From Mobula hypostoma (taxonomy: Eukaryota): a stretch of 64,000 bases of DNA. The notes beneath the pieces are model-generated. The model did not search any database and had not been told where the DNA came from. It saw only the letters and a program-made list of their open reading frames with translations. The stretch spans positions 59,212,001 to 59,276,000 of the forward strand of contig NC_086108.1 of assembly GCF_963921235.1 (NCBI RefSeq), written 5' to 3'. The translations under genes were made by a program, and so were the position numbers. Below are positions 1 through 64,000 of the stretch, in pieces (position 1 is the stretch's first letter; the number at the start of each line of letters is the position of its first letter).

Positions 1-1300
1 CTCACAGCTCTCAGTCCACTTCCATTGTGTCCCTGTCTGTAATAGTGCATTTAGTGGGTGTAGGACTGTGGATAGGTTAGGCAAGAACTTGTGATAGTAG
101 TTCACTAGACCAAGATATGCTCTCAGCTGAGACACACTTTCAGGTGGTGGTGCCTTAAGCACCGCTTCTATCTTGTCTTGAGACATGTGTAGGTCATCCC
201 TGTTGATTGCATGCCCACAGTGTGAAATTTCCTTTTTGAAAAACTCATATTTTTGTCGATTAGCTCTGAGCCCATATTCTCATAACCTGGTGAGCATTTG
301 TTTAAGGTTAGAAAGATGTTCGTAGTCATCTTTGCTGGTGACAATGATGTCATCCAGGTAACACTGAGTCCCTGGAATCCCCTGCAGAACCTGGTCCATT
401 GCCCTTTGCCAGATTGCAGGTGCTGATGCTATCCCAAACACCAACCTGTTGTACTGGTAAAGTGCTTTGTGTGTATTTATTGTCGGGTATTTCTTGGATG
501 CTTCCTTGATTTCCATTTGGAGGTAAGCCTGGGTCAAATCAATTTTTGAAAAGTTCCTCTCCTGACAGGGAAGCAAAGATGTCCTCAATATGAGGTAGAG
601 GATACTGTACTGTGTGGAGCACTGGGTTGACAGTCACTTCAAAGTCACCACATATGCGCACCTTGCTTGGTTTTCCTGCTTTTGTGCTGGAGGTTTTCTT
701 CATTACTGGAACAATGGGCGTGGCCCATTCACCCTAATCCACCTTTGACAGGACCCCAGTCTGCTCCAGATTTTTCAGCTCTGCCTCTGCTGTTGGACGG
801 ATTGCATATGGCACTGGTCTGGCTTTGTGAAATTTTGGTCATGCATTTTCCACAATCTCAATCTTTGCCTTCATGCCCTGAAGTGTTCCTATTCTTTTCA
901 TGAACACTTCTTCAGAGTCAGCAAGTATTTGTGACAGACTCTCAGATGTAGCCTTGCTGCCCGCCTTTGCTGACACATCCAGTGCCTTGATGGTGTGCCA
1001 GTCCAACTGGATTTTCCTGAGCCATTCACATCCCAGCAACAGTGGTCCTCCATTTTTCAGTACATAGAGGTTCAGCTGCTGTGTTTTACCTCCGTAGGTC
1101 ACCGTCACATTAATTTTACCTTTGGGACGCACTTTCTGTCCTGTGTAAGTCTTTAGCAGTAGTTTGGTTCGTTTCCAAGGTATGTGAGAAAACAGTCGAT
1201 TGTAGTCATATAGAGATTACTGTTAAAGCTGAGCCTGTTTCCAACTTCATTTTCAGTCTCACGCCTGCCACTTGTGGAGTGATCCATATTACTCTTTGAT
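1..1300 (-). pseudogene. pol: Gypsy pol fragment (aspartic protease, reverse transcriptase, RT-RNase H connection), frameshifted
   Basis: LKMKLETGSALTVI (degenerate DTG), GPLLLGCEWL, YLDD, then LRAYLGLVNYYHKFLPNLSTVLHPLNALL towards base 1. Confidence 0.88.
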
Positions 1301-1384
1301 CATCTGTGTCTTTTATGCTGTGAAACTGCAGACAAAACAATTTACTTTTGTCTGAGTCATTTTCATCAGCATTGTTTTCTTTCA

Positions 1385-2132
1385 TTTTGTGTACATTGCT
1401 GTATTTTCCTTTCTGGGGTTTCTTGTTTCTCTGTACTTTGCCCTTTTTCTGCTGTTTACTAGCCTTGCATACTCTGCCAATGTGGCCCTGTTAGCCACAG
1501 TTTCTGCATTCTTTATCTTTAAACCAACAATCATCAGGGTCATGTGACCTGTTCCCACAACGTTAACATTTCTTTCTTTCATTTCTGTTCAGTGACATTT
1601 TATTCGTAGCATATTCCAGAGATTTTTGTTGTATCGCTGAAGCACCTCGTGTGGCTGTTTCTAATGATACTGAGGTGTTTAGCGCTTTCTCGAATGTAAG
1701 GTCTTTTTCACACAGGAGCTTCTTCTGTGTGGTTTCACAGTGCATGCCACACACTAACCTGTCCCTCAATGCGTCTGATAGACCAGCTCCAAACTGACAA
1801 TATTCTGATAATTTGCACAGTTCAGCACAATATTCAGAAATGCTTTCATTTTTGCTCTGATTCCGTTTTTGGAATTTAAATCTTTCAGCAATGACCAGCA
1901 GTTTGGGGTTTAAATGCTGTTGGAGATTGTCTACTATTTCCTTATACGTTTTGTCAGCTGACTTTTCAGGGGTTAACAAGCTCCGTAGCAGGCCATATGT
2001 TTTCGCGCCCATTACACTGGCTGGCTTTCTTTTCTTCATTATAATATAACTATTCTTTCAATATAAATTGGCCAGTCTTCAATGCCACTATCAAATGCTG
2101 TAATGATGTAATGGCCCTGTAATTAACGCCAT
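1385..2132 (-). pseudogene. gag: Gypsy gag with two CCHC-type zinc knuckles, disrupted
   Basis: ATG at 2132, FDSGIEDWPIYIER N-terminal motif, ORF 1563-2039, then C..CGNRSHDPDDC and CRNCG*QGHIGRVC knuckles with stops. Confidence 0.85.
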
Positions 2133-2437
2133 CCTTGTTGTGTTAATTTAGCCTCGGTCCCTTGTTTTCTTTTTGACTCATGTGACCTTTTTTTTGCTAG
2201 CGTCGCGAGCGTACTCTGGCTAGATGCGTGTGTCGCTCCTTTTTTTTTAATCTCCCTTCTGGGCAGGCAGACCCTCAGCCCCTGGGGTCAATGCCGGCTG
2301 TGGTCTCTGATTCCTTTTGGACTCTCGTCTTCACCCTGCCATGGCCCCTCCTGCTTCTTGGCTCTTCTTCCGAGTGCCGTTATCAAGTAAACGCGGCGTT
2401 CCGATACGATGTAGTTTCATTAACCTCATCGTCCATT

Positions 2438-2593
2438 TGTTGTGTATGTGGCCGTTTACATAACAATATCATTAATAAAAACGCTGGAGTTACGTTAACA
2501 GGGTTCTTTACTAACTGAAACCGAACTGAACACACACGTACAGATCAATACGTGCCTAATAGCGCATGCTCAATACCATGTATTACTACAACA
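2438..2593 (-). repeat. 5' LTR (156 bp) of the Gypsy element, with adjacent putative primer-binding site
   Basis: Ends are TGTTGT...ACAACA (inverted termini). On the minus strand it is followed by AA-TGGACGATGAGG, a TGG-initiated PBS-like sequence, then the gag leader. Confidence 0.75.
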
Positions 2594-2739
2594 TAAAGTA
2601 GTCCTATATTCCAATAAATTTAGTTTAATGTAAATTATAACTGTTGTTTGGACAAGTCTCAAGAGGGACTGCAACTCTGTAAATAGCTAACTCACTGGTA
2701 GCAGCAGCACAAAGGCCTGAATAAACTGGTAAGGAAAAT

Positions 2740-3385
2740 GACATCTATAAATTTACCGACAACACAACTATTGTTGGCAGAATATCAAATGGTGACAAGG
2801 AGGCGTACAGGAGCAAGATAGCAACAAGCTTGCACTCAAATATCAGTAAGACCAAGGAATTGATTATGGACTTCAGGAAGTCGAGGGAACACACATGAGT
2901 CCTCATCATGGGATTAGCAGTGGAAAGGATGAGAAGGTTCCTAGGTGTCTGAAGATATATCCTGAGCCCATGTAAATGCAGTTACAAAGAAGGCAAGACA
3001 GCAGCTACATTCATTAGGAGACTGAGGAGAATTGGTATGTCAGGAAAGATATTTGCTAATTTCTAAAGACTTATCATCAACAGCATTCTAACTGGTGGCA
3101 TCACTATCTGGTATAGAGGGGCACAGGAAAAAGCTGTAGAAAGCTGTTAACGCAACCTGCTCCACCATGGACACTAGCCTCCCCAGCATCCAGGGCACCT
3201 TCAGAAGGTGATGCCTTAAAAAATTGGCATCTATCATTAAGGATCCCCATCACCCAGGATGTGCCCTCTTTTCATTACTACCATCAAGGGGGAGATACAG
3301 AAACCTGAAGGCTTCAGGAACTCAATGCTTCAGGAACTGCTCGTTCCCCTCTGCCATCAGATTTCTGAGGTATTTTTTCCCTCTC
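2740..3385 (+). mobile_element. Rex1/Babar-type LINE, 3' RT fragment
   Basis: Degenerate IYKF(A)D(D)TTIVGRIS, ISKTKELIMDFRK and KKARQQL.FIRRLRR, plus the C-terminal LLPSRGRYRNLK also seen in other copies in the window. Confidence 0.8.
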
Positions 3386-3387
3386 AT

Positions 3388-4560
3388 TTGGCACTAAGTG
3401 GGCTGCCAACTCGGCCATGGACCAGGCAGTGAACTGCCTGCAGTTGAGACACATTATTGCCAACCCATGCCTGGGATGGCAAGGCCTCGACTCTGTACAC
3501 TTCCAATGGTGGGGGACAGCAAGTGCAAGAGTAGGTGGGACATGGTCCAGGCAGAGGTACGGAACTGTGAAGACGAAAGGCGATTATTGAAGGCAGTGGA
3601 TTTGGGGGTCTCAGGGCACCTGGACAAAACTGAATCTTTCCAAGCGCAGGATCACTTGGGCAGAGCTTTGGAGACTGGAGCCCTTCCACATTTCTTTCCT
3701 TCTTCGACTCTCCCTACTCCATCACAGCTGCACAGGTGGGGTCTGAGAGATGATCCTAACTGCAAGCTTTGTGGTCAGTAGGGCGCACTGGCACACATAC
3801 TGTCAGGATGCAGAACAGATTGAACACAGGGATCGTGTAGGTGGCACCACAGTAAAGTCCTGCTGTCCCTTGCTGACACATTGAAGTAGGAGAGGTGTAA
3901 AAAGAGAATAGCTGGAAGCGAGGCAAACAGGGCAGTCATTTTTATCAAGGATAGGGCCACGCCAATTATATCAAAGAGGCCTAAATCCAATCTGCTGTAA
4001 ACTGCCAAATCATGGGAGATGAGGGTCAATGTGGGGAGGAAGCTGCGGTTCCCAGAGGTGGTACAAACCACACTTTGACCAGACATCATACTGTGGTCCA
4101 CCGAAGAGAAGAAAATCATCCTGTTGGAGCTCACAGTACCACAGGAGGAATGATGTGAGGAGGCTCAGGAGAGGAAGTCCCCGAAGTACCAGTCCTTAGT
4201 CCCGGAGTGCAAGGACAAAGGATGTCAGACGTGGCTATTCCCCATAGTGATTGGCTGTAGAGGGTTCCCGGCAAGGCCAGCATGGAGGTTTGCTGTCTAC
4301 GCTGGGTCTTGATGAAAAGAGCAAGAGCCAAGCAGCTCCCAGGATGGGGGAGGAAGCAGAAAGAACCTCTTGCTGGATATGGAGCAGGTGAGAGGAGTTG
4401 AGCTGGAAGTCAGGAGCAGATGGACAGTGACTTGGCCACATCTACGGACCTGCCTTCTGGAGAGTGCAGTGGTTAAGGGTAGAAACCACCTATGAAGTTT
4501 CGGCACCACCTGACGACATCGGCTCCTGTCCAAAGGCCACAGTTACCTCATCCGGTACCT
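3388..4560 (+). mobile_element. Hero/NeSL-type (R2 superfamily) non-LTR retrotransposon, 3' half with CCHC knuckle and restriction-like endonuclease
   Basis: LPTPSQLHRWGLRDDPNCKLCGQ*GALAHILSGC (CCHC), RWHHSKVL (RH motif), PDIILWS..KKIILLELTVP.EE (PD-(D/E) RLE), ERKSPKY and FPIVIGCRGF, with multiple stops. Confidence 0.85.
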
Positions 4561-4642
4561 TGGTATATGACGCGTTTAATTTATTTTTTTATATATACTG
4601 CTTATTGTAATTTATAGTTTTTATTATGATGTATTGCAATGT

Positions 4643-5204
4643 GGGCTGTATGGGGTGTCAGGGAGGGGTAGCACCTCTGGTGGGGGAACATGTCGTGTCC
4701 TTTTCAAGGCAGTTAGTCCACCTTTGGTCCCCACCTGGCACTCAGTTCTCACCTGTGGTTCCCCGTAGCTGTTTGCATGCAACAGCAGTCACACCCCGGG
4801 CAACGGCTTCGACAAGCCGGCTAAACCAGGTGAGGGTAGCCGACGGGTCTCAAACCCTCAGTGAGATAGGGAGTTGTCTATCCCAGCATGTGAAGACAGA
4901 CTCCGGCGGATTGAGCAGACGAGACCTATGGAAGATCGAACGGTCAAGAAGGCGGTCTCTGCAAGCGTCGTGGAACGTGTAGAGCAGGACAAGACACAGA
5001 AGACGTCCTGGTCATCCACTGCACCTAGTCCCATCTCCAGCTGTCTCAACTCTGTCTTGCCTCTGGATCCAGATGGGAATTGGGAAGAGAGAGTGAGGCT
5101 GACACTGTGCAACTCTCCCTCACTTAAATCCAAATCACGTGCTAGTCTCGACACCACCATAATGGTGTCGAGGTCCTCATCGACGTCAATGATGGACAAA
5201 CACC
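4643..5204 (+). mobile_element. 562-bp non-autonomous retroposon (probably RTE-derived) with 10-bp TSD
   Basis: Direct repeat ATTGCAATGT at 4633-4642 and 5205-5214. GC-rich body with no recognisable protein domain and an HDV-like fold at the 5' end. RTE affinity is an inference. Confidence 0.7.
4652..4834 (+). ncRNA. Candidate HDV-like self-cleaving ribozyme
   Basis: P1 GGGGTGT 4652-58 / ACACCCC 4791-97. P2 CTCACCTG 4748-55 / CAGGTGAG 4827-34. P3 GGT 4757-59 / GTC 4788-90 (two wobbles). L3 TCC pairs with GG 4798-99. P4 CGGCT/AGCCG. J4/2 GCTAA. Confidence 0.65.
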
Positions 5205-6744
5205 ATTGCAATGTATAGTACTGCCGCTGCAAAACAACAAATTTCATGACATATGCCAGTGATATTAAACATGATTTTGATTCCGAATTAGGATGACAAG
5301 TGGTCAACCTTAGGGTGCGGAGATTAAGGCAAGTCTTTATTGATAAGGGATGGGTGGGTAAACTGGAAGGCTGTTGGCAGCTAGTTGAATTGTATCCAAA
5401 AGGGGACTGGTTTAAGAGGAAGGAGGTTCAGGATTACACGTACATCATAACAGATCCACAAACTAATCTGAATTTTTAATCTTAAGATGTATTGTTTCTT
5501 GCTGGTTTTGCACTCGCTTCTTGATAGCTTTGGTATTCTTCTGCTTGCAGGAAACAGTACTACCTGGGATCACATATAAAAACCTAATCGAAGTCTTCTC
5601 TGGCTTGGAGCAGTTGTGCAAATCAGGGAAGGGAACCAAAGGATAATTCCCTTTTTAATTGCTCGCTTGTCCTTTATTTTAAAATGTCTTCCCAAGTGTT
5701 TATGTTCAATGACAGTCAGAAGAACAGAGACAATGCTCCTGGTTAATGACACTGCGTAATGGGGTATGGTGGCATCATTACCGATTGTTGGAATCACACA
5801 ATAAAGAACTAAGAAGCTTATTCTGAGAACTAGCCTAGTGTTGGTTTTGGAATCAGTCATTGTAACAAGAATTTTATCACATTAATTTCGGTTTTTATGA
5901 AAAGCAGTCATGGAAACAGATTGCTTCTTCAAGCCATCATTCTTATTCAACTGGTGCTCTTTATCTTCTCTACGCAGATATACAAATGACTGCCACTGTA
6001 ATCCAGTCTAAAGCAACACAGGAACTGCAGAAAAATCAGTGTCATTGATTTTGACATTTAGACTGACCAGGAATAGCCTTTTCCCATCTTTTGCAATATT
6101 AAACCATTTACTGCAGAATTTTTAATCCCCAGATATTTATTAAAACCTGAATCTCTGCAGCCTTGCAATCCCCAGTGTGCTGCACACCTTTCTCACCTAT
6201 GCTTTTGCAAAGCAACTAGAAGCAGATTTATATTGATCGGTCTTCATTTCAAGAAACTTTGCAACGTTCTTTAACAATTGTTACTCAGAGTGATCTTAGT
6301 ATTTTCTTGTATCAATTTTTATATCCGTGGTTCCTCTTTACTCTAATATCCTTTACTCCGTCCAAATTTTACTCAAATTCTTATTAAGTCAATAAAGAAA
6401 ACTAAATGCTCCAGATAAATCAGAGTAATTATATGAAGAGAAACACTACTATCAATCTATGCCTTTTTTGACTTGCCATTAGTTTTTTTCATTGTGCAGA
6501 CTTAGCATCCAATCTGTACAGTCTTCTATAGCCGCAGGCCACTAATTCATCTAAACATTTGTATGCCATACCACATTCCACATGATTTTATCACAGCTAT
6601 ACCTGATTTCTCTTCATTTGACAACGTTCACCAAGTAATTCTAATTAGTGTCAACATAGAACAGTTAGCAAGGAGCCTCCTCAATACTGGCGTACTGAAG
6701 CGTACCAGGGTCACCTGCGGCTGACACAAACTATTTTAGATATA

Positions 6745-7320
6745 AGCCCTACTCCAAATAGTTAAGCACAAAAGTCTAGGTTGGCACTTTGGTGCAGAAC
6801 TGAAGATGTGTTGCATTAATCCATTGTCAAGTTCCAAGATAAGTGGGCAGTCATTTAAAGCGGAGATGTATGGGGATTTCTTCCTGCCTATCAAGGAAGG
6901 AATCAGTGGGTCATCTGTTTTCAATGTCAAGATTCCATCTGAAATACTTGTATTTTTCAGAAGTCAAATGAACAAAGCTCCTGGTTAATGGCATCAATAC
7001 TGACTGTTGGAATCACAATAGCTCTAACAATTTCAGGTATTCTCTAACTTAGTGGGCTGTGGACTGGAGGCATTTAAAGAGGTGGAGAAATATTTGAAAA
7101 ATAGGGAAATTGAGGGAATAGGGAATTGCTGACAACAAAGAAGAAGAATTGAGCTCTGGAGTAGATCAGCCAAGATCATATTGAATGGCAGGATGGGACC
7201 TAGTTCTGCTCCTACTTTCTTGCGTCCTTATGTGTTCACCAGCTCTCTCAAATGGGTGCAAAAGATCCTATGAAAAATTTTGAGAGGAGCTGAGAAGGAT
7301 CCTAGCCATTTTTTCCCATA
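6745..7320 (+). mobile_element. Ancient DeuSINE-like (SacSINE/AmnSINE-type) relic, interrupted by other repeats
   Basis: aagccctactccaaatagttaagcacaaaagtctaggttggcactttggtgcagaactga (6745-6805) and ctctctcaaatgggtgcaaaagatcctatg (7243-7272) resemble consecutive parts of the DeuSINE consensus as I recall it. Not aligned. Confidence 0.45.
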
Positions 7321-7321
7321 G

Positions 7322-7815
7322 TCAGAGAGCACTACAGGTCAGAAACAGGTCCTTAGGCCTATCTAGTCTGTGCAGAACTGTTATTTTGCCTAGTCCCAAC
7401 TGGACCATCACCTCCCATACACTTCCCACACACTTCCCACCAATGTACTTATCCAAACTTCTCTTAAATGTTGCAAATGGACCTGCATCCACCACTTCCG
7501 TTGGCAGCTCATACCATACTCGCACCAACCTCTGAGTGAAGAAGTTTCTCCTCAGGTTTCTGTTAAGTATTTCACCTTTCACTCTTTACCAATGACCTCT
7601 AGTTCTAGCTTCAGCCAACCTCAGTGGAAAAGCCTGCTTGCATTTACCCTACCTCTACCCCTCATAATTTTGTATATCACAATCAAACCTCCCCTGATTC
7701 ACATATGCTCTAGGTAATAAAATCCTAACCTACTCAAACTATCCCTATAATTCAGGTCCTCAAATCCCGGCAATATCTTTGTAAATTTTCTCTGTACTCT
7801 TTCAATCTCAGCTGA
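7322..7815 (-). mobile_element. CR1 LINE 3' end
   Basis: LRRNFFTQRLVRVWYELPTEVVDAG..FKRSLDKY is the CR1 ORF2 C-terminus, followed by the CR1 3' UTR. Confidence 0.88.
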
Positions 7816-8212
7816 CATTCTTCAAAGAAATGGAGTCCGTGATTATTATTGATTTCCTGTAGAGTGTTTTGGGATGTTCTGAAAGGATTGTTAGCAATGC
7901 TACATAAATAGAAAACGATAGTGATTAAGTGTGGTATTCAGGGGAGTAGATCTGGAATCAAGAGCCCAAATCATGAAATCAGGAGGGGAATTTAACCACA
8001 TAAAACCAGAATAAAAATGCCAGCCTCAGAAATAGTAATCATGAAACTTCCAGATCCCTGTTCAAGCCTAAGAGAGAAATTTTTTGTCCTTATTCTACTG
8101 TTTACGTGGAGGTGTGGCCTTAAAAACTGAGAGCTTCATATGGTATGTTCTAAATACATTGTTGTACCAGTTTGAGCGTGGCTGCTTTTAAAAAGGATAT
8201 TCTGCAGTTCCA

Positions 8213-8320
8213 CAAACAAGAGAAAATCTGCAGATGCTGGAAATCTAAGCAACACACACAAAATGCTGAGGAACTCAGCAGACCAGGCTATGGAAAAGAG
8301 TTAACAGTCGATGTTTCAGT
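8213..8320 (-). mobile_element. Penelope-like element terminal fragment
   Basis: caaacaagagaaaatctgcagatgctggaaatctaagcaacacacacaaaatgctgaggaactcagca..gtcgatgtttcag is homologous to the PLE ends at 9275, 11103 and 56379. Confidence 0.75.
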
Positions 8321-8353
8321 CTGTAGTTTGCTCTGTCTAGTCTGAGTGCCAGT

Positions 8354-8414
8354 ATTGGCAGCAAAACCAAAGAAGCCCACATTGGCAGCAAAACCAAAGA
8401 AGCCCACATTGGCA
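8354..8414 (+). repeat. 27-bp tandem duplication (2.3 copies)
   Basis: ATTGGCAGCAAAACCAAAGAAGCCCAC twice, then ATTGGCA. Confidence 0.95.
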
Positions 8415-8759
8415 ATGGGAATGCTGTGGGACTGTATGTGAACAAGACATAGAGCAGGGAAACTAGGGAAGCATGTTTAGCAAGTAAAACCATATATATG
8501 GTAAGGATGGCAGAAAATAGGCAGAATAAATCTATTGGAAAGTTCAAGAAGTATGACCAGACTCAGCCATTACACTGAAAATGGACACAAAATAAACATC
8601 ATTGTATGGGAAAGACAAGGAAGAGGACACCAATACACACAAGGAGATGGGGGACAATACTGTAATTGGTGTTATGGCCAGACATATGAAACATTGGTAA
8701 ATCTAACTGTACCATTAACAACCACCAAACTATTATATGCAGAAGCAAAATGAGTGCAA

Positions 8760-9140
8760 AATACAGAGGCCTATGATTGTAAGGAATGTAGGGGAAAGAG
8801 CACAGAGACCAGATTCCTGGTGAAACAAAGAGCAGATCAATATATCAGTGACGATTTGTGTACAGGAATTTCAGCAAGTGGTCACACCTTAGCTCAAGAG
8901 AGTATAGGTAAAGAAGAAATGGATGAAAGCCAGAAAGACAAAATAAACAGGGGCATCTTGTCCTCTAACTAGTATTCTGTTCTGAGTTCTGACAGGGCAG
9001 TGGTTTGCCCTGGGCAGAGCAGTTGCAGCCAACTTTGTGGCACTACGGATAGTTTGGCTATAGAGGAAAGGAGGAGGAACCAAGTGAAGCAGTGATTATT
9101 GTGGATTCATTAGTAAACAAAATAGACAGGTGTTTTGGCA
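8760..9140 (+). pseudogene. Old CR1 ORF1 (esterase-type) relic
   Basis: Degenerate match to the ORF1s at 23828 and 60292 (..LSSN*YSVLSS..AVIIVDSLVNKIDRCF). Confidence 0.5.
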
Positions 9141-9333
9141 ATATTAGTGAAGTAAATTTAATGAACTGAATTATTGAATTTATTAAATATTACATCAGTC
9201 CCACAAGGAGAGTATGTAAAAATCCTTGTGTTATTACTCCAATGCAATGTACAAACATGTGAATTTATAAGTTTCACACATCAAAGTTGCTGGTGAACGC
9301 AGCAGGCCAGGCAGCATCTCCAGGAAGAGGTGC

Positions 9334-9369
9334 AGTCAATGTTTCAGGCCGAGACCCTTCGTCAGGACT
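9334..9369 (-). ncRNA. Minimal type I hammerhead ribozyme of PLE (decayed cleavage site)
   Basis: Minus strand AGTC-CTGACGA-AGG GTCTCGG CCT-GAAAC-ATT-GACT. GTC has become ATT, consistent with CpG decay. Confidence 0.7.
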
Positions 9370-9663
9370 AACTGAAGGAAGAGTGAGTAAGAGATTTGAA
9401 AGTTGGAGGGGGAGGGGGAGATCCAAAATGATAGGAGAAGACAGGAGGGGGAGGGATGGAGCCAAGAGCTGGACAGGTGATTGGCAAAAGGGATACGAGA
9501 GGATCATGGGACAGGAGGTCCGGGAAGAAAGACAAGTGGGGGGGGAACCCAGAGGTTGGGCAAGGGGTGTATTCAGAGGGACAGAGGGAGAAAAAGGAGA
9601 GTGAGAGAAAGAATGTGTGTATAAAAATAAATAACAGATGGGGTACGAGGGGCAGGTGGGGCA

Positions 9664-10142
9664 TTAGCGGAAATTAGAGAAGTCGATGTTCATGCCATCA
9701 GGTTGGAGGCTACCCAGATGGAATATAAGGTGTTGTTCCTCCAACCTGAGTGTGGCTTCATCTTTACAGTAGAGGAGGCCGTGGATAGACATGTCAGAAT
9801 GGGAATGGGATGTGGAATTAAAATGTGTGGCCACTGAGAGATCCTGCTTTCTCTGGCGGACAGAGCGTAGATGTTCAGCAAAGCGGTCTCCCAGTCTGCG
9901 TTGGGTCTCACCAATATATAAAAGGCCACATCGGAAGCACCGCATGCAGTATATCACCCCAGCCGACTCACAGGTGAAGTGTCGCCTCACCTGGAAGGAC
10001 TGTTTGGGGCCCTGAATGGTGGTAAGGGAGGAAGTGTAAGGGCATGTGTAGCACTTGTTCCGCTTACACGGATAAGTGCCAGGAGAGAGATCAGTGGGGA
10101 GGGATGGGGGAGATGAATGGACAAGGGAGTCGCGTAGGGAGC
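9664..10142 (-). pseudogene. PLE Cys-rich linker plus GIY-YIG endonuclease domain (left arm)
   Basis: CKRNKCYTC linker, VIYCMRCFRCGLLYIGETQRRLGDRFAEH, VATHFN..H, RLEEQHLIFHLGSLQPDGMN. Confidence 0.9.
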
Positions 10143-10670
10143 CCACAACTAAGCACATCTTTCCCTCCCCCCCCCGCTTTCCGCAGCGATTGCTCCCTAC
10201 GCGACTCCCTTGTCCATTCGTCCCCCCAATCCCTCCCCACTGATCTCCCTCCTGGCACTTATCCGTGTAAGCGGAACAAGTGCTACACATGCCCTTACAC
10301 TTCCTCCCTTACCACCATTCAGGGCCCCAAACAGTCCTTCCAGGTGAGGCGACACTTCACCTGTGAGTCGGCTGGGGTGATATACTGCATGCGGTGCTCC
10401 CGATGTGGCCTTTTATATATTGGCGAGACCCGACGCAGACTGGGAGACCACTTTGCTGAACACCTACGCTCTGTCCGCCAGAGAAAGCAGGATCTTCCAG
10501 TGGCCACACATTTTAATTCCACATCCCATTCCCATTCTGACATGTCTATCCACCGCCTCCTCTACTGTAAAGATGAAGTCACACTCAGGTTGGAGGAACA
10601 ACACCTTATATTCCTTCTGGGTAGTCTCCAACCTGATGGCATGAACATTGACTTCTCTAACTTCCGCTAA
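10143..10670 (+). pseudogene. PLE Cys-rich linker plus GIY-YIG endonuclease domain (right arm)
   Basis: Same motifs as the left arm (VIYCMRCSRCGLLYIGETRRRLGDHFAEH), stop at 10670. Confidence 0.9.
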
Positions 10671-10967
10671 TGCCCCACCTCCCCCTCGTACCCCGTCTGT
10701 TACTTATTTTTATACACACATTCTTTCTCTCACTCTCCTTTTTCTCCCTCTGTCCCTCTGAATACACCCCTTGCCCAACCCCTGGGTTCCCCCCGCCCCA
10801 CTTGTCTTTCTTCCCGGACCTCCTGTCCCATGATCCTCTCGTATCCCTTTTGCCAATCACCTGTCCAGCTCTTGGCTCCATCCCTCCCCCTCCTGTCTTC
10901 TCCTATCATTTTGGATCTCCCCCTCCCCCTCCCACTTTCAAATCTCTTACTAACTCTTCCTTCAGTT

Positions 10968-11003
10968 AGTCCTGACGAAGGGTCTCGGCCTAAAACGTCG
11001 ACT
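10968..11003 (+). ncRNA. Minimal type I hammerhead ribozyme of PLE (GAAA changed to AAAA)
   Basis: AGTC-CTGACGA-AGG GTCTCGG CCT-AAAAC-GTC-GACT. Confidence 0.7.
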
Positions 11004-12204
11004 GCACCTCTTCCTACAGATGCTGCCTGGCCTGCTGCGTTCACCAGCGACTTTGATGTGTGTTGCTTGAATTTCCAGCATCTGCAGAATTCCTGTTGTT
11101 TGCGAATTTATAAGTTTAATGGATTGTGGAAAGAAGCTGTCCTGTAGCTTGTTGGCCCTTGCTTTAATGCTGCGGTACTGTTTGCCAGATGGAAGCAGCT
11201 ATGAACAGGGTGACTGGTGTCCCCGATGATCTTCCAGGCCTTCTTTACACATCTGCTGCTGTAAATGTCCTCAATGGAGGGAAGTTCACATCCATATATG
11301 AGCTGGACTGTCAGTACCACTCAGTGCAGTGCCCAACGATTAAGGTTCCCATCTCAGGCGATGATACAAGAAGTCAGGATGCTCTCAATAGTGCCCCCGT
11401 AAAAGGTCTTGAGGATTTTGGGGCTCATGCCAAACTTCTTCAGTCACCTGAGGTGGAAGAGATGCTGTTGTGTTTTTTTTGCCACATGGCTGGTGTGTAC
11501 AGTCCAGATGTAATCTTAGGTGATGTGTATAGCAAGGAACAGGGCAAACCTGTTTCAGTTTCTTCTGTAATCCATGATTAGCTCTTCTGTTTTTTGGACA
11601 TTGAGGGAGAGGTTGTGATCTTGACACCACTGTGTCGGGTTATTAACCTCTCCTTTGTAGGCTGTCTCGTCACTGCTAGAAATAAGGCTGATCAATATCA
11701 TGTCATCTGCAAATTTGATCAGCAGATTGGAGCTGTGTGTGGCAGCAGGGGTGTGGGTGTAAAGGGAATAGAGGAGGGGACTCAGGACACAACCCTGGGG
11801 GGGGGCACCTGTGTTGAGGGTCAGGGGGCAGAGGTAAGGTCCTTGCCACCTGTCAGTGATCTGATAGGAAGTCTAGGATCCAGCTTTACAAAGTGGGGTG
11901 CAGGCTGAGGTCTCTGAGCTTCCTGTTAAGTCTGGAGGATTTTATCTTTGTTTCCCTGGTGCCAGGTCAAGAACATCACTGATTGGCTGTACAAAGTTCT
12001 GAAGGACAGATGAATCACCTCAGGTCATGATTCATATCTATCTAATGACAATGAAATAGAAAGGGAGATTTTAATAAATATTAGGGAAAAAAGCAGATTA
12101 AAAAGCAGGCCCTGAAAGGTGATAATCTTTGGAATTCTCCATTTGTGCCATGTGCCACAAGTGCAAAAAGTAGATAAAAATAGATAAATGGGTGGTACAG
12201 AGGG

Positions 12205-12540
12205 ACCTCCATCACTCAGGACACCCTCTTCTCATTGCTGCCATCAGGAAGGAGGTACAGAAGTCAGAAGGCCCACATTCAATGTTTTAGGAACAGCTTC
12301 TTCCCCTCTGCCATCCAATTTCTGAATGGACTTTGAACCCATGAACATTACTTCACTACTTTTTTTTATTTCTATTTTTTTGGAAATAGGTAAATACTTA
12401 TTTACCTATTTATTTATATTTACTCACTGTAATTCACTGTTTTCCCTCTTTTATAAAGTATTGCATTGTGTTGCTGCCACAAGCTTAACAAATTTCATGA
12501 CATACGCCAGTGATATTAAACCTGATTCTGATTCGGATTG
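12205..12540 (+). mobile_element. Rex1/Babar 3' end
   Basis: LFSLLPSGRRYRSQKAHIQCFRNSFFPSAI, followed by the UTR ending taaacctgattctgattc. Confidence 0.8.
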
Positions 12541-12595
12541 TACATAAATGCAAAACACATATTTAACAGACTTTGTGGGCTAGTGTACAATTGGT

Positions 12596-13201
12596 TGTAA
12601 CGTTCCGTTATATTGGCTCGTGTATGTCTAGGGGAAATCCAGCCCAGCACTCGCCTCAACACTCCCCACAGGGTTGGTGGCCGCCCGAATCAATCACAAC
12701 ATCAATCATCAGCCAGCACACCCAGTAAATTTTAACAAATACACTTTATAGATATTACTAATTCTATGACATTAATATACATTTGATACAGAGAGGAAAG
12801 TAATGAAAAAAAAGGCGCCAACACTTATCAAAGTCCAAGTTCTTCGGGCGCTACGTTGGAGCTCAATTCGACTTCAGACGACCACCTGAATTCTGTCGAC
12901 TCACGGCTCGGGACCACCCTGAGTGATCGACCGGAGCCTCTCCACATGTCTGCCGTCCTCCCTGTCTCTCCTCCGACTCCCCGCCAAAACTCAGTCCACA
13001 GTCATATCATACAGCATGGTATCCGAAAACAAAACGATACATAACCACCCATTGGCTAATAGAACCCTGCTATCTCAATTTAAAGTAAAACAAACTGCTT
13101 GCGCAAACTCTCTTCAGCGTTAAAGCACAACAAAGCCGCATTCCCCAGATTAACAAAACAAAGTCGCCATTTTAAATGTAACAAAAGAAAGACCCCGTAC
13201 A
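12596..13201. mobile_element. Probable solo LTR (~606 bp)
   Basis: Discrete CpG-rich block bounded by TGTAACG...CGTACA in AT-rich flanks, with an ATTGG/CCAAT box near 13051. No clean TSD (TGGT vs TAAT). Confidence 0.5.
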
Positions 13202-15129
13202 TAATCATATGTGTTATGATGCCAAGGCGATAACAGAGATCAAGGTTAAAGACGGGCAACAAGCTGCGGAAATATTCCTTAAAACAGTGAACAGGAGAAA
13301 GGAGATGGAGTGATAGGCTTGGATTCAGAAGAATACTGCGGTGCTAGAGAGAGAGATGTCTGGAATGTCTGGAAAGTGATGGAAAGAGGGCAAGGCTTTA
13401 GTGAGAAATATATTTTCTACTGGCAAACTTATTCCTTCATAATTTTTAGAATTAAATAGTTTTTAAGAATGTATCTAATGGCAAATATTAACTGTGTGTA
13501 AGTGGAACAATCAGGATGAAAGCTGAGTAAGGATGCAATCTCTACACAAGCCATGTCATCTACTGGCAGCTGCGTTGCATATGTCTGCCATCAGACATAA
13601 TAGATCTCTAGCAGGCTGCATGTCACTTTAAAAATATGGAACAGATTTAAATTAGAATGAAAAATAATTCATTGGATTAGTGCTAATTTGATATGAACGT
13701 GTTTTCTCTCATAGTATTATTTAATTCTCATTGAATGGAATTCAAGATCATCCTTAACAGTGTCTCTATTCATTTACTGCACATGGTTCTGAATGAAAAT
13801 TTCTGACATGAATGAAAGTTTATACATTGGAAATGGTTGACCCTGAACAAAATCCAGCATTATTCATTTCAGAGAAGGACATGATAAATACTGATTTTAA
13901 CTAAAATAGAAGTAAACACTATACATCTACATCATAGACACACGGGAATGCGAGGCTTGATATTCTAAGAAACTATTTTTTCATCTCCTAGCTCTGGGTA
14001 GCAGTTATAACTGCCCTCAACAAGCCACCAATATCACTCAACCTGTCACTGTGAAATTTCGATTCGACATGCTGCCAGCTTCTTCTTGTATACAGACTCT
14101 GAATTTTAATAGCACACAGGCAAAGTGATAACTTGATCTTATGCCAATCTTACTAAAACACTGTGTGTGGGTAGTTTAGTTACAAATCAGGTTCTGATAA
14201 GAAATATCAGAATAGTATTGTGCTACTGACTGAAAAGGACAGATGGATCTAAACTACGACATAAACAAAATCCAGGATCAAGGTGAGTTGGATACAGATG
14301 ATCACAAATATAAACTAGATACATACATGCTGTACATTGCAAAAAGTCGATAAATATGCAGTTATGATAAAATTACAACCACGCACTGTATCTCAATAAA
14401 TGAAAAAATAAATGATTGTTGTTTCTTTTGGTAAGGGAGGTGGAATTCATTAATGTTCTTCAGAAAATAAAATCTGTTGTCCTTCCCTGGGTGGATCTTC
14501 GGTTGACTCTTGATTCATTGCATTATGGTTGGCTCGTAATGTTCTCTCAAATGCCATAGCAAACCAATTAATTCAAGGCCAGATAGGGATGGACAAAAAA
14601 CCTGGCCTTGTCAGCAATCAAAATGTTGAATCCCACTCAGTTCCAAGTGTGAAAAACACATTACAAACTGGATATAGCTCTGTCAATTTTTCAAGGCATT
14701 CCTTCAAGAATGTCTGAAAAACAGCCAACTCCAAACTCAGTGGGACTATTTTGTTTAACACGGTTTACACCATGTAGTTTACATATTCTTTCACTCTGTT
14801 AAGCATAATTTTTTGACAGTTTCCCTTTTGAATAATAGCCCATATGGTTCTTTGTGGGGAATTGAAAGTTTCTCCTGCAAAAGTCAAACATCTGTCTACT
14901 TCCTCTCGTCCTTTATTGTGAACTTATTTGATCTTTAAGTATAACCACTGTCAACTAACACAAAAATAATTTAAATCACACAACAAACCTTCAGTATTAT
15001 CTTTTTTTTTGTAATCATGGGTAGTTTAATGCCATTTTAGAGAATTAGCCTGTATTTTTACTTCATGATATCTGTTTTGTAATCTTATAAACATGGTATT
15101 TATTACAATATGCATAATTGGACTTGGCT

Positions 15130-16130
15130 TATTATTGTCACATGCACTAAGACAGAGTGAAAAGCTTATCTTGCATACTGCTCATACAAATCATTACACA
15201 GTGCATTGAGGTAGAAGGTGCTAAAACAACAACAGAATAAAGTGCAACAGCTACAAAGAGAGTGCAGTGCAGATAAGCAAGAAGGTGCCAGCTCAGAATG
15301 AGGTAGTTTGTGAGGTTGTGCTGAGCTGTGCCCACAACCCTCAGCAGTTTCTTGTAGTCACATGCAGACTGTTATCATACCAAGCAGTTATGCATCCAGA
15401 TAGGATGCTTTCTATGGAGTATTGATAATAATTTAAAAGGGTTGATGAATCGTGCCAAATTTCCTTAGCCTCCTAAAGAATTAGTGGCATTGGTGAGCTT
15501 TCTTGGCCGTGGTGTCTACATGGTTAGATCACAACAGGCTATTGGTGATGATCACTCCCTCTTAACACTCTCTACCTGAACTCCATCAATGTAGACAGGA
15601 GTAGGTGCACTGTCCCTCTTCCTGAAGTCAATGACCAGCTCTTTTGATTTGCTGACGTTGACTCTGACTCATTGTTATTTGAGATATTATTTGAGCCATT
15701 CTGTCTAGATTGTACAGGGTGTACAGAAGGGGGCTGAGGACACTACCTTGTGGAGCAAGAATGTTTAGAATAATTGTGGTGGCAGTGCTGCTGCCTGTCC
15801 TTAGTGACTGCAATCTGTTGGTTAGGAAGTCAAGGATTTGGTTGTAGAGAGAGGCATTCACTTCTAGAATCCAGAATTTGGTGATGAGTTTGCTTGGTAT
15901 TATAGTATTAAAAGTCAAGCTGTAGTCAATAAACAGTAGTCTGACATCTGTATCCTTACTGTCCAGATGTTCCAGAGACGAATACAAGGCCAAAGAGATG
16001 GCATCTGCTGTGGAGCTGTTTCAGTGGTAGGCAAATTACAGTGGGCCAAGGTTGTCTGGAAAGTTGGAGTTAATGAGTGGAATAACCAATTTCTTAAAGC
16101 ACTTCATGATGCCAGATGTCAGAGTAGAAG
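15130..16130 (-). mobile_element. Rex1/Babar LINE RT fragment and tail
   Basis: LEHLDSKDTDVRLLFIDYSLTFNTIIPSKLI..ILDFLTNRLQS..APQGSVLSPLLYTLY. Confidence 0.85.
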
Positions 16131-16424
16131 ACTGATCTTATTTATGTCTGCAATGGTGTCTGCAAGTTCAGGTGTACCCGAGGTGTCAGGGTAGGTAGTG
16201 ATATAACAATTTCCTTCCTTTCAAAATGTATATAGAATGCATTAAGCACATTGGGAAGGGAAGAGCTATTGTCAGCAATACTGCCTGACAATTTTGTAGC
16301 ATGTAATACTATGCAAGTCCTACCATAATTGATGGTTGGTCTGGGGGCTCAGTCTTAGATTGATACTATCTCCCGATAATTCTATAGAGGTTGTACCTTG
16401 ATTTTTTTGTAAAGGTCAAGTTCA

Positions 16425-17595
16425 TCCTATCTCCTTTACCATAGCGTTGGAGAGGGATAGGGACAGACAAATCAGTAAAGCATTTAATTCGAGTAAGGGG
16501 AAATATGAAGCTATCAGGCAGGAACTTGGAAGCATAAATTGGGAACAGATGTTCTCAGAGAAATGTATGGCAGAAATGTGGCAAATGTTCAGGGGATATT
16601 TGCATGGTATTCTGCATATGTACATTCCAATGAGACAGGGAAAGAATGGAAGGGTGCAGGAACCATGGTGTACAAAGGCTGTTGAAAATCTAGTCAAGAA
16701 GAAAAGAAGAGCTTACGAAATGTTCAAAAAACTAGGTAATGATAGAGATCTAGAAGATTATAAGGCTAGCAGGAAGGAGCTTAAGAATGAAATTAGGAGA
16801 GCCAGAAGGGGCCATGAGAAGGCCTTGGCGAGCAGAATTAAAGAAAACCCCAAGGCATTCTATAAGTACGCGAAGAGCAAGAGGGTAAGATATGAGAGAA
16901 TAGGACCAATCAAGTGAGACAGTGAAAAAGTGTGAATAGAAACAGAGGAGACAGAAGGGTTATTTAATGAATACTTTGCTTCAGTATTCACTACGGAAAA
17001 GGATCTTGGTGATTGTAGGGATAACTTACAGTGGATTGAAAAGCTTGAGCATATAGAGATTAAGGAAGAGGATGTGCTGGAGCTTTTGGAAAGCATCAAG
17101 TTGGATAAGTCTCCGGGAACAGATGAGATGTACTGCAAGCTACTGTGGGAGGTGAGGGAGGCGATTGCTGAGCCTCTGGCAATGATCTGTGCATCATCAA
17201 TGGGGATGGGAGAAGTTCCAGAGGATTGGAGGGTTGCAGATGTTGTTCCCTTATTTATGAAAGGGAGTAGAGATAGCCCAGGAAATTATAGACCAGTGAG
17301 TCTTACTTCAGTGGTTGATAAGTTGATGGGAAAAATCCTGAGAGGCACGACTCATGAACATTTGGAGAGGCATAATATGATTAGGAATAGTCAGCATGGC
17401 TTTGTTAAAGGCAGGTCATGCTTGATTGAATTTTTTGAGGATGTGACTAAACATGTTGATGAAGGTAGAGCAGTAGATATAGTGTATATGGATTTTAGCA
17501 AGGCATTTGACAAGGTACCCCATGCAAGGCTTATTGAGAATGTAAGGAGGCATGGGATCCAAGGAGACCTTACTTTGTAGATGCAGAATTAGCTT
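16425..17595 (+). mobile_element. CR1 LINE ORF2 internal fragment
   Basis: IKENPKAFYKY, DKSPGTDEMY, WRVADVVPLFMKG..PGNYRPVSLTSVV, SQHGFVKGRSC, YMDFSKAFDKVPH. Confidence 0.92.
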
Positions 17596-18780
17596 CATTT
17601 ATTAACCTACTGATTCCTACTGTAATCTTAACTCTACCTCTTCCCACCCTACCTCTCGTAAAACTGATATTCCCTTTTCTCAGTTCCTTTGCCTCCGCTG
17701 CACCTGTTCCCAGGATGCACTTCCTTCTTCAAAGGAAAGGGTTTTCCTCACTCCACTATTGTTGCTGCCTTCACCCACACCTCCTCTCCTCCTTTTCCCG
17801 AACATCCGTGCTCACCCATCTACCCGTTCCTCTTATCCTCACCTACCACCCCATGAGCTTCCACATCCAACATATCATCTTCCACAACTTACTCCAGCTA
17901 CAAAGGAATCCTACCACTAAATATAACTTTACCTCCCCATTTCTCCACATTCTGCAGGAATGGATCCCTCTGCAATTCTGTTGTACATGCGTCCCTCCCC
18001 ACTAAGCTCCCACCCGGCACCTATCCCTGCAAGCAGCCTAAATGCTACTCTTGCTCATCCAACTCCTCCCTCACCTCCATTCAGGGCCCCAAATAATCCT
18101 TCCAGGTGAGGCAACACTTTATCTACAAGTCTGCTAGGTTCATCTACTGTGTTCAATGCACCCGATGCGGCCGCCTCTGCATTGGTGATACCCACTTCCT
18201 CAAGCACCTCTGCTCCATCCACCAAAAGTGGAACTTCCCGATGGCCTAACATTTTAATTCCATTTCCCATTATTCTTCTGACTTGGTCCGTGGCCCCCTC
18301 TCGTGCCAAAGTGAGGTCACCCTCGGAGTAGAGGAGCACACCTTATACTCCATCTGGGTACCTTCCAACCTGATGGCATTAATATCAATTTCTCCTCTAG
18401 TAAAAATAATTTTTCCCTCTTTGTCTTTTCCCCACTCTAGTCTCTTACCTCTTCCCACCTGCCTATCACTTCCACCTGGGTCCCCTCCTCCTTCCCTTTG
18501 TCCTATGGTCCCTTCTCCTCCCCTATCAGATTTCTTTTTCTGCAGCCCTTCACCTTCCCCTCCCATCTGGCTTCACCTATCACCTTCTCGCTAACCACCT
18601 TCTCGCTAACCTCCTTCCCCTTCCCCCCACCTTTTCATTCTGGCGTCTTCCCCCTTCCTTTTCCTTCCTGAAAGAGGGCCTTGGCCCAGAATGTCAACTG
18701 TTTATTTCCTGGTGGGTTCCTCCAGTATTTTTTGTATGTTGCTTTGGATTTCCAGCATCTGCAGAATTCCTCATGTGTAA
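17596..18780 (+). mobile_element. Older Penelope-like element 3' part (RT thumb, GIY-YIG, pyrimidine-rich UTR, decayed hammerhead)
   Basis: Colinear with 58640-59900 (IPFSQFLCLRCTCSQD, ttccaggtgaggcaacactt, cctgaaagagggccttggcccagaatgtcaact, ttccagcatctgcagaattcctcatgt). Confidence 0.85.
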
Positions 18781-18960
18781 GCTATTAGCGATGTTCAGTC
18801 TGAGGAACCTAAAACTCTCAACCTCAGCAACATTGTTGAAGAAAGGAGCACATGTACTACACCCCCACCCCTTCATGAAGTCTATTACCAGATCCTTTTG
18901 CTGACATCGAGGGAAATGTTGTCCTGATACCATGTTAGTAAGCTATCTCCTTCCTGTACT
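18781..18960 (-). mobile_element. Rex1/Babar fragment
   Basis: Minus strand KDLVIDFMK..AEVESFRFLRLNI. Confidence 0.6.
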
Positions 18961-21019
18961 CCAACTCAGATATTTGCAATATATTAAAAACACTCCCACT
19001 TGTAACTTTATGCTGCGGCAGGAAACATTTCACTTATGATTTTGCTGTTTTCCAAATCCATAGTCAAAAATCACCAGAATAGAACAGCAAAAGATTTTAA
19101 ACTAACAGTTTTTCTGTTAATGGAAAAAGTAATAAACACAACTAATGAGAGACTCTAGAACCCAGACTACCCTGAGTGGGAGTACTTTCTTTATTTTTAA
19201 AACTGTAAAATTTTTCAGCAAGTTGAACAAGAAGTACAACCTTTGCTCCAATTAAATAGTGCGACGTTGGACCTCTACCTGTGTTCATGACTTAGCCACT
19301 TTGGGAGGATTTAGGGTAAGCCTACCAGCAAATGCAAGTTTTATTTAGCTCTGCAAATCCCACCGACAAAGTAATCTTTCAGTTGCAGAGGGGAGTAAAT
19401 GGCATACGTGGTTTTTAGGATTCTCAGCTGTGGAGAGTATCCATCATGAAAGTTAAATGTTTACTGCATTTAAAGGTTAAGATTGGTCCGTATTAGTTCC
19501 AATAATACATTTTCTCTTAGAATACAAAATTATGTTCATCTCTATGAAAGATTTGTACGCGTATATTCCACAATTTTGATTGCCTTCAATCTTTGGCAAG
19601 TTAATACTTTCTCCTAATCATGGTGCTCATTTTCAAGTCGCAACCATCCTTCTTAAAAGTAGATTCTATGTTGAATTTATTTTTGTCATAGAGTTGGATA
19701 GCACAGAAAGTAATCCTTCACCCACCAACTCTACACCGATCATGAAAAAGCTATGTTTTTGCTCCACCTAAATTACCCTATGCAGTTTCTCTGAGAGTAA
19801 ATAAAGGGAAATTTACAGTGGCCAGTTTACTTACCAACCTATATATCCCTGAAATGTGGGACGAAAGGCACACAGACACAGGAAGAGTTTGTCGATTTAT
19901 AGATTAACCATGGCAAGGATACCCCCTGCTGAACATTTTGGAATATCCTACTTAGTAATTAGGTGCCTCCTTCCATGAAACCAAATACATCAAATAATCT
20001 TTAACACAAATGCATACTGATTCATCATCTGAGGTATGGCAGTAAAAGATGATCGGTAGGAGGTATTGTTGCATCCTTACCATTGTCTGACCTGGAACTA
20101 CAGACCTTACGAAGATAAATAGTTAGCAAGCATCGAGGGAAGAGATAAGCCTTTTAGGTTTAAATGCTGAAGAAATTGATCATTTTGATTCCTGCAGGCT
20201 ATCTAATTTAGATTGCAAACAGAAGACAAGATGATACAAAGATAATATTGATGAGTTGAGATTGAGATTACTCCCTCCCTGTATTGGAATGGATACAAGG
20301 GCTGGACTTACATAAAGCAATTATGTATGATTAATGAGTTGGATAAGTAACTGTTTCAGAATAGTACAAGGTTCTATAAGGATCAGAGATCATAAAAAAA
20401 GTATTGTTTGCTTGATTTATTTAATACGTAGAACATAATGGTCCTTAAAGCATCTTGGCAATAGAAATGTCTCGCCATAGAATACCAATGGGGAGAAACG
20501 AATAATGCAACTTCTAATGGCTCAGTTTCAATGAGGAGCTCTATTTGTGAATCTACCCAATGTGTTTCCCTCAAATAGTACCTTAAAACAGATGATCTGC
20601 TAATTACTACATCTATGCAAACTTTCTGTGCATATATTCACTGAGTACACGGAAAATAGCTTAATTTTACAATTGCATTTAATCTATTTTTGAGGGAATG
20701 GGAGGAAATTTGAAATCCCTTCCAATGCCTTTAATAGCTGTGAAGACCGAATGATTTTTATACGTTTCTTTTCTTTATTGTTACCAAGGCAGAACTTTCT
20801 AAAGTGAAAGCTTCAGATTAGAATAGGTGGGCAAGATGATTAGCAAAGATGTAGTGGGAAGAAGAGCCAATTTCTTTTAGGAACTCCATGACAGACTCAG
20901 GAGGGTATACTCTGCCTTCATAACTAAAGCCTTTTGTTTGTGGTTTCAACCCTATATATTCATTTTAGTGCTTCACTATGACATTGTTGCCATCATTGAG
21001 AAGGACAGGCAATCTGGCC

Positions 21020-21530
21020 TCTCAGTACCAGAGTGTAGAACTTTCAGGCGAGGCATAGGAGGATGTAAGGAAGAGGTGGCATTGCACTGTTAGTCAAGAA
21101 ATACATTACTTCTGTATTGAGGGAGGATATCTTAGAAGACTCCTCAACTGAGGACATAAAGATAGAGATTAGGAATAAAAGGGCATTATCATTTTGCTGA
21201 GGATTTATTACAGACTAACTAATAGCCAATAGGAAACAAAAGAACAGACCAGCAGACAATTTGCAGAAAGGTATGTTAATACTACTTACAGTACTAGGAG
21301 ATTTCAATTTACTGAAATATTTTCTGGCATTTCCTCAGTGTAACAGCCTCAGGAGCTAGGGTTTGAGATCTATCCAGGAGAGCTTTGTAACACTATATGT
21401 AGATAGGCTTTGTCTAGGGAAATGTAGTTGGTCAAGTGGGATGCGTTTTGGAGACAGCAATCAAAATCCAGTAAGTTTTTAAACTGGCTATGGGAAAAGA
21501 TAGGAATAAAGAAAGAGCAAGCTTGTTGAA
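21020..21530 (+). mobile_element. Old CR1 endonuclease-domain relic
   Basis: Degenerate GGIALLV, IEIRNKRG..GIYYR..NS and VLGDFN. Confidence 0.65.
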
Positions 21531-21554
21531 AACCAATATCATTAAAATATGATA

Positions 21555-23040
21555 GGACCAGGCAACAGTCAATGGCAGATGCAATCTCAGTGGCTCTCCA
21601 CATGGCTTTAGACCACCTGGACAACTCAAACACCTACATCATGATGCTGTTCATCAACTATAGCTCAGCACTTAACACCATCATTCCTACAATCCTGTTT
21701 GAGAAATTGTAGAACCTGGGCCTCTGTACCTCCTTCTGCAATTGGATCCTCAACATCCTAACCGGAAAACCACAATCTGTGCGGATTGGTGATAACATCT
21801 CCTCCTCGTTGATGATCAACACTGGTGTACCTCAAGGGTGTGTGCTTAGCCCACAGCTCTGCTCCCTCTATACACATGATTTGTGGCAAGGCACAGCTCA
21901 AATACCACCTATAAATTTGCTGACAATACAACCATTGTTGGTAGATTCTCAGGTGGTGACAAGGGGCCGTACAGCAATCAGATACGTCATCTAGTGGAGT
22001 GGTGCAGCAGCAACAACCTGACACTCAACGTCAATAAGACGAAAGAGCTGATTGTGGACTTCAGGAAGGGTATGATGAAGGAACACATACCAATCCTCAT
22101 AGAGGGATCAGAAGTGGAGAAAGTGAGCAGTTTCAAGTTCCTGGGTATCAAGATCTCTGAGGATCAAACCTGGTCCCAACATAACGATGCAGTTATAAAG
22201 AAGGCAAGACAGTGGCTATACTTTATTAGGACTTTGAAGAGATTTGGTATGTCAACAAATACAATCAAAAACTTCTATAGTTGTCCCGTGGAGAGCATTC
22301 TGAGAGTCTGCATCACTGTCTGGTATGGAGGGGCAACTTCACAGGACCGAAAGAAGCTGTGGAATGTTGTAAATCTAGTCAGCTCCATCTTGGGCATTAG
22401 CCTACGAAGTAGCCAGGACATCTTCAGGGAGCAGTGTCTCAGAATGGCAGTGTCCAATATTGACCTCCAGCACCCAGGGCATGCCGTTTTCTCCTTGTTA
22501 TTATCATCGAGGAGGTACAGAAGCCTGAAAGCACACACTCAATGATTCAGGAAAGCTTCTTCCCCTCTGCCATCTGATTCCTAAATGGACAGTGAATTGC
22601 TAGACACTACCTCACTTAATATATAGTATCACACATCAAATTTGCTGGTGAACGCAGCAGGCCAGGCAGCATCTCTAGGAAGAGGTACAGTTGACGTTTC
22701 AGGCCAAGACCTAACGAAGGGTCTCGGCCTGAAACGTCGACTGCGCCTCTTCCTAGAGATGCTGCCTGGCCTGCTGCGTTCACCAGCAACTTTGATGTGT
22801 GTTGTTTGAATTTCCAGCATCTGCAGAATTCCTCATGTTTGCGTTAATATATAGTATTTCCGTTTTTGCATGTTTTTTAAAATCTATTCAATATACATAT
22901 ATTGTAATTGATACTTGTATATTATTATTATTATTTTCTTTTTTTCTCTCTGATAGTTTATGTATTGTGTTGAACTGCTGCTGCTAAGTTAACAAATTTC
23001 ACGTCACATGCTGGTGATAATAAATCTGATTCTGATTCTA
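21555..23040 (+). mobile_element. Rex1/Babar LINE 3' 1.5 kb with a mini-PLE inserted in its UTR
   Basis: [75 protein letters not shown], and a (GATTCT)n tail at ~23025-23040. Confidence 0.9.
22630..22843. mobile_element. Palindromic mini-Penelope element (214 bp), 14-bp TSD
   Basis: Two inverted PLE termini. TSD TTAATATATAGTAT at 22616-22629 and 22844-22857. Confidence 0.92.
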
Positions 23041-23044
23041 TTTC

Positions 23045-23825
23045 TGGAGTAGACCAACTACTTTTCTGCTGCAGGTAACTCTACCTCTGTACAGTGGAAG
23101 GTCTTCAAAGGAGAAACAGTGAGAGTTTGGGGCCATCATGTTCTCATAAAGCTGAAAGCCAATGACAACAAGTCCAGAGAATGTTGGATGTTGAGTGATA
23201 TCAAGAGATGGATCAAAAGAATAAAGGAAGCATATGGCAGATGTAGAGAACTGAAGATGGGGGAGAGGGAACAGGACTATAAAAAAACTATAGAGGACAC
23301 TTAAAAATGAAATTACAATGGTGAATTATCAATGGCGATCAAGGGCTAAAGAATATCAAGGCCCATTAGTGCCACTAGTACAATCTGTGGTTGGAGCCAA
23401 AAGGAGTAGGCAAAGTCCCAAATGAGAATTTGTCATTGGTATTCACAAAGAAAACACATTTTGTAATTGGAAAACTGAGTGGATGGGAAGGTGAAATTTA
23501 AGTGAGTCAACATAAGATACATTAGTGGACTTAAAGGTAGACGAGTTCCCAAGAGTCAGGTGAGATTTATCCTGAGCTGCTATGGAGGTAAGATGATTAT
23601 TGGGGTTCTAGTTTAGATTTTTATACCTTCACAAGCAAGATACAAGATGACTGGTGGACAGTGAATGTGGTTTCCCTTTTCAAGATGGGCAGCAGGGAAC
23701 AGCCTGGCATTTACAGACCTGTGACCTTAACATCAGTGGAAGGGAAGTTGTTAAAAAAACCTGGAGGACAGGATTAATGTCCACTTGAAAAGGCAGGGAC
23801 CGTTCAAAGGGAGTCAGCATTGTTT
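23045..23825 (+). mobile_element. Old CR1 ORF2 relic
   Basis: Degenerate W.TVNVVSLFKMGSREQPGIYRPVTLTSV and SQH motifs. Confidence 0.65.
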
Positions 23826-23827
23826 CC

Positions 23828-24484
23828 ATGTCCCCTGTGGCCATTCCCCTCAGCAACAAGTATACCGCATTGGATACTGTTGGGCGGGATGACTTACCTG
23901 GGACAAGCTGCAGTAGCCGGATCTCTGGCACTGAGTCTGGCTCTGCAGTGCAGAAGGGAGGGTGGAAAAAGAGGAGAGCGGTAGTGATAGGGGATTCGAT
24001 AGTTAGGGGTGCAGATAGGAGGTTCTGTGGTCGTGACAGAGAATCCAGGATGGTTTGTTGCCTCCCGGGTGCCAGGGTCAAGGATGTCTCTGATTGATTG
24101 CATGACATTCTGAAGTGGGAGGGTGATCAGCCAGATGTCGTGGTGCACATCGGTACCAATGACATAGCAAGGAAGAATGAGGAGGTCCTGGACAGTGAGT
24201 ATAGAGAGCTTGGTAGGAAGTTGAAAAGCAGGACCTCAAGGGTGGTAATCTCAGGATTGCTACCTGTGCTAGGTGCCAGTGAGGGTAGGAATAGGATGCT
24301 CTGGAGGATGAACAAGTGGCCTAGGAACTGGTGTAGGGGGCAGGGTTTCAGATTTCAGGATCATTGGGACCTCTTCTGGGGCAGGTGGGACCTGTACAAG
24401 AGAGACGGGTTACACTTGAACTACAGGGGGACCAATATCCTTTCAGGGAGGTTTGTTAGTGCTATTGGAGAGGCTTTAAACTAG
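23828..24484 (+). pseudogene. CR1 ORF1, SGNH/GDSL esterase-like domain (partial, one internal stop at 24095-24097)
   Basis: AVVIGDSIVRG, CLPGARV, VVVHIGTND, YKRDGLHLN. Confidence 0.92.
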
Positions 24485-27400
24485 ATTTGCAGGGGGATGG
24501 GAACCAGATTACCAGAGCTGACAGTGTGGCTGGGGTGAAAATAAATGATGTTAAATGTTCAAGCAAATCCGCTGATAGAAAGGTTGTGAGTGGTGGTAAA
24601 ATTCTTCTGAGGTGTATATATTTCAATGCTAGGAGTATTGCGGGGAAGGCGGATGCGTTGAGGGCGTGGATTGACATGTGGAATTATGACGTTATAGCAA
24701 TTAGTGAAACTTGGCTACAGGAGGGGCAGGACTGGCAGCTTAATATTCCAGGGTTCCGATGTTTCAGATGTGATCGAGGCAGAGGAATGAAAGGTGGGGG
24801 AGTAGCATTGCTTGTTAGGGAAAATATTACAGCAGTGCTCAGGCAGGACAGATTAGAGGGCTTGTCTACTGAGTCCTTATGGGTGGAGCTGAGAAACAGG
24901 AAAGGTATGGCCACATTAGTGGGATTGTATTACAGACCACCCAATAGTCAACAAGACTTGGAAGAGCAAATCTGCAGAGAGATAGCAGGCAACTGCAGGA
25001 AACATAAAGTTGTGGTGGTAGGGGATTTTAATTATCCATACATTGATTGGGACTCCCATACTGTTAGGGGTCTAGATGGTTTAGAGTTTGTAAAATGTGT
25101 TCAGGAAAGTTTTCTAAATCAATATACAGAGGGACCAACTAGTGGGGATGCAATATTGGATCTCCTGTTAGGAAACGAGTTAGGACAAGTGACGGAAGTC
25201 TGTGTAGGGGAGCACTTTGGTTCCAGTGATCATAACACCATTAGTTTCAATTTGATCATGGACAAGGATAGATCTGGTCCTAGAGTTGAGGTTCTGAACT
25301 GGAAGAAGGCCAAATTTGAAGAAATGAGAAAGGATCTAAAAAGCGTGGATTGGGACAGGTTGTTCTCTGGCAAAGATGTGATTGGTAGGTGGGAAGCCTT
25401 CAAAGGGGAAATTTTGAGAGTGCAGAGTTTGTATGTTCCTGTCAGGATTAAAGGCAAATTGAATAGGAATAAGGAACCTTGGTTCTCAAGGGAAATTGCA
25501 ACTCTGATAAAGAAGAAGAGGGAATTGTATGAAATGTATAGGGAACAGGGAGTAAATCAAGTGCTTGAGGAGTATAAGAAGTGCAAGAAAATACTTAAGA
25601 AAGAAATCAGGAGGGCTAAAAGAAGAACAACAGGAATTCTGCAGATGCTGGAAATTCAAGCAACACACATCAAAGTTGCTGGTGAACGCAGCAGGCCAGG
25701 CAGCATCTATAGGAAGAGGTGCAGTCGACGTTTCAGGCCGAGACCCTTCGTCCTGAAACGTCGACTGCACCTCTTCCTATAGATGCTGCCTGGCCTGCTG
25801 CGTTCACCAGCAACTTTGATGGGCTAAAAGAAGACATGAGGTTGCCTTGGCAGTCAAAGTGAAGGATAATCCAAAGAGCTTTTACAGGTATATTAAGAGC
25901 AAAAGGATTGTAAGGGATAAAATTGGTCCTCTTGAAGATCAGAGTGGTCGGCTATGTGCAGAACCAAAGGAAATAGGGGAGATCTTAAATAGGTTTTTTG
26001 CGTCTGTATTTAATAAGGAAACTGGCATGAAGTCTATGGAATTGAGGGAATCAAGTAGTGAGATCATGGAAACTGTACAGATTGAAAAGAAGGAGGTGCT
26101 TGCCGTCTTGAGGAAAATTAAAGTGGATAAATCCCCAGGGCCTGACAGAGTGTTCCCTCGGACCTTGAAGGAGACTAGTGTTGAAATTGCGGGGGCCCTG
26201 GCAGAAATACTTAAAATGTCGCTGTCTAGGGGTGAGGTGCTGGAGGACTGGAGAGTGGCTCATGTTGTTCCATTGTTTAAAAAAGGATCGAAAAGTAATC
26301 CGGGAATTTATAGGCCGGTGAGTTTAACGTTGGTAGTAGGTAAATTATTGGAGGGAGTACTAAGAGACAGAATCTACAAGCATTTGGATAGACAGGGACT
26401 TATTAGGGAGAGTCAACATGGCTTTGTGCGTGGTAGGTCATGTTTGACCAATCTATTGGAGTTTTTTGAGGAGGTTACCAGGAAAGTGGATGAAGGGAAG
26501 GCAGTGGATATTGTCTACATGGATTTCAGTAAGGCCTTTGACAAGGTCCCGCATGGGAGGTTAGTTAGGAAAATTCAGTCACTAGGTATACATGGAGAGG
26601 TGGTAAATTGGATTAGACATTGGCTCAATGGAAGAAGCCAAAGCGTGGTGGTAGAGAATTGCTTCTCTGAGTGGAGGCCTGTGACTAGTGGTGTGCCACA
26701 GGGATCAGTGCTGGGTCCATTGTTATTTGTCATCTATATCAATGATCTGGATGATAATGTGGTAAATTGGATCAGCAAATTTGCTGATGATACAAAGATT
26801 GGAGGTGTAGTAGACAGTGAGGAAAGTTTTCAGAGCCTGCAGAGGGACTTGGACCAGCTGGAAAAATGGGCTGAAAAATGGCAGATGGAGTTTAATACAG
26901 ACAAGTGTGAGGTATTGCACGTTGGAAGGACAAACCAAGGTAGAACACACAGGGTTAATGGTAAGGCACTGAGGAGTGCAGTGGAACAGAGGGATCTGGG
27001 AATACAGATACAAAATTCCCAAAAAGTGGCGTCACAAGTAGATAGGGTAGTAAAGAGAGCTTTTGGTACATTGGCCATTATTAATCAAAGTATTGAGTAT
27101 AAGAGCTGGAATGTTATGATGAGGTTGTATAAGGCATTGGTGAGGCCGAATCTGGAGTATTGTGTTCAGTTTTGGTCACCAAATTACAGGAAGGATATAA
27201 ATAAGGTTGAAAGAGTGCAGAGAAGGTTTACAAGGATGTTGCCGGGACTTGAGAAACTCAGTTACAGAGAAAGGTTGAATAGGTTAGGACTTTATTCCCT
27301 GGAGTGTAGAAGAATGAGGGGAGATTTGATAGAGGTATATAAAATTATGATGGGTATAGATAGAGTGAATGCAAGCAGGCTTTTTCCACTGAGGCAAGGG

Positions 27401-27622
27401 GAGAAAAAAACCAGAGGACATGGGTTAAGGGTGAGGGGGGAAAAGTTTAAAGGGAACATTAGGGGGGGCTTCTTCACACAGAGAGTGGTGGGAGTATGGA
27501 ATGAGCTGCCAGATGAGGTGGTAAATGCGGGTTCTTTATTAACATTTAAGAATAAATTGGGCAGATACATGGATGGGAGGTGTATGGAGGGATATGGTCC
27601 ATGTGCATGTCAGTGGGACTAG
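24475..27622 (+). pseudogene. CR1 ORF2 (APE endonuclease plus RT), interrupted only by the mini-PLE at 25627-25820
   Basis: YFNARS, ISETWL, YYRPP, GDFN, SDHN, then RT motifs PQGSVLGP and KFADD. Joining 25626 to 25835 restores the frame (IRRAKRR|HEVALAVKVK). Confidence 0.95.
25627..25820. mobile_element. Palindromic mini-Penelope element (194 bp), 14-bp TSD
   Basis: 69-bp perfect inverted arms (25669-25737 / 25752-25820) with a 14-nt loop. TSD GGGCTAAAAGAAGA at 25613-25626 and 25821-25834. Confidence 0.95.
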
Positions 27623-28416
27623 GCAGAAAATGGTTCGGCACAGCCAAGAAGGGCCAAAAGGCCTGTTTCTGTGCTGTAGTTTCCATGGTTTCTATGGTTT
27701 CTATGTTGGCACGTAACCCTATAGCCTTCCAATTTAGAAATTAAAAGCCATCTGAAAATACAAAATGAGAGTAAAGGGAAAGAATAATGAAGAATACATA
27801 TTTTTAAAATAAAATAGTACTGCATAGTTTTCCTAGTCACTATTACAAACAAAAAAAACAGTTTAACCACTTAATGCTGTGCAGAACAGAGGGATAATCT
27901 TTATTGCATTTTATTAGAACTCAGCAAAACATAATATTTTATCTGTAATTTTCAAAGAAAACAAGAAGATTCCTAAATATAAATCAGATGGTAGCACAAT
28001 TATCAAAGTAATTACTAGGTTCATCATATTTTAGAATGAACATTAATTCTTGCATTATATTTTGTTTAAAACAAAATAAATATGCAATAACTTAATACTG
28101 GATCAGATCTTTTTGGAAGAGTTTTCTAAAAGGTGCCCCTTTAGAAATTATTTTTCAGACTTCAGTTCAGAAATACTTAGAGCTGTGTGCTGGAAGTTAG
28201 GTACAGGAACAGTCTCTTCAGTGAATGAAAAGACCAATGTTAACTTAACTAATGGGACTTAACAGCTGAGGAATAAAAATAGGAATGGCAAGAAATAATT
28301 TCCAAAAAGGAAATGGGGAAAAAAGGTAAAGTGATAGCTTTTATTGCATTTTAGGTTTGTCCCATATCAACTTGTCAACTAACTAAAGGGAAGAGACTTG
28401 AGAATCTCAACTCAGT

Positions 28417-28601
28417 CAACACACACAAAATGCTGGAGGAACTCAGCAGACCAGGCAGCATCTATGGAAAAAAGTACAGTCAACGTTTTGGGCCGAAAAT
28501 CTTCGGAAGGGCTTTTGAGTTCCTCCAGTGTTGCTGAGTTCCTCCAGCATTTTGTGTACGTTGCTTGGATTTCCAGCATCTGTAGATTTTCTCTTGTTTT
28601 T
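28417..28601. mobile_element. Palindromic mini-Penelope element, second subfamily, 14-15-bp TSD
   Basis: acaaaatgctggaggaactcagca / tgctgagttcctccagcattttgt inverted. TSD GAATCTCAACTCAGT at 28402-28416 and 28602-28616. Confidence 0.88.
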
Positions 28602-29884
28602 GAATCTCAACTCAGTTCCTGAATTGAAGAGGTTAGCTGGAATTACAGTAATAACTCTCACACAAATGGAAAAGATATTTGTGGAAAAAGGATATTTATA
28701 CAGTTTATTCCAAAAGAGGTACGTTTAATGGGACATGTTTTTTCTAATTTAACATGGTTTTATTAAAAATGGGTGGTTAAGATTAAGGTGCTGGTAGTGT
28801 ATATGACTGAAAGCTGCTCATTGAATAGCATTTGTAGAGATATACAGCTCATACTGCAGCTCAAGCTCTTGAATTTGTTAGCTGATGCAAACATTAATAA
28901 CAGCTTTCATCATGAAACATGCTGCTATTTTTCTGGTGAGATCACTGCACTAAGAATAAGAGTAAGACTGCTTGCAAATTTAGAATCAGAAATAGGTACA
29001 AAACATAAACATGAATTTGGAACTACACTTACAGACCCATGAAGAACAAGAAAATTTTAGATTTGAACTATTCTATTCTTGATGGCTTGGTGAACCTTCA
29101 ACTGCGGTGGCAAAAGACTGACTTTACTATTCTGGTCTAGTGAGGAAAATAATTTCCATAATTTCCTCTTGATGAACTGCAGAAGTAGCTCTTAGATGAA
29201 GATAACAGTGTAGCTTACCAACAGTGTTGGATTGCAGAATCTTATTAATGGCCTCAAAACGATAGCCTTATTAGTTGTTTATGCTGATAATATAGCCTGT
29301 AGTATGCTGAAAGGGGCCACTGTTACGGGTGCAAACAGCCTTTAGTTTCATTCTGAAAGCACTTTTAAACATTCTTGGGATCTCTATTTGTTGCTTTGAG
29401 ATTTGTCAAAGCATGGAGTCTGCATCTGTTGATCATTGACAAGGGCAATCAAACACAAACATTTTTGATAAATCTTTTGTGGGACCTGGAGGAATACACT
29501 TACTTCTCTGGATATCACAAAGGGACCATGATTGATTAGCACTAGGTGCTTCCTGCTATTATCCCATGTCCTATACCATGGTACCAGCTACCACAATAAG
29601 GTGTTCAACAGCATTAATGCCCTTTAGCACTGCTCTCATCATGACTAGAACCACATTGAAACAATATCCAACAAAATTAATGCTCTTTGACATTTCACAG
29701 GTTTCCAGCCCAGTTTTCATGAGAGTGGTGCTACAAAGCTATCATCTCCATCACACCTCTGCTGGCTCATTGCCTTAAGGTGAAAGTGACTTTCTCCATT
29801 TCAGAATGCCCCATAAATATTACGTTTCAGAACTAGGAAAATATCACAGCTAGTCAAGTAGCATTTATCGAGGCAAAAGGTGTA

Positions 29885-30015
29885 GACCCCTGATGCTGGG
29901 TCTCAAACCAAAATGCTGATTTATACCTTTTACCTCTGTAGCTGCTGCTTGACACCCTGAGTTCATGAAGCATTCTGTTTTTATTTGTTCTAGATTACAA
30001 CATCAGTAGTCTCCC
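29885..30015 (+). mobile_element. Old PLE terminal fragment with decayed hammerhead
   Basis: cctgatgctgggtctcaaaccaaaatgctga..gctgcttgacaccctgagttc..cattctgttt..agattacaacatc resembles the PLE ends. Confidence 0.5.
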
Positions 30016-33000
30016 CTGACTTACTATACCAGCTTGATTCAGTACCTTCAGGAAAGGAGGCAGTGTGCAGAAATGAAGAAAGCAAGTCAGAATATCATCC
30101 TATGAATATTTACTGTCCACATTAATTCATATTCACTAATAAAGAAGGTCCAAATTCCCGTGTTTGTTTTAAGTGAGTAGTACTTATTGAAAAGCTATGA
30201 CATTTTCTGAAAGAATTTGTTCCATTTCAGATTCAAGATATTCTGTTGCTTATTAGAGTTGGAAATATTAAAAAGTACACACAAGTTTCATTAAAATGTC
30301 AAGTGGCCTGCATGTCTAATGCATTACAAATAGCAATACTGTTCAGGAAGTAATGAAATTATTCTGATTTAATAACTTCAAAATGAGTCTACATTTGAAG
30401 TGATCCTTTATCATAAGCTATTTGTTATTTCTTGGACAGTTTCCACAATATCTGTTCTGCAAAATGCAAAATAATCTTATGAATTTGCACTTCTTTTGAT
30501 TAAAGTGATTTGTCACATCATATTAATCATGAATCTTGTTTGCTGCAGCTTGTATCAGCAGTATATCCAAGGAAATGTTTTATTTAACCTGAGTAACAAA
30601 AATAATATCTTGGGTATTCATCAACTCAAAGAGAATTAACTGTGGTCACTCAGTTTATCACAACAAATCACTAGTCAAGTCAGATGACATAACCTCAGCT
30701 TCAATGAATTCTGCTCCAATTCTACAACATTTATCATATTTAATAGTAAAATATTTCAGGATTAGACTATCTCAAGTTTATTTATGTTGAAGTGAAAATG
30801 CAAATGAGTCAATGGCTGGGAGCAGTAGAAAACTGATAGTCTATTTATTTAACAGGCCGTGACGTGCTGCTGTGTCTGCTTACACTGATTATTGGAATTA
30901 CCTACACTATCAGATTCTGGATCAATGTAGACATGACACAATGAAATTAAATCCTAAACCCATATTGAAAGCTGTCTAGAAATTAGCGATATTTTGATTC
31001 TGAATCCCAATATAACACTTGATACTGAAATAACTTGCCGAACCATTGACTCCTCTATTTACATTTATGCAAGACAATATAGAAATCTTGATATTTACAA
31101 GGGTTTTAAACTCAAAATATTGGATACTATTGTTCACTGAGTGGTATGCCTGGGAAAGATGGAAGATGAAAGTTTGGACCAGCCTAGGAAACTGTGGTGG
31201 ACTTTCCCCCTATCTTGATCAATTCGAGACAATTGTACAAAGGGCAATGTAGATGTTCAAAGTTCAAAATTCATAAAGATCTGAGTAACTGCTTGTCCAC
31301 TAGGTTTTTGAGAAAAAGCAGTCCATTCTACCCATCTATTTAAATAAGTAAAACATGTGAAATAGGAGCTGGTTTGGATCTTGTGGCCCTTTCTGCCTGC
31401 TCCATGCTTAGATTATGACTCATCCAACTTAATCTTAATTTTGAGTTCCCCAAAAACCTACCTTACCAGCCTTGAATAAACTTAATGACCGTACATCCAT
31501 CGTTTGAAGTACAGAAGTACAAAGAATGACAACATTTCTTCTTTTCAATTTTATTTGGGAAACCTTTTATTTTCACACTCCTTTTTGCTTAGCTTAAGAA
31601 AAATTGCACAGTTATGAACAGAAGGTTGAAAGGAAAAGAGCCAATTCCTCTAGAAGTCTTCCTACTCAAATAGAAAATGGTGAAATGTTATTCTGTTTCC
31701 TTGTTAGAGGTATGTACAACAGTTGGAATTTGTTTCGCTATACAATGCATGAAGGATTCACTTTAAAGAAAAGTGGGTTTGGAAGACAATTGAGTTAATA
31801 TTTGTTTTTTTTTCTGCACCAGGCATAAAGTTAATACTTGAGGCAGAAATTCCGCATTGTGTATAATAGTTATTCCATTCTCACCTTGCACAGGAATAAA
31901 AAGAGGAATAAATGGTTGATTGGTTGCTAAACTATTTATTTGTTCAAGTCAGTGTGAAGATATGCAATTATTATTAACCTTATATCTTAAATCTCCCCCA
32001 TTGAGTGCACCGAGAGAAATGTGATAGGTATTTCTTTTGTTTTGATTCCGTTTCCCACCTGAGAACCAATTTATCAGCTGGCTATCTGACAAGCGGGAAA
32101 ATCGGTGGCAGCTCTCCCCTCTGAGAAGCTCCCAGAGACCCCAGCATTCATCAGCCTGGGGCAGGCTTTCGTCATGGGAAAATTGACACTCCAACACAAA
32201 GCTGTCCTCAGTCAATAGTGTGATGATTGGAGAGCAACGAAATATTCAAACTGGGCAGGTGTCTGTTGGGGGTCAAACATTACAGAGCAGGTTGCATATT
32301 GGGGATGGTGTGAGGCAATTGAAAATAGGGATAACAGCAGTATTACTTGTTGACATGTGGAAAAAAAATGCTGGTACTTTCTACAGACATTTATTCCTGC
32401 CTCCACTATAGTGACAGTGAAAACAATATGAGAATGAAACGTTCACATCATTTAAATGGCTTTCTCCAACCTCCTGCTTGGCAGCTCCACAAATTTTCTG
32501 GTCCTGCAATTGCAGCAGAATTACCTCATTGCTGGACCATCCTGGCTTACGTAATAAAAGGTTTTCAAACAGATTTGTAATTAAAGCATAAAGCTATTTA
32601 TTCCATCTTGCCTTTGTTGTACAGTAAATAATGACTGCTTTATTAGATAAAAGAAAACAAGGATTTGTATCTTGTTAGAATAATTCAATCTAAAGAATAT
32701 CCTAATGTACTTTACCACCAAATCATTGCCAGGGATCACAGACACAAAATCAGGACTCAGATGAGAAGAGATTTCTTCACGCAGAGGGTAATGAATCCTT
32801 GAAATTCGCTTCCCAGGAGGGTTGTGAAGGATTAGTTGCTGGAATTCAATCAGCATATATATCAATAGAATTTTAGAGATTAAATCAAGGAGCAGAGGAC
32901 TTGTTCAGGAAAGAGACACTGAGATAAAAGGTCAGCTACTATCATAGTGAAAAGTGGAGTAAGAATGAGATTCTAAATAACATTGTCTTTCTGCAAATTC

Positions 33001-33029
33001 TTATATTCTTTCACAAGTATCTAGAGTAA

Positions 33030-33280
33030 CATAACTATGCACAACAAGATCCCACAAAGAAAATATGTCTGAATACATTTCTTCTTGATGGTATAGAAAC
33101 CAGGAAATATCTCCCACCCATAATAAAAGGTAAATTGGGATTGTTTTTACATGAGGGAAGGTGAGGCATCTTCACCACGTCCAACTGACAATAAATTTGA
33201 CAACACAACATTCCTTCAGTCTGTTTGAAATATAAATTGTGTTTAAAATTTAACTTACCATGAATCAGTGTGCATGATAA
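33030..33280 (-). mobile_element. Ancient DeuSINE-like relic
   Basis: Minus strand tttgtgggatcttgttgtgca and gactgaaggaatgttgtgttgtcaaa resemble DeuSINE segments (from recall, not aligned). A similar relic may lie at ~43190-43415 (+). Confidence 0.35.
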
Positions 33281-34567
33281 CAACGCTTCTATTTAAAAAA
33301 AATAACAGAATGCCTCTGTTTTTAAAAATAATATATCCTCAGGCTGACCAAGAGCATTGCAACTACTTAGGCCTGAAAATGGGATTCTACTAGCAAAATG
33401 CAAACCACTTTATTAATGTGAAGGACAAAATTGGTGCATGGTTATGTTTCTGCTATACAAGAAAGTGTTATCTAGCCATGCCACAACTTAGCCCTAGAAT
33501 TGTATTTCATTTTCTGGAGTGTTTTGGCAAATGAACTATTCCCTTTCTCTGTTTTCTCATTTCTTTAATGTATGTAGAAAGTGGTTTGATTTGATTTAGA
33601 TAATTTATTAGCATAATTGCTCAGTTTGTAAATTCAATCCATATGCATCAGGTCCCATTTTAATTCACTACATAATGAACAACATCACTGTTGCTCATTT
33701 ATAAATACCATGCATTGATCACAAGCAGTAATATTTTTGCGTGATTTTCTGTAGACATTTGTAATGAATACCATTGTTCAACAGATTATGACATTATCTT
33801 TTGTGGTTAACTATGAAGGAATAGCATTTAGGCTCATTATGTTGACAATTTTCCACAGAATATTCATGTGTATTTGGGCAGCGATTAATGACTCTTAGAG
33901 ATTACTGGCATGGTATTTAAATGTGCATTCTCATATATGGATAAGAGCATTCTATATCTACCTCTGAATTCCCTGAAAGGAGGGATACAAGCAACAGCAG
34001 AGCAACTGGGAGAGAATTTTCCACCACATTCTGTTGGAGTTATGCCACCTCACTATTGTAACTACAATAAAAAATCTAGACCATAATATTTAAGCAACTG
34101 TTAGAAGCAGATTGAATTAATAGATCTGTGAAACGTTCTTAGCCAAAATATTCCAGGCACTAACAATGTGTTTCTTCAGTTGGCATGAACTTAGAGCGTA
34201 AAACTGTCCATAATTTAATGCTAATTAGGACTACAGTGGCAGTCTCACTTGGAGATGATAGAAGGATGGTTGGAAAAGGAAACCTAAATGATGCGCACCA
34301 GTAAAGCTTTTACATTTGTGTTTGTGGCATGCTGTTGGCATCGTTTGAGGAAATCAGTGTCTGCATCTATTAAATTAATTCAATTCTGCTACATAACCAT
34401 GTTTAGTGTAGTGCTATTGGTGCCATTGTATACATTCAACCTATAATTTAAATATTTTGAATATCCTATCTGTGAGCAAACCATGAGACTGAAATTTAAA
34501 CTGTCGGTGTAACAATCCATTATTAGTAATACAACCTCTGTTATAAAAGATGTGGTTGTAATCTCAG

Positions 34568-34572
<5 letters not shown>

Positions 34573-34612
<40 letters not shown>
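34573..34612 (+). repeat. (AG)20 microsatellite followed by a G-rich tract
   Basis: Directly visible, and continues as GGGGTGGG(GAGG)n. Confidence 0.98.
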
Positions 34613-34615
<3 letters not shown>

Positions 34616-35029
34616 GTGGGGAGGGAGGGAGGGAGAGACTCCAAACTGTGACTTTTTATTACATTTCTAAGCTGATCACTACTTAAGGAAGTTAAAAATA
34701 CAAATGTGACTTCATAATTAATTTAGTAGTGGAAAGGGAAGAGAGATACTGCTTTGTGGTCACAGCATTTGTCCATGATGTATTAAACAATTAACATTGT
34801 TTTTTATTTCCTCATGAGAGGCAGGCTGGCTGTATAACTTTGTGGAAGCTAAAGACCTCGGGCTGTGAGGATTCAGAGTCAATCCGTCAAGAGGAGGAGT
34901 TGCACTGGACGAGTAGGTTGAGGAACATTTTTGGTGCGGGGCGGTAAGAAGGGAAGTGTTGGAGGAGGGGTGGATCTGAAAGGTTGGCATGAGTGGCGTC
35001 TTGCACTAAATGAGCCTTAGCTTTGCAAA

Positions 35030-36770
35030 CGTCTGTTTTGCCTCCATATTTTGACTGAAGAAATATGAAGGCAACTTCACTAACTCCCACAGTCCCTGAT
35101 GACCCTGTGCTTTCAGTCTCTGAGGCAGTTATGAGAGCATTCTACAGGAACTGAACCCATGGAAAGTATCTGGCCTAGACGGGGTACCTGGCTGAGAATA
35201 AAGACCTGTGCTGAACCACTGGCTGGCGTGTTCACTGATATCTTTAACCTCTCACTTCAGCAATCTGTGGTGCCCACATGCTTCACGCAGGCTTCAGTTA
35301 CACCAGTGCCTAAGAAGAGCATGGTAACTTGCCTCAATGATTATCATCCAGTAGCACTTACATCCACTATGAAGTGCTTTGAGAGGTTGGTGATATCAGC
35401 TCCTGCCTAAGAAGCACTTTAGATCTGCTCCAATTTACCCACTGTCATAACAGTTCAACAGCAGATGTCATTTCATTGGCTCTTCAAGCAGCCCTGAAAC
35501 ATCTGGAAGAGGCATACATCAGGATGTTTTTCATTAACTACAGGTCAGCATTCAGTATTATTATTCCATCAGAGGAAATCAATAAGCTTCATGTGCTAGG
35601 TGGCAGTCCCTCCTTGTGCAACTGCATCCTCAATTTTCCCACTTGCAGACCCCAGTCAGTTCCAATTGCCTACAACGCCTCATCCACAATGTTCAGCAGC
35701 ACAGGTGCACCACAGTGCTGTGTGCTTACCCCGACATCCCTCACCCCCGCTGCTCTACTGACTTTATAATTAAAAGGTTTTATAACAGCTCCGATGCTGA
35801 TGACACCACTGTGTTTAGCGGAATCAAAGGTGGTGACGAATCAGCATATTGGACGGAGATTGAAATTCTGGCTGGGTGATGCAACAACAACAACCTCTCA
35901 CTCAATGCCTGAAAGAACAAGGAGCTGATTATTGACTTCAGGAGGAGGAAACTGGAGGTCCCCTCATCGTGGGATCAGAGGTGGAGAGGGACAGCAACTT
36001 GAAATTCCTCGGTGTTATCACTTCTGATGATCTGTCCTGAGTCCAGCGTGTAAGTGCCGTTACAATGAAAGCTCAGCAATGCCTCTGCTTTCTTAGAAGT
36101 TTGCAAAGATTCTGCATGTCATTTAAAACTCTGACAAATTTTTATAGATGTCTGGTTGAGAGTATATTGATTGGTTGCATCATGGCCTAGTATGGAAACA
36201 CCAGTGCTCTTGAATGGAGAATTCTATTAAAAGTAGTGGATATGGCCCAGTCTGTGATGGGTAAAGCCCTTACCACTATTGAGCTTATCTACACAGACTG
36301 CTGTTGCAAGAAAGCAGCGTCCATCGTTAAGGACTGCCATCATTCAGCCCATGCTCTCTTCTCAATGCTGCAATTAGGAATGTGGCACAGGAGCCTCAGG
36401 CCCCACACCATCAAGTTCAGTAACAGTTGTGACCCATCAACCACGAGGTTCTTGAACCAGCGGGGATAACTTCAGTCACCCTATCACTGAACTGTTCCCA
36501 TAACCTATGAACTCGCTTTCAAGGACTCTACATCTCATGTTCTCAATATTTGCTTATTTATTTATTATTATTATTGATTCTTTTTTTTCTTTTTGTATTT
36601 GCAGTTTGTTGGCTTTGGCAGAATGTTTGTCTGTCCTGCTGGGTGTGGTCTTTCATTGATTTTGTGGTGTGTGTTGTATTTACCATGATTGCCCACGAGA
36701 AAATGAATCTAGGGTTTGTATATGGTGACATAGATGTACTTTGATAATAAATTTACTTTAAATTTGGATT
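35030..36770 (+). mobile_element. Rex1/Babar LINE, decayed 3' 1.7 kb
   Basis: [67 protein letters not shown], and a tail ataataaatttactt. Confidence 0.9.
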
Positions 36771-37419
36771 TGTGGACCCTATAATAATTTAAAAAAATAT
36801 TCTTCTAACATTACCATAAGAGTGAATGAGCAGTTAATTACTTGAAATGCTCCAAGGACAAGTTTCATTTGACATAGTTCTGATCTTTAGCTGCCTAATT
36901 ATTAATGATACAATATTTGTATAGAAAGCTTCATTATGAACTGGTAGTTTGCAGAAAGACTTCTTTTACATCTATTAGCGACATGTTAATATTGGCTGGA
37001 TGTGATCTGACAGTCTATTGAAAAGGTGGATTCTAAAGGCAGAGCTATACAAGGGTAGAAATCTAAATTAATATAGAGTGTGATTGTTAAATTTCCTGTC
37101 GAAGAGAAAATTCAAATTGATGAAATGGAAGTGGTAAAGAACAAAGATAAATTGTTTAGAAAAGCTTCAAAGCAGAATTGATTATGCAGTTTGGATGGAA
37201 TTGCTGCATTTATAGTACACAATATTCCACAACTGGGCAACATTTCAAAAATGAGGGCTAGATTGGAATTTACTGCAGAGCTCCTTGCAGATTGCTTTGT
37301 GCTGGTGAGTACATTGGGGTCACTAGTGAATGTAATTTGTAAAAATGATACTTATTCTATTTAGTAGACTATATATTGTAAAAAAATGAGTTTATTGATT
37401 ATACTCGCTTATAAATAGA

Positions 37420-38590
37420 AACAGAAAATGCTGGGGGTACTCAACATGTCTGGTAGTGTCTGTGGAGAGAGAGGAAAATAGAGTTAATATTTCAGGACAA
37501 TGTCACTTTATCGCAATTAGAAAAGTGAGAAAAAGTTGCAGAGAAGAGAAGGATAGGAGGAACAAAGGGGATGCCTGCAAAAAGGAAGAGAACAAGTTTG
37601 TCCAGGTATGATGCTCTCAGAACAAAACAACATACTGGAACTGTAAGATGTAGAATGAAGCACTTGCTGAAATATGAAACAAAAGAGAATAAAACCAAAA
37701 GACCATGTGATAAAGGAGCAGAAGTAGGCCATTCGGCCCATCGAGTCTGCTCTGCCTTTCAATCATGGGCTGATCCAATTCTTCCAGTCATCCCCACTCC
37801 CCTGCCTTCACCCCATACCCTTTGATGCCCTGACTATTGAATATTGGAGATACCCAACAGATTACAGAATCTGTGAAGTAGAAAGCTCAGCTATTCTTAC
37901 AATGGAACTCTCTAGTTCTAATATAAACAGCAAAGACTGGTTATGAGACCATAAGATATAGGAGCAGAATTAGGCCTTTTGGCCTATCAAGTCTGCTCTG
38001 CCATTTCATCATTGCTGATCCAATTTTGGATCATGGAACCCCAGTCTCATTCCTTCTCCCTGTATCCCTTCATGTCCTGACCTATCAAGAATCTGCCTTA
38101 AATATACATAAAGACTTGGCCTCCATAGCTGCCAGTGGCAAAGAATTCCACAGATTCACCAGTCTCTGGCTAAAGAAATTCCTGCTCATCTATGTTATCT
38201 GAAATTGTTAAATTCAATATTAAGGTTTAAGTGTTGCAACTTGCCAACATACTGTATATCATGAGGTACTGTTTCCCAAACTTGCACTGGGCTTCAATGC
38301 AACAGTGTAGGAGGCCAGCCACTGAGAGGCCAGTGTGGGAATGTTATCAGGACGACCTTTGCAGACTTTTACACAGAGAGTGGTGGGTACTGGGAAAACG
38401 TTGCCAGGGCTGGTGGTAGAGGCAGATACATTAGATAAATTTAAGAAATTCTTAGATAGGCACATGGATGAAAGAAAAATGGAAAGATATACGGGAGGAA
38501 AGGGTTAGGTTGATCTTGGAATATGTTAAAGGGTTGGCGCAACATAATGAACCAAAGGGCCTGTACTGTGTTGTATGTTCAATGTTCAGA
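37420..38590. mobile_element. Cluster: old PLE 3' part (-) interrupted by CR1 3' tails at ~37700-37830 (-), ~37945-38190 (-) and ~38360-38590 (+)
   Basis: PLE terminus at 37420-37510 and GIY-YIG remnant at 38200-38345. CR1 tails include gaccataagatataggagcagaattaggcc and FTQRVVGTGKTLPGLVVEADT. Confidence 0.65.
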
Positions 38591-38903
38591 CTGAATGGGG
38601 TTGCTCTGCATAACAGTCATTCAACCTACAATGGATTTCTTCAGTCTCAGGGAGGTCACAATCTGAGCACCAAATGCTGTAGCTTGGCAGAAGAGCAAAT
38701 GAATTGCTGCGTCACCTGGTAGGACTGCCTGGATGCCTGCCTGGTATGAAGGTGCAAAGAAAACGAAAAAATAAATGAACTCCCACAGTTGCACAGTAAA
38801 GTGCAGTGAGAAGGGGAGTGGTTTGTGGAAATGGATGATAAAACCATAAAAATGAAAAGCAAAATAGTCCTTTCAGAAAGGGAAGATGGGGGAAGATAAT
38901 TCT

Positions 38904-39125
38904 AGTGAATGCAGCAGGCCAGGCAGCATCTATAGGAAGAGGTACAGTCGACGTTTCGGGCCGAGACCCTTCGTCAAGACTAACTGAAAGAAGAGATAGT
39001 AAGAGATCTCGGCCCGAAACGTCAACTGTACCTCTTCCTATAGATGCTGCCTGGCTTGCTGCGTTCACCAGCATTTTTTGTGTGTGTTACTTGAATTTCC
39101 AGCATCTGCAGATTTCCTCGTGTTT
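38904..39125. mobile_element. Palindromic mini-Penelope element (222 bp), 14-bp TSD with one mismatch
   Basis: Inverted PLE termini. GGGAAGATAATTCT at 38890-38903 and GGGAAGATAAGTCT at 39126-39139. A whole hammerhead (core C changed to T) lies at 38946-38981 on the minus strand. Confidence 0.9.
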
Positions 39126-39819
39126 GGGAAGATAAGTCTGCTGGTGGAATCTTTTTGAATCTTTGTGTTAGCTTTTCAGCATTCTAGATCTCACCATCCC
39201 AAAATGTTAAATTTCTCCCCTTCACTCATCCATCTTTTAAGTAAATGGAGAAACACTGGGCCATCTGGACAATTTAGATTTTCATCCTATCACTGACATT
39301 TCCTTTGTGCTTTCCACCCCTACATTTTCTCTGTAATTCAAAACATACATTACTTGTTTTCTCACTTTTCCAGTTTTGATAAATGTCATTGATCTTGAAC
39401 ATCAACCCTATCTTTCCATCAGGTGATGCCTGACCTCCTGTGTACTTTCAGGATTTTCTATTTTTATTTCAGATTTCCAGTATCTGCAATATATTTTACT
39501 ATCACAATACCAAGCCTGTAAAGGGCATGGCTTTCAAGATCTTTCAAGACAAGTCGCTTCATTTTTGAAGTCCTTTCTGATGTTGTGTTAGTGGAAACAA
39601 GATATTTTGTGAATTGAAGATGTTAGAGGCAAATGCAGAAAATGCTTATGCAATCCTGGAAGGCAAATAGGAATTAGAGTATTTAAATCAGGTCCAGATT
39701 TGGTCTTAAGAGTTTCAATAATTCACATATTTTGTTGCATAATTTCATAGGTAAGAGCTCTGAAACAACATGTATCAGATTCTGCATTCCTCATGTATAT
39801 AAAAGCACACTGCAGTGAT

Positions 39820-42800
39820 GGAGGGTATTTGTGGGCAGGAGATAGGGGACAGCAGGGAAGCTCAAGGCTTAGGTGATTGGCAGTGATAATGGACTATTTA
39901 GTAAGAAGCACTGATGGGTATTTCTGTGGCCACAAGTGAGATTCCAGGTACCTTGCCTCCCTGGAGCCAGTGATAATGATGTCTCTCAGTGAGTACATGA
40001 CATTCTTAAAGTGGAGGGTAAGCAGTTTGAGATCACAGTCTATATTGGGAGAAATAACATAGACAGGAAGACAGATGATGCCTTGAATAGTGTATATAGG
40101 AAATTAGGGAGAAAATTAAAAAGCAGAACCTCTTGCAATTGCAGAATATTCCTTCTGCCATGTGCAAGTAGGATGATTGAGGGGAAGGCTAAATCAAGTA
40201 AGTCTAAAAGCAAAAGCAGACAGGACAGCCAGAAGGTAACATAGATCAGCAGAGATCCTCACCATCCAGGCCATGTCATCTTTTGCAGCTACCAGTAGGC
40301 AACAGCTACAGAAGCCTTAAGTCCCACAACACCAGGATCCAACCATTTGGTTCTTATATCTATCTGCACAATCCTAATGACTACCTCAGAATCAGATATA
40401 ATACCACTGATGTATGTCATGAAGATTGTTGTTTTGTGACAGCAGTACTGATAAAACATAAAAATGTCTACACATTACAAAAATCTATAAATAGTGCAAA
40501 AGATGAATAATTATCTATGTTCATTGACTCATGGACCATTCAGAAATATGATGGCAGAAGGTGAAAAGCTGTTCTTAAAGCACTGAGTGTGAGACTTCAG
40601 CCTCGTATACCTCCTTCTCAATGGTAGTAACATGAAGAGGGCATGTTCCCAAGGACGATGGATGGTGCCTTCTTGAGGCACTGCCTCTTGAAAATGTCCT
40701 CAGCAGGGGAAAGTTGTGACCACTTTGCACTACAACGTACTTTGTTTCTGTATTCTAATTGTGTCTTTCTTGTATAATTTATGCTCATGTTTTCCTTGTG
40801 ATTGTTGTCTCTCTGGTGCTACATGCCTGCAGCTGTATCATTGGACCTGTAATGCTGCTGCAAGCTTATCATTGCACCTGTAGATACATGTACTTGTGCT
40901 TATGTCAATAAACTTGACTTTGACTTTAACTTTGATAACGAACACAGTGGGCCAGATGATTTGATGTGTTTTATTCTCATTCAAAGAGAATAGCAGATAA
41001 AGCAAATGAACTTAGAACTTGGATTAGTACATGGAAGTACTGTGTTATATTGTTGTCACTGCAGAAACTTGGTTGAGAGAAGGGCAGAGCTAATAGTTCA
41101 TTGTTATAGGGTACAGATTAGTTAGATATGTCAGAGAGGAAGTGCAAAGAGCTGGGGGAACTGCTTTATTGATTAAGAGAGCACCAAGAGAGCACATCTT
41201 TTTGAGGGCTCATCAGCAAGGCCATGTCGATAGAACTCAGGAATCAGAAGGGTGCAGTCATTATGATGGGCTTATACTGTAGGCCTTCCAATAAGTAGCA
41301 AGATTGAGAGGAGCAGATCTGTAGGCAGCTCATGGAGAAAAGTGAAAATAATGCAATTGTACTGGGTGATTTTAACTTCCCTAATAATGACTGTGACAAG
41401 ATGGGGCAGAATCTGTTAGGGTTTCCTGAAACAATGTGTAGAAACTCCAAGTGAGGATAAGATTTTACTAGGTCTTGTATGGGTGAATGAACCTTCTACA
41501 CGATTTAAGTCTTAATTCGGGAGTATTTTCTGAACAGTGACCATAATTCCATAAATTTTAAGATGGTTATGGACAAGTTTGATTCTTAGATGGAAGTGCA
41601 AAATTGGAGGAAGGCTAATTATAATGGAATTAGGCAAGAACTGGAGAAAGTAGATTGGTTCAAAGAATCTACAGTTATTTGAAGGTAATTCCACATCTGA
41701 CATGTGAGAGTTCAGGACCAGCATATTTATGTGAAGATGAAAGTAAGGATGACAAGAGAGATATTGTAAACTCAGTCAAAAAGGAAAAGGAAGCATGGGT
41801 AAGGCTTAGAGTGCTGATATCAGACAAAGCATTTCATGAATATAAAGGATGCTGGTTCACTCACATGGCAGATGCAAATTAATGCAGATAATACTGAAGT
41901 GATATACACTCAGTGGGCCATTTTATTAGATACCTTTTTAGTCTTCATCTGCTGTAGACTGTCCATTTCAAGGATGGACATGCGGATTCAGAGGTGCTCT
42001 TCTACACACCACTGTTGTAACAAGAGGTTATTTGAGTTAATGTGACCTTCCTGTCAGCTTGAACCAGTCTGGCCATTCTCCTCTGACCTCTCTGATGAAC
42101 AAGGTATTTTCACCCATTAATCTGCCACTTACTGGATGTGTTTTTGTTTTTTTTTGCACCATTCTCTATAATTTCTAGAGATGGTTGTGCATGAAATTTG
42201 CAAGAGATTAGCAGTTTTGGAGATACTCAAGCCACCCCATCTGGCACCAATAATCATTTCACAGTCAAAGTCACTTAGATCACATTGCTTTATCATTATG
42301 ATGTACAGTCTGAACAAACATGGATCCTTTTGACCATGACTGCATGCTTTTATGCATTGAGTTGATGCCACATGCTTGACTGATCAGATATCTGCATTAA
42401 TGAACAGGTGTACAGGCAAATCAAATAAGGCGAGTGTATTTTGGTAGAACCAATGATGAAAGGCACAGTAAAAAAAATAATGAAATTTTATAGGGATATA
42501 CTGTAAGAGAGAGATCTAGAAATTCTACTACAAGATAAGATAAGAAAGCTATAGTAGAAGTGTATGGGATCCTTGGTTTTATAAATAAAGTAAGTTAGTT
42601 ATGCTCACATTGATTAGTTGTCAAGAGTACTGCTTTTAATTCTTGGGACTACACTTTAGGGAGGATGCTGAGAAGATTTACTACAATTATGCCAGACGGG
42701 AGTGATTCACTTTAATGGAAAGAATGGCAAAAGGAACTTCTCCTTACAGCAGAGAAGATTAGAAAGGGAGTACTCAAGATCATGAATGTTGATGTAAATA

Positions 42801-43090
42801 ATAATAAACTATTTCCTCTGAATGTAAAGTGGTAACTAAAGGACACAGGTAGAAAATGATTGACAATGCAATTGGAAGTGAAATGAGGAAAAATTCTTCT
42901 TTATGGTAATTGTGATCTGAAAGGACGGTCGAAGCTAATTCAACAGCAATGTTCAAAAGGGAACTGAAAAAATAATTGACAGGGAGAAGATTTGAACATT
43001 ATTAGAAATGGTCATGAGAGTTACAATGGAAGAATACTTAAGTGATGGTGCAAACCAAGGGCTGATTGGCCTTGTTGACTGCTGTGTTCC
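39820..43090 (+). mobile_element. Old fragmented CR1 (ORF1 esterase 39820-40170, endonuclease ~40975-41560, RT C-terminus to ~43090) with nested Rex1 tails and a Tc1
   Basis: Degenerate CLPGA, VYIGRNNI..RKLGRKLKSRTS, ETWL, GDFN, SDHN and WQMQINADNTEVIYFGR. Rex1 tails lie at ~40250-40935. Confidence 0.65.
41907..42436 (-). mobile_element. Tc1-like DNA transposon deletion derivative (530 bp), TA TSD
   Basis: TA|CACTCAGTGG...GAGTG|TA termini. The minus strand encodes a transposase N-terminal HTH (CDLSDFDCEMIIGARWGGLSISKTANLLQISCTTISRNYREWC). Removing it restores the CR1 text EVIYFGRTN. Confidence 0.85.
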
Positions 43091-46000
43091 TTTTCAAAAT
43101 GCCTATAGCCTGATACCCTTCCATACAAAGCTTTTTATAACTAGAATTCAACCTAACTCAGTAAGTACCCTCTTCCAGTGAATCAGCTGGCTGTGGATTT
43201 AAGCCCTACCACAGACATAATCAATGTAGCACAAAAGCATTGCTGTATTATTAAAGTTGCCATTTTCTGCCAAGGCATCATCTATCATGCCACTGTCCAC
43301 AGAAAAGCAGAGGATATTTCCTAATGACTTACATTTATCTCCCAAACAATACCAGCAGAACAGACTCAGAAGGCATTATTGATATTGCCCTCCAAAAACC
43401 TGGTTGCTATGTTTGATGGTGGAGGTACTGTGTGAATTCAAATTCTTTCTTTTTAGAACATATAATGTAGAACAGCACAGCACAGGAACAGGCAGTTCAG
43501 CCCAAGGTATTTGTGTTGAGCATGATGACAAATTAGACTAAGTCTCTACTGCTGCACGTGATCCATAATCAGAATCAGACCTAGGTTTAACATCACCAGC
43601 ATACATTGTGAAGTTGGTTGTCATGCAGCAGCAGTATATTGCAATACATAATAATAAAAATTAAATAAGTAGTGCAAAATAAAAATGGTGAATATGCAGG
43701 AAGGGATGTGGTGTTCATGGGTTCAGTGTCCATCTAGAAATCTCATTGCAGAGGGGAAGAAGCTGTTCCTGAATCACAGAGTGCGTGCCTCCATTTCCTA
43801 CATATTCATGTGTCTATCTAAAAGCCCCTTAAACACCATTATTGCAACTGCTTCCACTATTATTTCAGCAGCCTATTCCAGCCAGTCTGAAACATCTTCC
43901 ATTCCCCTTCCTCTTGGTACCATGCATCAACTAAATATAAAATAACAATAGACTTCACAAATGAACAGCTTTATGCTCTACAAAGGATGAGTTGAAGTCT
44001 CTGATTGATTGTGATTCAGCAAATGAGATGGTGTTTTTAGTATTATGTTTGTGCTGTCTGAACATTGTGGTTCCAGTGATGTGATGATGCCTATACTTTG
44101 TGAGAAACTGTAAGTTGTTTTACTTAGGTTTGGAAAGAAGTAGGGAACATTTTCCATAGTCAAGGTGGGTAGGAGTATTAAGGAGTGGATCAGGAAGTCT
44201 AGCGCTTTGGGAGGGAATATCTAGGAGTTATGGACAAAATAATACAGTATAACTTAATCTAATATTGCAATGGCATCCAACTTGCAATTTTCATGAAAAA
44301 TGGACATTCTAGTAGAATAAATGCAACAGAATTATGCCCTGGTTCCCAGCTTCATTTGACAGGAAGGCAGGTTAGAGGTTTGTGAAAACATTGCAGAATT
44401 AATTATTTAACCTCTAATTCTTTTTAGCAAGTTACAATACTGGCAGTTCAGTCTTGATGAATTAATGTTAAAACATGAGTTCAGAAATGCTGCTAACATT
44501 CTTCTTATACTTTCCAATAAAAGTCCATTTCTACTTATTCAATCAGCATGTCAATGGCCAAGATAAGATATAATACATTGCCTAGCAAAGAACTGCTTTA
44601 TCTTCCGAATGACTAAGAGGAATGTTACAAGAGATCTGTTAGTACACACATATATCATGTGTGTATCAAAGTGAAATCCACCACTGAGCTTATTCAAGTT
44701 TAAATACCAGCCGATGCCAAAACTTATACTCAATCCTGGAATGGAAACTCAATAATCTGCTGTCAGAACTAGGCCACCATCTGTATACAAAACTAAAGAA
44801 TGTTCTCTTACCATTTACAGCTCCAACACAAATATACTGAAAGCACAGACTAATTTCACTATTAAAACACTATTAAAGAGAGACAGAATAAAAGAATCTC
44901 CTTTCCTCATCCCTAATTGAAAATAAGGCATTTACAAACACAGGAGTAGAATTTCTGCAGGATTTCTTCCAATTTCCTACCACACTTTGGCAGTAACCTT
45001 GGAGAAATTAAATATTCAGCCGTTTGTTCAGATTTCTATCATTCTGCCAAGTTACAGTGTGAGACTGGTGAAACCCCTGTGAACATTTCACTTCATTACC
45101 TATTTACAGAATAATCTGATCATGTAAGAACATTTGAAAATTAAAAGATATCTGTGAGTCAATATAGAGCTATAAATTAAGCTCATATTGCATGTGTAAA
45201 ACCTTTTAAGAAAAATACATAATAACTATTCATTTTCTGCTTTTATGATCAAAATTACATTAGGCATTTGGCTTCAAGTGTAAGTATGTGTTCATGTAAT
45301 GCATGATTATATGATGTGAGATATAGATGCAGGATTTTGTTATGATTTGACCTCTCTGTGCAATGGTATGGAAAATCTCAACCATGATGCAACTTGATTC
45401 TGCTGGCACTGTAAAATGACAGCATGTGGTTGTCAGGAGGACAGGATTTATCAGTCTTGATGCCTATCAAAGTTGAACAGCTTGGTATCTTTGAATTCAA
45501 ACTGAGATGTCTCAGGATAGCCACCTCTGCATAATCCATTGTAGAAGAAAAGTGACTAGATAACTAAAAGGTAGACTTAACAAGAGGCAGAACATACTGT
45601 GGAGGCACAATCTGTTACTGGCAGGGCTGACAGCTAAGAGCACTGTACTATTATGTAAACATTAATGACTGGATTTGAATGAGAACAGTTAGTTCTCAGT
45701 TAATCTTGATGCATAATGCACTTGCAGCTGAATGGAGAACGAGATGGTATAGTCAAATATCTCTGAATATCAAATATTTATGAGAACATTGGAATTACAG
45801 AACCCCTTTGACAGGAGGTGAAGCTCCACCCTTAGTTATGCCGAGCCTCAGGAGTCTGCTACCTTGCAATGTCTCATCACCTGAGTTTCAGGTGCAGACG
45901 GTCAGCCAGACCAGTCCCCTAAGTCCATCTTAGGGAGTGAAGGTCAGCAGAACCAGAGGCAATGACTTCTAGTCATGAACAGTTTTAGAGAGACCTGGCC

Positions 46001-47839
46001 TGAAGCTCAAATGGCTCTGCAGAAGAAACAATATTGATGCAGAACAGATGCAATATAACAAAGTAATTGGTGGGCTGTGCAAAGGATTTACTGATGGATG
46101 TTGACTATTTAAAATCCAAAGCAATGTCTACACTCAGAAGAAATTTTAAAAGAAACCCCATAGACTCCCTGTAATTAATAATAAATGAGAACTGTAAATT
46201 CTGCAATGAAAATAATTTTTAAAAATGATTGTATGACAAATATGTATCTGCACTGTATATTTGAAATTCAGGACAAAGCCCTCAGCTGCATAATAATTTA
46301 ACCATTTTCAACTTTGTAATTTATTAATGAAGAGAGGCATTGACATCCAATCAATTATAATTGTTTTTATTTCCATAGAGTAATGGATAACTTAAACTCT
46401 GCCAGCAACATCATTATAAGAAAGGCATTTGTCATGGGTTAGTGTTTTTAATGAGGGACAACTACATACAGTATAACTTAATAGAAAGGTACGTTTTTTG
46501 TAACGTAGAATTTTATCTTGATCTATTGATTGTGGAGTTTTTCACCTATGTGATGTCTCCATATAATCTACTGAAAGTTTCTTGCGACCAATTTTTGTCT
46601 GGTAGCATAATCCACTTGCTGTCCAGAGTAACCAGTGGCAGCATATCAAAATAGAAGGTATAGACATCTCTTTAACTTTTTTTTTACTCTACCTTGCTCT
46701 CACAAAAGGTCAAAAATCTTGAACATTATTTAATCTTTCCTCTACAAATGATGACTGAAATATTGTTTATCTCTGAGATTTCCTATTTTTAATTCAAATT
46801 TCCAGTGACTGTATTTTTTTCACTTACAAATTATTTTGACTTAAACAATGTTAATTTTATTGATTGTTGTTGTAACTGCATTCATATAGAGATTCATGAG
46901 AGTTTCCATCACTCTAGTATTTATACCAAAAACAGAAGAAGTTGAAAATATTCAGCAAATCAAGCTCCATCTGTGGGAAGAGAAACAAAGTCACTGTTTC
47001 AAATGAGAGAATCTTCGTTAGAATGTCAGATTTGTATTAGTAGTTATGCTTTGCAGGTAATGGAAATGCATTAAGGAGTCTAGAATAGATCACTCAAAGC
47101 CACTGGCCTGTTCTTACAGTCAAAATATTTAATAGCGATTAATTTAATTTTATAGTCAATATTGACATACCCTTCACCCTTTTGCTGTCTTGCCATCACC
47201 TAACTAGGATAGTGACAGTAGGAGATTTGGCTCTGTTGCTCAACGTCAACCATACAGACAACCCTGAATTTAAATGGTGTCTGCACAAAGGGATGTGTGC
47301 ACATGCAACTTAAGCTGGAGTAGAATGACGTGCTGCAGTAGAGTGGTAGGGGTTGGAGAAGTATATGCACCAGGGTATTGCACATCAGTCATAATATTCC
47401 GATTATTTATGAAATTCAGCATTGAATCCAGGGACTAGGAGAGGGCAATTCTTCTGCTGACTCCTGCAGCTATCTCCAGGCATTCATTAGCATTAGATGC
47501 AGGATTTGTCCTACGGTCACCTTTGAAGATGTCAGCCCTGAGTTTCCCTGCAGCCCAGCCTCAGCATTACAGCCGATAGATCAGGAGGGATATCAGCACA
47601 ATTGTTATCCATTCCCTTTTTCCAACTCCACAAATGGCAACTTTGGGGACCATCAAAAACAATGAATACCATTTGTATTTATATTCCTGGCCTGGAAGAG
47701 GGCTATGTACTAGGGAAATTCTAGGCAGTTTCTAGAGTAGGTTACATCATCAGCACAACATTGTGGGCCGAAGGGCCTGTAATGTGCTGTAGATTTCTAT
47801 GAAACTGATTGATGTAATTTGCCTTCACCCAAGCTGTAT

Positions 47840-50618
47840 GTATGGATCAGACCTGGGAATTGAATGTACAAGGGTATACGTGCTATCGAAGGGACAGAAA
47901 GGTGGGCAGAGGGGGTGGGGTGGACCTGTTGGTGAGGAATGAGATTCAGTCCCTTGCAAGGGAGGACATAGAATCAGGAGAAGTAGAGTCAGTGTGGATA
48001 GAACTGAGGAACAGTAAGGGCAAAAAGACCCTAATAGGTGTTACCTACAGGCCCCCAAACAGTAGCATGGATATTGGGTGCAAGTTGAATAGGGAGTTAA
48101 CAATGGCATGTGGCAAAGGAAATGTCGCAGTAGTTATGGGGGATTTTAACATGCAGGTGAACTGGGAAAATCAGGTTGGTACTGGACCCCAGGATAGGGA
48201 GTTTGTAGAGTGCCTACGGGATGCATTTTTGGAGCAGCTTGTACGAGAGCCGACCAGGGATAAGGCTATTCTGGATTTAGTGTTGTGCAATGAATAGGAT
48301 TTGATGTGATCTTGAAGTAAAGGAGCGATTAGGAGGTAGTGACCATAATATGTTAAGTTTTTATCTGCAAGTTGAGAGGGATAAGGGCAGATCAGAAGTG
48401 TCAGTATTGCAGTTGAACAAAGGAGACTATGGAGCCATGAGGGAGGAGCTGGCCAAAGTTGACTGGTCGGATGTCCTAGCAGAAAAGACAGTGGAACAGC
48501 AATGGCAGGTATTCTTGGGAATAATGCACAAGGTGCAAAATCAGTTCATCCTCCGGAGAAGGAAGGATTCAAAGGGGAGAAAGTGGCCACAGTGGTTGAC
48601 AAAGGAAGTCAGAGATAGCATAGCATTAAAAAAGAAGTATAACAGAGCTAAGGTGAGTGGGAAGATGAATGATTGGGAAATTTTTAAGGAGCAACAGAAC
48701 TTAACTAAAAAGGCAATACGGGGAGAAAAAATGAGGTATGAACGCAAGCTAGCTAGGAATATAAAGGAGGATAGCAAAAGTTTTTTTAGGCAGGTGAAGA
48801 GAAGGAAGATAGTTAAGAACAATGTTGGGCCCTTGAAGAATGAATTGGGGGAAATTGTTATGGGAAACAGAGAAATGGCAGACGAATTTAATAAGTACTT
48901 TGGATCTGTCTTCACTAGGGAAGACACAAGCAATCTCCCAGATGTAGGGATGGGCCAAGGACATAGGGTAACAGAGGAACTGAAACAGATCGACATTAGG
49001 AAGGAAACAGTGATGAGTAGACTGATGGGACTGAAGGCTAACAAATCCCCAGGTCCAGATGGTCTGCATCCTAGGGTACTAAAGGAGGTGGCTCTGGAAA
49101 TTGCGGATGCATTGGTGATCATTTTCCAATGTTCCTTAGATTCAGGATCAGTTCCTGAGGATTGGTGAATGGCTAATGTTATCCCACTTTTTAAGAAAGG
49201 AGGGAGGGAGAAAACAGAGAACTATCGCCCTGTTAACCTAACATCAGTAGTGGGGAAGATGCTAGTGTCCATTACTAAAGATGAAATAGCAGCATATCTT
49301 GACAGCAGTGATAAGATTGGGCCGAGCCAGCATGGATTTACCAAGGGCAAATCATGCTTGACGAATCTATTGGAGTTTTTCGAGGATGTAACTAGGAAGA
49401 TAGAAGTGGGAGATCCAGTGGATGTGGTCTACCTTGACTTTCAGAAGGCATTTGATAAGGTACCGCATAGGGATTGGTGGGTAAAATCAGAGCTCATGGC
49501 ATTGGGGGGAGGATATTGACATGGATAGAAAACTGGTTGGCAGATAGAAAGCAAAGGATAGCAGTCAATGGGTGTTTCTCGGAATGGCAGGTGGTGACTA
49601 GTGGGGTGCCACAGGGCTCGGTATTGGGACCACAGCTGTTTACGATTTACGTCAATGACTTAGAGGAAGGCATTGTGAATAACATCAGCAAGTTTGCTGA
49701 TGATACTAAGCTAGGTGGCAGTGTGACATGTGATGAGGATGTTAGGAGAATTCAAGGTGACTTGGATAGGCTGGGTGAGTGGGCAGAAAGTTGGCAGATG
49801 GCGTTTATTGTGAATAAGTGTGAGGTTATTCACTTTGGGAGCAAGAACAGGAAGGCAGATTATTATCTGAATGGTGTGGAGTTAGGTAAGGGAGAAATAC
49901 AAAGAGATCTAGGAGTACTTGCTCATCAGTCTCTGAAGGTGAATGAGCAAGTGCGGCAGGCAGTGAATAAGGCTAATGGAATGTTGGCCTTTATTACAAA
50001 GGGAATGGAGTACAAGAGCAAGGAAATCCTTTTGTATTTGTACAGGGCCCTGGTGAGACCACACCTTGTGTATTGTGTGCAGTTTTGGTCTCCAGGGTTA
50101 AGGAAGGACATCCTGGCTGTGGAGGAGGTGCAGCATAGGTTCACTAGGTTAATTCCTGGGCTGTCCGGACTGTCTTACGCAGAGAGGTTAGAGAGACTGG
50201 GCTTGTACACGCTGAAATTAAGGAGATGAGGGGGGATCTGATTGAGACATATAAGATTATTAAGAGATTGGACAGGATAGAGGCAGGAAATATGTTCCAG
50301 ATGCTGGGAGAGTCCAGTACCAGAGGGCATGGTTTAAGAATAAGGGGTAGGTCATTTAGGACAGAGTTGAGGAGGAACTTCTTCTCCCAGAGAGTTGTGG
50401 AGGTGTGGAATGCGCTGCCTCAGAAGGCAGTGGAGGCCAATTCTCTGGATGCTTTCAAGAAGGAGCTAGATAGGTATCTTATGGATAGGGGAATCAAGGG
50501 TTATGGGGACAAGGCAGGAACCGGGTATTGATAGTAGATGATCAGCCATGATCTCTGAATGGCGGTGCAGGCTCGAAGGGCCGAATGGTCTACTTCTGCA
50601 CCTATTGTCTATTGTCTA
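47840..50618 (+). mobile_element. CR1 LINE, family B, 5'-truncated ORF2 with stops and frameshifts
   Basis: ORFs 47842-50531 carry APE (YRPPNS, GDFN) and RT (PQGSVLGP, KFADD) motifs, with a (CTATTGT)n tail at ~50601-50618. Confidence 0.95.
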
Positions 50619-51289
50619 ATTGGTCAGACAATCCTGAACTAATACGAACGTATATTAACCAAGAAGCTAAGGAGGCTGAGTCAAATCCCCTTCAATAAAA
50701 CTGTTAAAATAAAGCTTTGCCTGCCTATTAAGAAGTAGAGCCTGCTCCCAGTGTATCAGTAAGTTAAAATTGCCCTTTGAAATTAATTTTTGTTATGGCA
50801 AGCTGTGAAATTAAAGAAAAAAGTGTGTGTGGTTTTAATGTTGATGCAAACGTTTTATGATCATTCGGAATGAGTACACAAAAAAGGGTAGAGCCATCAG
50901 AAAGTCCAGTGTGTTTTAAAGGTTTGATGAAAGAACTGGCCCAAGGAATGTTTTATACCATCACCAGAAAATTCCAATCATACTTTGAGACATGTCTGGG
51001 ATGTTTTTAAGTCATCCTGGGAATCCTGCAAAACAGCGGTGGTCTGTCCATTTGTCTTTGCCACTAACTTGTTCCACATGGCTTCCGGCTCTATTTTCGG
51101 GCCTCCCAGTTTGGACCACCGAGGATCCCGAGTACTTGCGTTCGATTGAATGTTTCTCCCGTCAATTCTCCCTCCAAATTCTATGCCTGACTATCTCTGT
51201 TATATTGAAATACCTGTGGGCCCTGTCTCAGTCTCTGCCACAGCTCAGGATCTCTTTTTCCTCCACCTGCCATGGACCTCACTGACATT

Positions 51290-51698
51290 TCACTCTCTGG
51301 CAGATCTAGGGCAGAATGTCTTGTCCAGAGCAGGGGTCTTACTTGTATTCCCCTTCGCCTACACCTCAATGAGTTCTGCACCCAGCATGCTGTTAAGCTC
51401 TTTTTCTGTTGTCTCTGTCTCCTAGCTCACCTCTATGGCAGGAATTCCCCACTCTGCACTGATGACCATTTCTGACACCTCTTTGCTCTTTCTCAATCTC
51501 TCTGTCTCCATCTCCGGAGACAAACTGTTTACCAACATCTTTTATAAATCTACTGATAGCCATGGCTACCTTCACTATACCTCTTCCCACTTTATCTCCA
51601 GTAAAAAATGCTATTCCAATTTCTCAGTTCTTTTGTCTCTGCTGCGTATCCTAGGATGAGACTTTTCTTTCCAGGACATCAGTGATATCCTCCTTCTT
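51290..51698 (+). mobile_element. Penelope-like RT fragment
   Basis: TISDTSLLFLNLSVSISGDKLFTNIFYKSTDSHGYLHYTSSH is homologous to 58560-58690. Confidence 0.75.
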
Positions 51699-52375
51699 CA
51701 TAGAACCATAGAACCATAGAAACTACAGCACAGAAACAGGCCCTTTGGCCCTTCTTGGCTGTGCCGAACCATTTTCTGCCTAGTCCCACTGACCTGCACA
51801 CGGACCATATCCCTCCATACACCTCCCATCCATGTACCTGTCCAATTTATTCTTAAATGTTACAAAAGAACCCGCATTTACCACCTCATCTGGCAGCTCA
51901 TTCCATACTCCCACCACTCTCTGTGTGAAGAAGCCCCCCACAATGTTCCCTTTAAACTTTTCCCCCCTCACCCTTAACCCATATCCTCTGGTTTTTTTCT
52001 CCCCTTGCCTCAATGGAAAAAGCCTGCTTGCATTCACTCTATCTATACCCATCATAATCTTATATACCTCTATCAAATCTCCCCTCATTCTTCTACGCTC
52101 CAGGGAATAAAGTCCTAACCTATTCAACCTTTCTCTGTAACTGAGTTTCTCAAGTCCTGGCAACATCCTTGTAAACCTTCTCTGCACTCTTTCAACCTTA
52201 TTTATATCCTTCCTGTAATTTGGTGACCAAAACTGAACACAATACTCCAGATTCGGCCTCACCAATGCCTTATACAACCTCATCATAACATTCCAGCTCT
52301 TATAACATTCCAGCTCTTATACTCAATACTTCAATTAATAAAGGCCAATGTACCAAAAGCTCTCTTTACGACCCT
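51699..52375 (-). mobile_element. CR1 family A 3' end, near-identical to 27040-27705
   Basis: ORF 51780-52286 matches the C-terminus of 25847-27622, with a (CATAGAAC)n tail and a 17-bp internal duplication near 52285-52320. Confidence 0.95.
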
Positions 52376-53399
52376 AGTTCGCCTGATTCTCTAAGGCTAT
52401 TTCAAATAATTAATTTTTATGTGAGTTGATGAAGAAAATCACACCTTCATCTTGGTTGATGTTTATTAACTATGATTGCTAACAGTAGAAAAGGATGCAG
52501 TGTGAAAAAATTAAGATTAAAATTTTATTTCATCCTTGGCAGAAAATTATTTTATCAATGCAGTTTACGGAGTAACAAATCTACTATTTAAAAAGACAAA
52601 CAATAAAGCAGTAAATTAACAGTATATTTGCAACAAGACTCACTGAATAAAACAGAAGGCTGATTACAAATTCATACAACGATAAAAAGTGATGGGTAGA
52701 TTGTGTCAAACTGGGCAGCCTGTGATTGTAGGGTTCGCTGCCCGAATGTCAGAATCAGAAGCTGCCTGTGCCAAGTTTACCCTAGGCCAAGTGCAGAAGA
52801 CCTAGCTTTCTGATCCTCAACAAATTAGAATCCATGAGCATGGTTTGAATGGTGACTGACCCTCAGCTGGTGAAATGCATAAAGCTCTTGACACTATTGG
52901 ACAGCTGGCAAATTTGGGGGTGGTGGTTTAAAATATGTGTGATAGCAGATACATTTGGAAACTATCACTAGTAACACAAATAATTAAATATTTGAAAATA
53001 ATTTTAAAGCATGAAATAATTTAATACAACTTCTATTAAAATATATTTTAGAAATTAACACCTCCCCTCTTGCTTCCTGATCCTTGGCTTACAATTGATT
53101 TCAAAAGGATCTTAGATCCTGAGTGAAAATCTCAAAGACTCCACAATGGAATCTTGAAGAACACCAATAAAGTGATGTCCAGCTCTTGGACTCCGTGTGG
53201 AGTGTAGCTGCAGGATGAACTGACTCCCCAAGTTGGACTTCAAAGAGGTTAAGTGCGATACAGACCTCTTTGATGGCAAATTAATAGTGATAATATTTTT
53301 GAAGGGGAAGATAGATAATTTGCACAAGGAGAGGAACTTAAAAATTCATTTTAACATAACATTAACTGATGTAGCAACAGCAGTTAAGTCTAAGATCAT

Positions 53400-54310
53400 G
53401 AAAGGAATGGCAGATTTTAATGGAAGAGAATACAACCTTGTTTAATTCTTTCAACAGAGGGATCTAGGAGTCCAAGGACATGATTCCCTGAAAGGTCCCT
53501 CACAGTTAGAGAGCGAGTGGTTGATATAGAACCTGGGATGTCATGTTGCAGTTGTACAAAATGTTGGGGAGGCCACATTTGAAATATTGTGCTCATTTTT
53601 TGGTCAACTTGCTATAAAAGATGTCATTAGCTGAAAGGAGAGCGGACAAAATTTATGAGTGTGTTGCAAGAATCCAAGGTTCTAAGTTATGAAGAGAGGT
53701 TGAGCAGTTTGGGACCTTTACACTGGAGTGTAAAAGAATTATGAAGGGCAAAGGGTGAATCCAAACAGCCTTTTTCCCAGGGTTGTGGAAGCAAGAACTA
53801 GGGGGCATAAGTCTAAAGTGAGACCAGAGAGATTTAACAGGAACCAGAAAGGCAACTTTTTCATCCTGAGAGTGGTCTGGACTGAGCTGCCAGAGGAAGT
53901 GGATGAGACATGCACATACACAATACTTATTGATTATTTATTTTTATTATTTTTATTACTACTACTTTATTTTTATATTTGTATAGATTGTTGACTTTTG
54001 CACACTGGCTGAATGCTCAAGTTGGAGAGGTCTTTCATTGATTCTATTATAGGTATTATTATTCTATTATGGATTTATTGAGTATGCCAGCAAGTAAATG
54101 AATCTCAGGGTTCTATATGGTGCCATATATGTACTTTGATAATACATTTACTTCGAACTTTGATTTTAAAGTTACTTGAACAGGTACATGGAGAGAAACT
54201 ATTTGGAGGGACATTGGCCAAGTGTTGGCAATTGGGACTAGAAAGGAATCTTGGTTAACAAGGACCAGATTGGCTGAAAGGCCTGTTTATGTGCTGTATG
54301 ATTCTATCGG
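53400..54310 (+). mobile_element. Old CR1 3' end split by a Rex1 tail (~53930-54165)
   Basis: QRDLGV, RPHLKYCAHF, LFPRVVEARTRGHKSKVR..NFFILRVVWTELPEEV, with the CR1 UTR resuming at ~54170. Confidence 0.7.
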
Positions 54311-55018
54311 ATGTTTATCGGATGTGAATGTTACTGACAAAGGCAACTTTTATAGTTCATTGCTAACTACTCTGACATGGAGTGGCTTACAGATATGAGT
54401 TCAGTTGAAAGTCAACCACATTTCTGGAGTTCAGCTAAAAGCCAGTCTGCTTTTGTGTAGTGCTTTTAGTTCCTATGCCAACAATTCCTTTCCTTCCTGC
54501 TGACTTCCTTCGGCGGATTCTTTGTTGCTCCAGATTCTAGCATCTATAGACTCTGGGGTGGAAATGAATTATTGACATTTTGGGTCAAAGCACTATCTCC
54601 GGATTTTAAGTAGGCATTTTAAATAGATCTTTGATTTTTTTTTGCAGAAAATTTAAGAGAAATGTATATACTTCTTAGTTTGATTCCATTCCTTTCTCCT
54701 ATTCTTGCAGCCTGCAAGTTTACTTCCCCAAAGTGCTCATTGAACTTATTTTTAAATTGTTTCTGTCTTTGCCACTCACCTGGGCGATGAGTCCCATGTC
54801 ATTACCTCTCACATTATGTAAAAGTAAAGATACCCTTCCTCAGCTACTCTGCATTAGCTATCCTTCATGATCTCAGACCTCTCCAAGTGTCAGTTTTTTT
54901 TGTTACTGATTCTGAAACATTACCTTCCATGGTTACCAGGAATGCTCTCACCACTTCTTCAACAAGGGGCAGTGCAATTCTCTGCCACCTCTCCAGTCAC
55001 CAGGGATGACTCCAAGAT

Positions 55019-55242
55019 GAGAAACATGAGAAAGTCTGCAGATGCTGGAAATCCAAAGCAACACACACAAAATACTGAAGTAACTCAGCAGGTCAGGCAG
55101 CATCTATGGAAAAGAGTAAACATTTGACATTTCGGGCCAAGAACTTCAGTCCTGAAGAAGGTTGTTTGCCCAAAGCATCACCTATTTACTCCTTTTCATA
55201 GATGCTGCCTGATTTACTGAGTTCCTCCAGCATTTTGTGTAC
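55019..55242. mobile_element. Palindromic mini-Penelope element, older
   Basis: Inverted PLE termini around a decayed hammerhead (agtcctgaagaaggttgtttgcccaaagc). Imperfect 11-bp TSD GA(C/T)TCCAAGAT at 55008-55018 and 55243-55253. Confidence 0.75.
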
Positions 55243-55677
55243 GATTCCAAGATTTTAGGAAGCATATCCCCAATACTCTCAGCTATCTGAGACTCATGTC
55301 AAGCAGAACAAAAAAAGAATTAATTCTTTAGCCAGAAGTGACTGATTTGAGGAAGAATCCATAGATTTTATTTTCTGATTTCAAGCTTTACAAGTGCTCC
55401 TACAAAGTTTCCCTAACTTCTGCTGAATAAAACTTGTCGTTAATCCTCCACGTTATCTCAGTTTCACTTACCCCCTATGTTTTGTAGCTCCCTTCTCTGT
55501 ACCCAAAATAACAGTGCAAAAGACAAAGCTTTTTAATAGTCATACTCTTTGCAAGAACTAATTTTCAATATATGTGACATTATCAGGATAAGTGACACCA
55601 AATCTCTTTATACCATCCAGTGCTACCTTTCACGGGGTTATCTGTTGACAGCACAGACCCTTAAGGATCTACTTAAA

Positions 55678-55965
55678 GAAATCAGAATCAGAAACAGGTT
55701 TATTAGCACAGATATACAGTCGGACCATAAAATTTGTTGTTTGCAGCAACAGAGCAGTGCAAAACATAAAAATACTATGTTACAATAAGAAATTTATTTA
55801 AAAATAAATGAAATAAGTAGTGCAAAAAGAGAGCAAATCGTGAAGTAGTGTTCATGGGTTGTTTCGTTGTCTGTTCAGAAATCTGATGGTGGAGGGGAAG
55901 AAGCTGTTCCTAAAATGTTGAGTGTGTATTTTCAGGCTCCTGTACCTCCACCCTGATGGGAATAT
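55678..55965 (-). mobile_element. Rex1/Babar 3' end
   Basis: PSGWRYRSLKIHTQHFRNSFFPSTIRFLN with an (ATCAGA)n tail at 55681. Confidence 0.8.
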
Positions 55966-56477
55966 CAGAATGTCCACATCTACTGCTTGTAAAGTGATTA
56001 TTGCCTTAAATATTTGTGCATCAACATTTTCAAGGTGCAACAAGGGGACAAATATAATATCACTCTTGATTGTGTCTTTCTTATCTTTACTACTAACAGG
56101 AAATTGGCAGGGCTTTTCAAATTTCCCTGTGGAAAAAAACTAGCATAATTTGCTGTGATGTCCTGTGGTACTGATGGTTCTGGCCACAGGCACCCTTAAG
56201 TTAAGAGTGGGAAACGACCTGAGAACATAAAATAAGTACAAGTCAAGGAAACAATTTCTGCAGTAATTCCTTGCTGCCTCCTAGTCTCCTAATGAATGGC
56301 CCAGTCAGCATTGCAACTTCCTATTTCTTTTAAAATCATATTTTTCTGTTACCAAAAGTAAGAGATATAAATTTGATGCAAACAACAGGAATTCTGCAGA
56401 TGCTGGAAATTCAAGCAACACACATCAAAGTTGCTGGTGAACGCAGCGGGCCAGGCAGCATCTGTAGGAAGAGGTGC

Positions 56478-56513
56478 AGTCGACGTTTCAGGCTGAGACC
56501 CTTCGTCAGGACT
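56478..56513 (-). ncRNA. Minimal type I hammerhead ribozyme of PLE, core intact
   Basis: Minus strand AGTC-CTGACGA-AGG GTCTCAG CCT-GAAAC-GTC-GACT. Confidence 0.82.
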
Positions 56514-57615
56514 AACTGAAGGAAGAGTGAGTAAGGGATTTGAAAGTTGGAGGGGGAGGGGGAGATCCAAAATGATAGGAGAAGACAGGAGGGGGAGGGA
56601 TGGAGCCAAGAGCTGGACAGGTGATAGGCAAAAGGGATACGAGAGGATCATGGGACAGGAGGTCCGGGAAGAAAGACAAGGAGGGGGGCAGGGACCCAGA
56701 GGATGGGCAAGAGGTATATTCAGAGGGACAGAGGGAGAAAAAGGAGAGTGAGAGAAAGAATGTGTGCATAAAAATAAGTAACAGATGGGGTACGAGGGGG
56801 AGGTGGGGCATTAGCGGAAGTTAGAGAAGTCGATGTTCATGCCATCAGGTTGGAGGCTACCCAGACGGAATATAAGATGTGTTTCGAGTGTGGCTTCATC
56901 TTTACAGTAGAGGAGGCCGTGGATAAACATGTCAGAATGGGAATGGGATGTGGAATTAAAATGTGTGGCCACTGGGAGATCCTGCTTTCTCTGGCGGACA
57001 GAGCGTAGATGTTCAGCAAAACGGACTCCCAGTCTGTGTCAGGTCTCGCCAATATATAAAAGGCCACATCGGGAGCACCGGACACAGTATATCACCCCAG
57101 CCGACTCACAGGTGAAGTGTTGCCTCACCTGGAAGGATTGTTTGGGGCCCTGAATGGTGGTAAGGGAGGAAGTGTAAGGGCATGTGTAGCACTTGTTCCG
57201 CTTACATGGATAAGTGCCAGGAGGGAGATCAGTGTGGAGGGATGGGGGGGGGACGAATGGACAAGGGAGTTGCGTAGGGAGCGATCCCTGCGGAATGCGG
57301 GGGGGGGAGGGAAAGATGTGCTTAGTGGTGGGATCCCGTTGGAGGTGGCGGAAGTTACGGAGAATAATATGTTGGACCTGGAGGCTGGTGGGGTGGTAGG
57401 TGAGGACCAGGGGAACCCTATTCCTAGTGGGGTGGCGGGAGGATGGAATGAGAGCAGATGTACGTGAAATGGGGGAGATGCGTTTAAGAGCAGAGTTGAT
57501 AGTGGGGGAAGGGAAGTCCCTTTCTTTAAACAAGGAAGACATCTCCCTCATCCTAGAATGAAAAGCCTCATCCTGAGAGCAGATGCGGCGGAGACAGAGG
57601 AATTGCGAGAAGGGA

Positions 57616-59521
57616 CTGCCGACGGGACATCAACCGTCTCGACTTCACCGCACCTTGTCCCCATTCCAACCTCACTCCTTCGGAACGCTCTGCTCTCCAC
57701 TCCCTCCGCACTAATCCTAACCTTATTATTAAACCCGTCGATAAGGGGGGTGCTGTTGTAGTCTGGCGTACTGACCTCTACCTTGCCGAGGCACAGCGAC
57801 AACTCGCGGATACCTCCTCTTATTTACCCCTCGATCGTGACCCCACTAAGGAGCACCAGGCCATTGTCTCCCACACCATCACCGACTTTATCCGCTCAGG
57901 GGATCTCCCATCCACTGCTACCAACCTTATAGTTCCCACACCCCGCACTTCCCGTTTCTACCTCCTACCCAAGATCCACAAATCTGTCTGTCCTGGCCGA
58001 CCTATTGTCTCACCTTGCTCCTGCCCCACCGAACTCATTTCTGCATACCTCAACACGGTTTTATCACCCCTTGTTCAATCCCTTCCAACCTATGTTTGTG
58101 ACACTTCTCACGCTCTTAAACTTTTCGATGATTTTAAGTTCCCTGGCCCCCACCGCTTTATTTTCACCATGGGTGTCCAGTCCTTATATACTTCCATCCC
58201 CCATCAGGAAAGTCTCAAAGCTCTACGCTTCTTTTTGGATTCCAGACCTAATCAGTTCCCCTCTACCACCACTCTGCTCCGTCTAGCAGAATTAGTCCTT
58301 ATTCTTAATAATTTCTCCTTTGGCTCCTCCCACTTCCTCCAAACTAAAGGTGTAGCTATGGGCACCCGTATGGGTGCTAGCTATGCCTGCCTTTTTGTTG
58401 GGTTTGTGGAACAATCTATGTTCCGTGCCTATTCTGGTATCTGTCCCCCACTTTTCCTTCGCTACATCGACGACTGCATTGGCGCTGCTTCCTGCGCGCA
58501 TGCAGAACTCGTTGACTTTATTAACTTTGCCTCCAACTTTCACCCTGCCCTCAAGTTTACCTGGTCCATTTCCGACACCTCCCTCCCCTTTCTAGATCTT
58601 TCTGTCTCTGTCTCTGGAGACAGCTTATCCACTGATGTCTACTATAAGCCTATTGACGCTCACAGCTATCTGGACTATTCCTCTGTCTCTTGCAAAAACG
58701 CCATCCCCTTCTCGCAATTCCTCCGTCTCCGCCGCATCTGCTCTCAGGATGAGGCTTTTCATTCTAGGACGAGGGAGATGTCTTCCTTTTTTAAAGAAAG
58801 GGGCTTCCCTTCCTCCACTATCAACTCTGCTCTTAAACGCATCTCCCCCATTTCACGTACATCTGCTCTCACTCCATCCTCCCGCCGCCCCACTAGGAAT
58901 AGGGTTCCCTGGTCCTCACCTACCACCCCACCAGCCTCCGGGTCCAACATATTATTCTCCGTAACTTCCGCCACCTCCAACGGGATCCCACCACTAAGCA
59001 CATCTTTCCCTCCCCCCCTCTCTCAGCATTCCGCAGGGATCGCTCCCTACGCAACTCCCTTGTCCATTCGTCCCCCCCCATCCCTCCCCACTGATCTCCC
59101 TCCTGGCACTTATCCATGTAAGCGGAACAAGTGCTACACATGCCCTTACACTTCCTCCCTTACCACCATTCAGGGCCCCAAACAATCCTTCCAGGTGAGG
59201 CAACACTTCACCTGTGAGTCGGCTGGGGTGATATACTGCGTCCGGTGCTCCCGATGTGGCCTTTTATATATTGGCGAGACCCGACGCAGACTGGGAGACC
59301 GCTTTGCTGAACATCTACGCTCTGTCCGCCAGAGAAAGCAGGATCACCCAGTAGCCACACATTTTAATTCCACATCCCATTCCCATTCTGACATGTCTAT
59401 CCACGGCCTCCTCTACTGTAAAGATGAAGCCACACTCAGGTTGGAGGAACAACACCTTATATTCCATCTGGGTAGCCTCCAACCTGATGGCATGAACATC
59501 GACTTCTCTAACTTCCGCTAA
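57616..59521 (+). pseudogene. PLE ORF: reverse transcriptase, Cys linker and GIY-YIG endonuclease, 5'-truncated with small indels
   Basis: IIKP.DKGG, FYLLPKIHK..PGRPIVS, FTMGVQSLYTSIPH, QTKGVAMGT, FLRYIDDC, PFLDL, CKRNKCYTC, VIYCVRCSRCGLLYIGET. Confidence 0.95.
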
Positions 59522-59812
59522 GGCCCCACCTCCCCCTTGTACCCCATCTGTTACTTATTTTTATGCACACATTCTTTCTCTCACTCTCCTTTTTCTCCCT
59601 CTGTCCCTCTGAATATACCTCTTGCCCATCCTCTGGGTCCCCCCCCTTGTCTTTCTTCCCTGACCTCCTGTCCCATGATCCTCTCGTATCCTTTTTGCCT
59701 ATCACCTGTCCAGCTCTTGGCTCCATCCCTCCCCCTCCTGTCTTCTCCTATCATTTTGGATCTCCCCCTCCCCCTCCAACTTTCAAATCCCTTACTCACT
59801 CTTCCTTCAGTT

Positions 59813-59848
59813 AGTCCTGACGAAGGTTCTCGGCTTGAAACGTCGACT
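59813..59848 (+). ncRNA. Minimal type I hammerhead ribozyme of PLE, core intact, stem II weakened
   Basis: AGTC-CTGACGA-AGG TTCTCGG CTT-GAAAC-GTC-GACT. Confidence 0.78.
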
Positions 59849-60291
59849 GCACCTCTTCCTACAGATGCTGCCTGGCCTGCTGCGTTCACCAGCAACTTTG
59901 ATAAATTTGATGGATGTATTTTTTGTAAGAGTAAAAGGTGGTTAATTTAATCTTACAGTGTCCCTTGACATTGCAAGATCAAATCAATATGATCCAACAT
60001 CATAGCTTATTTATCCAGGACGGAACTGCTGTATCCTGTAGCACAGTATCCTGCATTTTCTCAGGATTTTGTCTTCACTGTTCTATCCATTTCATATGTT
60101 GATCGATCCTCGTGTGACGAAGAAATTCTTGACAATCAATCCTACCTTTCCAGTGCCTTGCTTGAACCTGCATCACTTGGTATTTGGCTTGAAATCATGC
60201 TGTGGATCATTTGTAATTATGTATCTTAGTTTTCAAATATCTGGCATCTCCAAGCCTCCCAGACGTCTACATCTGCGCCAAGTGCATCGAG

Positions 60292-61110
60292 ATGCAGCTT
60301 CTAAGGGACCGCGTTACGGAACTGGAGCTGCAGCTTGATGACCTTCATCTGGTCAGGGAGAGTGAGGAGGTGATAGAGAGGACGCCGGGGCCACGGGAGG
60401 CAGACAAGTGGGTCACGGTTAGGAGGGGGAAGGGGAAAAGTCAGGTGATGGGGAGTACCCCGGTGGCTGTGCCCCTTAACAACAGGTACTCCTGTTTGAG
60501 TACTGTTGGCAGGGCCAGCTTACCCGGGGGAAGCGACAGTGGCCGTGCCTCCGGCACAGAGTCTGGCCCTGTAGCTCAGAAGGGTAGGGCAAGGAAGAGG
60601 AGGGCAGTTGTGATAGGGGACTCGATAGTAAGGGGGTCAGATAGGCGATTTTGTGGATGCAGTCCAGAGACCCGGATGGTAGTTTGCCTCCCTGGTGCCA
60701 GGGTCAGGGATATTTCTGATCGTGTCCAAGATATCCTGAAGTGGGAGGGTGAGGAGCCAGAGGTCGTGGTACATATAGGTACCAATGACATAGGTAGGAA
60801 AAGAGATGAGGTCCTGAAAGGAGAATATAGGGAGCTAGGAAGAGAGTTGAGAAAAAGGACCGCAAAGGTAGTAATCTCGGGATTACTGCCTGTGCCAAGC
60901 AACAGTGAGAGTAGGAATGCGATGAGGTGGAGGACAAATGCGTGGCTGAGGGATTGGAGCAGGGGGCAGGGATTCAAGTTTTTGGATCATTGGGACCTCT
61001 TTTGGCGCAGGCGTGACCTGTACAAAAAGGACGGGTTACACTTGAATCCTAGGGGGACCAATATCCTGGCAGGGAGATTAGCGGGAGCTACTGAGGTGAC
61101 TTTAAACTAG
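60292..61110 (+). CDS. CR1 ORF1p (coiled coil plus SGNH esterase-like domain), N-terminally truncated
   Basis: LLRDRVTELELQLDDL, AVVIGDSIVRG, VVVHIGTNDI, YKKDGLHLN. Confidence 0.88.
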   Translation: MQLLRDRVTELELQLDDLHLVRESEEVIERTPGPREADKWVTVRRGKGKSQVMGSTPVAVPLNNRYSCLSTVGRASLPGGSDSGRASGTESGPVAQKGRARKRRAVVIGDSIVRGSDRRFCGCSPETRMVVCLPGARVRDISDRVQDILKWEGEEPEVVVHIGTNDIGRKRDEVLKGEYRELGRELRKRTAKVVISGLLPVPSNSESRNAMRWRTNAWLRDWSRGQGFKFLDHWDLFWRRRDLYKKDGLHLNPRGTNILAGRLAGATEVTLN

Positions 61111-64000
61111 AATGGTTGGGGGGTGGGAATCAAATTAAAGAGGCTAGGCGTGAGGAGGTTAGTTCACAACAGAGGGATGGGAACCAGTGCAGAGAGACAG
61201 AGGGGTGTAAAGTGAGGGTAGAAGCAAAAAGTACAAAGGAGAAAAGTAAAAGTGGCAGGCCGACAAATCCAGGGCAAGCAATAAAAAGGGCCACTTTTCA
61301 ACATAATTGTATAAGGGCTAAGAGAGTTGTAAAAGAGCGCCTGAAGGCTTTATGTGTCAATGCAAGGAGCATTCGTAATAAGGTGGATGAATTGAAAGTG
61401 CAGATTGTTATTAATGATTATGATATAGTTGGGATCACAGAGACATGGCTCCAGGGTGATGAGGGATGGGAGCTCAACGTTCAGGGATATTCAATATTCA
61501 GGAGGGATAGACATGAAGGAAGGGGAGGTGGGGTGGCGTTGCTGGTTAAAGAAGAGATTAACGCAATAGAAAGGAAGGACATAAGCCGGGAAGGTGTGGA
61601 ATCGATATGGGCAGAGCTGCGTAACACCAAGGGGCAGAAGACGCTGGTGGGAGTTGTGTACAGGCCACCTAACAGTAGTAGTGAGGTCGGAGATGGTATT
61701 AAACAGGAAATTAGAAATGTGTGCAATAAAGGAACAGCAGTTATAATGGGTGACTTCAATCTACATGTAGACTGGGTGAACCAAATTGGTAAAGGTGCTG
61801 AGGAAGAGGATTTCTTGGAATGTATGCGGGATGGCTTTTTGAACCAACATGTCGAGGAACCAACTAGAGAGCAGGCTATTCTGGACTGGGTTTTGAGCAA
61901 TGGGGAAGGGTTAATTAGCGATCTTGTCCTGAGAGGCCCCTTGGGTAAGAGTAACCATAATATGGTGGAATTCTTCATTAAGATGGAGAGTGACATAGTT
62001 AATTCAGAAACAAAGGTTCTGAACTTAAAGAGGGGTAACTTTGAAGGTATGAGACGTGAATTAGCTAAGATAGACTGGCAAATGACACTTAAAGGATTGA
62101 CGGTGGATATGCAATGGCAAGCATTTAAAGGTTGCATGGATGAACTACAACAATTGTTCATCCCAGTTTGGCAAAAGAATAAATCAAGGAAGGTAGTGCA
62201 CCCGTGGCTGACAAGAGAAATTAGGGATAGTATTAATTCCAAAGAAGAAGCATACAAATTAGCCAGAGAAAGTGGCTCACCTGAGGACTGGGAGAAATTC
62301 AGAGTTCAGCAGAGGAGGACAAAGGGCTTAATTAGGAAGGGGAAAAAAGATTATGAGAGAAAACTGGCAGGGAACATAAAAACGGACTGTAAAAGCTTTT
62401 ATAGATATGTAAAAAGGAAAAGACTGGTAAAGACAAATGTAGGTCCCCTGCAGACAGAAACAGGTGAATTGATTATGGGGAGCAAGGACATGGCAGACCA
62501 ATTGAATAATTACTTTGGTTCTGTCTTCACTAAGGAGGACATAAATAATCTTCCAGAAATAGTAAGGGACAGAGGGTCCAGTGAGATGGAGGAACTGAGC
62601 GAAATACATGTTAGTAGGGAAGTGGTGTTAGGTAAATTGAAGGGATTGAAGGCAGATAAATCCCTAGGGCAAGATGGTCTGCATCCTAGAGTGCTTAAAG
62701 AAGTAGCCCAAGAAATAGTGGATGCATTAGTGATAATTTTTCAAAACTCGTTAGATTCTGGACTAGTTCCTGAGGATTGGAGGGTGGCTAATGTAACCCC
62801 ACTTTTTAAAAAAGGAGGGAGAGAGAAACCGGGGAATTATAGACCGGTTAGCCTAACGTCGGTGGTGGGGAAACTGCTGGAGTCAGTTATCAAGGATGTG
62901 ATAACAGCACATTTGGAAAGCGGTGAAATCATCGGACAAAGTCAGCATGGATTTGTGAAAGGAAAATCATGTCTGACGAATCTCATAGAATTTTTTGAGG
63001 ATGTAACTAGTAGAGTGGATAGGGGAGAACCAGTGGATGTGGTATATTTGGATTTTCAAAAGGCTTTTGACAAGGTCCCACACAGGAGATTAGTGTGCAA
63101 ACTTAAAGCACTCGGTATTGGGGGTAAGGTATTGGTGTGGGTGGAGAATTGGTTAGCAGACAGGAAGCAAAGTATGGGAATAAACGGGACCTTTTCAGAA
63201 TGGCAGGCGGTGACTAGTGGGGTACCGCAAGGCTCAGTGCTGGGACCCCAGTTGTTTACAATATATATTAATGACTTGGATGAGGGAATTAAATGCAGCA
63301 TCTCCAAGTTTGCGGATGACACGAAGCTGGGTGGCAGTGTTAGCAGTGAGGAGGATGCTAAGAGGATGCAGGGTGACTTGGATAGGTTGGGTGAGTGGGC
63401 AAATTCATGGCAGATGCAATTTAATGTGGATAAATGTGAAGTTATCCACTTTGGTGGCAAAAATAGGAAAACAGATTATTATCTGAATGGTGGCCGATTA
63501 GGAAAAGGGGAGGTGCAACGAGACCTGGGTGTCATTATACACCAGTCATTGAAAGTGGGCATGCAGGTACAGCAGGCGGTGAAAAAGGCGAATGGTATGC
63601 TGGCATTTATAGCGAGAGGATTCGAGTACAGGAGCAGGGACGTACTACTGCAGTTGTACAAGGCCTTGGTGAGACCACACCTGGAGTATTGTGTGCAGTT
63701 TTGGTCCCCTAATCTGAGGAAAGACATCTTTGCCATAGAGGGAGTACAAAGAAGGTTCACCAGATTGATTCCTGGGATGGCAGGACTTTCATATGAAGAA
63801 AGACTGGATGAATTGGGCTTGTACTCGTTGGAATTTAGAAGATTGAGGGGGGATCTGATTGAAACGTATAATATCCTAAAGGGATTGGACAGGCTAGATG
63901 CAGGAAGATTGTTCCCGATGTTGGGGAAGTCCAGAACGAGGGGTCACAGTTTGAGGATAGAGGGGAAGCCTTTTAGGACCGAGATTAGGAAAAACTTCTT
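61101..64000 (+). CDS. CR1 ORF2p (APE endonuclease plus RT), open for about 966 codons to the window end, no initiator AUG
   Basis: The frame from 61101 reads FKLEWLGGGNQ..LCVNARSI..GITETWL..YRPPN..GDFN. KFADD (63306) and RLFPM (63906) fall in the same frame. It is absent from the ORF track, which fits no stop before the edge. Confidence 0.9.

What the first reader, a model, noticed from the sequence alone, without database searches (positions are those of the whole stretch)
4643..4840. HDV-like ribozyme with an extra L3 hairpin at the 5' end of a non-coding retroposon
Seen: all HDV elements occur in the correct nested order, with a perfect 7-bp P1, an 8-bp P2, TCC/GG for P1.1, GGGCAAC leading into P4 and a GCTAA J4/2 holding the presumptive catalytic C (4821). 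P1 begins 9 nt inside the TSD-defined 5' end. Unusual parts are an 89-nt J1/2 and a 6-bp hairpin (GCTGTT 4768-73 / AACAGC 4781-86) inside L3, which is normally a short loop. P3 has two wobbles in this copy. Known: HDV-like ribozymes process the 5' ends of R2 and RTE retrotransposons. Inference: a ribozyme-headed SINE-like element with no recognisable tRNA-type head.
Basis: partly seen in the sequence, partly recalled or inferred. Interest (0 to 1): 0.7.

Follow-up and report, generated by a model that had tools for sequence, protein, structure and literature searches.

The report
Ribozyme-headed RTE miniature with paired ends
This 563-base repeat is just the two ends of a longer jumping gene of the same genome; its first 195 bases are predicted to fold into a hepatitis-delta-type RNA, with an extra hairpin in a core loop, that likely cuts the element free at its first base, and its two halves join inside a predicted helix between the parent's distant ends that likely explains how such miniatures keep arising.

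Summary
The HDV-like elements are present as described. The copy belongs to a ~563-bp retroposon with 5,032 first-look candidates in the genome. It is an internally deleted derivative of a ~4.1-kb RTE LINE found in the same genome: nt 1-521 come from the parent's 5'UTR and nt 518-563 from its 3' end. One correction: P1 most likely starts at the element's first base, G4643, not G4652. The second GGGGTGT forms a P1.2 helix, and this copy carries a G4646C change. Homologous ribozymes in other RTE families show compensatory changes in P1-P4. The L3 hairpin is kept in four families, absent in two, and of different sequence in a seventh; it shows no two-sided change. New lead: in six related RTE families a 5'UTR segment is complementary to the family's own 3'UTR; the cognate pairing ranks first of 720 permutations, and deletion junctions cluster at that helix. 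An unrestricted scan did not detect it. Cleavage is untested, and this copy is probably damaged. New variant of a known kind.

The parts
4633..4642 (+). left target-site duplication (10 bp)
   Evidence: a flanking direct repeat of 8-13 bp in 19 of 30 copies, a few not flush with the 5' end
4643..5204 (+). bipartite non-autonomous RTE element (A5205 is shared between tail and TSD)
4643..4649 (+). P1 5' strand; predicted cleavage 5' of G4643; G4646C mismatch in this copy
4653..4743 (+). J1/2 domain: P1.2 helix 4653-62/4734-43 closing predicted nested stems
4745..4755 (+). P2 5' strand (8-bp core 4748-55, extendable to 11 bp with 4835-37)
4757..4790 (+). P3 (4757-59/4788-90) and 28-nt L3: U4760, C4761-C4762 (P1.1), G4765
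4768..4786 (+). hairpin inserted in L3 (5 Watson-Crick pairs plus one U-G in the majority)
4791..4803 (+). P1 3' strand 4791-97, P1.1 GG 4798-99, J1.1/4 4800-03
4804..4837 (+). P4 (4804-19), J4/2 with presumptive catalytic C4821, P2 3' strand (4827-37)
4838..5163 (+). rest of the retained 5'UTR of the parent RTE, with a motif at 5121-28 shared by related families
5145..5174 (+). junction hairpin: 5' arm 5145-57 from the parent's 5'UTR, 3' arm 5162-74 from its 3'UTR (about 3.5 kb apart in the parent); deletion junction at the 5160-63 microhomology
5173..5205 (+). RTE 3' terminal stem-loop and (ACA)n tail
5205..5214 (+). right target-site duplication

Best explanation
The element is the 5' 521 and 3' 46 bases of a ~4.1-kb RTE LINE of the same genome joined together; its first 195 bases are predicted to fold into an HDV-like ribozyme that likely cuts the RNA out of a longer transcript at G4643, after which the parent's protein would paste it by target-primed reverse transcription. 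Shown: family, boundaries, TSDs, parent, compensatory changes in P1-P4 across homologous families. Inferred: self-cleavage; that P1.2 plus an extended P2 pinch P1 and P2 together as in drz-Agam-2-1; that the L3 hairpin is a tolerated peripheral add-on placed just after the U-CC-NN-G core of L3. Inferred, less certain (about 0.55): the parent RNA pairs a 5'UTR segment with its own 3'UTR, and the reverse transcriptase, shortly after priming at the tail, jumps across this helix and so deletes the ORF. This genomic copy is probably a weakened or dead ribozyme.
For: Parent: all 14 fetched copies of one RTE family match the element's 5' part (10 over at least nt 10-521, 90-97% identity) and 9 of 14 also match nt 518-563 at 78-96%. 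Endonuclease and RVT_1 domains; 4 of 4 examined are 4.0-4.3 kb with 8-12-bp flanking repeats. Start site: of 30 copies collected by their 3' end, 17 start at nt 1, 3 at nt 2, one each at 4, 6 and 9, none at nt 10, 7 truncated further in. In family alpha only the first 7 nt can form P1, with a compensatory G-C to A-U change; positions 10-16 give three mismatches. Fold: 92% of cells paired, 5 pairs with two-sided changes, in P2, P3 and P4; one in P1. One RNA-library contig of a related element in another organism has adapter-like letters (identification recalled) joined right at G1: a weak hint (run X20). End pairing: cognate assignment ranks 1 of 720 across six families, per-family shuffle counts 6, 1, 49, 10, 2 and 3 of 1000. 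In family B, 11 of 15 loci are deletion derivatives; 6 join at the helix base and 5 within it or up to about 25 nt inside its top, with differing junction sequences.
Against: No cleavage assay and no raw RNA reads. The L3 hairpin shows no two-sided change among the families that share it. Rfam does not call the RNA. The end pairing does not stand out in an unrestricted UTR scan: no clear cognate excess, and the whole-UTR best is not beyond shuffles for A, B, C and M. Family C was not significant at first (200 of 1000) and reached 49 of 1000 only after its arm was rebuilt from 9 copies and the windows were widened. Windows for G341 and L237 were found by scan and then seen to be at the homologous position. 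Five other RTE families show no such pairing. None of 6 parent copies examined has an intact ORF. Only 18 of 39 full-length copies keep an intact core, and this copy is not one of them.
Confidence: 0.8

Rival explanations
1. One reading: P1 starts at G4652 and the ribozyme cuts 9 nt inside the element.
For: In this copy 4652-58 pairs perfectly and 4643-49 has a mismatch; the descriptor hit uses 4652. In families A-D both repeats are identical in the majority.
Against: Costs 5-11 kcal/mol; 0 of 30 copies start at nt 10; impossible in family alpha.
Confidence: 0.06
2. The fold is real but the L3 hairpin has slowed or killed catalysis; the structure is kept for promoter, translation or protein-binding roles and the 5' end is set by transcription start.
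For: No assay; L3 is 7-8 nt in HDV and CPEB3 (bioRxiv 10.1101/2022.09.22.508989, passages); HDV-like ribozymes are proposed to act as IRES-like and protein-binding elements (PMC6765202, passages); one RTE family here spread with a host-gene-derived head instead of this ribozyme.
Against: The catalytic C, U and G of L3, CC/GG and the following A's are kept in the majority of A, B, C, D, alpha and alpha2 although 5' regions are only 57-87% identical; elements begin exactly at G1 of P1.
Confidence: 0.1
3. For the origin of the miniature only: deletions arise at random (template jumps or DNA repair at microhomology), and selection for the first ~500 nt and the 3' stem-loop explains the shared breakpoints; the complementarity is incidental.
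For: A 4-nt microhomology lies at the junction; the unrestricted scan is not significant; the 3' breakpoint must in any case spare the terminal stem-loop.
Against: Family-specific complementarity at one homologous position in six families; family B junctions differ from one another yet 6 of 11 fall within 3 nt of the helix base on both sides.
Confidence: 0.35

Closest known systems
Bipartite ORF-less non-autonomous RTE LINEs (RTESINE1/2, WALLSI3, Bov-A; Kojima 2018, PMC5786205: part 1 of 5, passages and section 23 read; Kojima 2020, PMC7245038: passages)
   Same: 5' end plus 3' end of an autonomous RTE, no ORF, no small-RNA head, short tandem tail, variable TSD.
   Different: Here the whole ribozyme is resolved, and the junction sits in a helix between the parent's two UTRs; Kojima leaves the cause of the clade bias open.
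R2 SIDEs of Drosophila (Eickbush and Eickbush 2012, PMC3414825: abstract read)
   Same: HDV-like ribozyme joined to the parent's 3' end, mobilised in trans.
   Different: Not site-specific or rDNA-bound; APE-type RTE parent; thousands of dispersed copies; L3 hairpin.
drz-Agam-2-1 HDV-like ribozyme (Webb et al. 2016, PMC4908430: part 1 of 4 read)
   Same: Long structured J1/2 with P1.2, short linkers and an extended P2.
   Different: 28-nt L3 with a hairpin, not mentioned in the part read; activity here untested.
HDV-like ribozymes at RTE 5' ends (Ruminski et al. 2011; not held, known only through PMC5786205 and PMC6765202)
   Same: Same retrotransposon clade, same position, same inferred role.
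   Different: Could not check whether that paper shows any L3 insertion.

Membership tests
HDV-like ribozyme | Nested double pseudoknot P1, P1.1, P2, P3, P4 in the canonical order | tested here: met
   compensatory changes in P1-P4; P1.1 has no two-sided change
HDV-like ribozyme | G1 paired with Y in P1; CC/GG P1.1; U..C-G in L3; catalytic C followed by A's in J4/2 (PMC6326823, passages) | tested here: met
   G4643-C4797, C4761-62/G4798-99, U4760, C4764, G4765, C4821; J4/2 reads C-U-A-A rather than that paper's C-R-R-A
HDV-like ribozyme | L3 of 7-8 nt, as in HDV and CPEB3 (typical, not known to be required) | tested here: not met
   28 nt here; 26-29 nt in families B-D; 7 nt in alpha and alpha2
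HDV-like ribozyme | Self-cleavage 5' of G1 that depends on the catalytic C | not testable with these tools
   indirect only: copy starts, one adapter-joined contig
HDV-like ribozyme | Match to an Rfam HDV/CPEB3 model | tested here: not met
   none at gathering score; E 9.6 partial match
Bipartite non-autonomous RTE | 5' and 3' parts from one autonomous RTE | tested here: met
   parent domains; the RTE label rests on recalled motifs and a single APE-RT reading frame, not on a tree with named references
Bipartite non-autonomous RTE | No ORF; TPRT hallmarks (variable TSD, tandem tail, some 5' truncation) | tested here: met
SINE in the strict sense (Pol III, small-RNA head) | tRNA, 7SL or 5S-derived head | tested here: not met
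   the head is the parent's 5'UTR
Solo LTR | TG...CA termini with a fixed 4-6-bp TSD | tested here: not met
   copies start GGGG and end in (ACA)n with variable repeats

The most novel reading that the evidence does not exclude
One subclade of RTE LINEs pairs its 5'UTR with its 3'UTR through a family-specific helix, closing the RNA into a loop; reverse transcriptase jumps across that helix and repeatedly spawns ribozyme-headed, ORF-less miniatures, which would explain why RTEs generate bipartite parasites. The ribozyme that heads them is an active HDV-like subtype with a fourth peripheral site, a hairpin in L3, abundant in vertebrate genomes and missed by short-L3 search models.
Probability: 0.45. 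Interest if true: 0.7.

Novelty: new variant of a known kind. Interest (0 to 1): 0.5.

Why it matters
Ribozyme-headed deletion derivatives of LINEs are known, so the element type is not new. Two points add to it. First, matched natural ribozymes with and without an L3 hairpin exist in one genome, which makes the tolerance and role of L3 insertions directly testable and suggests that short-L3 models undercount vertebrate HDV-like ribozymes. Second, the end-to-end helix gives a concrete, testable mechanism for an open question in Kojima 2018: why so few LINE clades produce bipartite non-autonomous elements. It also bears on the design of RTE-based insertion templates.

Tried and rejected
Solo-LTR reading (TG...CA with a 6-bp repeat fits this one copy): rejected by flanks of 30 copies. 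Partner searches that failed: DUF6451 hits (other RTE families), endonuclease queries (found alpha, alpha2, beta and others, none sharing the 3' end), 3'-end DNA query (30 of 30 were the short element), tail pattern with excluded bases (34 matches, all the short element or its truncations; the parent differs at one base of the pattern). The nhmmer steps printed nothing because no model was built; redone. Alignment A1 misplaces P2 in the alpha rows, so P2 was counted on A2 only, with 7 pairs. The careful tree did not finish; the quick tree is used, and its rows labelled D are in fact family G341, so the parent of family D was not found. Small-share runs X17-X19 gave only fragments; all RNA runs were contigs, so no start site or expression level could be read. 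No covariance model was built, because genome searches score only the top candidates, which this family would fill. Literature: searches found no paper on L3 insertions in HDV-like ribozymes; none on 5'-3' UTR pairing in RTEs. Ruminski 2011 and Webb and Luptak 2011 are not held, and no supplements or figures were seen, so prior description is not excluded. The descriptor figure of PMC4870747 could not be read.

Full report
Observation. A descriptor for the double pseudoknot with L3 up to 32 nt finds this one site in the window and none in 60 resampled windows. The region is the head of a repeat bounded by a 10-bp TSD at 4633-42 and 5205-14. The genome (G000, 3.48 Gb) gave 5,032 first-look candidates, of which 40 were scored. 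Thirty fetched copies differ from their majority by 2.4% on average, this copy by 4.4%. They end in (ACA)n and 19 of 30 have flanking repeats of 8-13 bp. Sixteen public runs hold at least half its words, from six coded organisms.

Register of P1. The family starts with two copies of GGGGTGT. Three lines favour the first. Folding with P1 at 4643 lets the second repeat close a 10-bp P1.2 with 4734-43, at -63.9 against -53.0 kcal/mol in the majority and -48.6 against -43.3 in this copy. Among 30 copies gathered by their 3' end (one is the query's own copy), 17 start at nt 1, 3 at nt 2, one each at 4, 6 and 9, none at 10, and 7 are truncated further in. In the homologous alpha family only the first 7 nt can pair, with a compensatory change. 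So the predicted cut coincides with the element's 5' end. P1, a 3-nt linker, P1.2, a 1-nt linker and an 11-bp P2 match the pinch design described for drz-Agam-2-1 (PMC4908430, part 1 of 4). One contig from an RNA library of another organism, about 90% alike, has adapter-like letters joined at G1; this is a single contig and a weak hint.

Parent. After several failed routes, a degenerate pattern for a recalled endonuclease motif gave 299 matches and none in the reversed control. Of 30 loci, one family matched the element closely. All 14 copies of it that I fetched match the 5' part; 9 also carry nt 518-563 at their far end, joined in the miniature at a 4-nt microhomology. They encode endonuclease and RT domains, span 4.0-4.3 kb with flanking repeats in 4 of 4 examined, and none of 6 examined has an intact ORF. 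The element is therefore a bipartite non-autonomous RTE in the sense of Kojima 2018 and works like the R2 SIDEs (PMC3414825, abstract).

Fold across families. Families B, C and D share the ribozyme at 84-87% identity, alpha and alpha2 at 57-63%. On real copies, 92% of cells pair and five pairs change on both sides: one in P2, one in P3 and three in P4 (12 rows); P1 adds one (13 rows). These rows are related, so the shuffle counts are not probabilities. The catalytic C and the U, CC and G of L3 are kept in all six family majorities.

L3 hairpin. It follows the canonical start of L3. A, B, C and D keep the same 5-bp stem, and B has a different, shorter loop. It dominates the first 100 of 431 matches of a P3-P1 pattern, by eye. 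Alpha and alpha2 have a plain 7-nt L3. Family beta, whose endonuclease lies far away in the quick tree, has a 4-bp stem of unrelated sequence at the same place. All stem cells pair, but none changes on both sides, so support for the hairpin is conservation plus one independent sequence, not covariation. Four searches found no paper describing such an insertion, but the two most relevant papers were not held.

Paired ends. The miniature's junction is a hairpin whose arms come from opposite ends of the parent. At the homologous 5'UTR position, families B, C, M, G341 and L237 each have a different sequence complementary to their own 3'UTR just upstream of the terminal stem-loop. The cognate assignment is best of 720 permutations; shuffle counts are 6, 1, 49, 10, 2 and 3 of 1000. 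A was the discovery; B, C and M were checked by position; G341 and L237 came from a scan. Against this: a crude scan of whole UTRs shows no clear cognate excess; whole-UTR best scores for A, B, C and M do not exceed shuffles; C scored 200 of 1000 before its arm was rebuilt from 9 copies; E231, alpha, beta, gamma and epsilon show nothing. In family B (arms at UTR 504-521 and -48 to -31), 11 of 15 loci are deletion derivatives: six join 504-507 to -28/-33, and five join 516-540 to -41/-73, with differing junction letters. In family C, 5 of 15 join 518-526 to -42/-86. This is the pattern expected if RT jumps across the base or the top of a long-range helix, and it suggests repeated independent origins. 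Selection for the first 500 nt remains a rival. I noted this idea before seeing that other agents of this scan had proposed it for the same family; their notes are not independent support.

This copy. It has a P1 mismatch and two P3 wobbles; 18 of 39 full-length copies keep an intact core. It is most likely an old neutral insertion.

Verdict. Real, explained, and a new variant of a known kind. Interest 0.5, carried by the L3 subtype and by the testable end-pairing mechanism.

Noticed in passing
L232, L233, L238, L259 (L259:295-474:+), L326-L330: An abundant young RTE family (copies about 95% alike) shares the element's UTR only from nt ~229; its 5' end is a GC-rich piece that hits Pfam Glyoxalase_4 and looks like a captured host methylmalonyl-CoA epimerase exon (name recalled). 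It appears to have swapped the ribozyme head for host-gene sequence.
   Followed up: partly
L134, L137, L144, L149, L160 (5' ends): Family beta starts with the same first 15 or so bases but folds as a compact CPEB3-like ribozyme without an evident P4 and with its own L3 hairpin.
   Followed up: partly
tree; L231/L331, L145, L196: 5' heads and endonucleases disagree: alpha carries a homologous ribozyme though its protein is distant, and E231 lies in the parent's clade but has a different head. Suggests exchange of 5' modules; direction not tested.
   Followed up: partly
window 4642 and equivalents: T precedes G1 in 15 of 17 copies that start at nt 1: an insertion-site preference or selection for cleavable flanks.
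   Followed up: no
window 4774-4781: The loop of the L3 hairpin holds a 6-nt palindrome in families A, C and D, which could allow loop-loop dimers as seen for CPEB3 L3 in crystals; family B lacks it. Speculative.
   Followed up: no
G000:C5:123.83-124.18 Mb: Nine near-identical variant copies spaced 20-90 kb apart, probably a tandem segmental duplication.
   Followed up: no
window 9275-11104 and 56378-59902: Long 95-97% inverted repeats of one family, a layout recalled for Penelope-like elements.
   Followed up: no
L061:2760-5813:-: An RTE copy of another family with a 1018-codon open frame.
   Followed up: no
L205, L207, L192: Several alpha2 copies have their 5'UTR inverted relative to the ORF.
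   Followed up: no

What the first reader, a model, noticed from the sequence alone, without database searches (positions are those of the whole stretch)
9261..59912. Seven Penelope-derived insertions share one architecture: inverted 3' ends, ~14-bp TSD and a tail on one arm only
Seen: 9275-11103, 22630-22843, 25627-25820, 28417-28601, 38904-39125, 55019-55242 and 56379-59900 each consist of two outward-pointing PLE 3' ends. TSDs are 14, 14, 14, 14-15, 14 (1 mismatch), 11 (1 mismatch) and 12 bp. In every case one arm runs to the full terminus (..CAGCATCTGCAGA..TGTTT) and the other stops roughly 35-60 nt short. Known: PLEs can carry inverted pseudo-LTRs and a short tail extension. Inference: inversion is the normal integration product here, as if both nicked target strands prime reverse transcription near the RNA 3' end at two different start points, and the GIY-YIG nuclease makes a near-fixed 14-nt stagger.
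Basis: partly seen in the sequence, partly recalled or inferred. Interest (0 to 1): 0.76.

Follow-up and report, generated by a model that had tools for sequence, protein, structure and literature searches.

The report
Two-armed Penelope insertions, one tail each
Seven dead copies of a Penelope-like jumping gene in a ray-like fish each consist of two back-to-back ends inside one 11-15-base target duplication, a layout already in print, but together they suggest that both cut DNA strands start copying the element's RNA at two different points.

Summary
All seven insertions are two outward-facing 3' ends of a Neptune/Nematis-type Penelope-like element (PLE) within one target duplication of 11-15 bp. 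One arm carries the tail; the other stops 37-57 nt short. A census found 9 of 13 terminus-bearing copies two-armed, all 9 one-tailed (two old ones are weak); 4 look single-armed. The layout is published (PMC3846280, PMC8557442, PMC2377424), and this scan noted it before elsewhere in this genome. What the set adds: (1) the two arms of one insertion share a source (13 of 13 informative substitutions); (2) in three insertions neither arm is contained in the other, which excludes simple fold-back of one cDNA; (3) removing E3 and one duplication restores its host LINE's reading frame. With the in vitro PAc data (both strands cut and extended, two start sites; PMC11167929), the best reading is dual priming: each nicked strand primes cDNA, one at each start site. 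How the centre closes is undecided. A 'fixed 14-nt stagger' is overstated: 4 of 7 are 14. No genome-wide count was possible.

The parts
9261..9274 (+). E1 left TSD (14 bp; second copy 11104-11117)
9275..10142 (-). E1 tail-less arm (-903 to -40), includes the GIY-YIG C-terminal coding part
10137..11103 (+). E1 tail-bearing arm (-958 to +1); 6-nt overlap with the left arm at 10137-10142; tail 11063-11103
11104..11117 (+). E1 right TSD
22616..22629 (+). E2 left TSD (14 bp; second copy 22844-22857)
22630..22711 (-). E2 tail-less arm (-121 to -40)
22707..22843 (+). E2 tail-bearing arm (about -134 to +2)
25613..25626 (+). E3 left TSD (14 bp; second copy 25821-25834), inside the ORF2 of a CR1-type LINE
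25627..25752 (-). E3 tail-bearing arm (-128 to -3)
25752..25820 (+). E3 tail-less arm (-113 to -45), 0 differences from its partner over 69 nt
28402..28416 (+). E4 left TSD (15 bp; second copy 28602-28616)
28417..28513 (-). E4 tail-less arm (about -134 to -37), older subfamily
28514..28601 (+). E4 19-nt centre holding a 13-nt repeat of the arm start, then the tail-bearing arm (from -68)
38890..38903 (+). E5 left TSD (14 bp, 1 mismatch; second copy 39126-39139)
38904..39007 (-). E5 tail-less arm (-160 to -57)
39007..39125 (+). E5 tail-bearing arm (-119 to -1)
55008..55018 (+). E6 left TSD (11 bp, 1 mismatch; second copy 55243-55253)
55019..55151 (-). E6 tail-bearing arm (to about -128), older subfamily
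55148..55242 (+). E6 tail-less arm (about -134 to -41)
56367..56378 (+). E7 left TSD (12 bp; second copy 59901-59912)
   Evidence: a contig of organism F stops fitting exactly at 56378
56379..57614 (-). E7 tail-bearing arm (1236 nt)
57615..59900 (+). E7 tail-less arm (2286 nt; 57615-58705 has no counterpart in the other arm)
57644..59521 (+). 5'-truncated, damaged RT + CX4CxxC linker + GIY-YIG (CCHH) reading frame
56477..56513 (-). minimal hammerhead-like motif (CUGANGA, helix II, GAAAC-GUC), read by eye; repeated whole or in part in most arms
   Evidence: no Rfam hammerhead hit
37415..39495 (.). very old two-armed copy (arms 62% alike over 238 columns), left arm without tail, right arm with tail, E5 nested inside; no TSD found
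8210..8319 (-). single tail-bearing arm with a 9-bp, 1-mismatch flanking repeat: counter-example to 'always inverted'
17591..18779 (+). single 1.2-kb tail-bearing arm of an older subfamily, no TSD found

Best explanation
These are ordinary 5'-truncated insertions of a Neptune/Nematis-type PLE made by dual target-primed reverse transcription. (1) The GIY-YIG nuclease nicks the two target strands about 12-15 nt apart. The geometry of outward-facing 3' ends plus a direct duplication requires that this leaves 3' overhangs (inferred from the sequence). (2) Each 3' end primes a cDNA on RNA from the same source locus, one at the tail end and one 37-57 nt further in (two-strand extension and two start sites are shown in vitro for another clade; their pairing within one event is inferred here). 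(3) The centre closes head to head at 0-6 nt of inverted match. Either two long cDNAs anneal at their 3' ends, or one long cDNA folds back and its copy meets a short second cDNA; the sequence cannot tell these apart (inferred). (4) Each strand is extended on the other and the overhangs are filled in, which gives one TSD and an inverted pair with one tail, with no separately primed second strand (inferred). If only one end primes, a single-armed copy results. All copies here are dead.
For: One TSD around each of 7 of 7 pairs (null 17 of 20000). Exactly one tail in 7 of 7, and in 2 of 2 older pairs; if arms chose a start independently the chance is at most 0.5^7 = 0.008. Arms of one insertion share a source: 13 of 13 informative substitutions among four long arms group E1 left with E1 right and E7 left with E7 right; E2, E3 and E5 arms also share variants. 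The tail arm reaches further 5' in E1, E2, E3, but the tail-less arm does in E4 (by at least 47 nt), E5 (41 nt) and E7 (1091 nt); E6 is too close to call. In those three neither arm can be a copy of the other alone. Deleting E3 plus one TSD gives a gap-free CR1 frame against 3 paralogs. A contig of organism F stops fitting at the last base of the E7 left TSD and runs on for 707 unlaid letters, as an empty site would (letters not shown). In vitro PAc cuts and extends both strands and starts at two sites that bound the tail (PMC11167929).
Against: In vitro the start site did not differ between top and bottom strand, so the one-of-each pairing is not shown there, and PAc is Poseidon-type whereas this element has the Neptune/Nematis linker. 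The short end is spread over 20 nt and shows 1-2 nt matches to the target in E3, E5, E7, which would also fit trimming and repair of an unprimed end. The two arms stop within 66 nt of each other in 6 of 7, as fold-back predicts; two free cDNAs need a shared barrier to explain this. 4 of 13 terminus-bearing copies look single-armed. Shared variants could come from early conversion between arms. n is 7 in one window; the TSD lengths are 11-15, not fixed. An earlier scan note (unchecked) reports arms from two different templates, which counts against a one-RNA version.
Confidence: 0.62

Rival explanations
1. Self-priming or fold-back only (the published idea): one template folds back to give a long hairpin, and the nuclease resolves its ends so that one arm keeps the tail; there is no second target-primed cDNA.
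For: Arms share a source. Central offsets are small in 6 of 7. Short inverted matches lie at some centres (6 nt in E1; an 8-nt palindrome by eye in E5). Proposed in PMC3846280; tail by EN-mediated resolution suggested in PMC8557442.
Against: A cDNA that folds back on itself makes the second arm a subset of the first, so the tail arm must always hold the spacer; this fails in E4, E5, E7. A hairpin cut with one polarity predicts one arrangement, but both occur (3 and 3). Overlaps of 1 nt at E3 and E5 are at chance level (0 or 1 nt in 86% of random junctions).
Confidence: 0.2
2. Sequential twin priming as in L1: ordinary first-strand TPRT, then a later second nick at a variable distance whose 3' end primes on the same or a second RNA. 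The narrow TSD range is a small-sample effect and no concerted double cut exists.
For: PMC8557442 (preprint text) describes variable TSD length from a later second nick. TSDs of 8-10 bp in Adineta, 11-15 here, and 14-16 in earlier notes on this genome (unchecked).
Against: It does not by itself explain why exactly one arm carries the tail in 7 of 7. L1 twin priming (recalled) inverts a non-overlapping 5' part, whereas here both arms copy the same 3' end. It is a variant of the best reading, not its opposite.
Confidence: 0.12
3. Two independent insertions or later rearrangement: a second copy inserted at the 5' end of a first, or recombination between neighbouring copies, with conversion making the arms alike.
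For: The family is very abundant (362250 contigs of one run lie on 3.3 kb), and E5 sits inside an older PLE. PAc can nick its own pLTR.
Against: No inner TSD at any centre by eye; one outer TSD each; 13 of 13 informative sites pair the arms, while each arm has 8-15 private changes, so conversion was not ongoing; E3 removes cleanly.
Confidence: 0.04
4. A non-autonomous fold-back (MITE-like) family that moves as a finished unit.
For: Five copies are about 185-225 bp long with inverted arms.
Against: No two copies share the same centre or the same pair of ends; sizes run from 185 to 3522 bp; at least two subfamilies are involved.
Confidence: 0.02

Closest known systems
Inverted-pLTR insertions of EN+ PLEs: Pen2a_Av and relatives of Adineta vaga (PMC3846280, parts 1-4 of 5 read), Fig. 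2 text of PMC8557442 (passages), D. virilis Penelope (PMC2377424, passages)
   Same: An inverted 5'-truncated copy at the 5' end, one TSD around the whole, a 30-40 bp tail often on one end only, short overlap at the inverted junction; called typical or most frequent in these papers.
   Different: Here TSDs are 11-15 bp (8-10 in Adineta), the tail offset is 37-57 nt, none of the seven has a direct tandem pLTR, and a set of seven shows the one-tail pairing, shared arm source and non-nested arms, which those passages do not quantify.
PAc (Poseidon_Ac) of Anolis carolinensis in vitro (PMC11167929, parts 1-3 of 4 read; text search of 3 supplement files found no use of inverted, tail, TSD or duplication; figures not seen)
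   Same: Both target strands cleaved and extended; RT starts inside the RNA at two sites that bound the tail; AT-rich targets; hammerhead upstream of the start sites; uncleaved RNA used.
   Different: Poseidon clade (no linker zinc finger). No strand difference in start site was seen, and the text read does not link two-strand extension to inverted copies or TSD length.
L1 5' inversion by twin priming (recalled; my search for a source failed)
   Same: Both target strands prime cDNA; head-to-head junction at microhomology; one TSD.
   Different: In L1 the second primer lands upstream on the RNA, so the two parts hardly overlap and inversion is a minority product. Here both arms copy the same 3' end, and inversion is the majority in this window.
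Neptune and Nematis PLE clades (PMC8557442, passages)
   Same: CX2-5CxxC linker between RT and EN, CCHH in the EN, C-terminal GIY-YIG.
   Different: No tree with named references was built. The microsatellite bias reported for Neptune is not seen at these seven sites.

Membership tests
EN+ Penelope-like element | RT and C-terminal GIY-YIG in one ORF | tested here: met
   654-codon frame; Pfam GIY-YIG E 2.8e-4, 21.5 bits, just under the 22.6 cut-off, RVT_1 not hit on this damaged copy; 443 homologs, most of the 120 listed with PF00078; YIDD present
EN+ Penelope-like element | CCHH motif with two Cys between GIY and YIG | tested here: met
   C535 and H557 invariant, C538 and H573 nearly invariant in a 26-sequence alignment (definition)
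EN+ Penelope-like element | 5' truncation, TSD, inverted truncated copy, one-sided tail | tested here: met
   tail offset 37-57 nt against 30-40 in print
EN+ Penelope-like element | hammerhead motif in the terminal repeat | tested here: inconclusive
   core motif and helices I and II seen by eye and in a fold not above shuffles; no Rfam hammerhead family at E up to 1
EN+ Penelope-like element | partial tandem forming direct pLTRs | tested here: not met
   none of the seven has a direct tandem, only a 13-nt repeat in E4; copies without it are described in print, so it is not required
Neptune/Nematis clades | CX2-5CxxC zinc-finger linker between RT and EN | tested here: met
   CX4CxxC; C492, C497, C500 invariant (definition)
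Neptune/Nematis clades | RT phylogeny with named references | not tested
   no named PLE references among my hits
Neptune/Nematis clades | bias towards microsatellite targets (a tendency, not a rule) | tested here: not met
   no TSD is a microsatellite, E2 is TA-rich; TSDs 71% AT, p = 0.01 against the window
Penelope/Poseidon clade | absence of the linker zinc finger | tested here: not met
   linker present
L1-type twin-primed inversion | inverted part is an upstream, non-overlapping piece of the RNA; poly(A) at one end (recalled) | tested here: not met
   arms overlap along the 3' end in all seven, over up to 1181 nt in E7; no poly(A)
MITE or fold-back DNA transposon | fixed termini and a shared internal structure among copies | tested here: not met
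   every copy has its own centre and ends

The most novel reading that the evidence does not exclude
PLE integration is by design a two-primer reaction. One complex cuts both strands 12-15 nt apart and loads two RT sites in tandem on one RNA; their spacing of about 40-55 nt is the tail. The two antisense products then template each other, so no separate second-strand priming is needed. This would explain in one scheme the inverted pLTR, the one-sided tail and the narrow TSD, and would set PLEs apart mechanistically from LINEs. I did not find this scheme in the papers my searches returned; most subscription papers and book chapters are not searched.
Probability: 0.3. Interest if true: 0.75.

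Novelty: new member of a known kind. Interest (0 to 1): 0.46.

Why it matters
How PLEs make their tandem and inverted copies is called undefined in a 2021 paper (PMC8557442), and the 2024 in vitro paper leaves the steps after first-strand synthesis open. The layout here is not new. But this genome holds very many copies of different ages with clean TSDs, so three simple counts (tails per insertion, which arm holds the spacer, whether arms share a source) can decide between published self-priming and dual priming. Seven copies already argue against plain fold-back. If dual priming holds, it gives a route to double-stranded insertion without a separately primed second strand, and it warns annotators that short 'MITE-like' hairpins in shark and ray genomes can be single retro-insertion scars.

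Tried and rejected
No whole genome is held, so the genome-wide table could not be made. DNA pattern scans of viral and metagenome contigs found 0 matches (the pattern fitted only the older subfamily). A protein-guided metagenome scan gave 80 loci of distant relatives. Two of the 80 (L007, L078) hold both outer arms, and neither showed a convincing TSD (best 8 bp with 1 mismatch or 10 bp with 2), so they say nothing on generality. Laying contigs of 4 of 23 runs on 55400-58700 gave no per-copy census, because the joint and loose-end tables were cut. Summed depth gave tail/core ratios of 0.48, 0.44, 0.53 and 1.59; the tool states that this depth is no copy number and one of four disagrees, so I do not count it. 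Contigs of organisms A and B reach only 20 and 25 nt into E7, under the tool's 31-letter bar for bridging, and run X1 may be the source sample. A hairpin around the short start site looks plausible by eye, but the terminal RNA folds no better than shuffles (z -0.34 to 0.30) and covariation is nil. A homodimer prediction for residues 15-400 of a relative gave no verdict. I saw no nick-site motif by eye beyond AT richness. A link between arm ends and the hammerhead cut site was rejected: 13 of 14 arms run past it. Supplementary figures of PMC11167929 and supplements of the other papers were not seen and may bear on prior description of TSD lengths.
Full report
What is there. All seven elements (E1-E7 in window order) are at the stated places. 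Each is two outward-facing 3' ends of one retroelement family inside a direct repeat of 14, 14, 14, 15, 14 (1 mismatch), 11 (1 mismatch) and 12 bp. E1 could be up to 17 bp and E6 up to 13 bp if CpG decay is allowed (by eye). Such a repeat arose in 17 of 20000 random position pairs. Taking the last base of the E7 left arm as 0, tail arms end at -3 to +2 and the other arms at -37 to -57 (corrected by eye for bases shared with the TSD).

What family. [quoted passage not shown] It has 443 homologs among 7998 candidates scored; the best (90%) is labelled Mobula hypostoma, so the host is probably a ray. The CCHH motif and a CX4CxxC linker are conserved. By the definitions in PMC8557442 (passages) this is a Neptune/Nematis-type PLE, not Penelope/Poseidon. 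The copy is dead: it has Gly where the aligned homologs have Asp in the TMD motif, and a stretch before the linker is out of frame.

Census against selection bias. Two are old two-armed copies, 29843-30020 and 37415-39495; the second has arms 62% alike over 238 columns (score 104, best of 100 shuffles 53) and contains E5. Both have a tail on one arm only, but neither has a clear TSD, and erosion makes them weak cases. Four copies look single-armed: 8210-8319 (9-bp, 1-mismatch flanking repeat; null 56 of 5000), 17591-18779, 46925-47020 and about 54496-54560. I left out four other profile hits with E 0.6 or higher (one lies beside the 54496 arm) and an internal RT piece near 51450-51705 that has no terminus. 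So 9 of 13 terminus-bearing copies are two-armed and 9 of 9 have one tail. If each arm chose its start independently, 7 of 7 has a chance of at most 0.008.

One event, one source. Among the four long arms, 13 of 13 informative substitutions (9 outside CpG) group the two arms of the same insertion. Of two gap columns, one agrees and one, in a poly-C run, does not. Each arm also has 8-15 private substitutions. E2, E3 and E5 arms share variants too; one site in E1 differs between arms at a position that varies in the family. Leaving out E3 and one TSD restores the host CR1-type frame without a gap against 3 paralogs in the window.

The test that separates mechanisms. If one cDNA folded back on itself, the second arm would be a subset of the first, and the tail arm would always reach furthest 5'. 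It does in E1 (-958 against -903), E2 (-134, -121) and E3 (-128, -113). The tail-less arm reaches further in E4 (-134 against -68), E5 (-160, -119) and E7 (1091 nt more). E6 is too close to call. In those three each arm has sequence that the other lacks, so a second cDNA must have supplied the tail. Centres overlap by 6 nt in E1 and 1 nt in E3, about 5 in E2, 1 in E5 and 4 in E6; E4 has a 19-nt insert, and E7 cannot be scored. Random junctions overlap by 0 or 1 nt in 86% of cases, so only some centres exceed chance.

How it most likely works (0.62). Both strands are nicked 12-15 nt apart, leaving 3' overhangs (inferred from geometry). Each end primes cDNA on RNA of one source, one at the tail end and one about 40-55 nt further in. 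The centre closes either by annealing of two cDNA ends or by fold-back of a long cDNA onto a short second one. Mutual extension and fill-in give one TSD, two arms and one tail. For a Poseidon element, cleavage and extension of both strands and two start sites bounding the tail are shown in vitro, with no strand difference in start site (PMC11167929, parts 1-3 of 4). The pairing within one event and the closing step are my inference. Most short arms end within or just upstream of the hammerhead motif, which could be a shared barrier (inference).

Comparison with what is known. [quoted passage not shown] The Adineta paper explains it by self-priming. Searches for a dual- or twin-priming account of PLE inversions returned none among the papers I read (the two hits were seen as listings only). 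Subscription papers and the 2005-2006 reviews were not searched or read. Earlier notes of this scan describe single cases or small sets of the same layout in this genome, with TSDs of 14-16 bp, and mostly call them ordinary (unchecked).

Verdict. The elements are new members of a known kind. The interest lies in a set that discriminates between mechanisms and makes an open question countable. Interest 0.46.

Noticed in passing
window 10945-10966 (+) and about 39360-39375 (+): A branch-point-like word, a pyrimidine run and CAG lie just 5' of hammerhead helix I in both a young and a very old copy. This looks like a 3' splice site placed as the D. virilis Penelope intron end is said to be (PMC4209133 passage). 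No RNA data were laid.
   Followed up: partly
window 37415-39495: Very old two-armed PLE holding antisense GIY-YIG remnants (38198-38835), later short insertions and E5.
   Followed up: partly
window 8319 and 25752: The single-armed copy and the E3 right arm both stop at the same position (-113), at hammerhead helix II.
   Followed up: no
window 39002-39009 and 28514-28532: The E5 centre forms an 8-nt palindrome because both arms end in the same four letters; the E4 centre repeats 13 nt of its right arm. Both may record template slips during closure.
   Followed up: partly
window 11004-11062 (+) and equivalents: Most short ends fall in or beside the loop of a predicted small hairpin, recalling the stem-loop start site of PAc, but folding is not above shuffles.
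   Followed up: yes
window 60217-61110 and 24098-27622: CR1-type LINEs; the ORF at 60217 has a GDSL/SGNH esterase domain, the ORFs at 24460 and 25820 have AP endonuclease and RT domains.
   Followed up: partly
window 27098-27690 and 51712-52304: Two LINE 3' ends 97% alike in opposite orientation, 24 kb apart.
   Followed up: no
window 839-2057 (-): Broken frames that resemble gag and protease of a Gypsy-type LTR element (label recalled; Pfam gave no hit for the one frame sent).
   Followed up: no
window 21880-22545 (+): LINE RT C-terminal remnant with an ALKBH8_N hit, ending just before E2.
   Followed up: no
window about 8354-8412: A 27-bp unit repeated twice in tandem just downstream of the single-armed copy.
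   Followed up: no
L029:50-207, L024:12-268, L013:1-420, L003:7-978: Distant PLE relatives in metagenome contigs also show inverted pieces at their 5' side, L029 with a hammerhead-like motif on each arm.
   Followed up: partly

Follow-up and report, generated by a model that had tools for sequence, protein, structure and literature searches.

Results

An ORF1–ORF2 junction without a usable AUG

The window, that is, the whole stretch of 64,000 nucleotides that was analysed, carries at ~23.8–27.7 kb a 5′-truncated CR1 LINE, designated family A. The best match of its ORF1 is a Mobula hypostoma protein (91%), and the homologues mark the sequence as cartilaginous-fish DNA. The element contains the following features.

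23822..24484, + strand: remnant of ORF1, a 5′-truncated SGNH esterase (PF13472, E 9e-11; translation)
24460..24624, + strand: overlap in the −1 frame and AUG-free linker up to the endonuclease
24475..24481, + strand: slippery heptamer U_UUA_AAC in the phase of ORF1 (sequence; in-phase rarity)
24482..24484, + strand: ORF1 stop codon TAG, abutting the heptamer
24492..24501, + strand: G-run GGGGG-AT-GGG, a candidate linear stimulator, starting 10 nt after the heptamer
24601..25260, + strand: APE-type endonuclease of ORF2 (PF03372), with NARS at 24625 and the first ATG at 24676
25627..25834, no strand: 208-bp insertion into ORF2, a later event (palindromic insert together with a single copy of the 14-bp target duplication)
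25835..27622, + strand: rest of ORF2 with the reverse transcriptase (PF00078, E 7e-35)
27679..27705, + strand: 3′ terminal microsatellite, three copies of a 9-bp unit

A 3′ end made of short tandem repeats, and not of poly(A), is typical of CR1. ORF2 has an APE endonuclease followed by a reverse transcriptase (matches to PF03372, PF14529 and PF00078), the latter 46–56% identical to stork models in pairwise comparison. The site is the ORF1–ORF2 junction of a canonical vertebrate CR1 LINE. The copy itself is dead: a premature TGA interrupts ORF1 at 24095–24097, and ORF2 was later split by the insertion, its two parts being in register once 208 is subtracted.

The preliminary description of this DNA had reported that ORF1 ends in GCT TTA AAC TAG, with TTTAAAC at 24475–24481, and we confirmed both this ending and the X XXY YYZ phase of the heptamer (GC-T TTA AAC). 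The −1 frame is, as had been proposed, the ORF2 frame, open from 24460 and reading FKLDLQGDG into the endonuclease. The G-rich run noted after the junction lies at 24492–24496, and a near-cognate TTG is found in the linker at 24487. It was also correct that the first in-frame AUG, at 24676, comes only after the endonuclease motif, NARS being encoded at codon 50 and the AUG at codon 67. A start at this AUG would cost the endonuclease profile positions 2–30, as PF03372 is covered over positions 2–225 with the linker and 31–225 from the first ATG. A PDB sequence search with the ORF2 start gave 0 matches.

A related junction in a second family

That a second family would carry the same heptamer and the same −1 offset held true as well. 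This element, family C, begins at about 60.2 kb and continues beyond the window.

60217..61110, + strand: family C ORF1 (esterase), ending ACT TTA AAC TAG
61095..64000, + strand: ORF2 of family C, read in the −1 frame and cut off by the end of the window, with its first ATG (61746) far inside the endonuclease
61101..61123, + strand: family C heptamer, stop and G6 run (TTTAAAC TAG at 61101–61110; G6 at 61118–61123)

Its ORF1 is again an SGNH esterase (PF13472), and its G6 run also starts 10 nt after the heptamer. The −1-frame peptide at the junction is FKLEWLGGG. NARS is found at 61359 (codon 86) and the first ATG at codon 215, so that starting there would remove most of the Pfam endonuclease domain. 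Further into the linker, positions 61174–61187 match the G-rich motif of family A (24494–24507) exactly over 14 nt, perhaps the trace of an old internal duplication.

Across five coding stretches of both elements, with 2,324 in-frame positions in all, a canonical heptamer is present at only 3, and two of these three are the junctions. In the elements, TTA accounts for 16% of the Leu codons and AAC for 29% of the Asn codons. Moreover, the linkers are stop-free over 47 codons in A and 83 in C, as are 1.9% and 0.3%, respectively, of shuffled sequences.

The preliminary description had stated that the two linkers differ in length and sequence, and had taken the match at the junction as a sign of constraint at the nucleotide level. 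The difference in length is real; that in sequence does not extend to the start of the linkers, where 9 of the first 15 residues match. The argument from constraint did not survive the comparison, since ORF1 is close between the two families and contains six exact runs of 13–18 nt, all longer than the 12-nt match at the junction; we therefore rejected the A–C identity as proof of nucleotide constraint. In this pair the junction is no more conserved than ORF1 codons, an outcome that had been named beforehand as speaking against the proposal. Where A and C encode the same residue, the codon too is the same at 77 of 110 positions in ORF1; the figures are 42/89 for the endonuclease and 91/204 for the reverse transcriptase. 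At the amino-acid level, A and C share 71% identity in the esterase and 44% in the endonuclease; stork endonucleases are 37–43% identical to A or C, and tetrapod esterases 31–43%. Because the esterases are 71% alike while the endonucleases are about as distant from each other as from those of the stork, two old ORF2 lineages most likely swapped ORF1 together with the junction, as judged from sequence identity. As a consequence, A and C must be counted as one witness and not as independent ones. The stretches that are closer than ORF2 and point to exchange of an ORF1 module are 23981–24520 and 60607–61150. An old, decayed copy of an esterase-bearing CR1 is also present at 39948–41568, where the end of ORF1 and the junction have been replaced by other sequence.

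Sequence downstream of the junctions

No stable or shared hairpin was found downstream of the A and C junctions (fold z-scores of −0.8 to +1.3 against shuffles), nor a shared pseudoknot, the candidates being matched by 290/300 and 172/300 shuffles. In neither A nor C was a structured stimulator found 5–9 nt downstream of the heptamer, and an Rfam search of the window gave 0 matches. A two-tier G-quadruplex appeared in the predicted fold of C only, not in that of A. The G4Hunter scores were 1.48 (C) and 1.08 (A), and 12% of 145 element blocks reach 1.2; runs of five G start in ~0.9% of 5-nt windows. In the arterivirus PRRSV, according to part of PMC5009743, a linear CCCANCUCC motif located 11 nt 3′ of the shift site binds a protein complex instead of forming a structure; no natural case of frameshift stimulation by a quadruplex is given as known in 2016 in the same part of that source. 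The likeliest stimulators would be slow termination at the adjacent stop and the linear G-run 10 nt downstream, this being the least certain step of the mechanism considered below.

ORF1 endings in distant homologues

We then examined ORF1 ends in the best 150 representatives at 50% identity, 106 of which reach the end of the esterase, the other 44 being set aside. LN, GN or KN ends 74 of these 106 proteins (63 LN, 10 GN, 1 KN; 32 other), with a small bias towards LN since the search profile was built from LN-type enders. Inside the proteins, these dipeptides occur at 0.36, 0.26 and 0.19% of positions, respectively. They are the dipeptides encoded by U_UUA_AAC, G_GGA_AAC and A_AAA_AAC, which are three of the four heptamers among the shiftiest for mammalian ribosomes (PMC5009743, in part). 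The heptamer DNA is known from the window and partly from two sequencing runs, and that of the other homologues is deduced from the amino acids. The tail that follows DxxH varies from 25 to 39 residues among the LN enders, and the LN end is nonetheless kept.

The residue upstream of the dipeptide was analysed after pooling with other homologues and removal of redundancy at 70%, which left 77 rows (39 LN, 9 GN, 1 KN). Before LN, a codon ending in U is needed, and E, K, Q, M or W is found there in 0 of the 39 non-redundant proteins and in 1 of 105 before redundancy removal, compared with a background of 42/234 at positions −4 to −9. Before GN, where a codon ending in G is needed, the residue is Q in eight of nine proteins and S in the ninth. 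We consider this rule as support and not as decisive, because position −6 also avoids E, K, Q, M and W (2/39).

In a tree of 75 rows, the named proteins of sharks, rays and amniotes fall in a 33-row clade, 30 members of which end in LN. Among the LN enders with names are those of two turtles (Macrochelys and Chrysemys), the tortoise Gopherus, the lizard Zootoca and the swallow Hirundo. A 16-row clade (support 99/97) mixes nine GN, one KN and one LN ending with five others, and its GN/KN proteins may belong to Penelope-like elements. One whole clade of ten rows (P0163, P0173, P0177, P0183, P0188, P0193, P0200, P0204, P0207 and P0209) lacks LN, GN and KN endings; it is well supported, with variable tails and no terminal Asn, and may use a third way to reach ORF2. 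Two CR1 proteins of the shark and ray type, P0017 and P0258, are filed under Pseudomonas aeruginosa and Aeromonas cavernicola on contigs of 4.2 and 0.7 kb, and are likely contamination of bacterial assemblies. P0231, in which esterase, endonuclease and reverse transcriptase share one frame, belongs to a single-member cluster, and we did not take it as a natural fused lineage for this reason.

Five database proteins show the −1 frame, the two frames having been joined by mutation or by gene modelling. Their peptides are FKLDLKGEG and FKLDSKGEG in stork, FKLNLQGAG in Hypanus, and FKLDRLGGG and YLKLVGQGG in unnamed entries, to be compared with the FKLDLQGDG of family A; past these shared residues the linkers vary in length. 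In roughly a dozen ORF2 models from closer relatives, an initial Met lies 12–96 residues ahead of the endonuclease motif; its position is not constant, and part of these starts may be non-ATG calls. In view of this linker Met, some families could therefore reinitiate.

Altogether, the junction signal is real and ancient, and it appears to be retained in relatives that range from sharks to turtles, lizards and birds. The earlier conclusion of a conserved −1 frameshift signal thus gains support from the distant homologues and loses the A–C argument on which it had been built.

Relatives with a TGA-C layout

A metagenome search gave 78 loci (L001–L078) with an ORF1 ~30% identical, 41 of them scoreable, that is, with both an ORF1 end and an endonuclease start. 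The endonuclease is in the ORF1 frame in 31 of these 41, with exactly one stop in between in 26. This stop is TGA-C at 19 of the 26 single-stop loci, for a background of 7.9% of stop tetramers in the same loci. No heptamer precedes the stop in any of 65 metagenome loci. UGA-C is a leaky stop context. In L003 and L025, a single TGA interrupts ~900 codons. The single-TGA LINEs with an esterase ORF1 mostly read TGA-CTA or TGA-CCA, a candidate readthrough signal. The TGA-C loci are few witnesses, because they form only 6 clusters at 75% identity (13 at 85%). From their layout, relatives without the heptamer would thus mostly use readthrough, another route to a fusion. Kajikawa and colleagues reportedly proposed in 2012 that ORF2 of the zebrafish element ZfL2-1 is made by suppression of the ORF1 stop. 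This element of the L2 clade has an esterase ORF1 and would rely on readthrough, not on frameshifting; it would match the TGA-C relatives, the fusion being the shared outcome.

Sequence reads and other collections

Two raw read runs (X21 and X22) gave 2 and 0 reads. Two contig runs (X1 and X20), the first of which may come from the organism of the window itself, vary at 24469, 24474, 24509 and 24511, and show no difference within 24475–24508 among the 40 of 182 differences listed; we did not count this as evidence because a gap of 87 nt occurs elsewhere. At 24475 and 24508, 174 and 136 contigs, respectively, have loose ends, which is no more than suggestive. DNA of vertebrate relatives was not found in the first metagenome scan or among viral contigs, plasmids and phages. 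Four pattern matches in viral contigs were dropped, as they have neither an esterase nor an ORF2 reading. Prokaryote genomes gave 11 distant SGNH matches, none with an endonuclease.

Discussion

How is ORF2 of these elements translated? The heptamer phase, the stop, the −1 offset and the absence, in A and C, of an AUG that could be used, together with the protein-level footprint in the homologues, are all seen directly, and we propose that the junction probably works as a programmed −1 ribosomal frameshift giving an ORF1–ORF2 fusion. According to this scenario, ribosomes reaching the end of ORF1 would have UUA paired with tRNA-Leu and AAC with tRNA-Asn. Most of them would terminate at UAG and release the esterase ORF1p, and a minority would slip back by one base onto UUU AAA and continue on CUA GAU UUG CAG. 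The product would be an ORF1–ORF2 fusion (..A-L-N-L-D-L-Q-G..), made at a low ratio similar to that of Gag-Pol. The stimulator would be neither a stable hairpin nor a pseudoknot, and the G-run might be bound by a protein.

Termination followed by reinitiation is the alternative that deserves most attention, although we regard it as unlikely. Ribosomes would stop at UAG and restart ORF2 at the near-cognate TTG at 24487, at a GTG, or without a fixed start, yielding a separate ORF2 protein. Such a mechanism has been described for SART1 and proposed for LINE-1 (PMC5972666, in part), both linkers contain near-cognate codons, and a linker Met is present in some relatives. However, the TTG occupies codon 4 in A but codon 5 in C, in different contexts, and the Met positions of the relatives scatter from 12 to 96. 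Reinitiation also leaves unexplained why ORF1 ends in LN, GN or KN with matching upstream residues, and why no stop interrupts the −1 frame as far back as the heptamer. It is still less probable that no recoding takes place, the terminal Leu-Asn being a constraint of the esterase fold and the A–C match an inheritance of the recent ORF1 swap. The swap is indeed real or nearly so, and Asn also ends several relatives of the TGA type; yet the position before the last can be Leu or Gly, the tail varies in length, the codons used (TTA and AAC) are rare ones, stork and ray have the −1 peptide FKL..G.G in common, and ORF2 of A and C would still be left without a start. We give very little credit to the idea that the frames are joined in the RNA, by splicing or by polymerase slippage on TTTAAA, or that ORF2 has a shorter transcript of its own. 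One RNA-like contig run lists no indel at the heptamer, which says little against this idea since contigs drop rare variants. Against it, the runs (T3 and A3) are short; a separate, shorter transcript does not remove the need for a start codon upstream of the endonuclease; and the in-phase formula of the heptamer is a signature of tRNA re-pairing.

A programmed frameshift in CR1 would not be a new kind of recoding, which is already known, with precedents in other non-LTR groups and in Penelope-like elements. A review legend (PMC5911963) states that the APE-type non-LTR elements TRE5-A and TRE3-A of Dictyostelium require a −1 frameshift for ORF2. They belong to another lineage and host than CR1, and this legend names no heptamer, stimulator or esterase. 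Viral sites of the coronavirus type have the same U_UUA_AAC heptamer as the CR1 junction, whereas the CR1 site has its stop immediately after the heptamer, is followed by a G-rich motif and is not known to involve a trans-acting factor. As for CR1 itself, the canonical vertebrate elements in the main texts of PMC4120745 (type IVB, subgroup CR1_7) and PMC13343379 (Canonical-CR1) have an esterase ORF1, an ORF2 with APE and reverse transcriptase and a short tandem 3′ end, as here; the ORF1 homologues in birds, turtles, lizards and sharks add to the likeness. The word "frameshift" is absent from these two main texts, which do not address ORF2 translation, and from the paper on the esterase structure (PMC3905857). 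"CR1" is absent from PMC5972666 and from the first 300,000 characters of PMC5009743, and PMC4255032 and PMC5006619 hold no relevant passage. Full-text searches gave no proposal of a CR1 frameshift; older work, supplements and Repbase notes may mention the overlap. Four points come out of the present analysis: the probable exchange of ORF1, the footprint of LN, GN and KN endings, the extension of the signal into amniotes, and readthrough as its counterpart.

If the −1 frameshift is true, the CR1 enzyme carries the esterase ORF1 as an N-terminal fusion, and the ORF1:ORF2 ratio is set by frameshifting, as in retroviruses. ORF2 annotations that start at an internal Met would then need correction, and assays of CR1 retrotransposition should keep the junction whole, the candidate signal being ~30 nt long. 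A more general scheme is conceivable, and we advance it only tentatively, as it is more doubtful than the frameshift itself: esterase-bearing retroelements would make ORF2 only as a fusion to ORF1, lineages would switch among the three heptamers and UGA-C readthrough, and the CR1 signal would be a structure-free one (heptamer, stop and G-run at +11) with a quadruplex or a protein that binds G as its stimulator. This scheme would imply a frameshift element of an uncommon type, present from shark to bird in a highly abundant vertebrate repeat; CR1-group elements make up 22–34% of shark and ray genomes, as stated in part of PMC13343379.

Penelope-like elements provide the other precedent. In those with two ORFs, ORF1 may be set apart by a frameshift with a pseudoknot (PMC8557442, legend of Fig. 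1), and Neptune-like members carry esterases (PMC5408684, in part). They differ from CR1 in reverse transcriptase class and endonuclease, and a pseudoknot is drawn in that legend whereas none was found here. The window itself contains a Penelope-like ORF at 57557–59521, with a weak C-terminal match to GIY-YIG (E 3e-4), preceded by an inverted partial copy of the same ORF near 57.0–57.6 kb. The insert at 25627–25834, a near-perfect palindrome with 74-nt arms (99% complementary) and a 6-nt loop, resembles, by eye, the terminus of the Penelope-like element at about 59.8 kb.

Follow-up and report, generated by a model that had tools for sequence, protein, structure and literature searches.

Related translation strategies

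The translation of LINE ORF2 is presented as an open question in PMC3894237. L1 and SART1 share with CR1 the problem of expressing a downstream ORF from a bicistronic LINE RNA, and in L1 and SART1 this depends on ORF1 translation. Both start ORF2 with an AUG, which in SART1 is part of a UAAUG overlap, and their ORF2p is a separate protein, whereas the junction studied here has no such AUG and carries a conserved slippery heptamer. A −1 frameshift is reported for the Dictyostelium elements TRE5-A and TRE3-A, which are also APE-type non-LTR retrotransposons but differ from CR1 in clade, host kingdom, and ORF1; the available passages on them name no slip site or stimulator. In Penelope-like elements, a frameshift accompanied by a pseudoknot can set ORF1 apart (PMC8557442). 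These belong to another retroelement order, with a GIY-YIG endonuclease, and the pseudoknot is drawn for Penelope. Esterases are found in elements of the CR1, RTEX, and Penelope groups (PMC3905857).

Retroviral and LTR-element gag-pol and coronavirus ORF1a/1b sites match the CR1 junction in heptamer class and phase, and they share with the proposed CR1 fusion a polymerase appended to a first protein that is structural or binds RNA. U_UUA_AAC is the frameshift heptamer of IBV (PMC5009743). A pseudoknot or stem-loop is typical 3′ of such sites, whereas none was found in CR1, where the stop codon comes directly after the heptamer and is followed by an unstructured G-tract. According to the same review, a minority of 3′ stimulators begin 12-15 nt 3′ of the slip site, and these may be linear mRNA with trans-acting factors (PMC5009743). 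The arterivirus nsp1-beta/PCBP type resembles CR1 in spacing only: the CR1 tract starts at +11, is G-rich rather than C-rich, and may be bound by a protein.

A CR1 frameshift is not stated in the literature searched; older CR1 papers or Repbase reports might mention one. The main text of PMC13343379 contains no mention of frameshift, slippery, start codon, or translat-. CR1 is not mentioned in 300,000 of the 449,034 characters of PMC5009743, and the available part of PMC3905857 does not mention frameshifting. From the sequence comparisons below, programmed −1 ribosomal frameshifting is probably the best explanation of the CR1 ORF1/ORF2 junction, with a probability of about 0.8.

The CR1 element and its junction

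The window analysed here is a 64,000-nt stretch of the Mobula hypostoma genome (contig NC_086108.1). The feature under study is the ORF1/ORF2 junction of an esterase-type (type IV ORF1) CR1 LINE, and the relevant positions in the window are the following.

23832-27472, + strand: second, divergent CR1 copy; ORF1 ~61% and ORF2 40-55% aa identity; junction alike
60217-61110, + strand: ORF1 frame, stop to stop; Pfam GDSL/SGNH esterase; ends ACT TTA AAC TAG
60241-61110, + strand: CR1 ORF1, 5′-truncated copy; coiled-coil region, then SGNH/GDSL esterase at ~60613-61056; ends ..T-L-N-stop
61092-61094, + strand: TGA closing the −1 frame just upstream of the slip site
61101-61107, + strand: slippery heptamer T_TTA_AAC in ORF1 phase X_XXY_YYZ
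61107-61340, + strand: linker from slip site to endonuclease; only the −1 frame is open; no in-frame AUG
61108-61110, + strand: ORF1 stop abutting the heptamer, TAG in the window copy; reads CTA (Leu) in the −1 frame
61112-61138, + strand: out-of-frame AUG mini-ORF of 8 codons, absent from other lineages
61118-61127, + strand: conserved G-tract, +11 to +20 after the heptamer; encodes Gly-x-Gly in the −1 frame
61341-64000, + strand: ORF2; APE endonuclease (NARS 61359, ETWL 61440, first in-frame ATG 61746), RT at ~62817-63470; extends past the window end

The ORF1 family protein is 311 aa long, and its esterase domain matches Pfam PF13472 (E 3e-16) and the ORF1 esterase in PDB 4c1b (E 8e-41). 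ORF2 contains an APE endonuclease followed by an RT (PF03372, PF14529, PF00078). With the neighbouring stretch added, the −1 frame is intact and has 1,015 open codons up to the ORF2 stop. CR1 elements are recognised by a short 3′ UTR and an 8-nt microsatellite end with no poly(A); the window element has this 3′ hallmark, its tail being (TTTCTATG)n, ~100 nt past the ORF2 stop. Matching ORF1 ends are found in consensuses labelled LINE/CR1. The window copy starts at ~60241 and is missing the 5′ UTR and the ORF1 AUG; an in-frame deletion of 18 nt is present besides. Because it is 5′-truncated and internally deleted, the argument concerns the CR1 family and not this copy.

The preliminary description placed TTTAAAC (61101-61107) in phase before the ORF1 TAG with ORF2 in the −1 frame, which proved correct on re-reading. 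It also put the first in-frame ORF2 AUG at 61746, beyond NARS and ETWL, and called the AUG at 61112 an out-of-frame start of 8 codons; both were confirmed. The ORF2 frame (61095 onward) is open from just two codons ahead of the heptamer, and the TGA at 61092-61094 confines any −1 shift to the interval between it and the ORF1 stop. The junction heptamer is the only in-phase XXXYYYZ word in 297 ORF1 codons, and the 968 ORF2 codons contain 0. At ≤1 mismatch, the junction 10-mer has 9 matches in the window vs 7.1 expected and so is not over-represented, and its two exact matches are each a CR1 ORF1 end. In the second CR1 copy, TTTAAAC (24475-24481) is followed by TAG (24482-24484) and a G-tract. 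A copy with a 1,376-codon open frame was considered as a natural ORF1-ORF2 fusion and rejected, as its stop is kept and other sequence is joined upstream.

Conservation of the slippery heptamer

Across the Mobula hypostoma genome, TTTAAACTAR lies exactly 53 nt after the DGLHLN motif in 13,021 of 22,767 ORF1-end motif matches, vs 0 for a reversed control. At this place, the Leu/Phe-Asn-TRR endings begin the heptamer with T in 13,978 cases and with a different base in 439; non-T endings are spread across lineages among the 100 listed of these 439. The exact heptamer is present in 70 of 87 unselected copies, in which the ORF1 stop is TAG in 45 and TAA in 30. The T/A run at the junction is one base longer in 31 genomic copies.

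The heptamer's three third-codon positions are 0.93 conserved, compared with a median of 0.69 for 115 upstream third positions, only 4-5 of which reach that level. In the codon preceding Leu, the T is retained despite a varying amino acid (commonest residue 46% in the 87 unselected copies), and an identical Leu-Asn pair 60 nt upstream of the slip site varies synonymously. Within the element, TTA makes up 16% of Leu codons, AAC 31% of Asn codons, and T 24% of Gly/Ala/Thr/Val third positions, so codon bias does not favour the heptamer. Synonymous variation of the Leu-Asn codons had been raised earlier as a point to check; these codons and the preceding base are invariant among lineages. In a comparison of only 7 lineages, many other wobble positions are invariant too.

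Frame offset, linker, and start codons

ORF2 has an offset of −1 in 73 of 102 copies and in 55 of 75 unselected copies, with linkers of 42-111 codons. In 29 of the 102 the offset is 0 or +1, which is tentatively attributed to post-insertion indels; several single-copy families show solely 0 or +1. The constancy of the offset was also to be checked: each of the five large families that have resolved copies shows −1 in most of them. Over 4,157 linker codons, the −1 frame has 45 stops, frame 0 has 311, and +1 has 413. In most families the −1 frame is closed 2-5 codons upstream of the heptamer.

An AUG overlapping or adjoining the ORF1 stop in the ORF2 frame, as in SART1, is absent; the AUG at 61112 is family-specific. 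The search for an in-frame AUG before the endonuclease, likewise proposed in advance, found one in 0 of 30 family copies within the first 98 codons. Such an AUG is sporadic in four large families (2/14, 3/15, 1/14, and 2/11). An in-frame linker Met occurs in 20 of 73 copies and in both copies of one small family, and is seen in some small, older families and in the G_GGA_AAC element described below. As ORF2 lies one base back and lacks its own start codon, the RT is likely made as a fusion upon slippage.

The search for a stimulator

The G-rich tract noted earlier just past the heptamer is present, starting at 61114 with its core at 61118-61127, and is a candidate unstructured 3′ stimulator. 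Shifting at a heptamer that lacks a stimulator is usually inefficient. Local RNA structure 3′ of the heptamer is no better than in shuffled sequences (z +0.27 in the window, mean z +0.43 over 16 representatives). Among nested folds and G-tract duplex partners, no stable structure was found 5-9 nt 3′ of the heptamer, where canonical frameshift sites have one. A two-tier G-quadruplex motif occurs in 5 of 16 representatives vs 26 of 231 background windows, and the G-quadruplex was rejected as a general stimulator because so few representatives have the motif. A search for long-range G-tract partners covered 20 of 21 long copies, the other one missing the exact heptamer; the best duplexes lay at unrelated places and had energies like shuffled controls. 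The tract had been proposed as a stimulator-like feature: its conservation stood, while no conserved G-quadruplex, stem-loop, hairpin, or pseudoknot partner was found with it. The stimulator is the weakest step of the frameshift explanation.

Junctions in other animals

Recognisable LINE junctions are present in only 4 of 17 metagenome loci. Locus L091 reads T_TTA_AAC_TAG and L092 reads G_GGA_AAC_TAG, and both continue in −1 into the endonuclease. L092 is thus a distant element in which, at the DNA level, the heptamer is exchanged for another slippery word; it has an in-frame Met nine codons ahead of the endonuclease motif. In the distant esterase LINE loci L096 and L099, ORF2 is in frame 0 and the heptamer is missing.

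A 2026 table of CR1-group consensuses gave 23 matches to TTTAAACTA, selected by motif and judged from 400-letter cell excerpts; 17 of the 23 read as ORF1 ends and 6 are not junctions. By name prefix, the ORF1-end matches come from alligator, crocodile, frog, coelacanth, bowfin, chimaera, sharks, rays, and one teleost. The preliminary description had suggested comparing junctions of vertebrate CR1 consensuses, and among these motif-selected matches sharks, bowfin, coelacanth, frog, and crocodilians are alike. Two dogfish CR1 consensuses also carry TTTAAACTAR close to their 5′ end. A motif-free denominator tried in the same table consisted mostly of unrelated rows.

The ORF1 proteins of turtle, swallow, and sturgeon have LN at their ends, and Leu-Asn scarcely varies among close homologues. 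Asn is the last residue in 33 of 50 homologue families but not in the other 17; 30 of the 33 end as L-N, G-N, or K-N, and in 29 of these 30 the third-last residue is compatible with X_XXA_AAN. The associated Fisher p of 0.001 overstates independence, because LN also ends the profile used for the search, and the GN families group in a single clade. One homologue family has K-N at the matching position and a stop ~10 codons later (protein only). The predicted fold does not include the terminal ORF1 residues (pLDDT <50 at 169-171), and the solved ZfL2-1 esterase chain stops about two residues short of the LN positions.

A junction scan of viral contigs returned one unrelated locus, and that of prokaryotes two bacterial records. 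A strict search of the Mobula hypostoma genome with a sturgeon protein gave no match. In contigs of four runs from other organisms there was no joint at 61101-61110 and, among the variants listed, none there; contigs cannot show absence, and the result carries no weight.

Proposed mechanism and alternatives

The junction combines traits of programmed −1 frameshifting: an in-phase heptamer at the ORF1 end, an overlapping −1 ORF open to a conserved domain, and heptamer conservation at the nucleotide level. In the proposed mechanism, most ribosomes would terminate at the adjacent UAG and release ORF1p, while some would move back by one base at U_UUA_AAC. If tRNA-Leu and tRNA-Asn slip in tandem, the result would be ..T-L-N/L-E-W.. 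and an esterase-linker-endonuclease-RT fusion of ~1,320 aa (311 + about 1,013). Shift efficiency would then set a low ORF2p:ORF1p ratio. The favoured stimulus may be a slow-termination pause at the adjacent stop together with a single-stranded G-tract ~10 nt downstream, possibly protein-bound. A gag-pol-like fusion through a −1 shift had been proposed at the outset, and three tests in the window's CR1 family support it as the probable product. The transframe peptide expected at that time, VTLK/FKL, does not follow from standard tandem slippage, which predicts ..VTLN/LEW.. instead.

AUG-less termination and re-initiation in the style of L1 and SART1 is unlikely, though the most probable of the alternatives. 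Ribosomes would stop at the ORF1 UAG and start at a nearby non-AUG codon in the −1 frame, making a separate ORF2p, and what is conserved would be the signal for re-initiation. L1 and SART1 ORF2 are described as using ORF1-dependent unconventional initiation (PMC2881922). Near-cognate codons lie in frame by the stop (TTG at 61116), but none is common to all lineages. The spacing of the G-tract is fixed not only to the heptamer but also to the stop, and the failure to find a stimulatory structure also fits re-initiation. However, re-initiation predicts neither a phased X_XXY_YYZ word nor an invariant T before Leu, nor the swap to G_GGA_AAC with matching changes of the third-last residue. The family with K-N ~10 codons ahead of its stop also argues against it.

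It is quite improbable that Leu-Asn is kept for the protein, with codons set by descent or bias, and that a downstream AUG, internal promoter, or spliced RNA supplies ORF2. The near-invariance of Leu-Asn and the linker Met of some lineages agree with this account; TTTAAA is a TATA-like word, TAG resembles a 3′ splice end, and the dogfish matches lie near the 5′ end. Against it, the element's codon bias does not favour the heptamer, and Gly or Lys in place of Leu is a drastic change in a protein but, at a slip site, a conservative one. The TAA end in 30 of 87 copies is unable to act as a splice acceptor, and the first AUG of the window CR1 family lies past NARS and ETWL. RNA polymerase slippage or editing, which would add one base in the T/A run and fuse ORF1 and ORF2 in some transcripts, is very improbable: the T3A3 run is short and 31 copies do have a longer one, but runs of just three bases are involved, codon phase would be irrelevant, and if only the corrected RNAs yielded ORF2p, then under the cis-preference of L1, assumed here for CR1, extra-base copies should fill the genome, where they number 31 vs 13,021.

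Significance for CR1 elements

A wider version of the frameshift explanation is offered tentatively. Esterase-type CR1 LINEs of jawed vertebrates as a whole, and their relatives in other animals, might make the RT only as an ORF1p-ORF2p fusion, by an ancient −1 frameshift stimulated without RNA structure. The abutting stop and a single-stranded G-tract read by a protein, either a host G-tract binder or ORF1p, would act as the stimulus. This would constitute a structure-free class of eukaryotic frameshift and a host-controllable LINE switch.

CR1-group elements are described as the dominant retrotransposons of most vertebrate species (PMC13343379). A conserved shift site without RNA structure would interest the recoding field. 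If the frameshift is true, ORF2 annotations that begin at the first AUG lose the catalytic endonuclease motifs, and the ORF1p:ORF2p ratio would be fixed at one small, readily testable site. CR1 ORF2p would then be a gag-pol-like fusion that brings the esterase to the integration machinery.

The CR1 ORF1/ORF2 junction

A CR1-type LINE on the + strand occupies the 3' end of the window. Its ORF1 is an SGNH/GDSL esterase by domain search, which matches the solved ORF1 esterase structure of ZfL2-1 (E 8e-41) and has its closest named proteins in rays and skates (Mobula hypostoma, 91%). The -1 frame encodes an APE endonuclease and a reverse transcriptase (RT) by domain search. With the adjoining genome stretch joined, this frame reads through 1,015 codons before its stop, and a (TTTCTATG)n tail comes after. 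The preliminary description had ORF1 ending in TTTAAAC-TAG, in phase and with ORF2 in the -1 frame, and the first in-frame ORF2 ATG falling after NARS/ETWL, with an out-of-frame ATG of 8 codons before it; all of this is present (61092-61110, 61746 and 61112).

Features of the CR1 junctions in the window
61092-61094, +: TGA from which the -1 frame opens, closing it upstream (frame reading)
61101-61107, +: slippery heptamer TTTAAAC; ORF1 terminus ACT TTA AAC TAG
61112, +: ATG, out of frame, 8 codons (frame reading)
61746, +: first ATG in the ORF2 frame, 3' of NARS and ETWL
24475-24484, +: the same junction in a second, divergent CR1 (sequence)

The copy at the window end starts at about 60241; it is missing the 5' UTR and the start codon of ORF1, and an 18-nt deletion has left the frame intact. 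Whether a frameshift occurs is therefore a question about the master elements of the family. ORF1 has no in-phase XXXYYYZ word besides the heptamer, and there is none among 968 codons of ORF2.

Further CR1 fragments of other subfamilies lie at 47845-50383, 16429-17595, 39930-40169, 51942-52375 (-) and 7541-7836 (-). A Penelope-like element lies at 57557-59521 (+). Its 654-codon frame shows RT-like motifs and, at the C-terminus, a weak match to GIY-YIG (E 2.8e-4, under the cut-off), and an inverted partial copy adjoins it at ~56349-57629 (-).

Conservation of the heptamer

Judged from sequence comparison, the junction is a real feature, conserved far beyond the window copy. The esterase motif pattern DGLHLN has 22,767 matches in the Mobula hypostoma genome and 1,105 in the control, and TTTAAACTAR follows exactly 53 nt past it in 13,021 of the genomic matches, the control for this combined pattern giving 0. 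When synonymous codons are permitted, the heptamer begins with T in 13,978 genomic matches and with a different base in 439, the listed part of which is scattered across lineages.

In a sample unselected for the junction (the first 90 of 100 listed DGLHLN matches, 87 of which are esterase ORF1 ends), the exact heptamer occurs in 70 of 87; TAG closes ORF1 in 45 of the copies and TAA in 30. The T preceding Leu is kept although the amino acid of that codon changes. With equal weight per family, third-codon conservation is 0.93 at the heptamer's three positions versus a median of 0.69 at 115 third positions further upstream, and 4-5 of those are as conserved. This within-genome test is suggestive and not decisive, because many other wobble positions are likewise invariant across the 7 multi-copy lineages alone.

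The two codons 5' of the heptamer's first codon (61093-61098 and homologous positions) have third-position G at 0.93-0.96 with variable amino acids, a possible G-rich element immediately 5' of the slip site. L045 and L056, members of a single family, both read T_TTA_AAG, which may reflect a small sub-lineage, duplication or recurrent mutation. Two others, L072 and L073, lie 3.4 Mb apart and share an apparently identical short inversion just 5' of the heptamer.

ORF1 ends and junctions in other organisms

Homologues of the ORF1 protein, which include turtle, swallow and sturgeon among those named, were clustered at 50%, and the 107 of 150 whose final esterase motif lies 20-45 residues before the C-terminus were kept (43 dropped). 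They form 50 families, 33 with a C-terminal Asn, and 30 of these 33 end in L-N (22), G-N (7) or K-N (1). In 29 of the 30, the third-last residue can end in the base needed by X_XXA_AAN; a residue unable to end in T precedes L-N in 1 of 22 families and G-N in 5 of 7. Since the G-N families, which are protein sequences whose element class comes from L092 alone, form a single clade and the search profile terminates in L-N, the exchange would count as a single event or a handful rather than seven. ORF1 terminal residues fall outside the predicted fold in the structure model, low model confidence being commonplace at protein ends, and the solved ZfL2-1 L2 esterase chain stops before them.

One family (P0170, P0179, P0185, P0192, P0194, P0210) has K-N at the matching place and a stop ~10 codons later, each preceding residue being able to end in A; at protein level this would fit a putative A_AAA_AAC site whose overlap is longer. 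P0017, labelled a Pseudomonas aeruginosa SGNH hydrolase, is 59% identical to the window ORF1 and has LN at its end; it is likely host DNA within a bacterial assembly. T_TTA_AAC, G_GGA_AAC and A_AAA_AAC are listed among the most shift-prone words for mammalian ribosomes by Atkins et al. (PMC5009743).

In the consensus table of a 2026 CR1-group survey (PMC13343379, supplement; cells truncated at 400 letters), 17 of 23 TTTAAACTA matches, chosen by motif, read as ORF1 ends, with a G-rich tract next in most; their name prefixes denote alligator, crocodile, frog, coelacanth, bowfin, a teleost, chimaera, sharks and rays. Among 17 metagenome loci, two have a close-type junction: L091, with T_TTA_AAC_TAG, and L092, with G_GGA_AAC_TAG. 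In each the -1 frame runs open into the endonuclease, and L092 has a Met nine codons upstream of the endonuclease motif. Two more distant, mutually related esterase LINE loci lack the heptamer, and their ORF2 lies in frame 0 behind a pair of stops: the esterase ends in TAA, and after 16 codons and TGA-C a frame-0 linker leads into the endonuclease (L096 1743-1800, L099 1249-1305). RNA structure there is not above shuffles, and the junction may involve stop read-through or re-initiation.

Two related consensuses in the same supplement, SquAca_CR1-3 and SquAca_CR1-18, also have TTTAAACTAR with a G-rich stretch near the 5' end, upstream of the apparent ORF1 start.

Reading frame and linker

The offset survey covered 119 copies (87 unselected, 30 chosen for a non-T first base and 2 from the window), with a recognisable junction and endonuclease start both found in 102. 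ORF2 lies at -1 in 73, +1 in 18 and 0 in 11 of these; the unselected copies give 55, 12 and 8 of 75. Linkers of the -1 copies span 42-111 codons; over 4,157 codons they contain 45 stops in the -1 frame, versus 311 and 413 in the remaining frames. Because -1 linker stops are so few and this frame is closed within 2-5 codons upstream of the heptamer in most families, the stop distribution indicates that the -1 frame is maintained open from the heptamer on, not 5' of it. An in-frame linker Met occurs in 20 of the 73 copies; it is sporadic in four large families (2/14, 3/15, 1/14, 2/11) and present in 2/2 and 2/3 copies of some small older ones. Thirty copies of the window family, chosen by protein identity, have no in-frame Met within the first 98 codons.

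Proposed mechanism

The most likely mechanism, at a probability of roughly 0.8, is -1 frameshifting on UUA-AAC with help from the adjacent stop. The tRNA-Leu and tRNA-Asn would slip back one base, with slow decoding of the stop, and perhaps a G-tract-bound factor, promoting the slip, and the ribosome would go on with CUA (Leu). The predicted product is ..T-L-N/L-E-W.. of ~1,320 aa; the TLK/FKL transframe peptide proposed in the preliminary description is not the canonical outcome.

AUG-independent re-initiation, an improbable source of ORF2, has precedent in L1 (PMC2881922, PMC5009743) and leaves the phased, exchangeable heptamer unexplained. Splicing, an internal promoter or protein constraint is a far weaker account of the junction, at odds with the TAA lineages and codon use. 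Transcriptional slippage at the heptamer is weaker still, an extra base occurring in only 31 copies.

RNA folding 3' of the heptamer shows nothing above shuffles (z +0.27 in the window; mean z +0.43 in 16 representatives), a two-tier G-quadruplex motif occurs in 5/16 and a duplex search found no long-range pairing partner of the G-tract common to CR1 copies. Among the 16 representatives, which include L091 and L092 and are mostly related to one another, the G-tract is conserved at +11 to +20 past the heptamer (78% G), and 14 have at least 8 G in 14 nt versus 3.9% of background windows. Since the tract encodes Gly-x-Gly in the -1 frame, it may be conserved for the protein's sake. A review puts linear, protein-bound frameshift stimulators 12-15 nt downstream (PMC5009743); the CR1 tract has like spacing, by analogy only.

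Relation to known elements

Dictyostelium TRE5-A and TRE3-A are described as using -1 frameshifting (PMC5911963), and a frameshift is described for some Penelope-like elements (PMC8557442). The first two of the three parts of a 2013 review on non-LTR protein biogenesis (PMC3894237) give coupling, re-initiation and IRES for ORF2, frameshifting being absent from them, and the main text of PMC13343379 contains 0 mentions of frameshift, slippery, start codon or translat. The literature searched, which does not extend to older CR1 papers and Repbase reports, yielded no statement of a CR1 frameshift. If true, the frameshift would extend an established mechanism to elements for which this search turned up no account of it, operating in an atypical, structure-free context.
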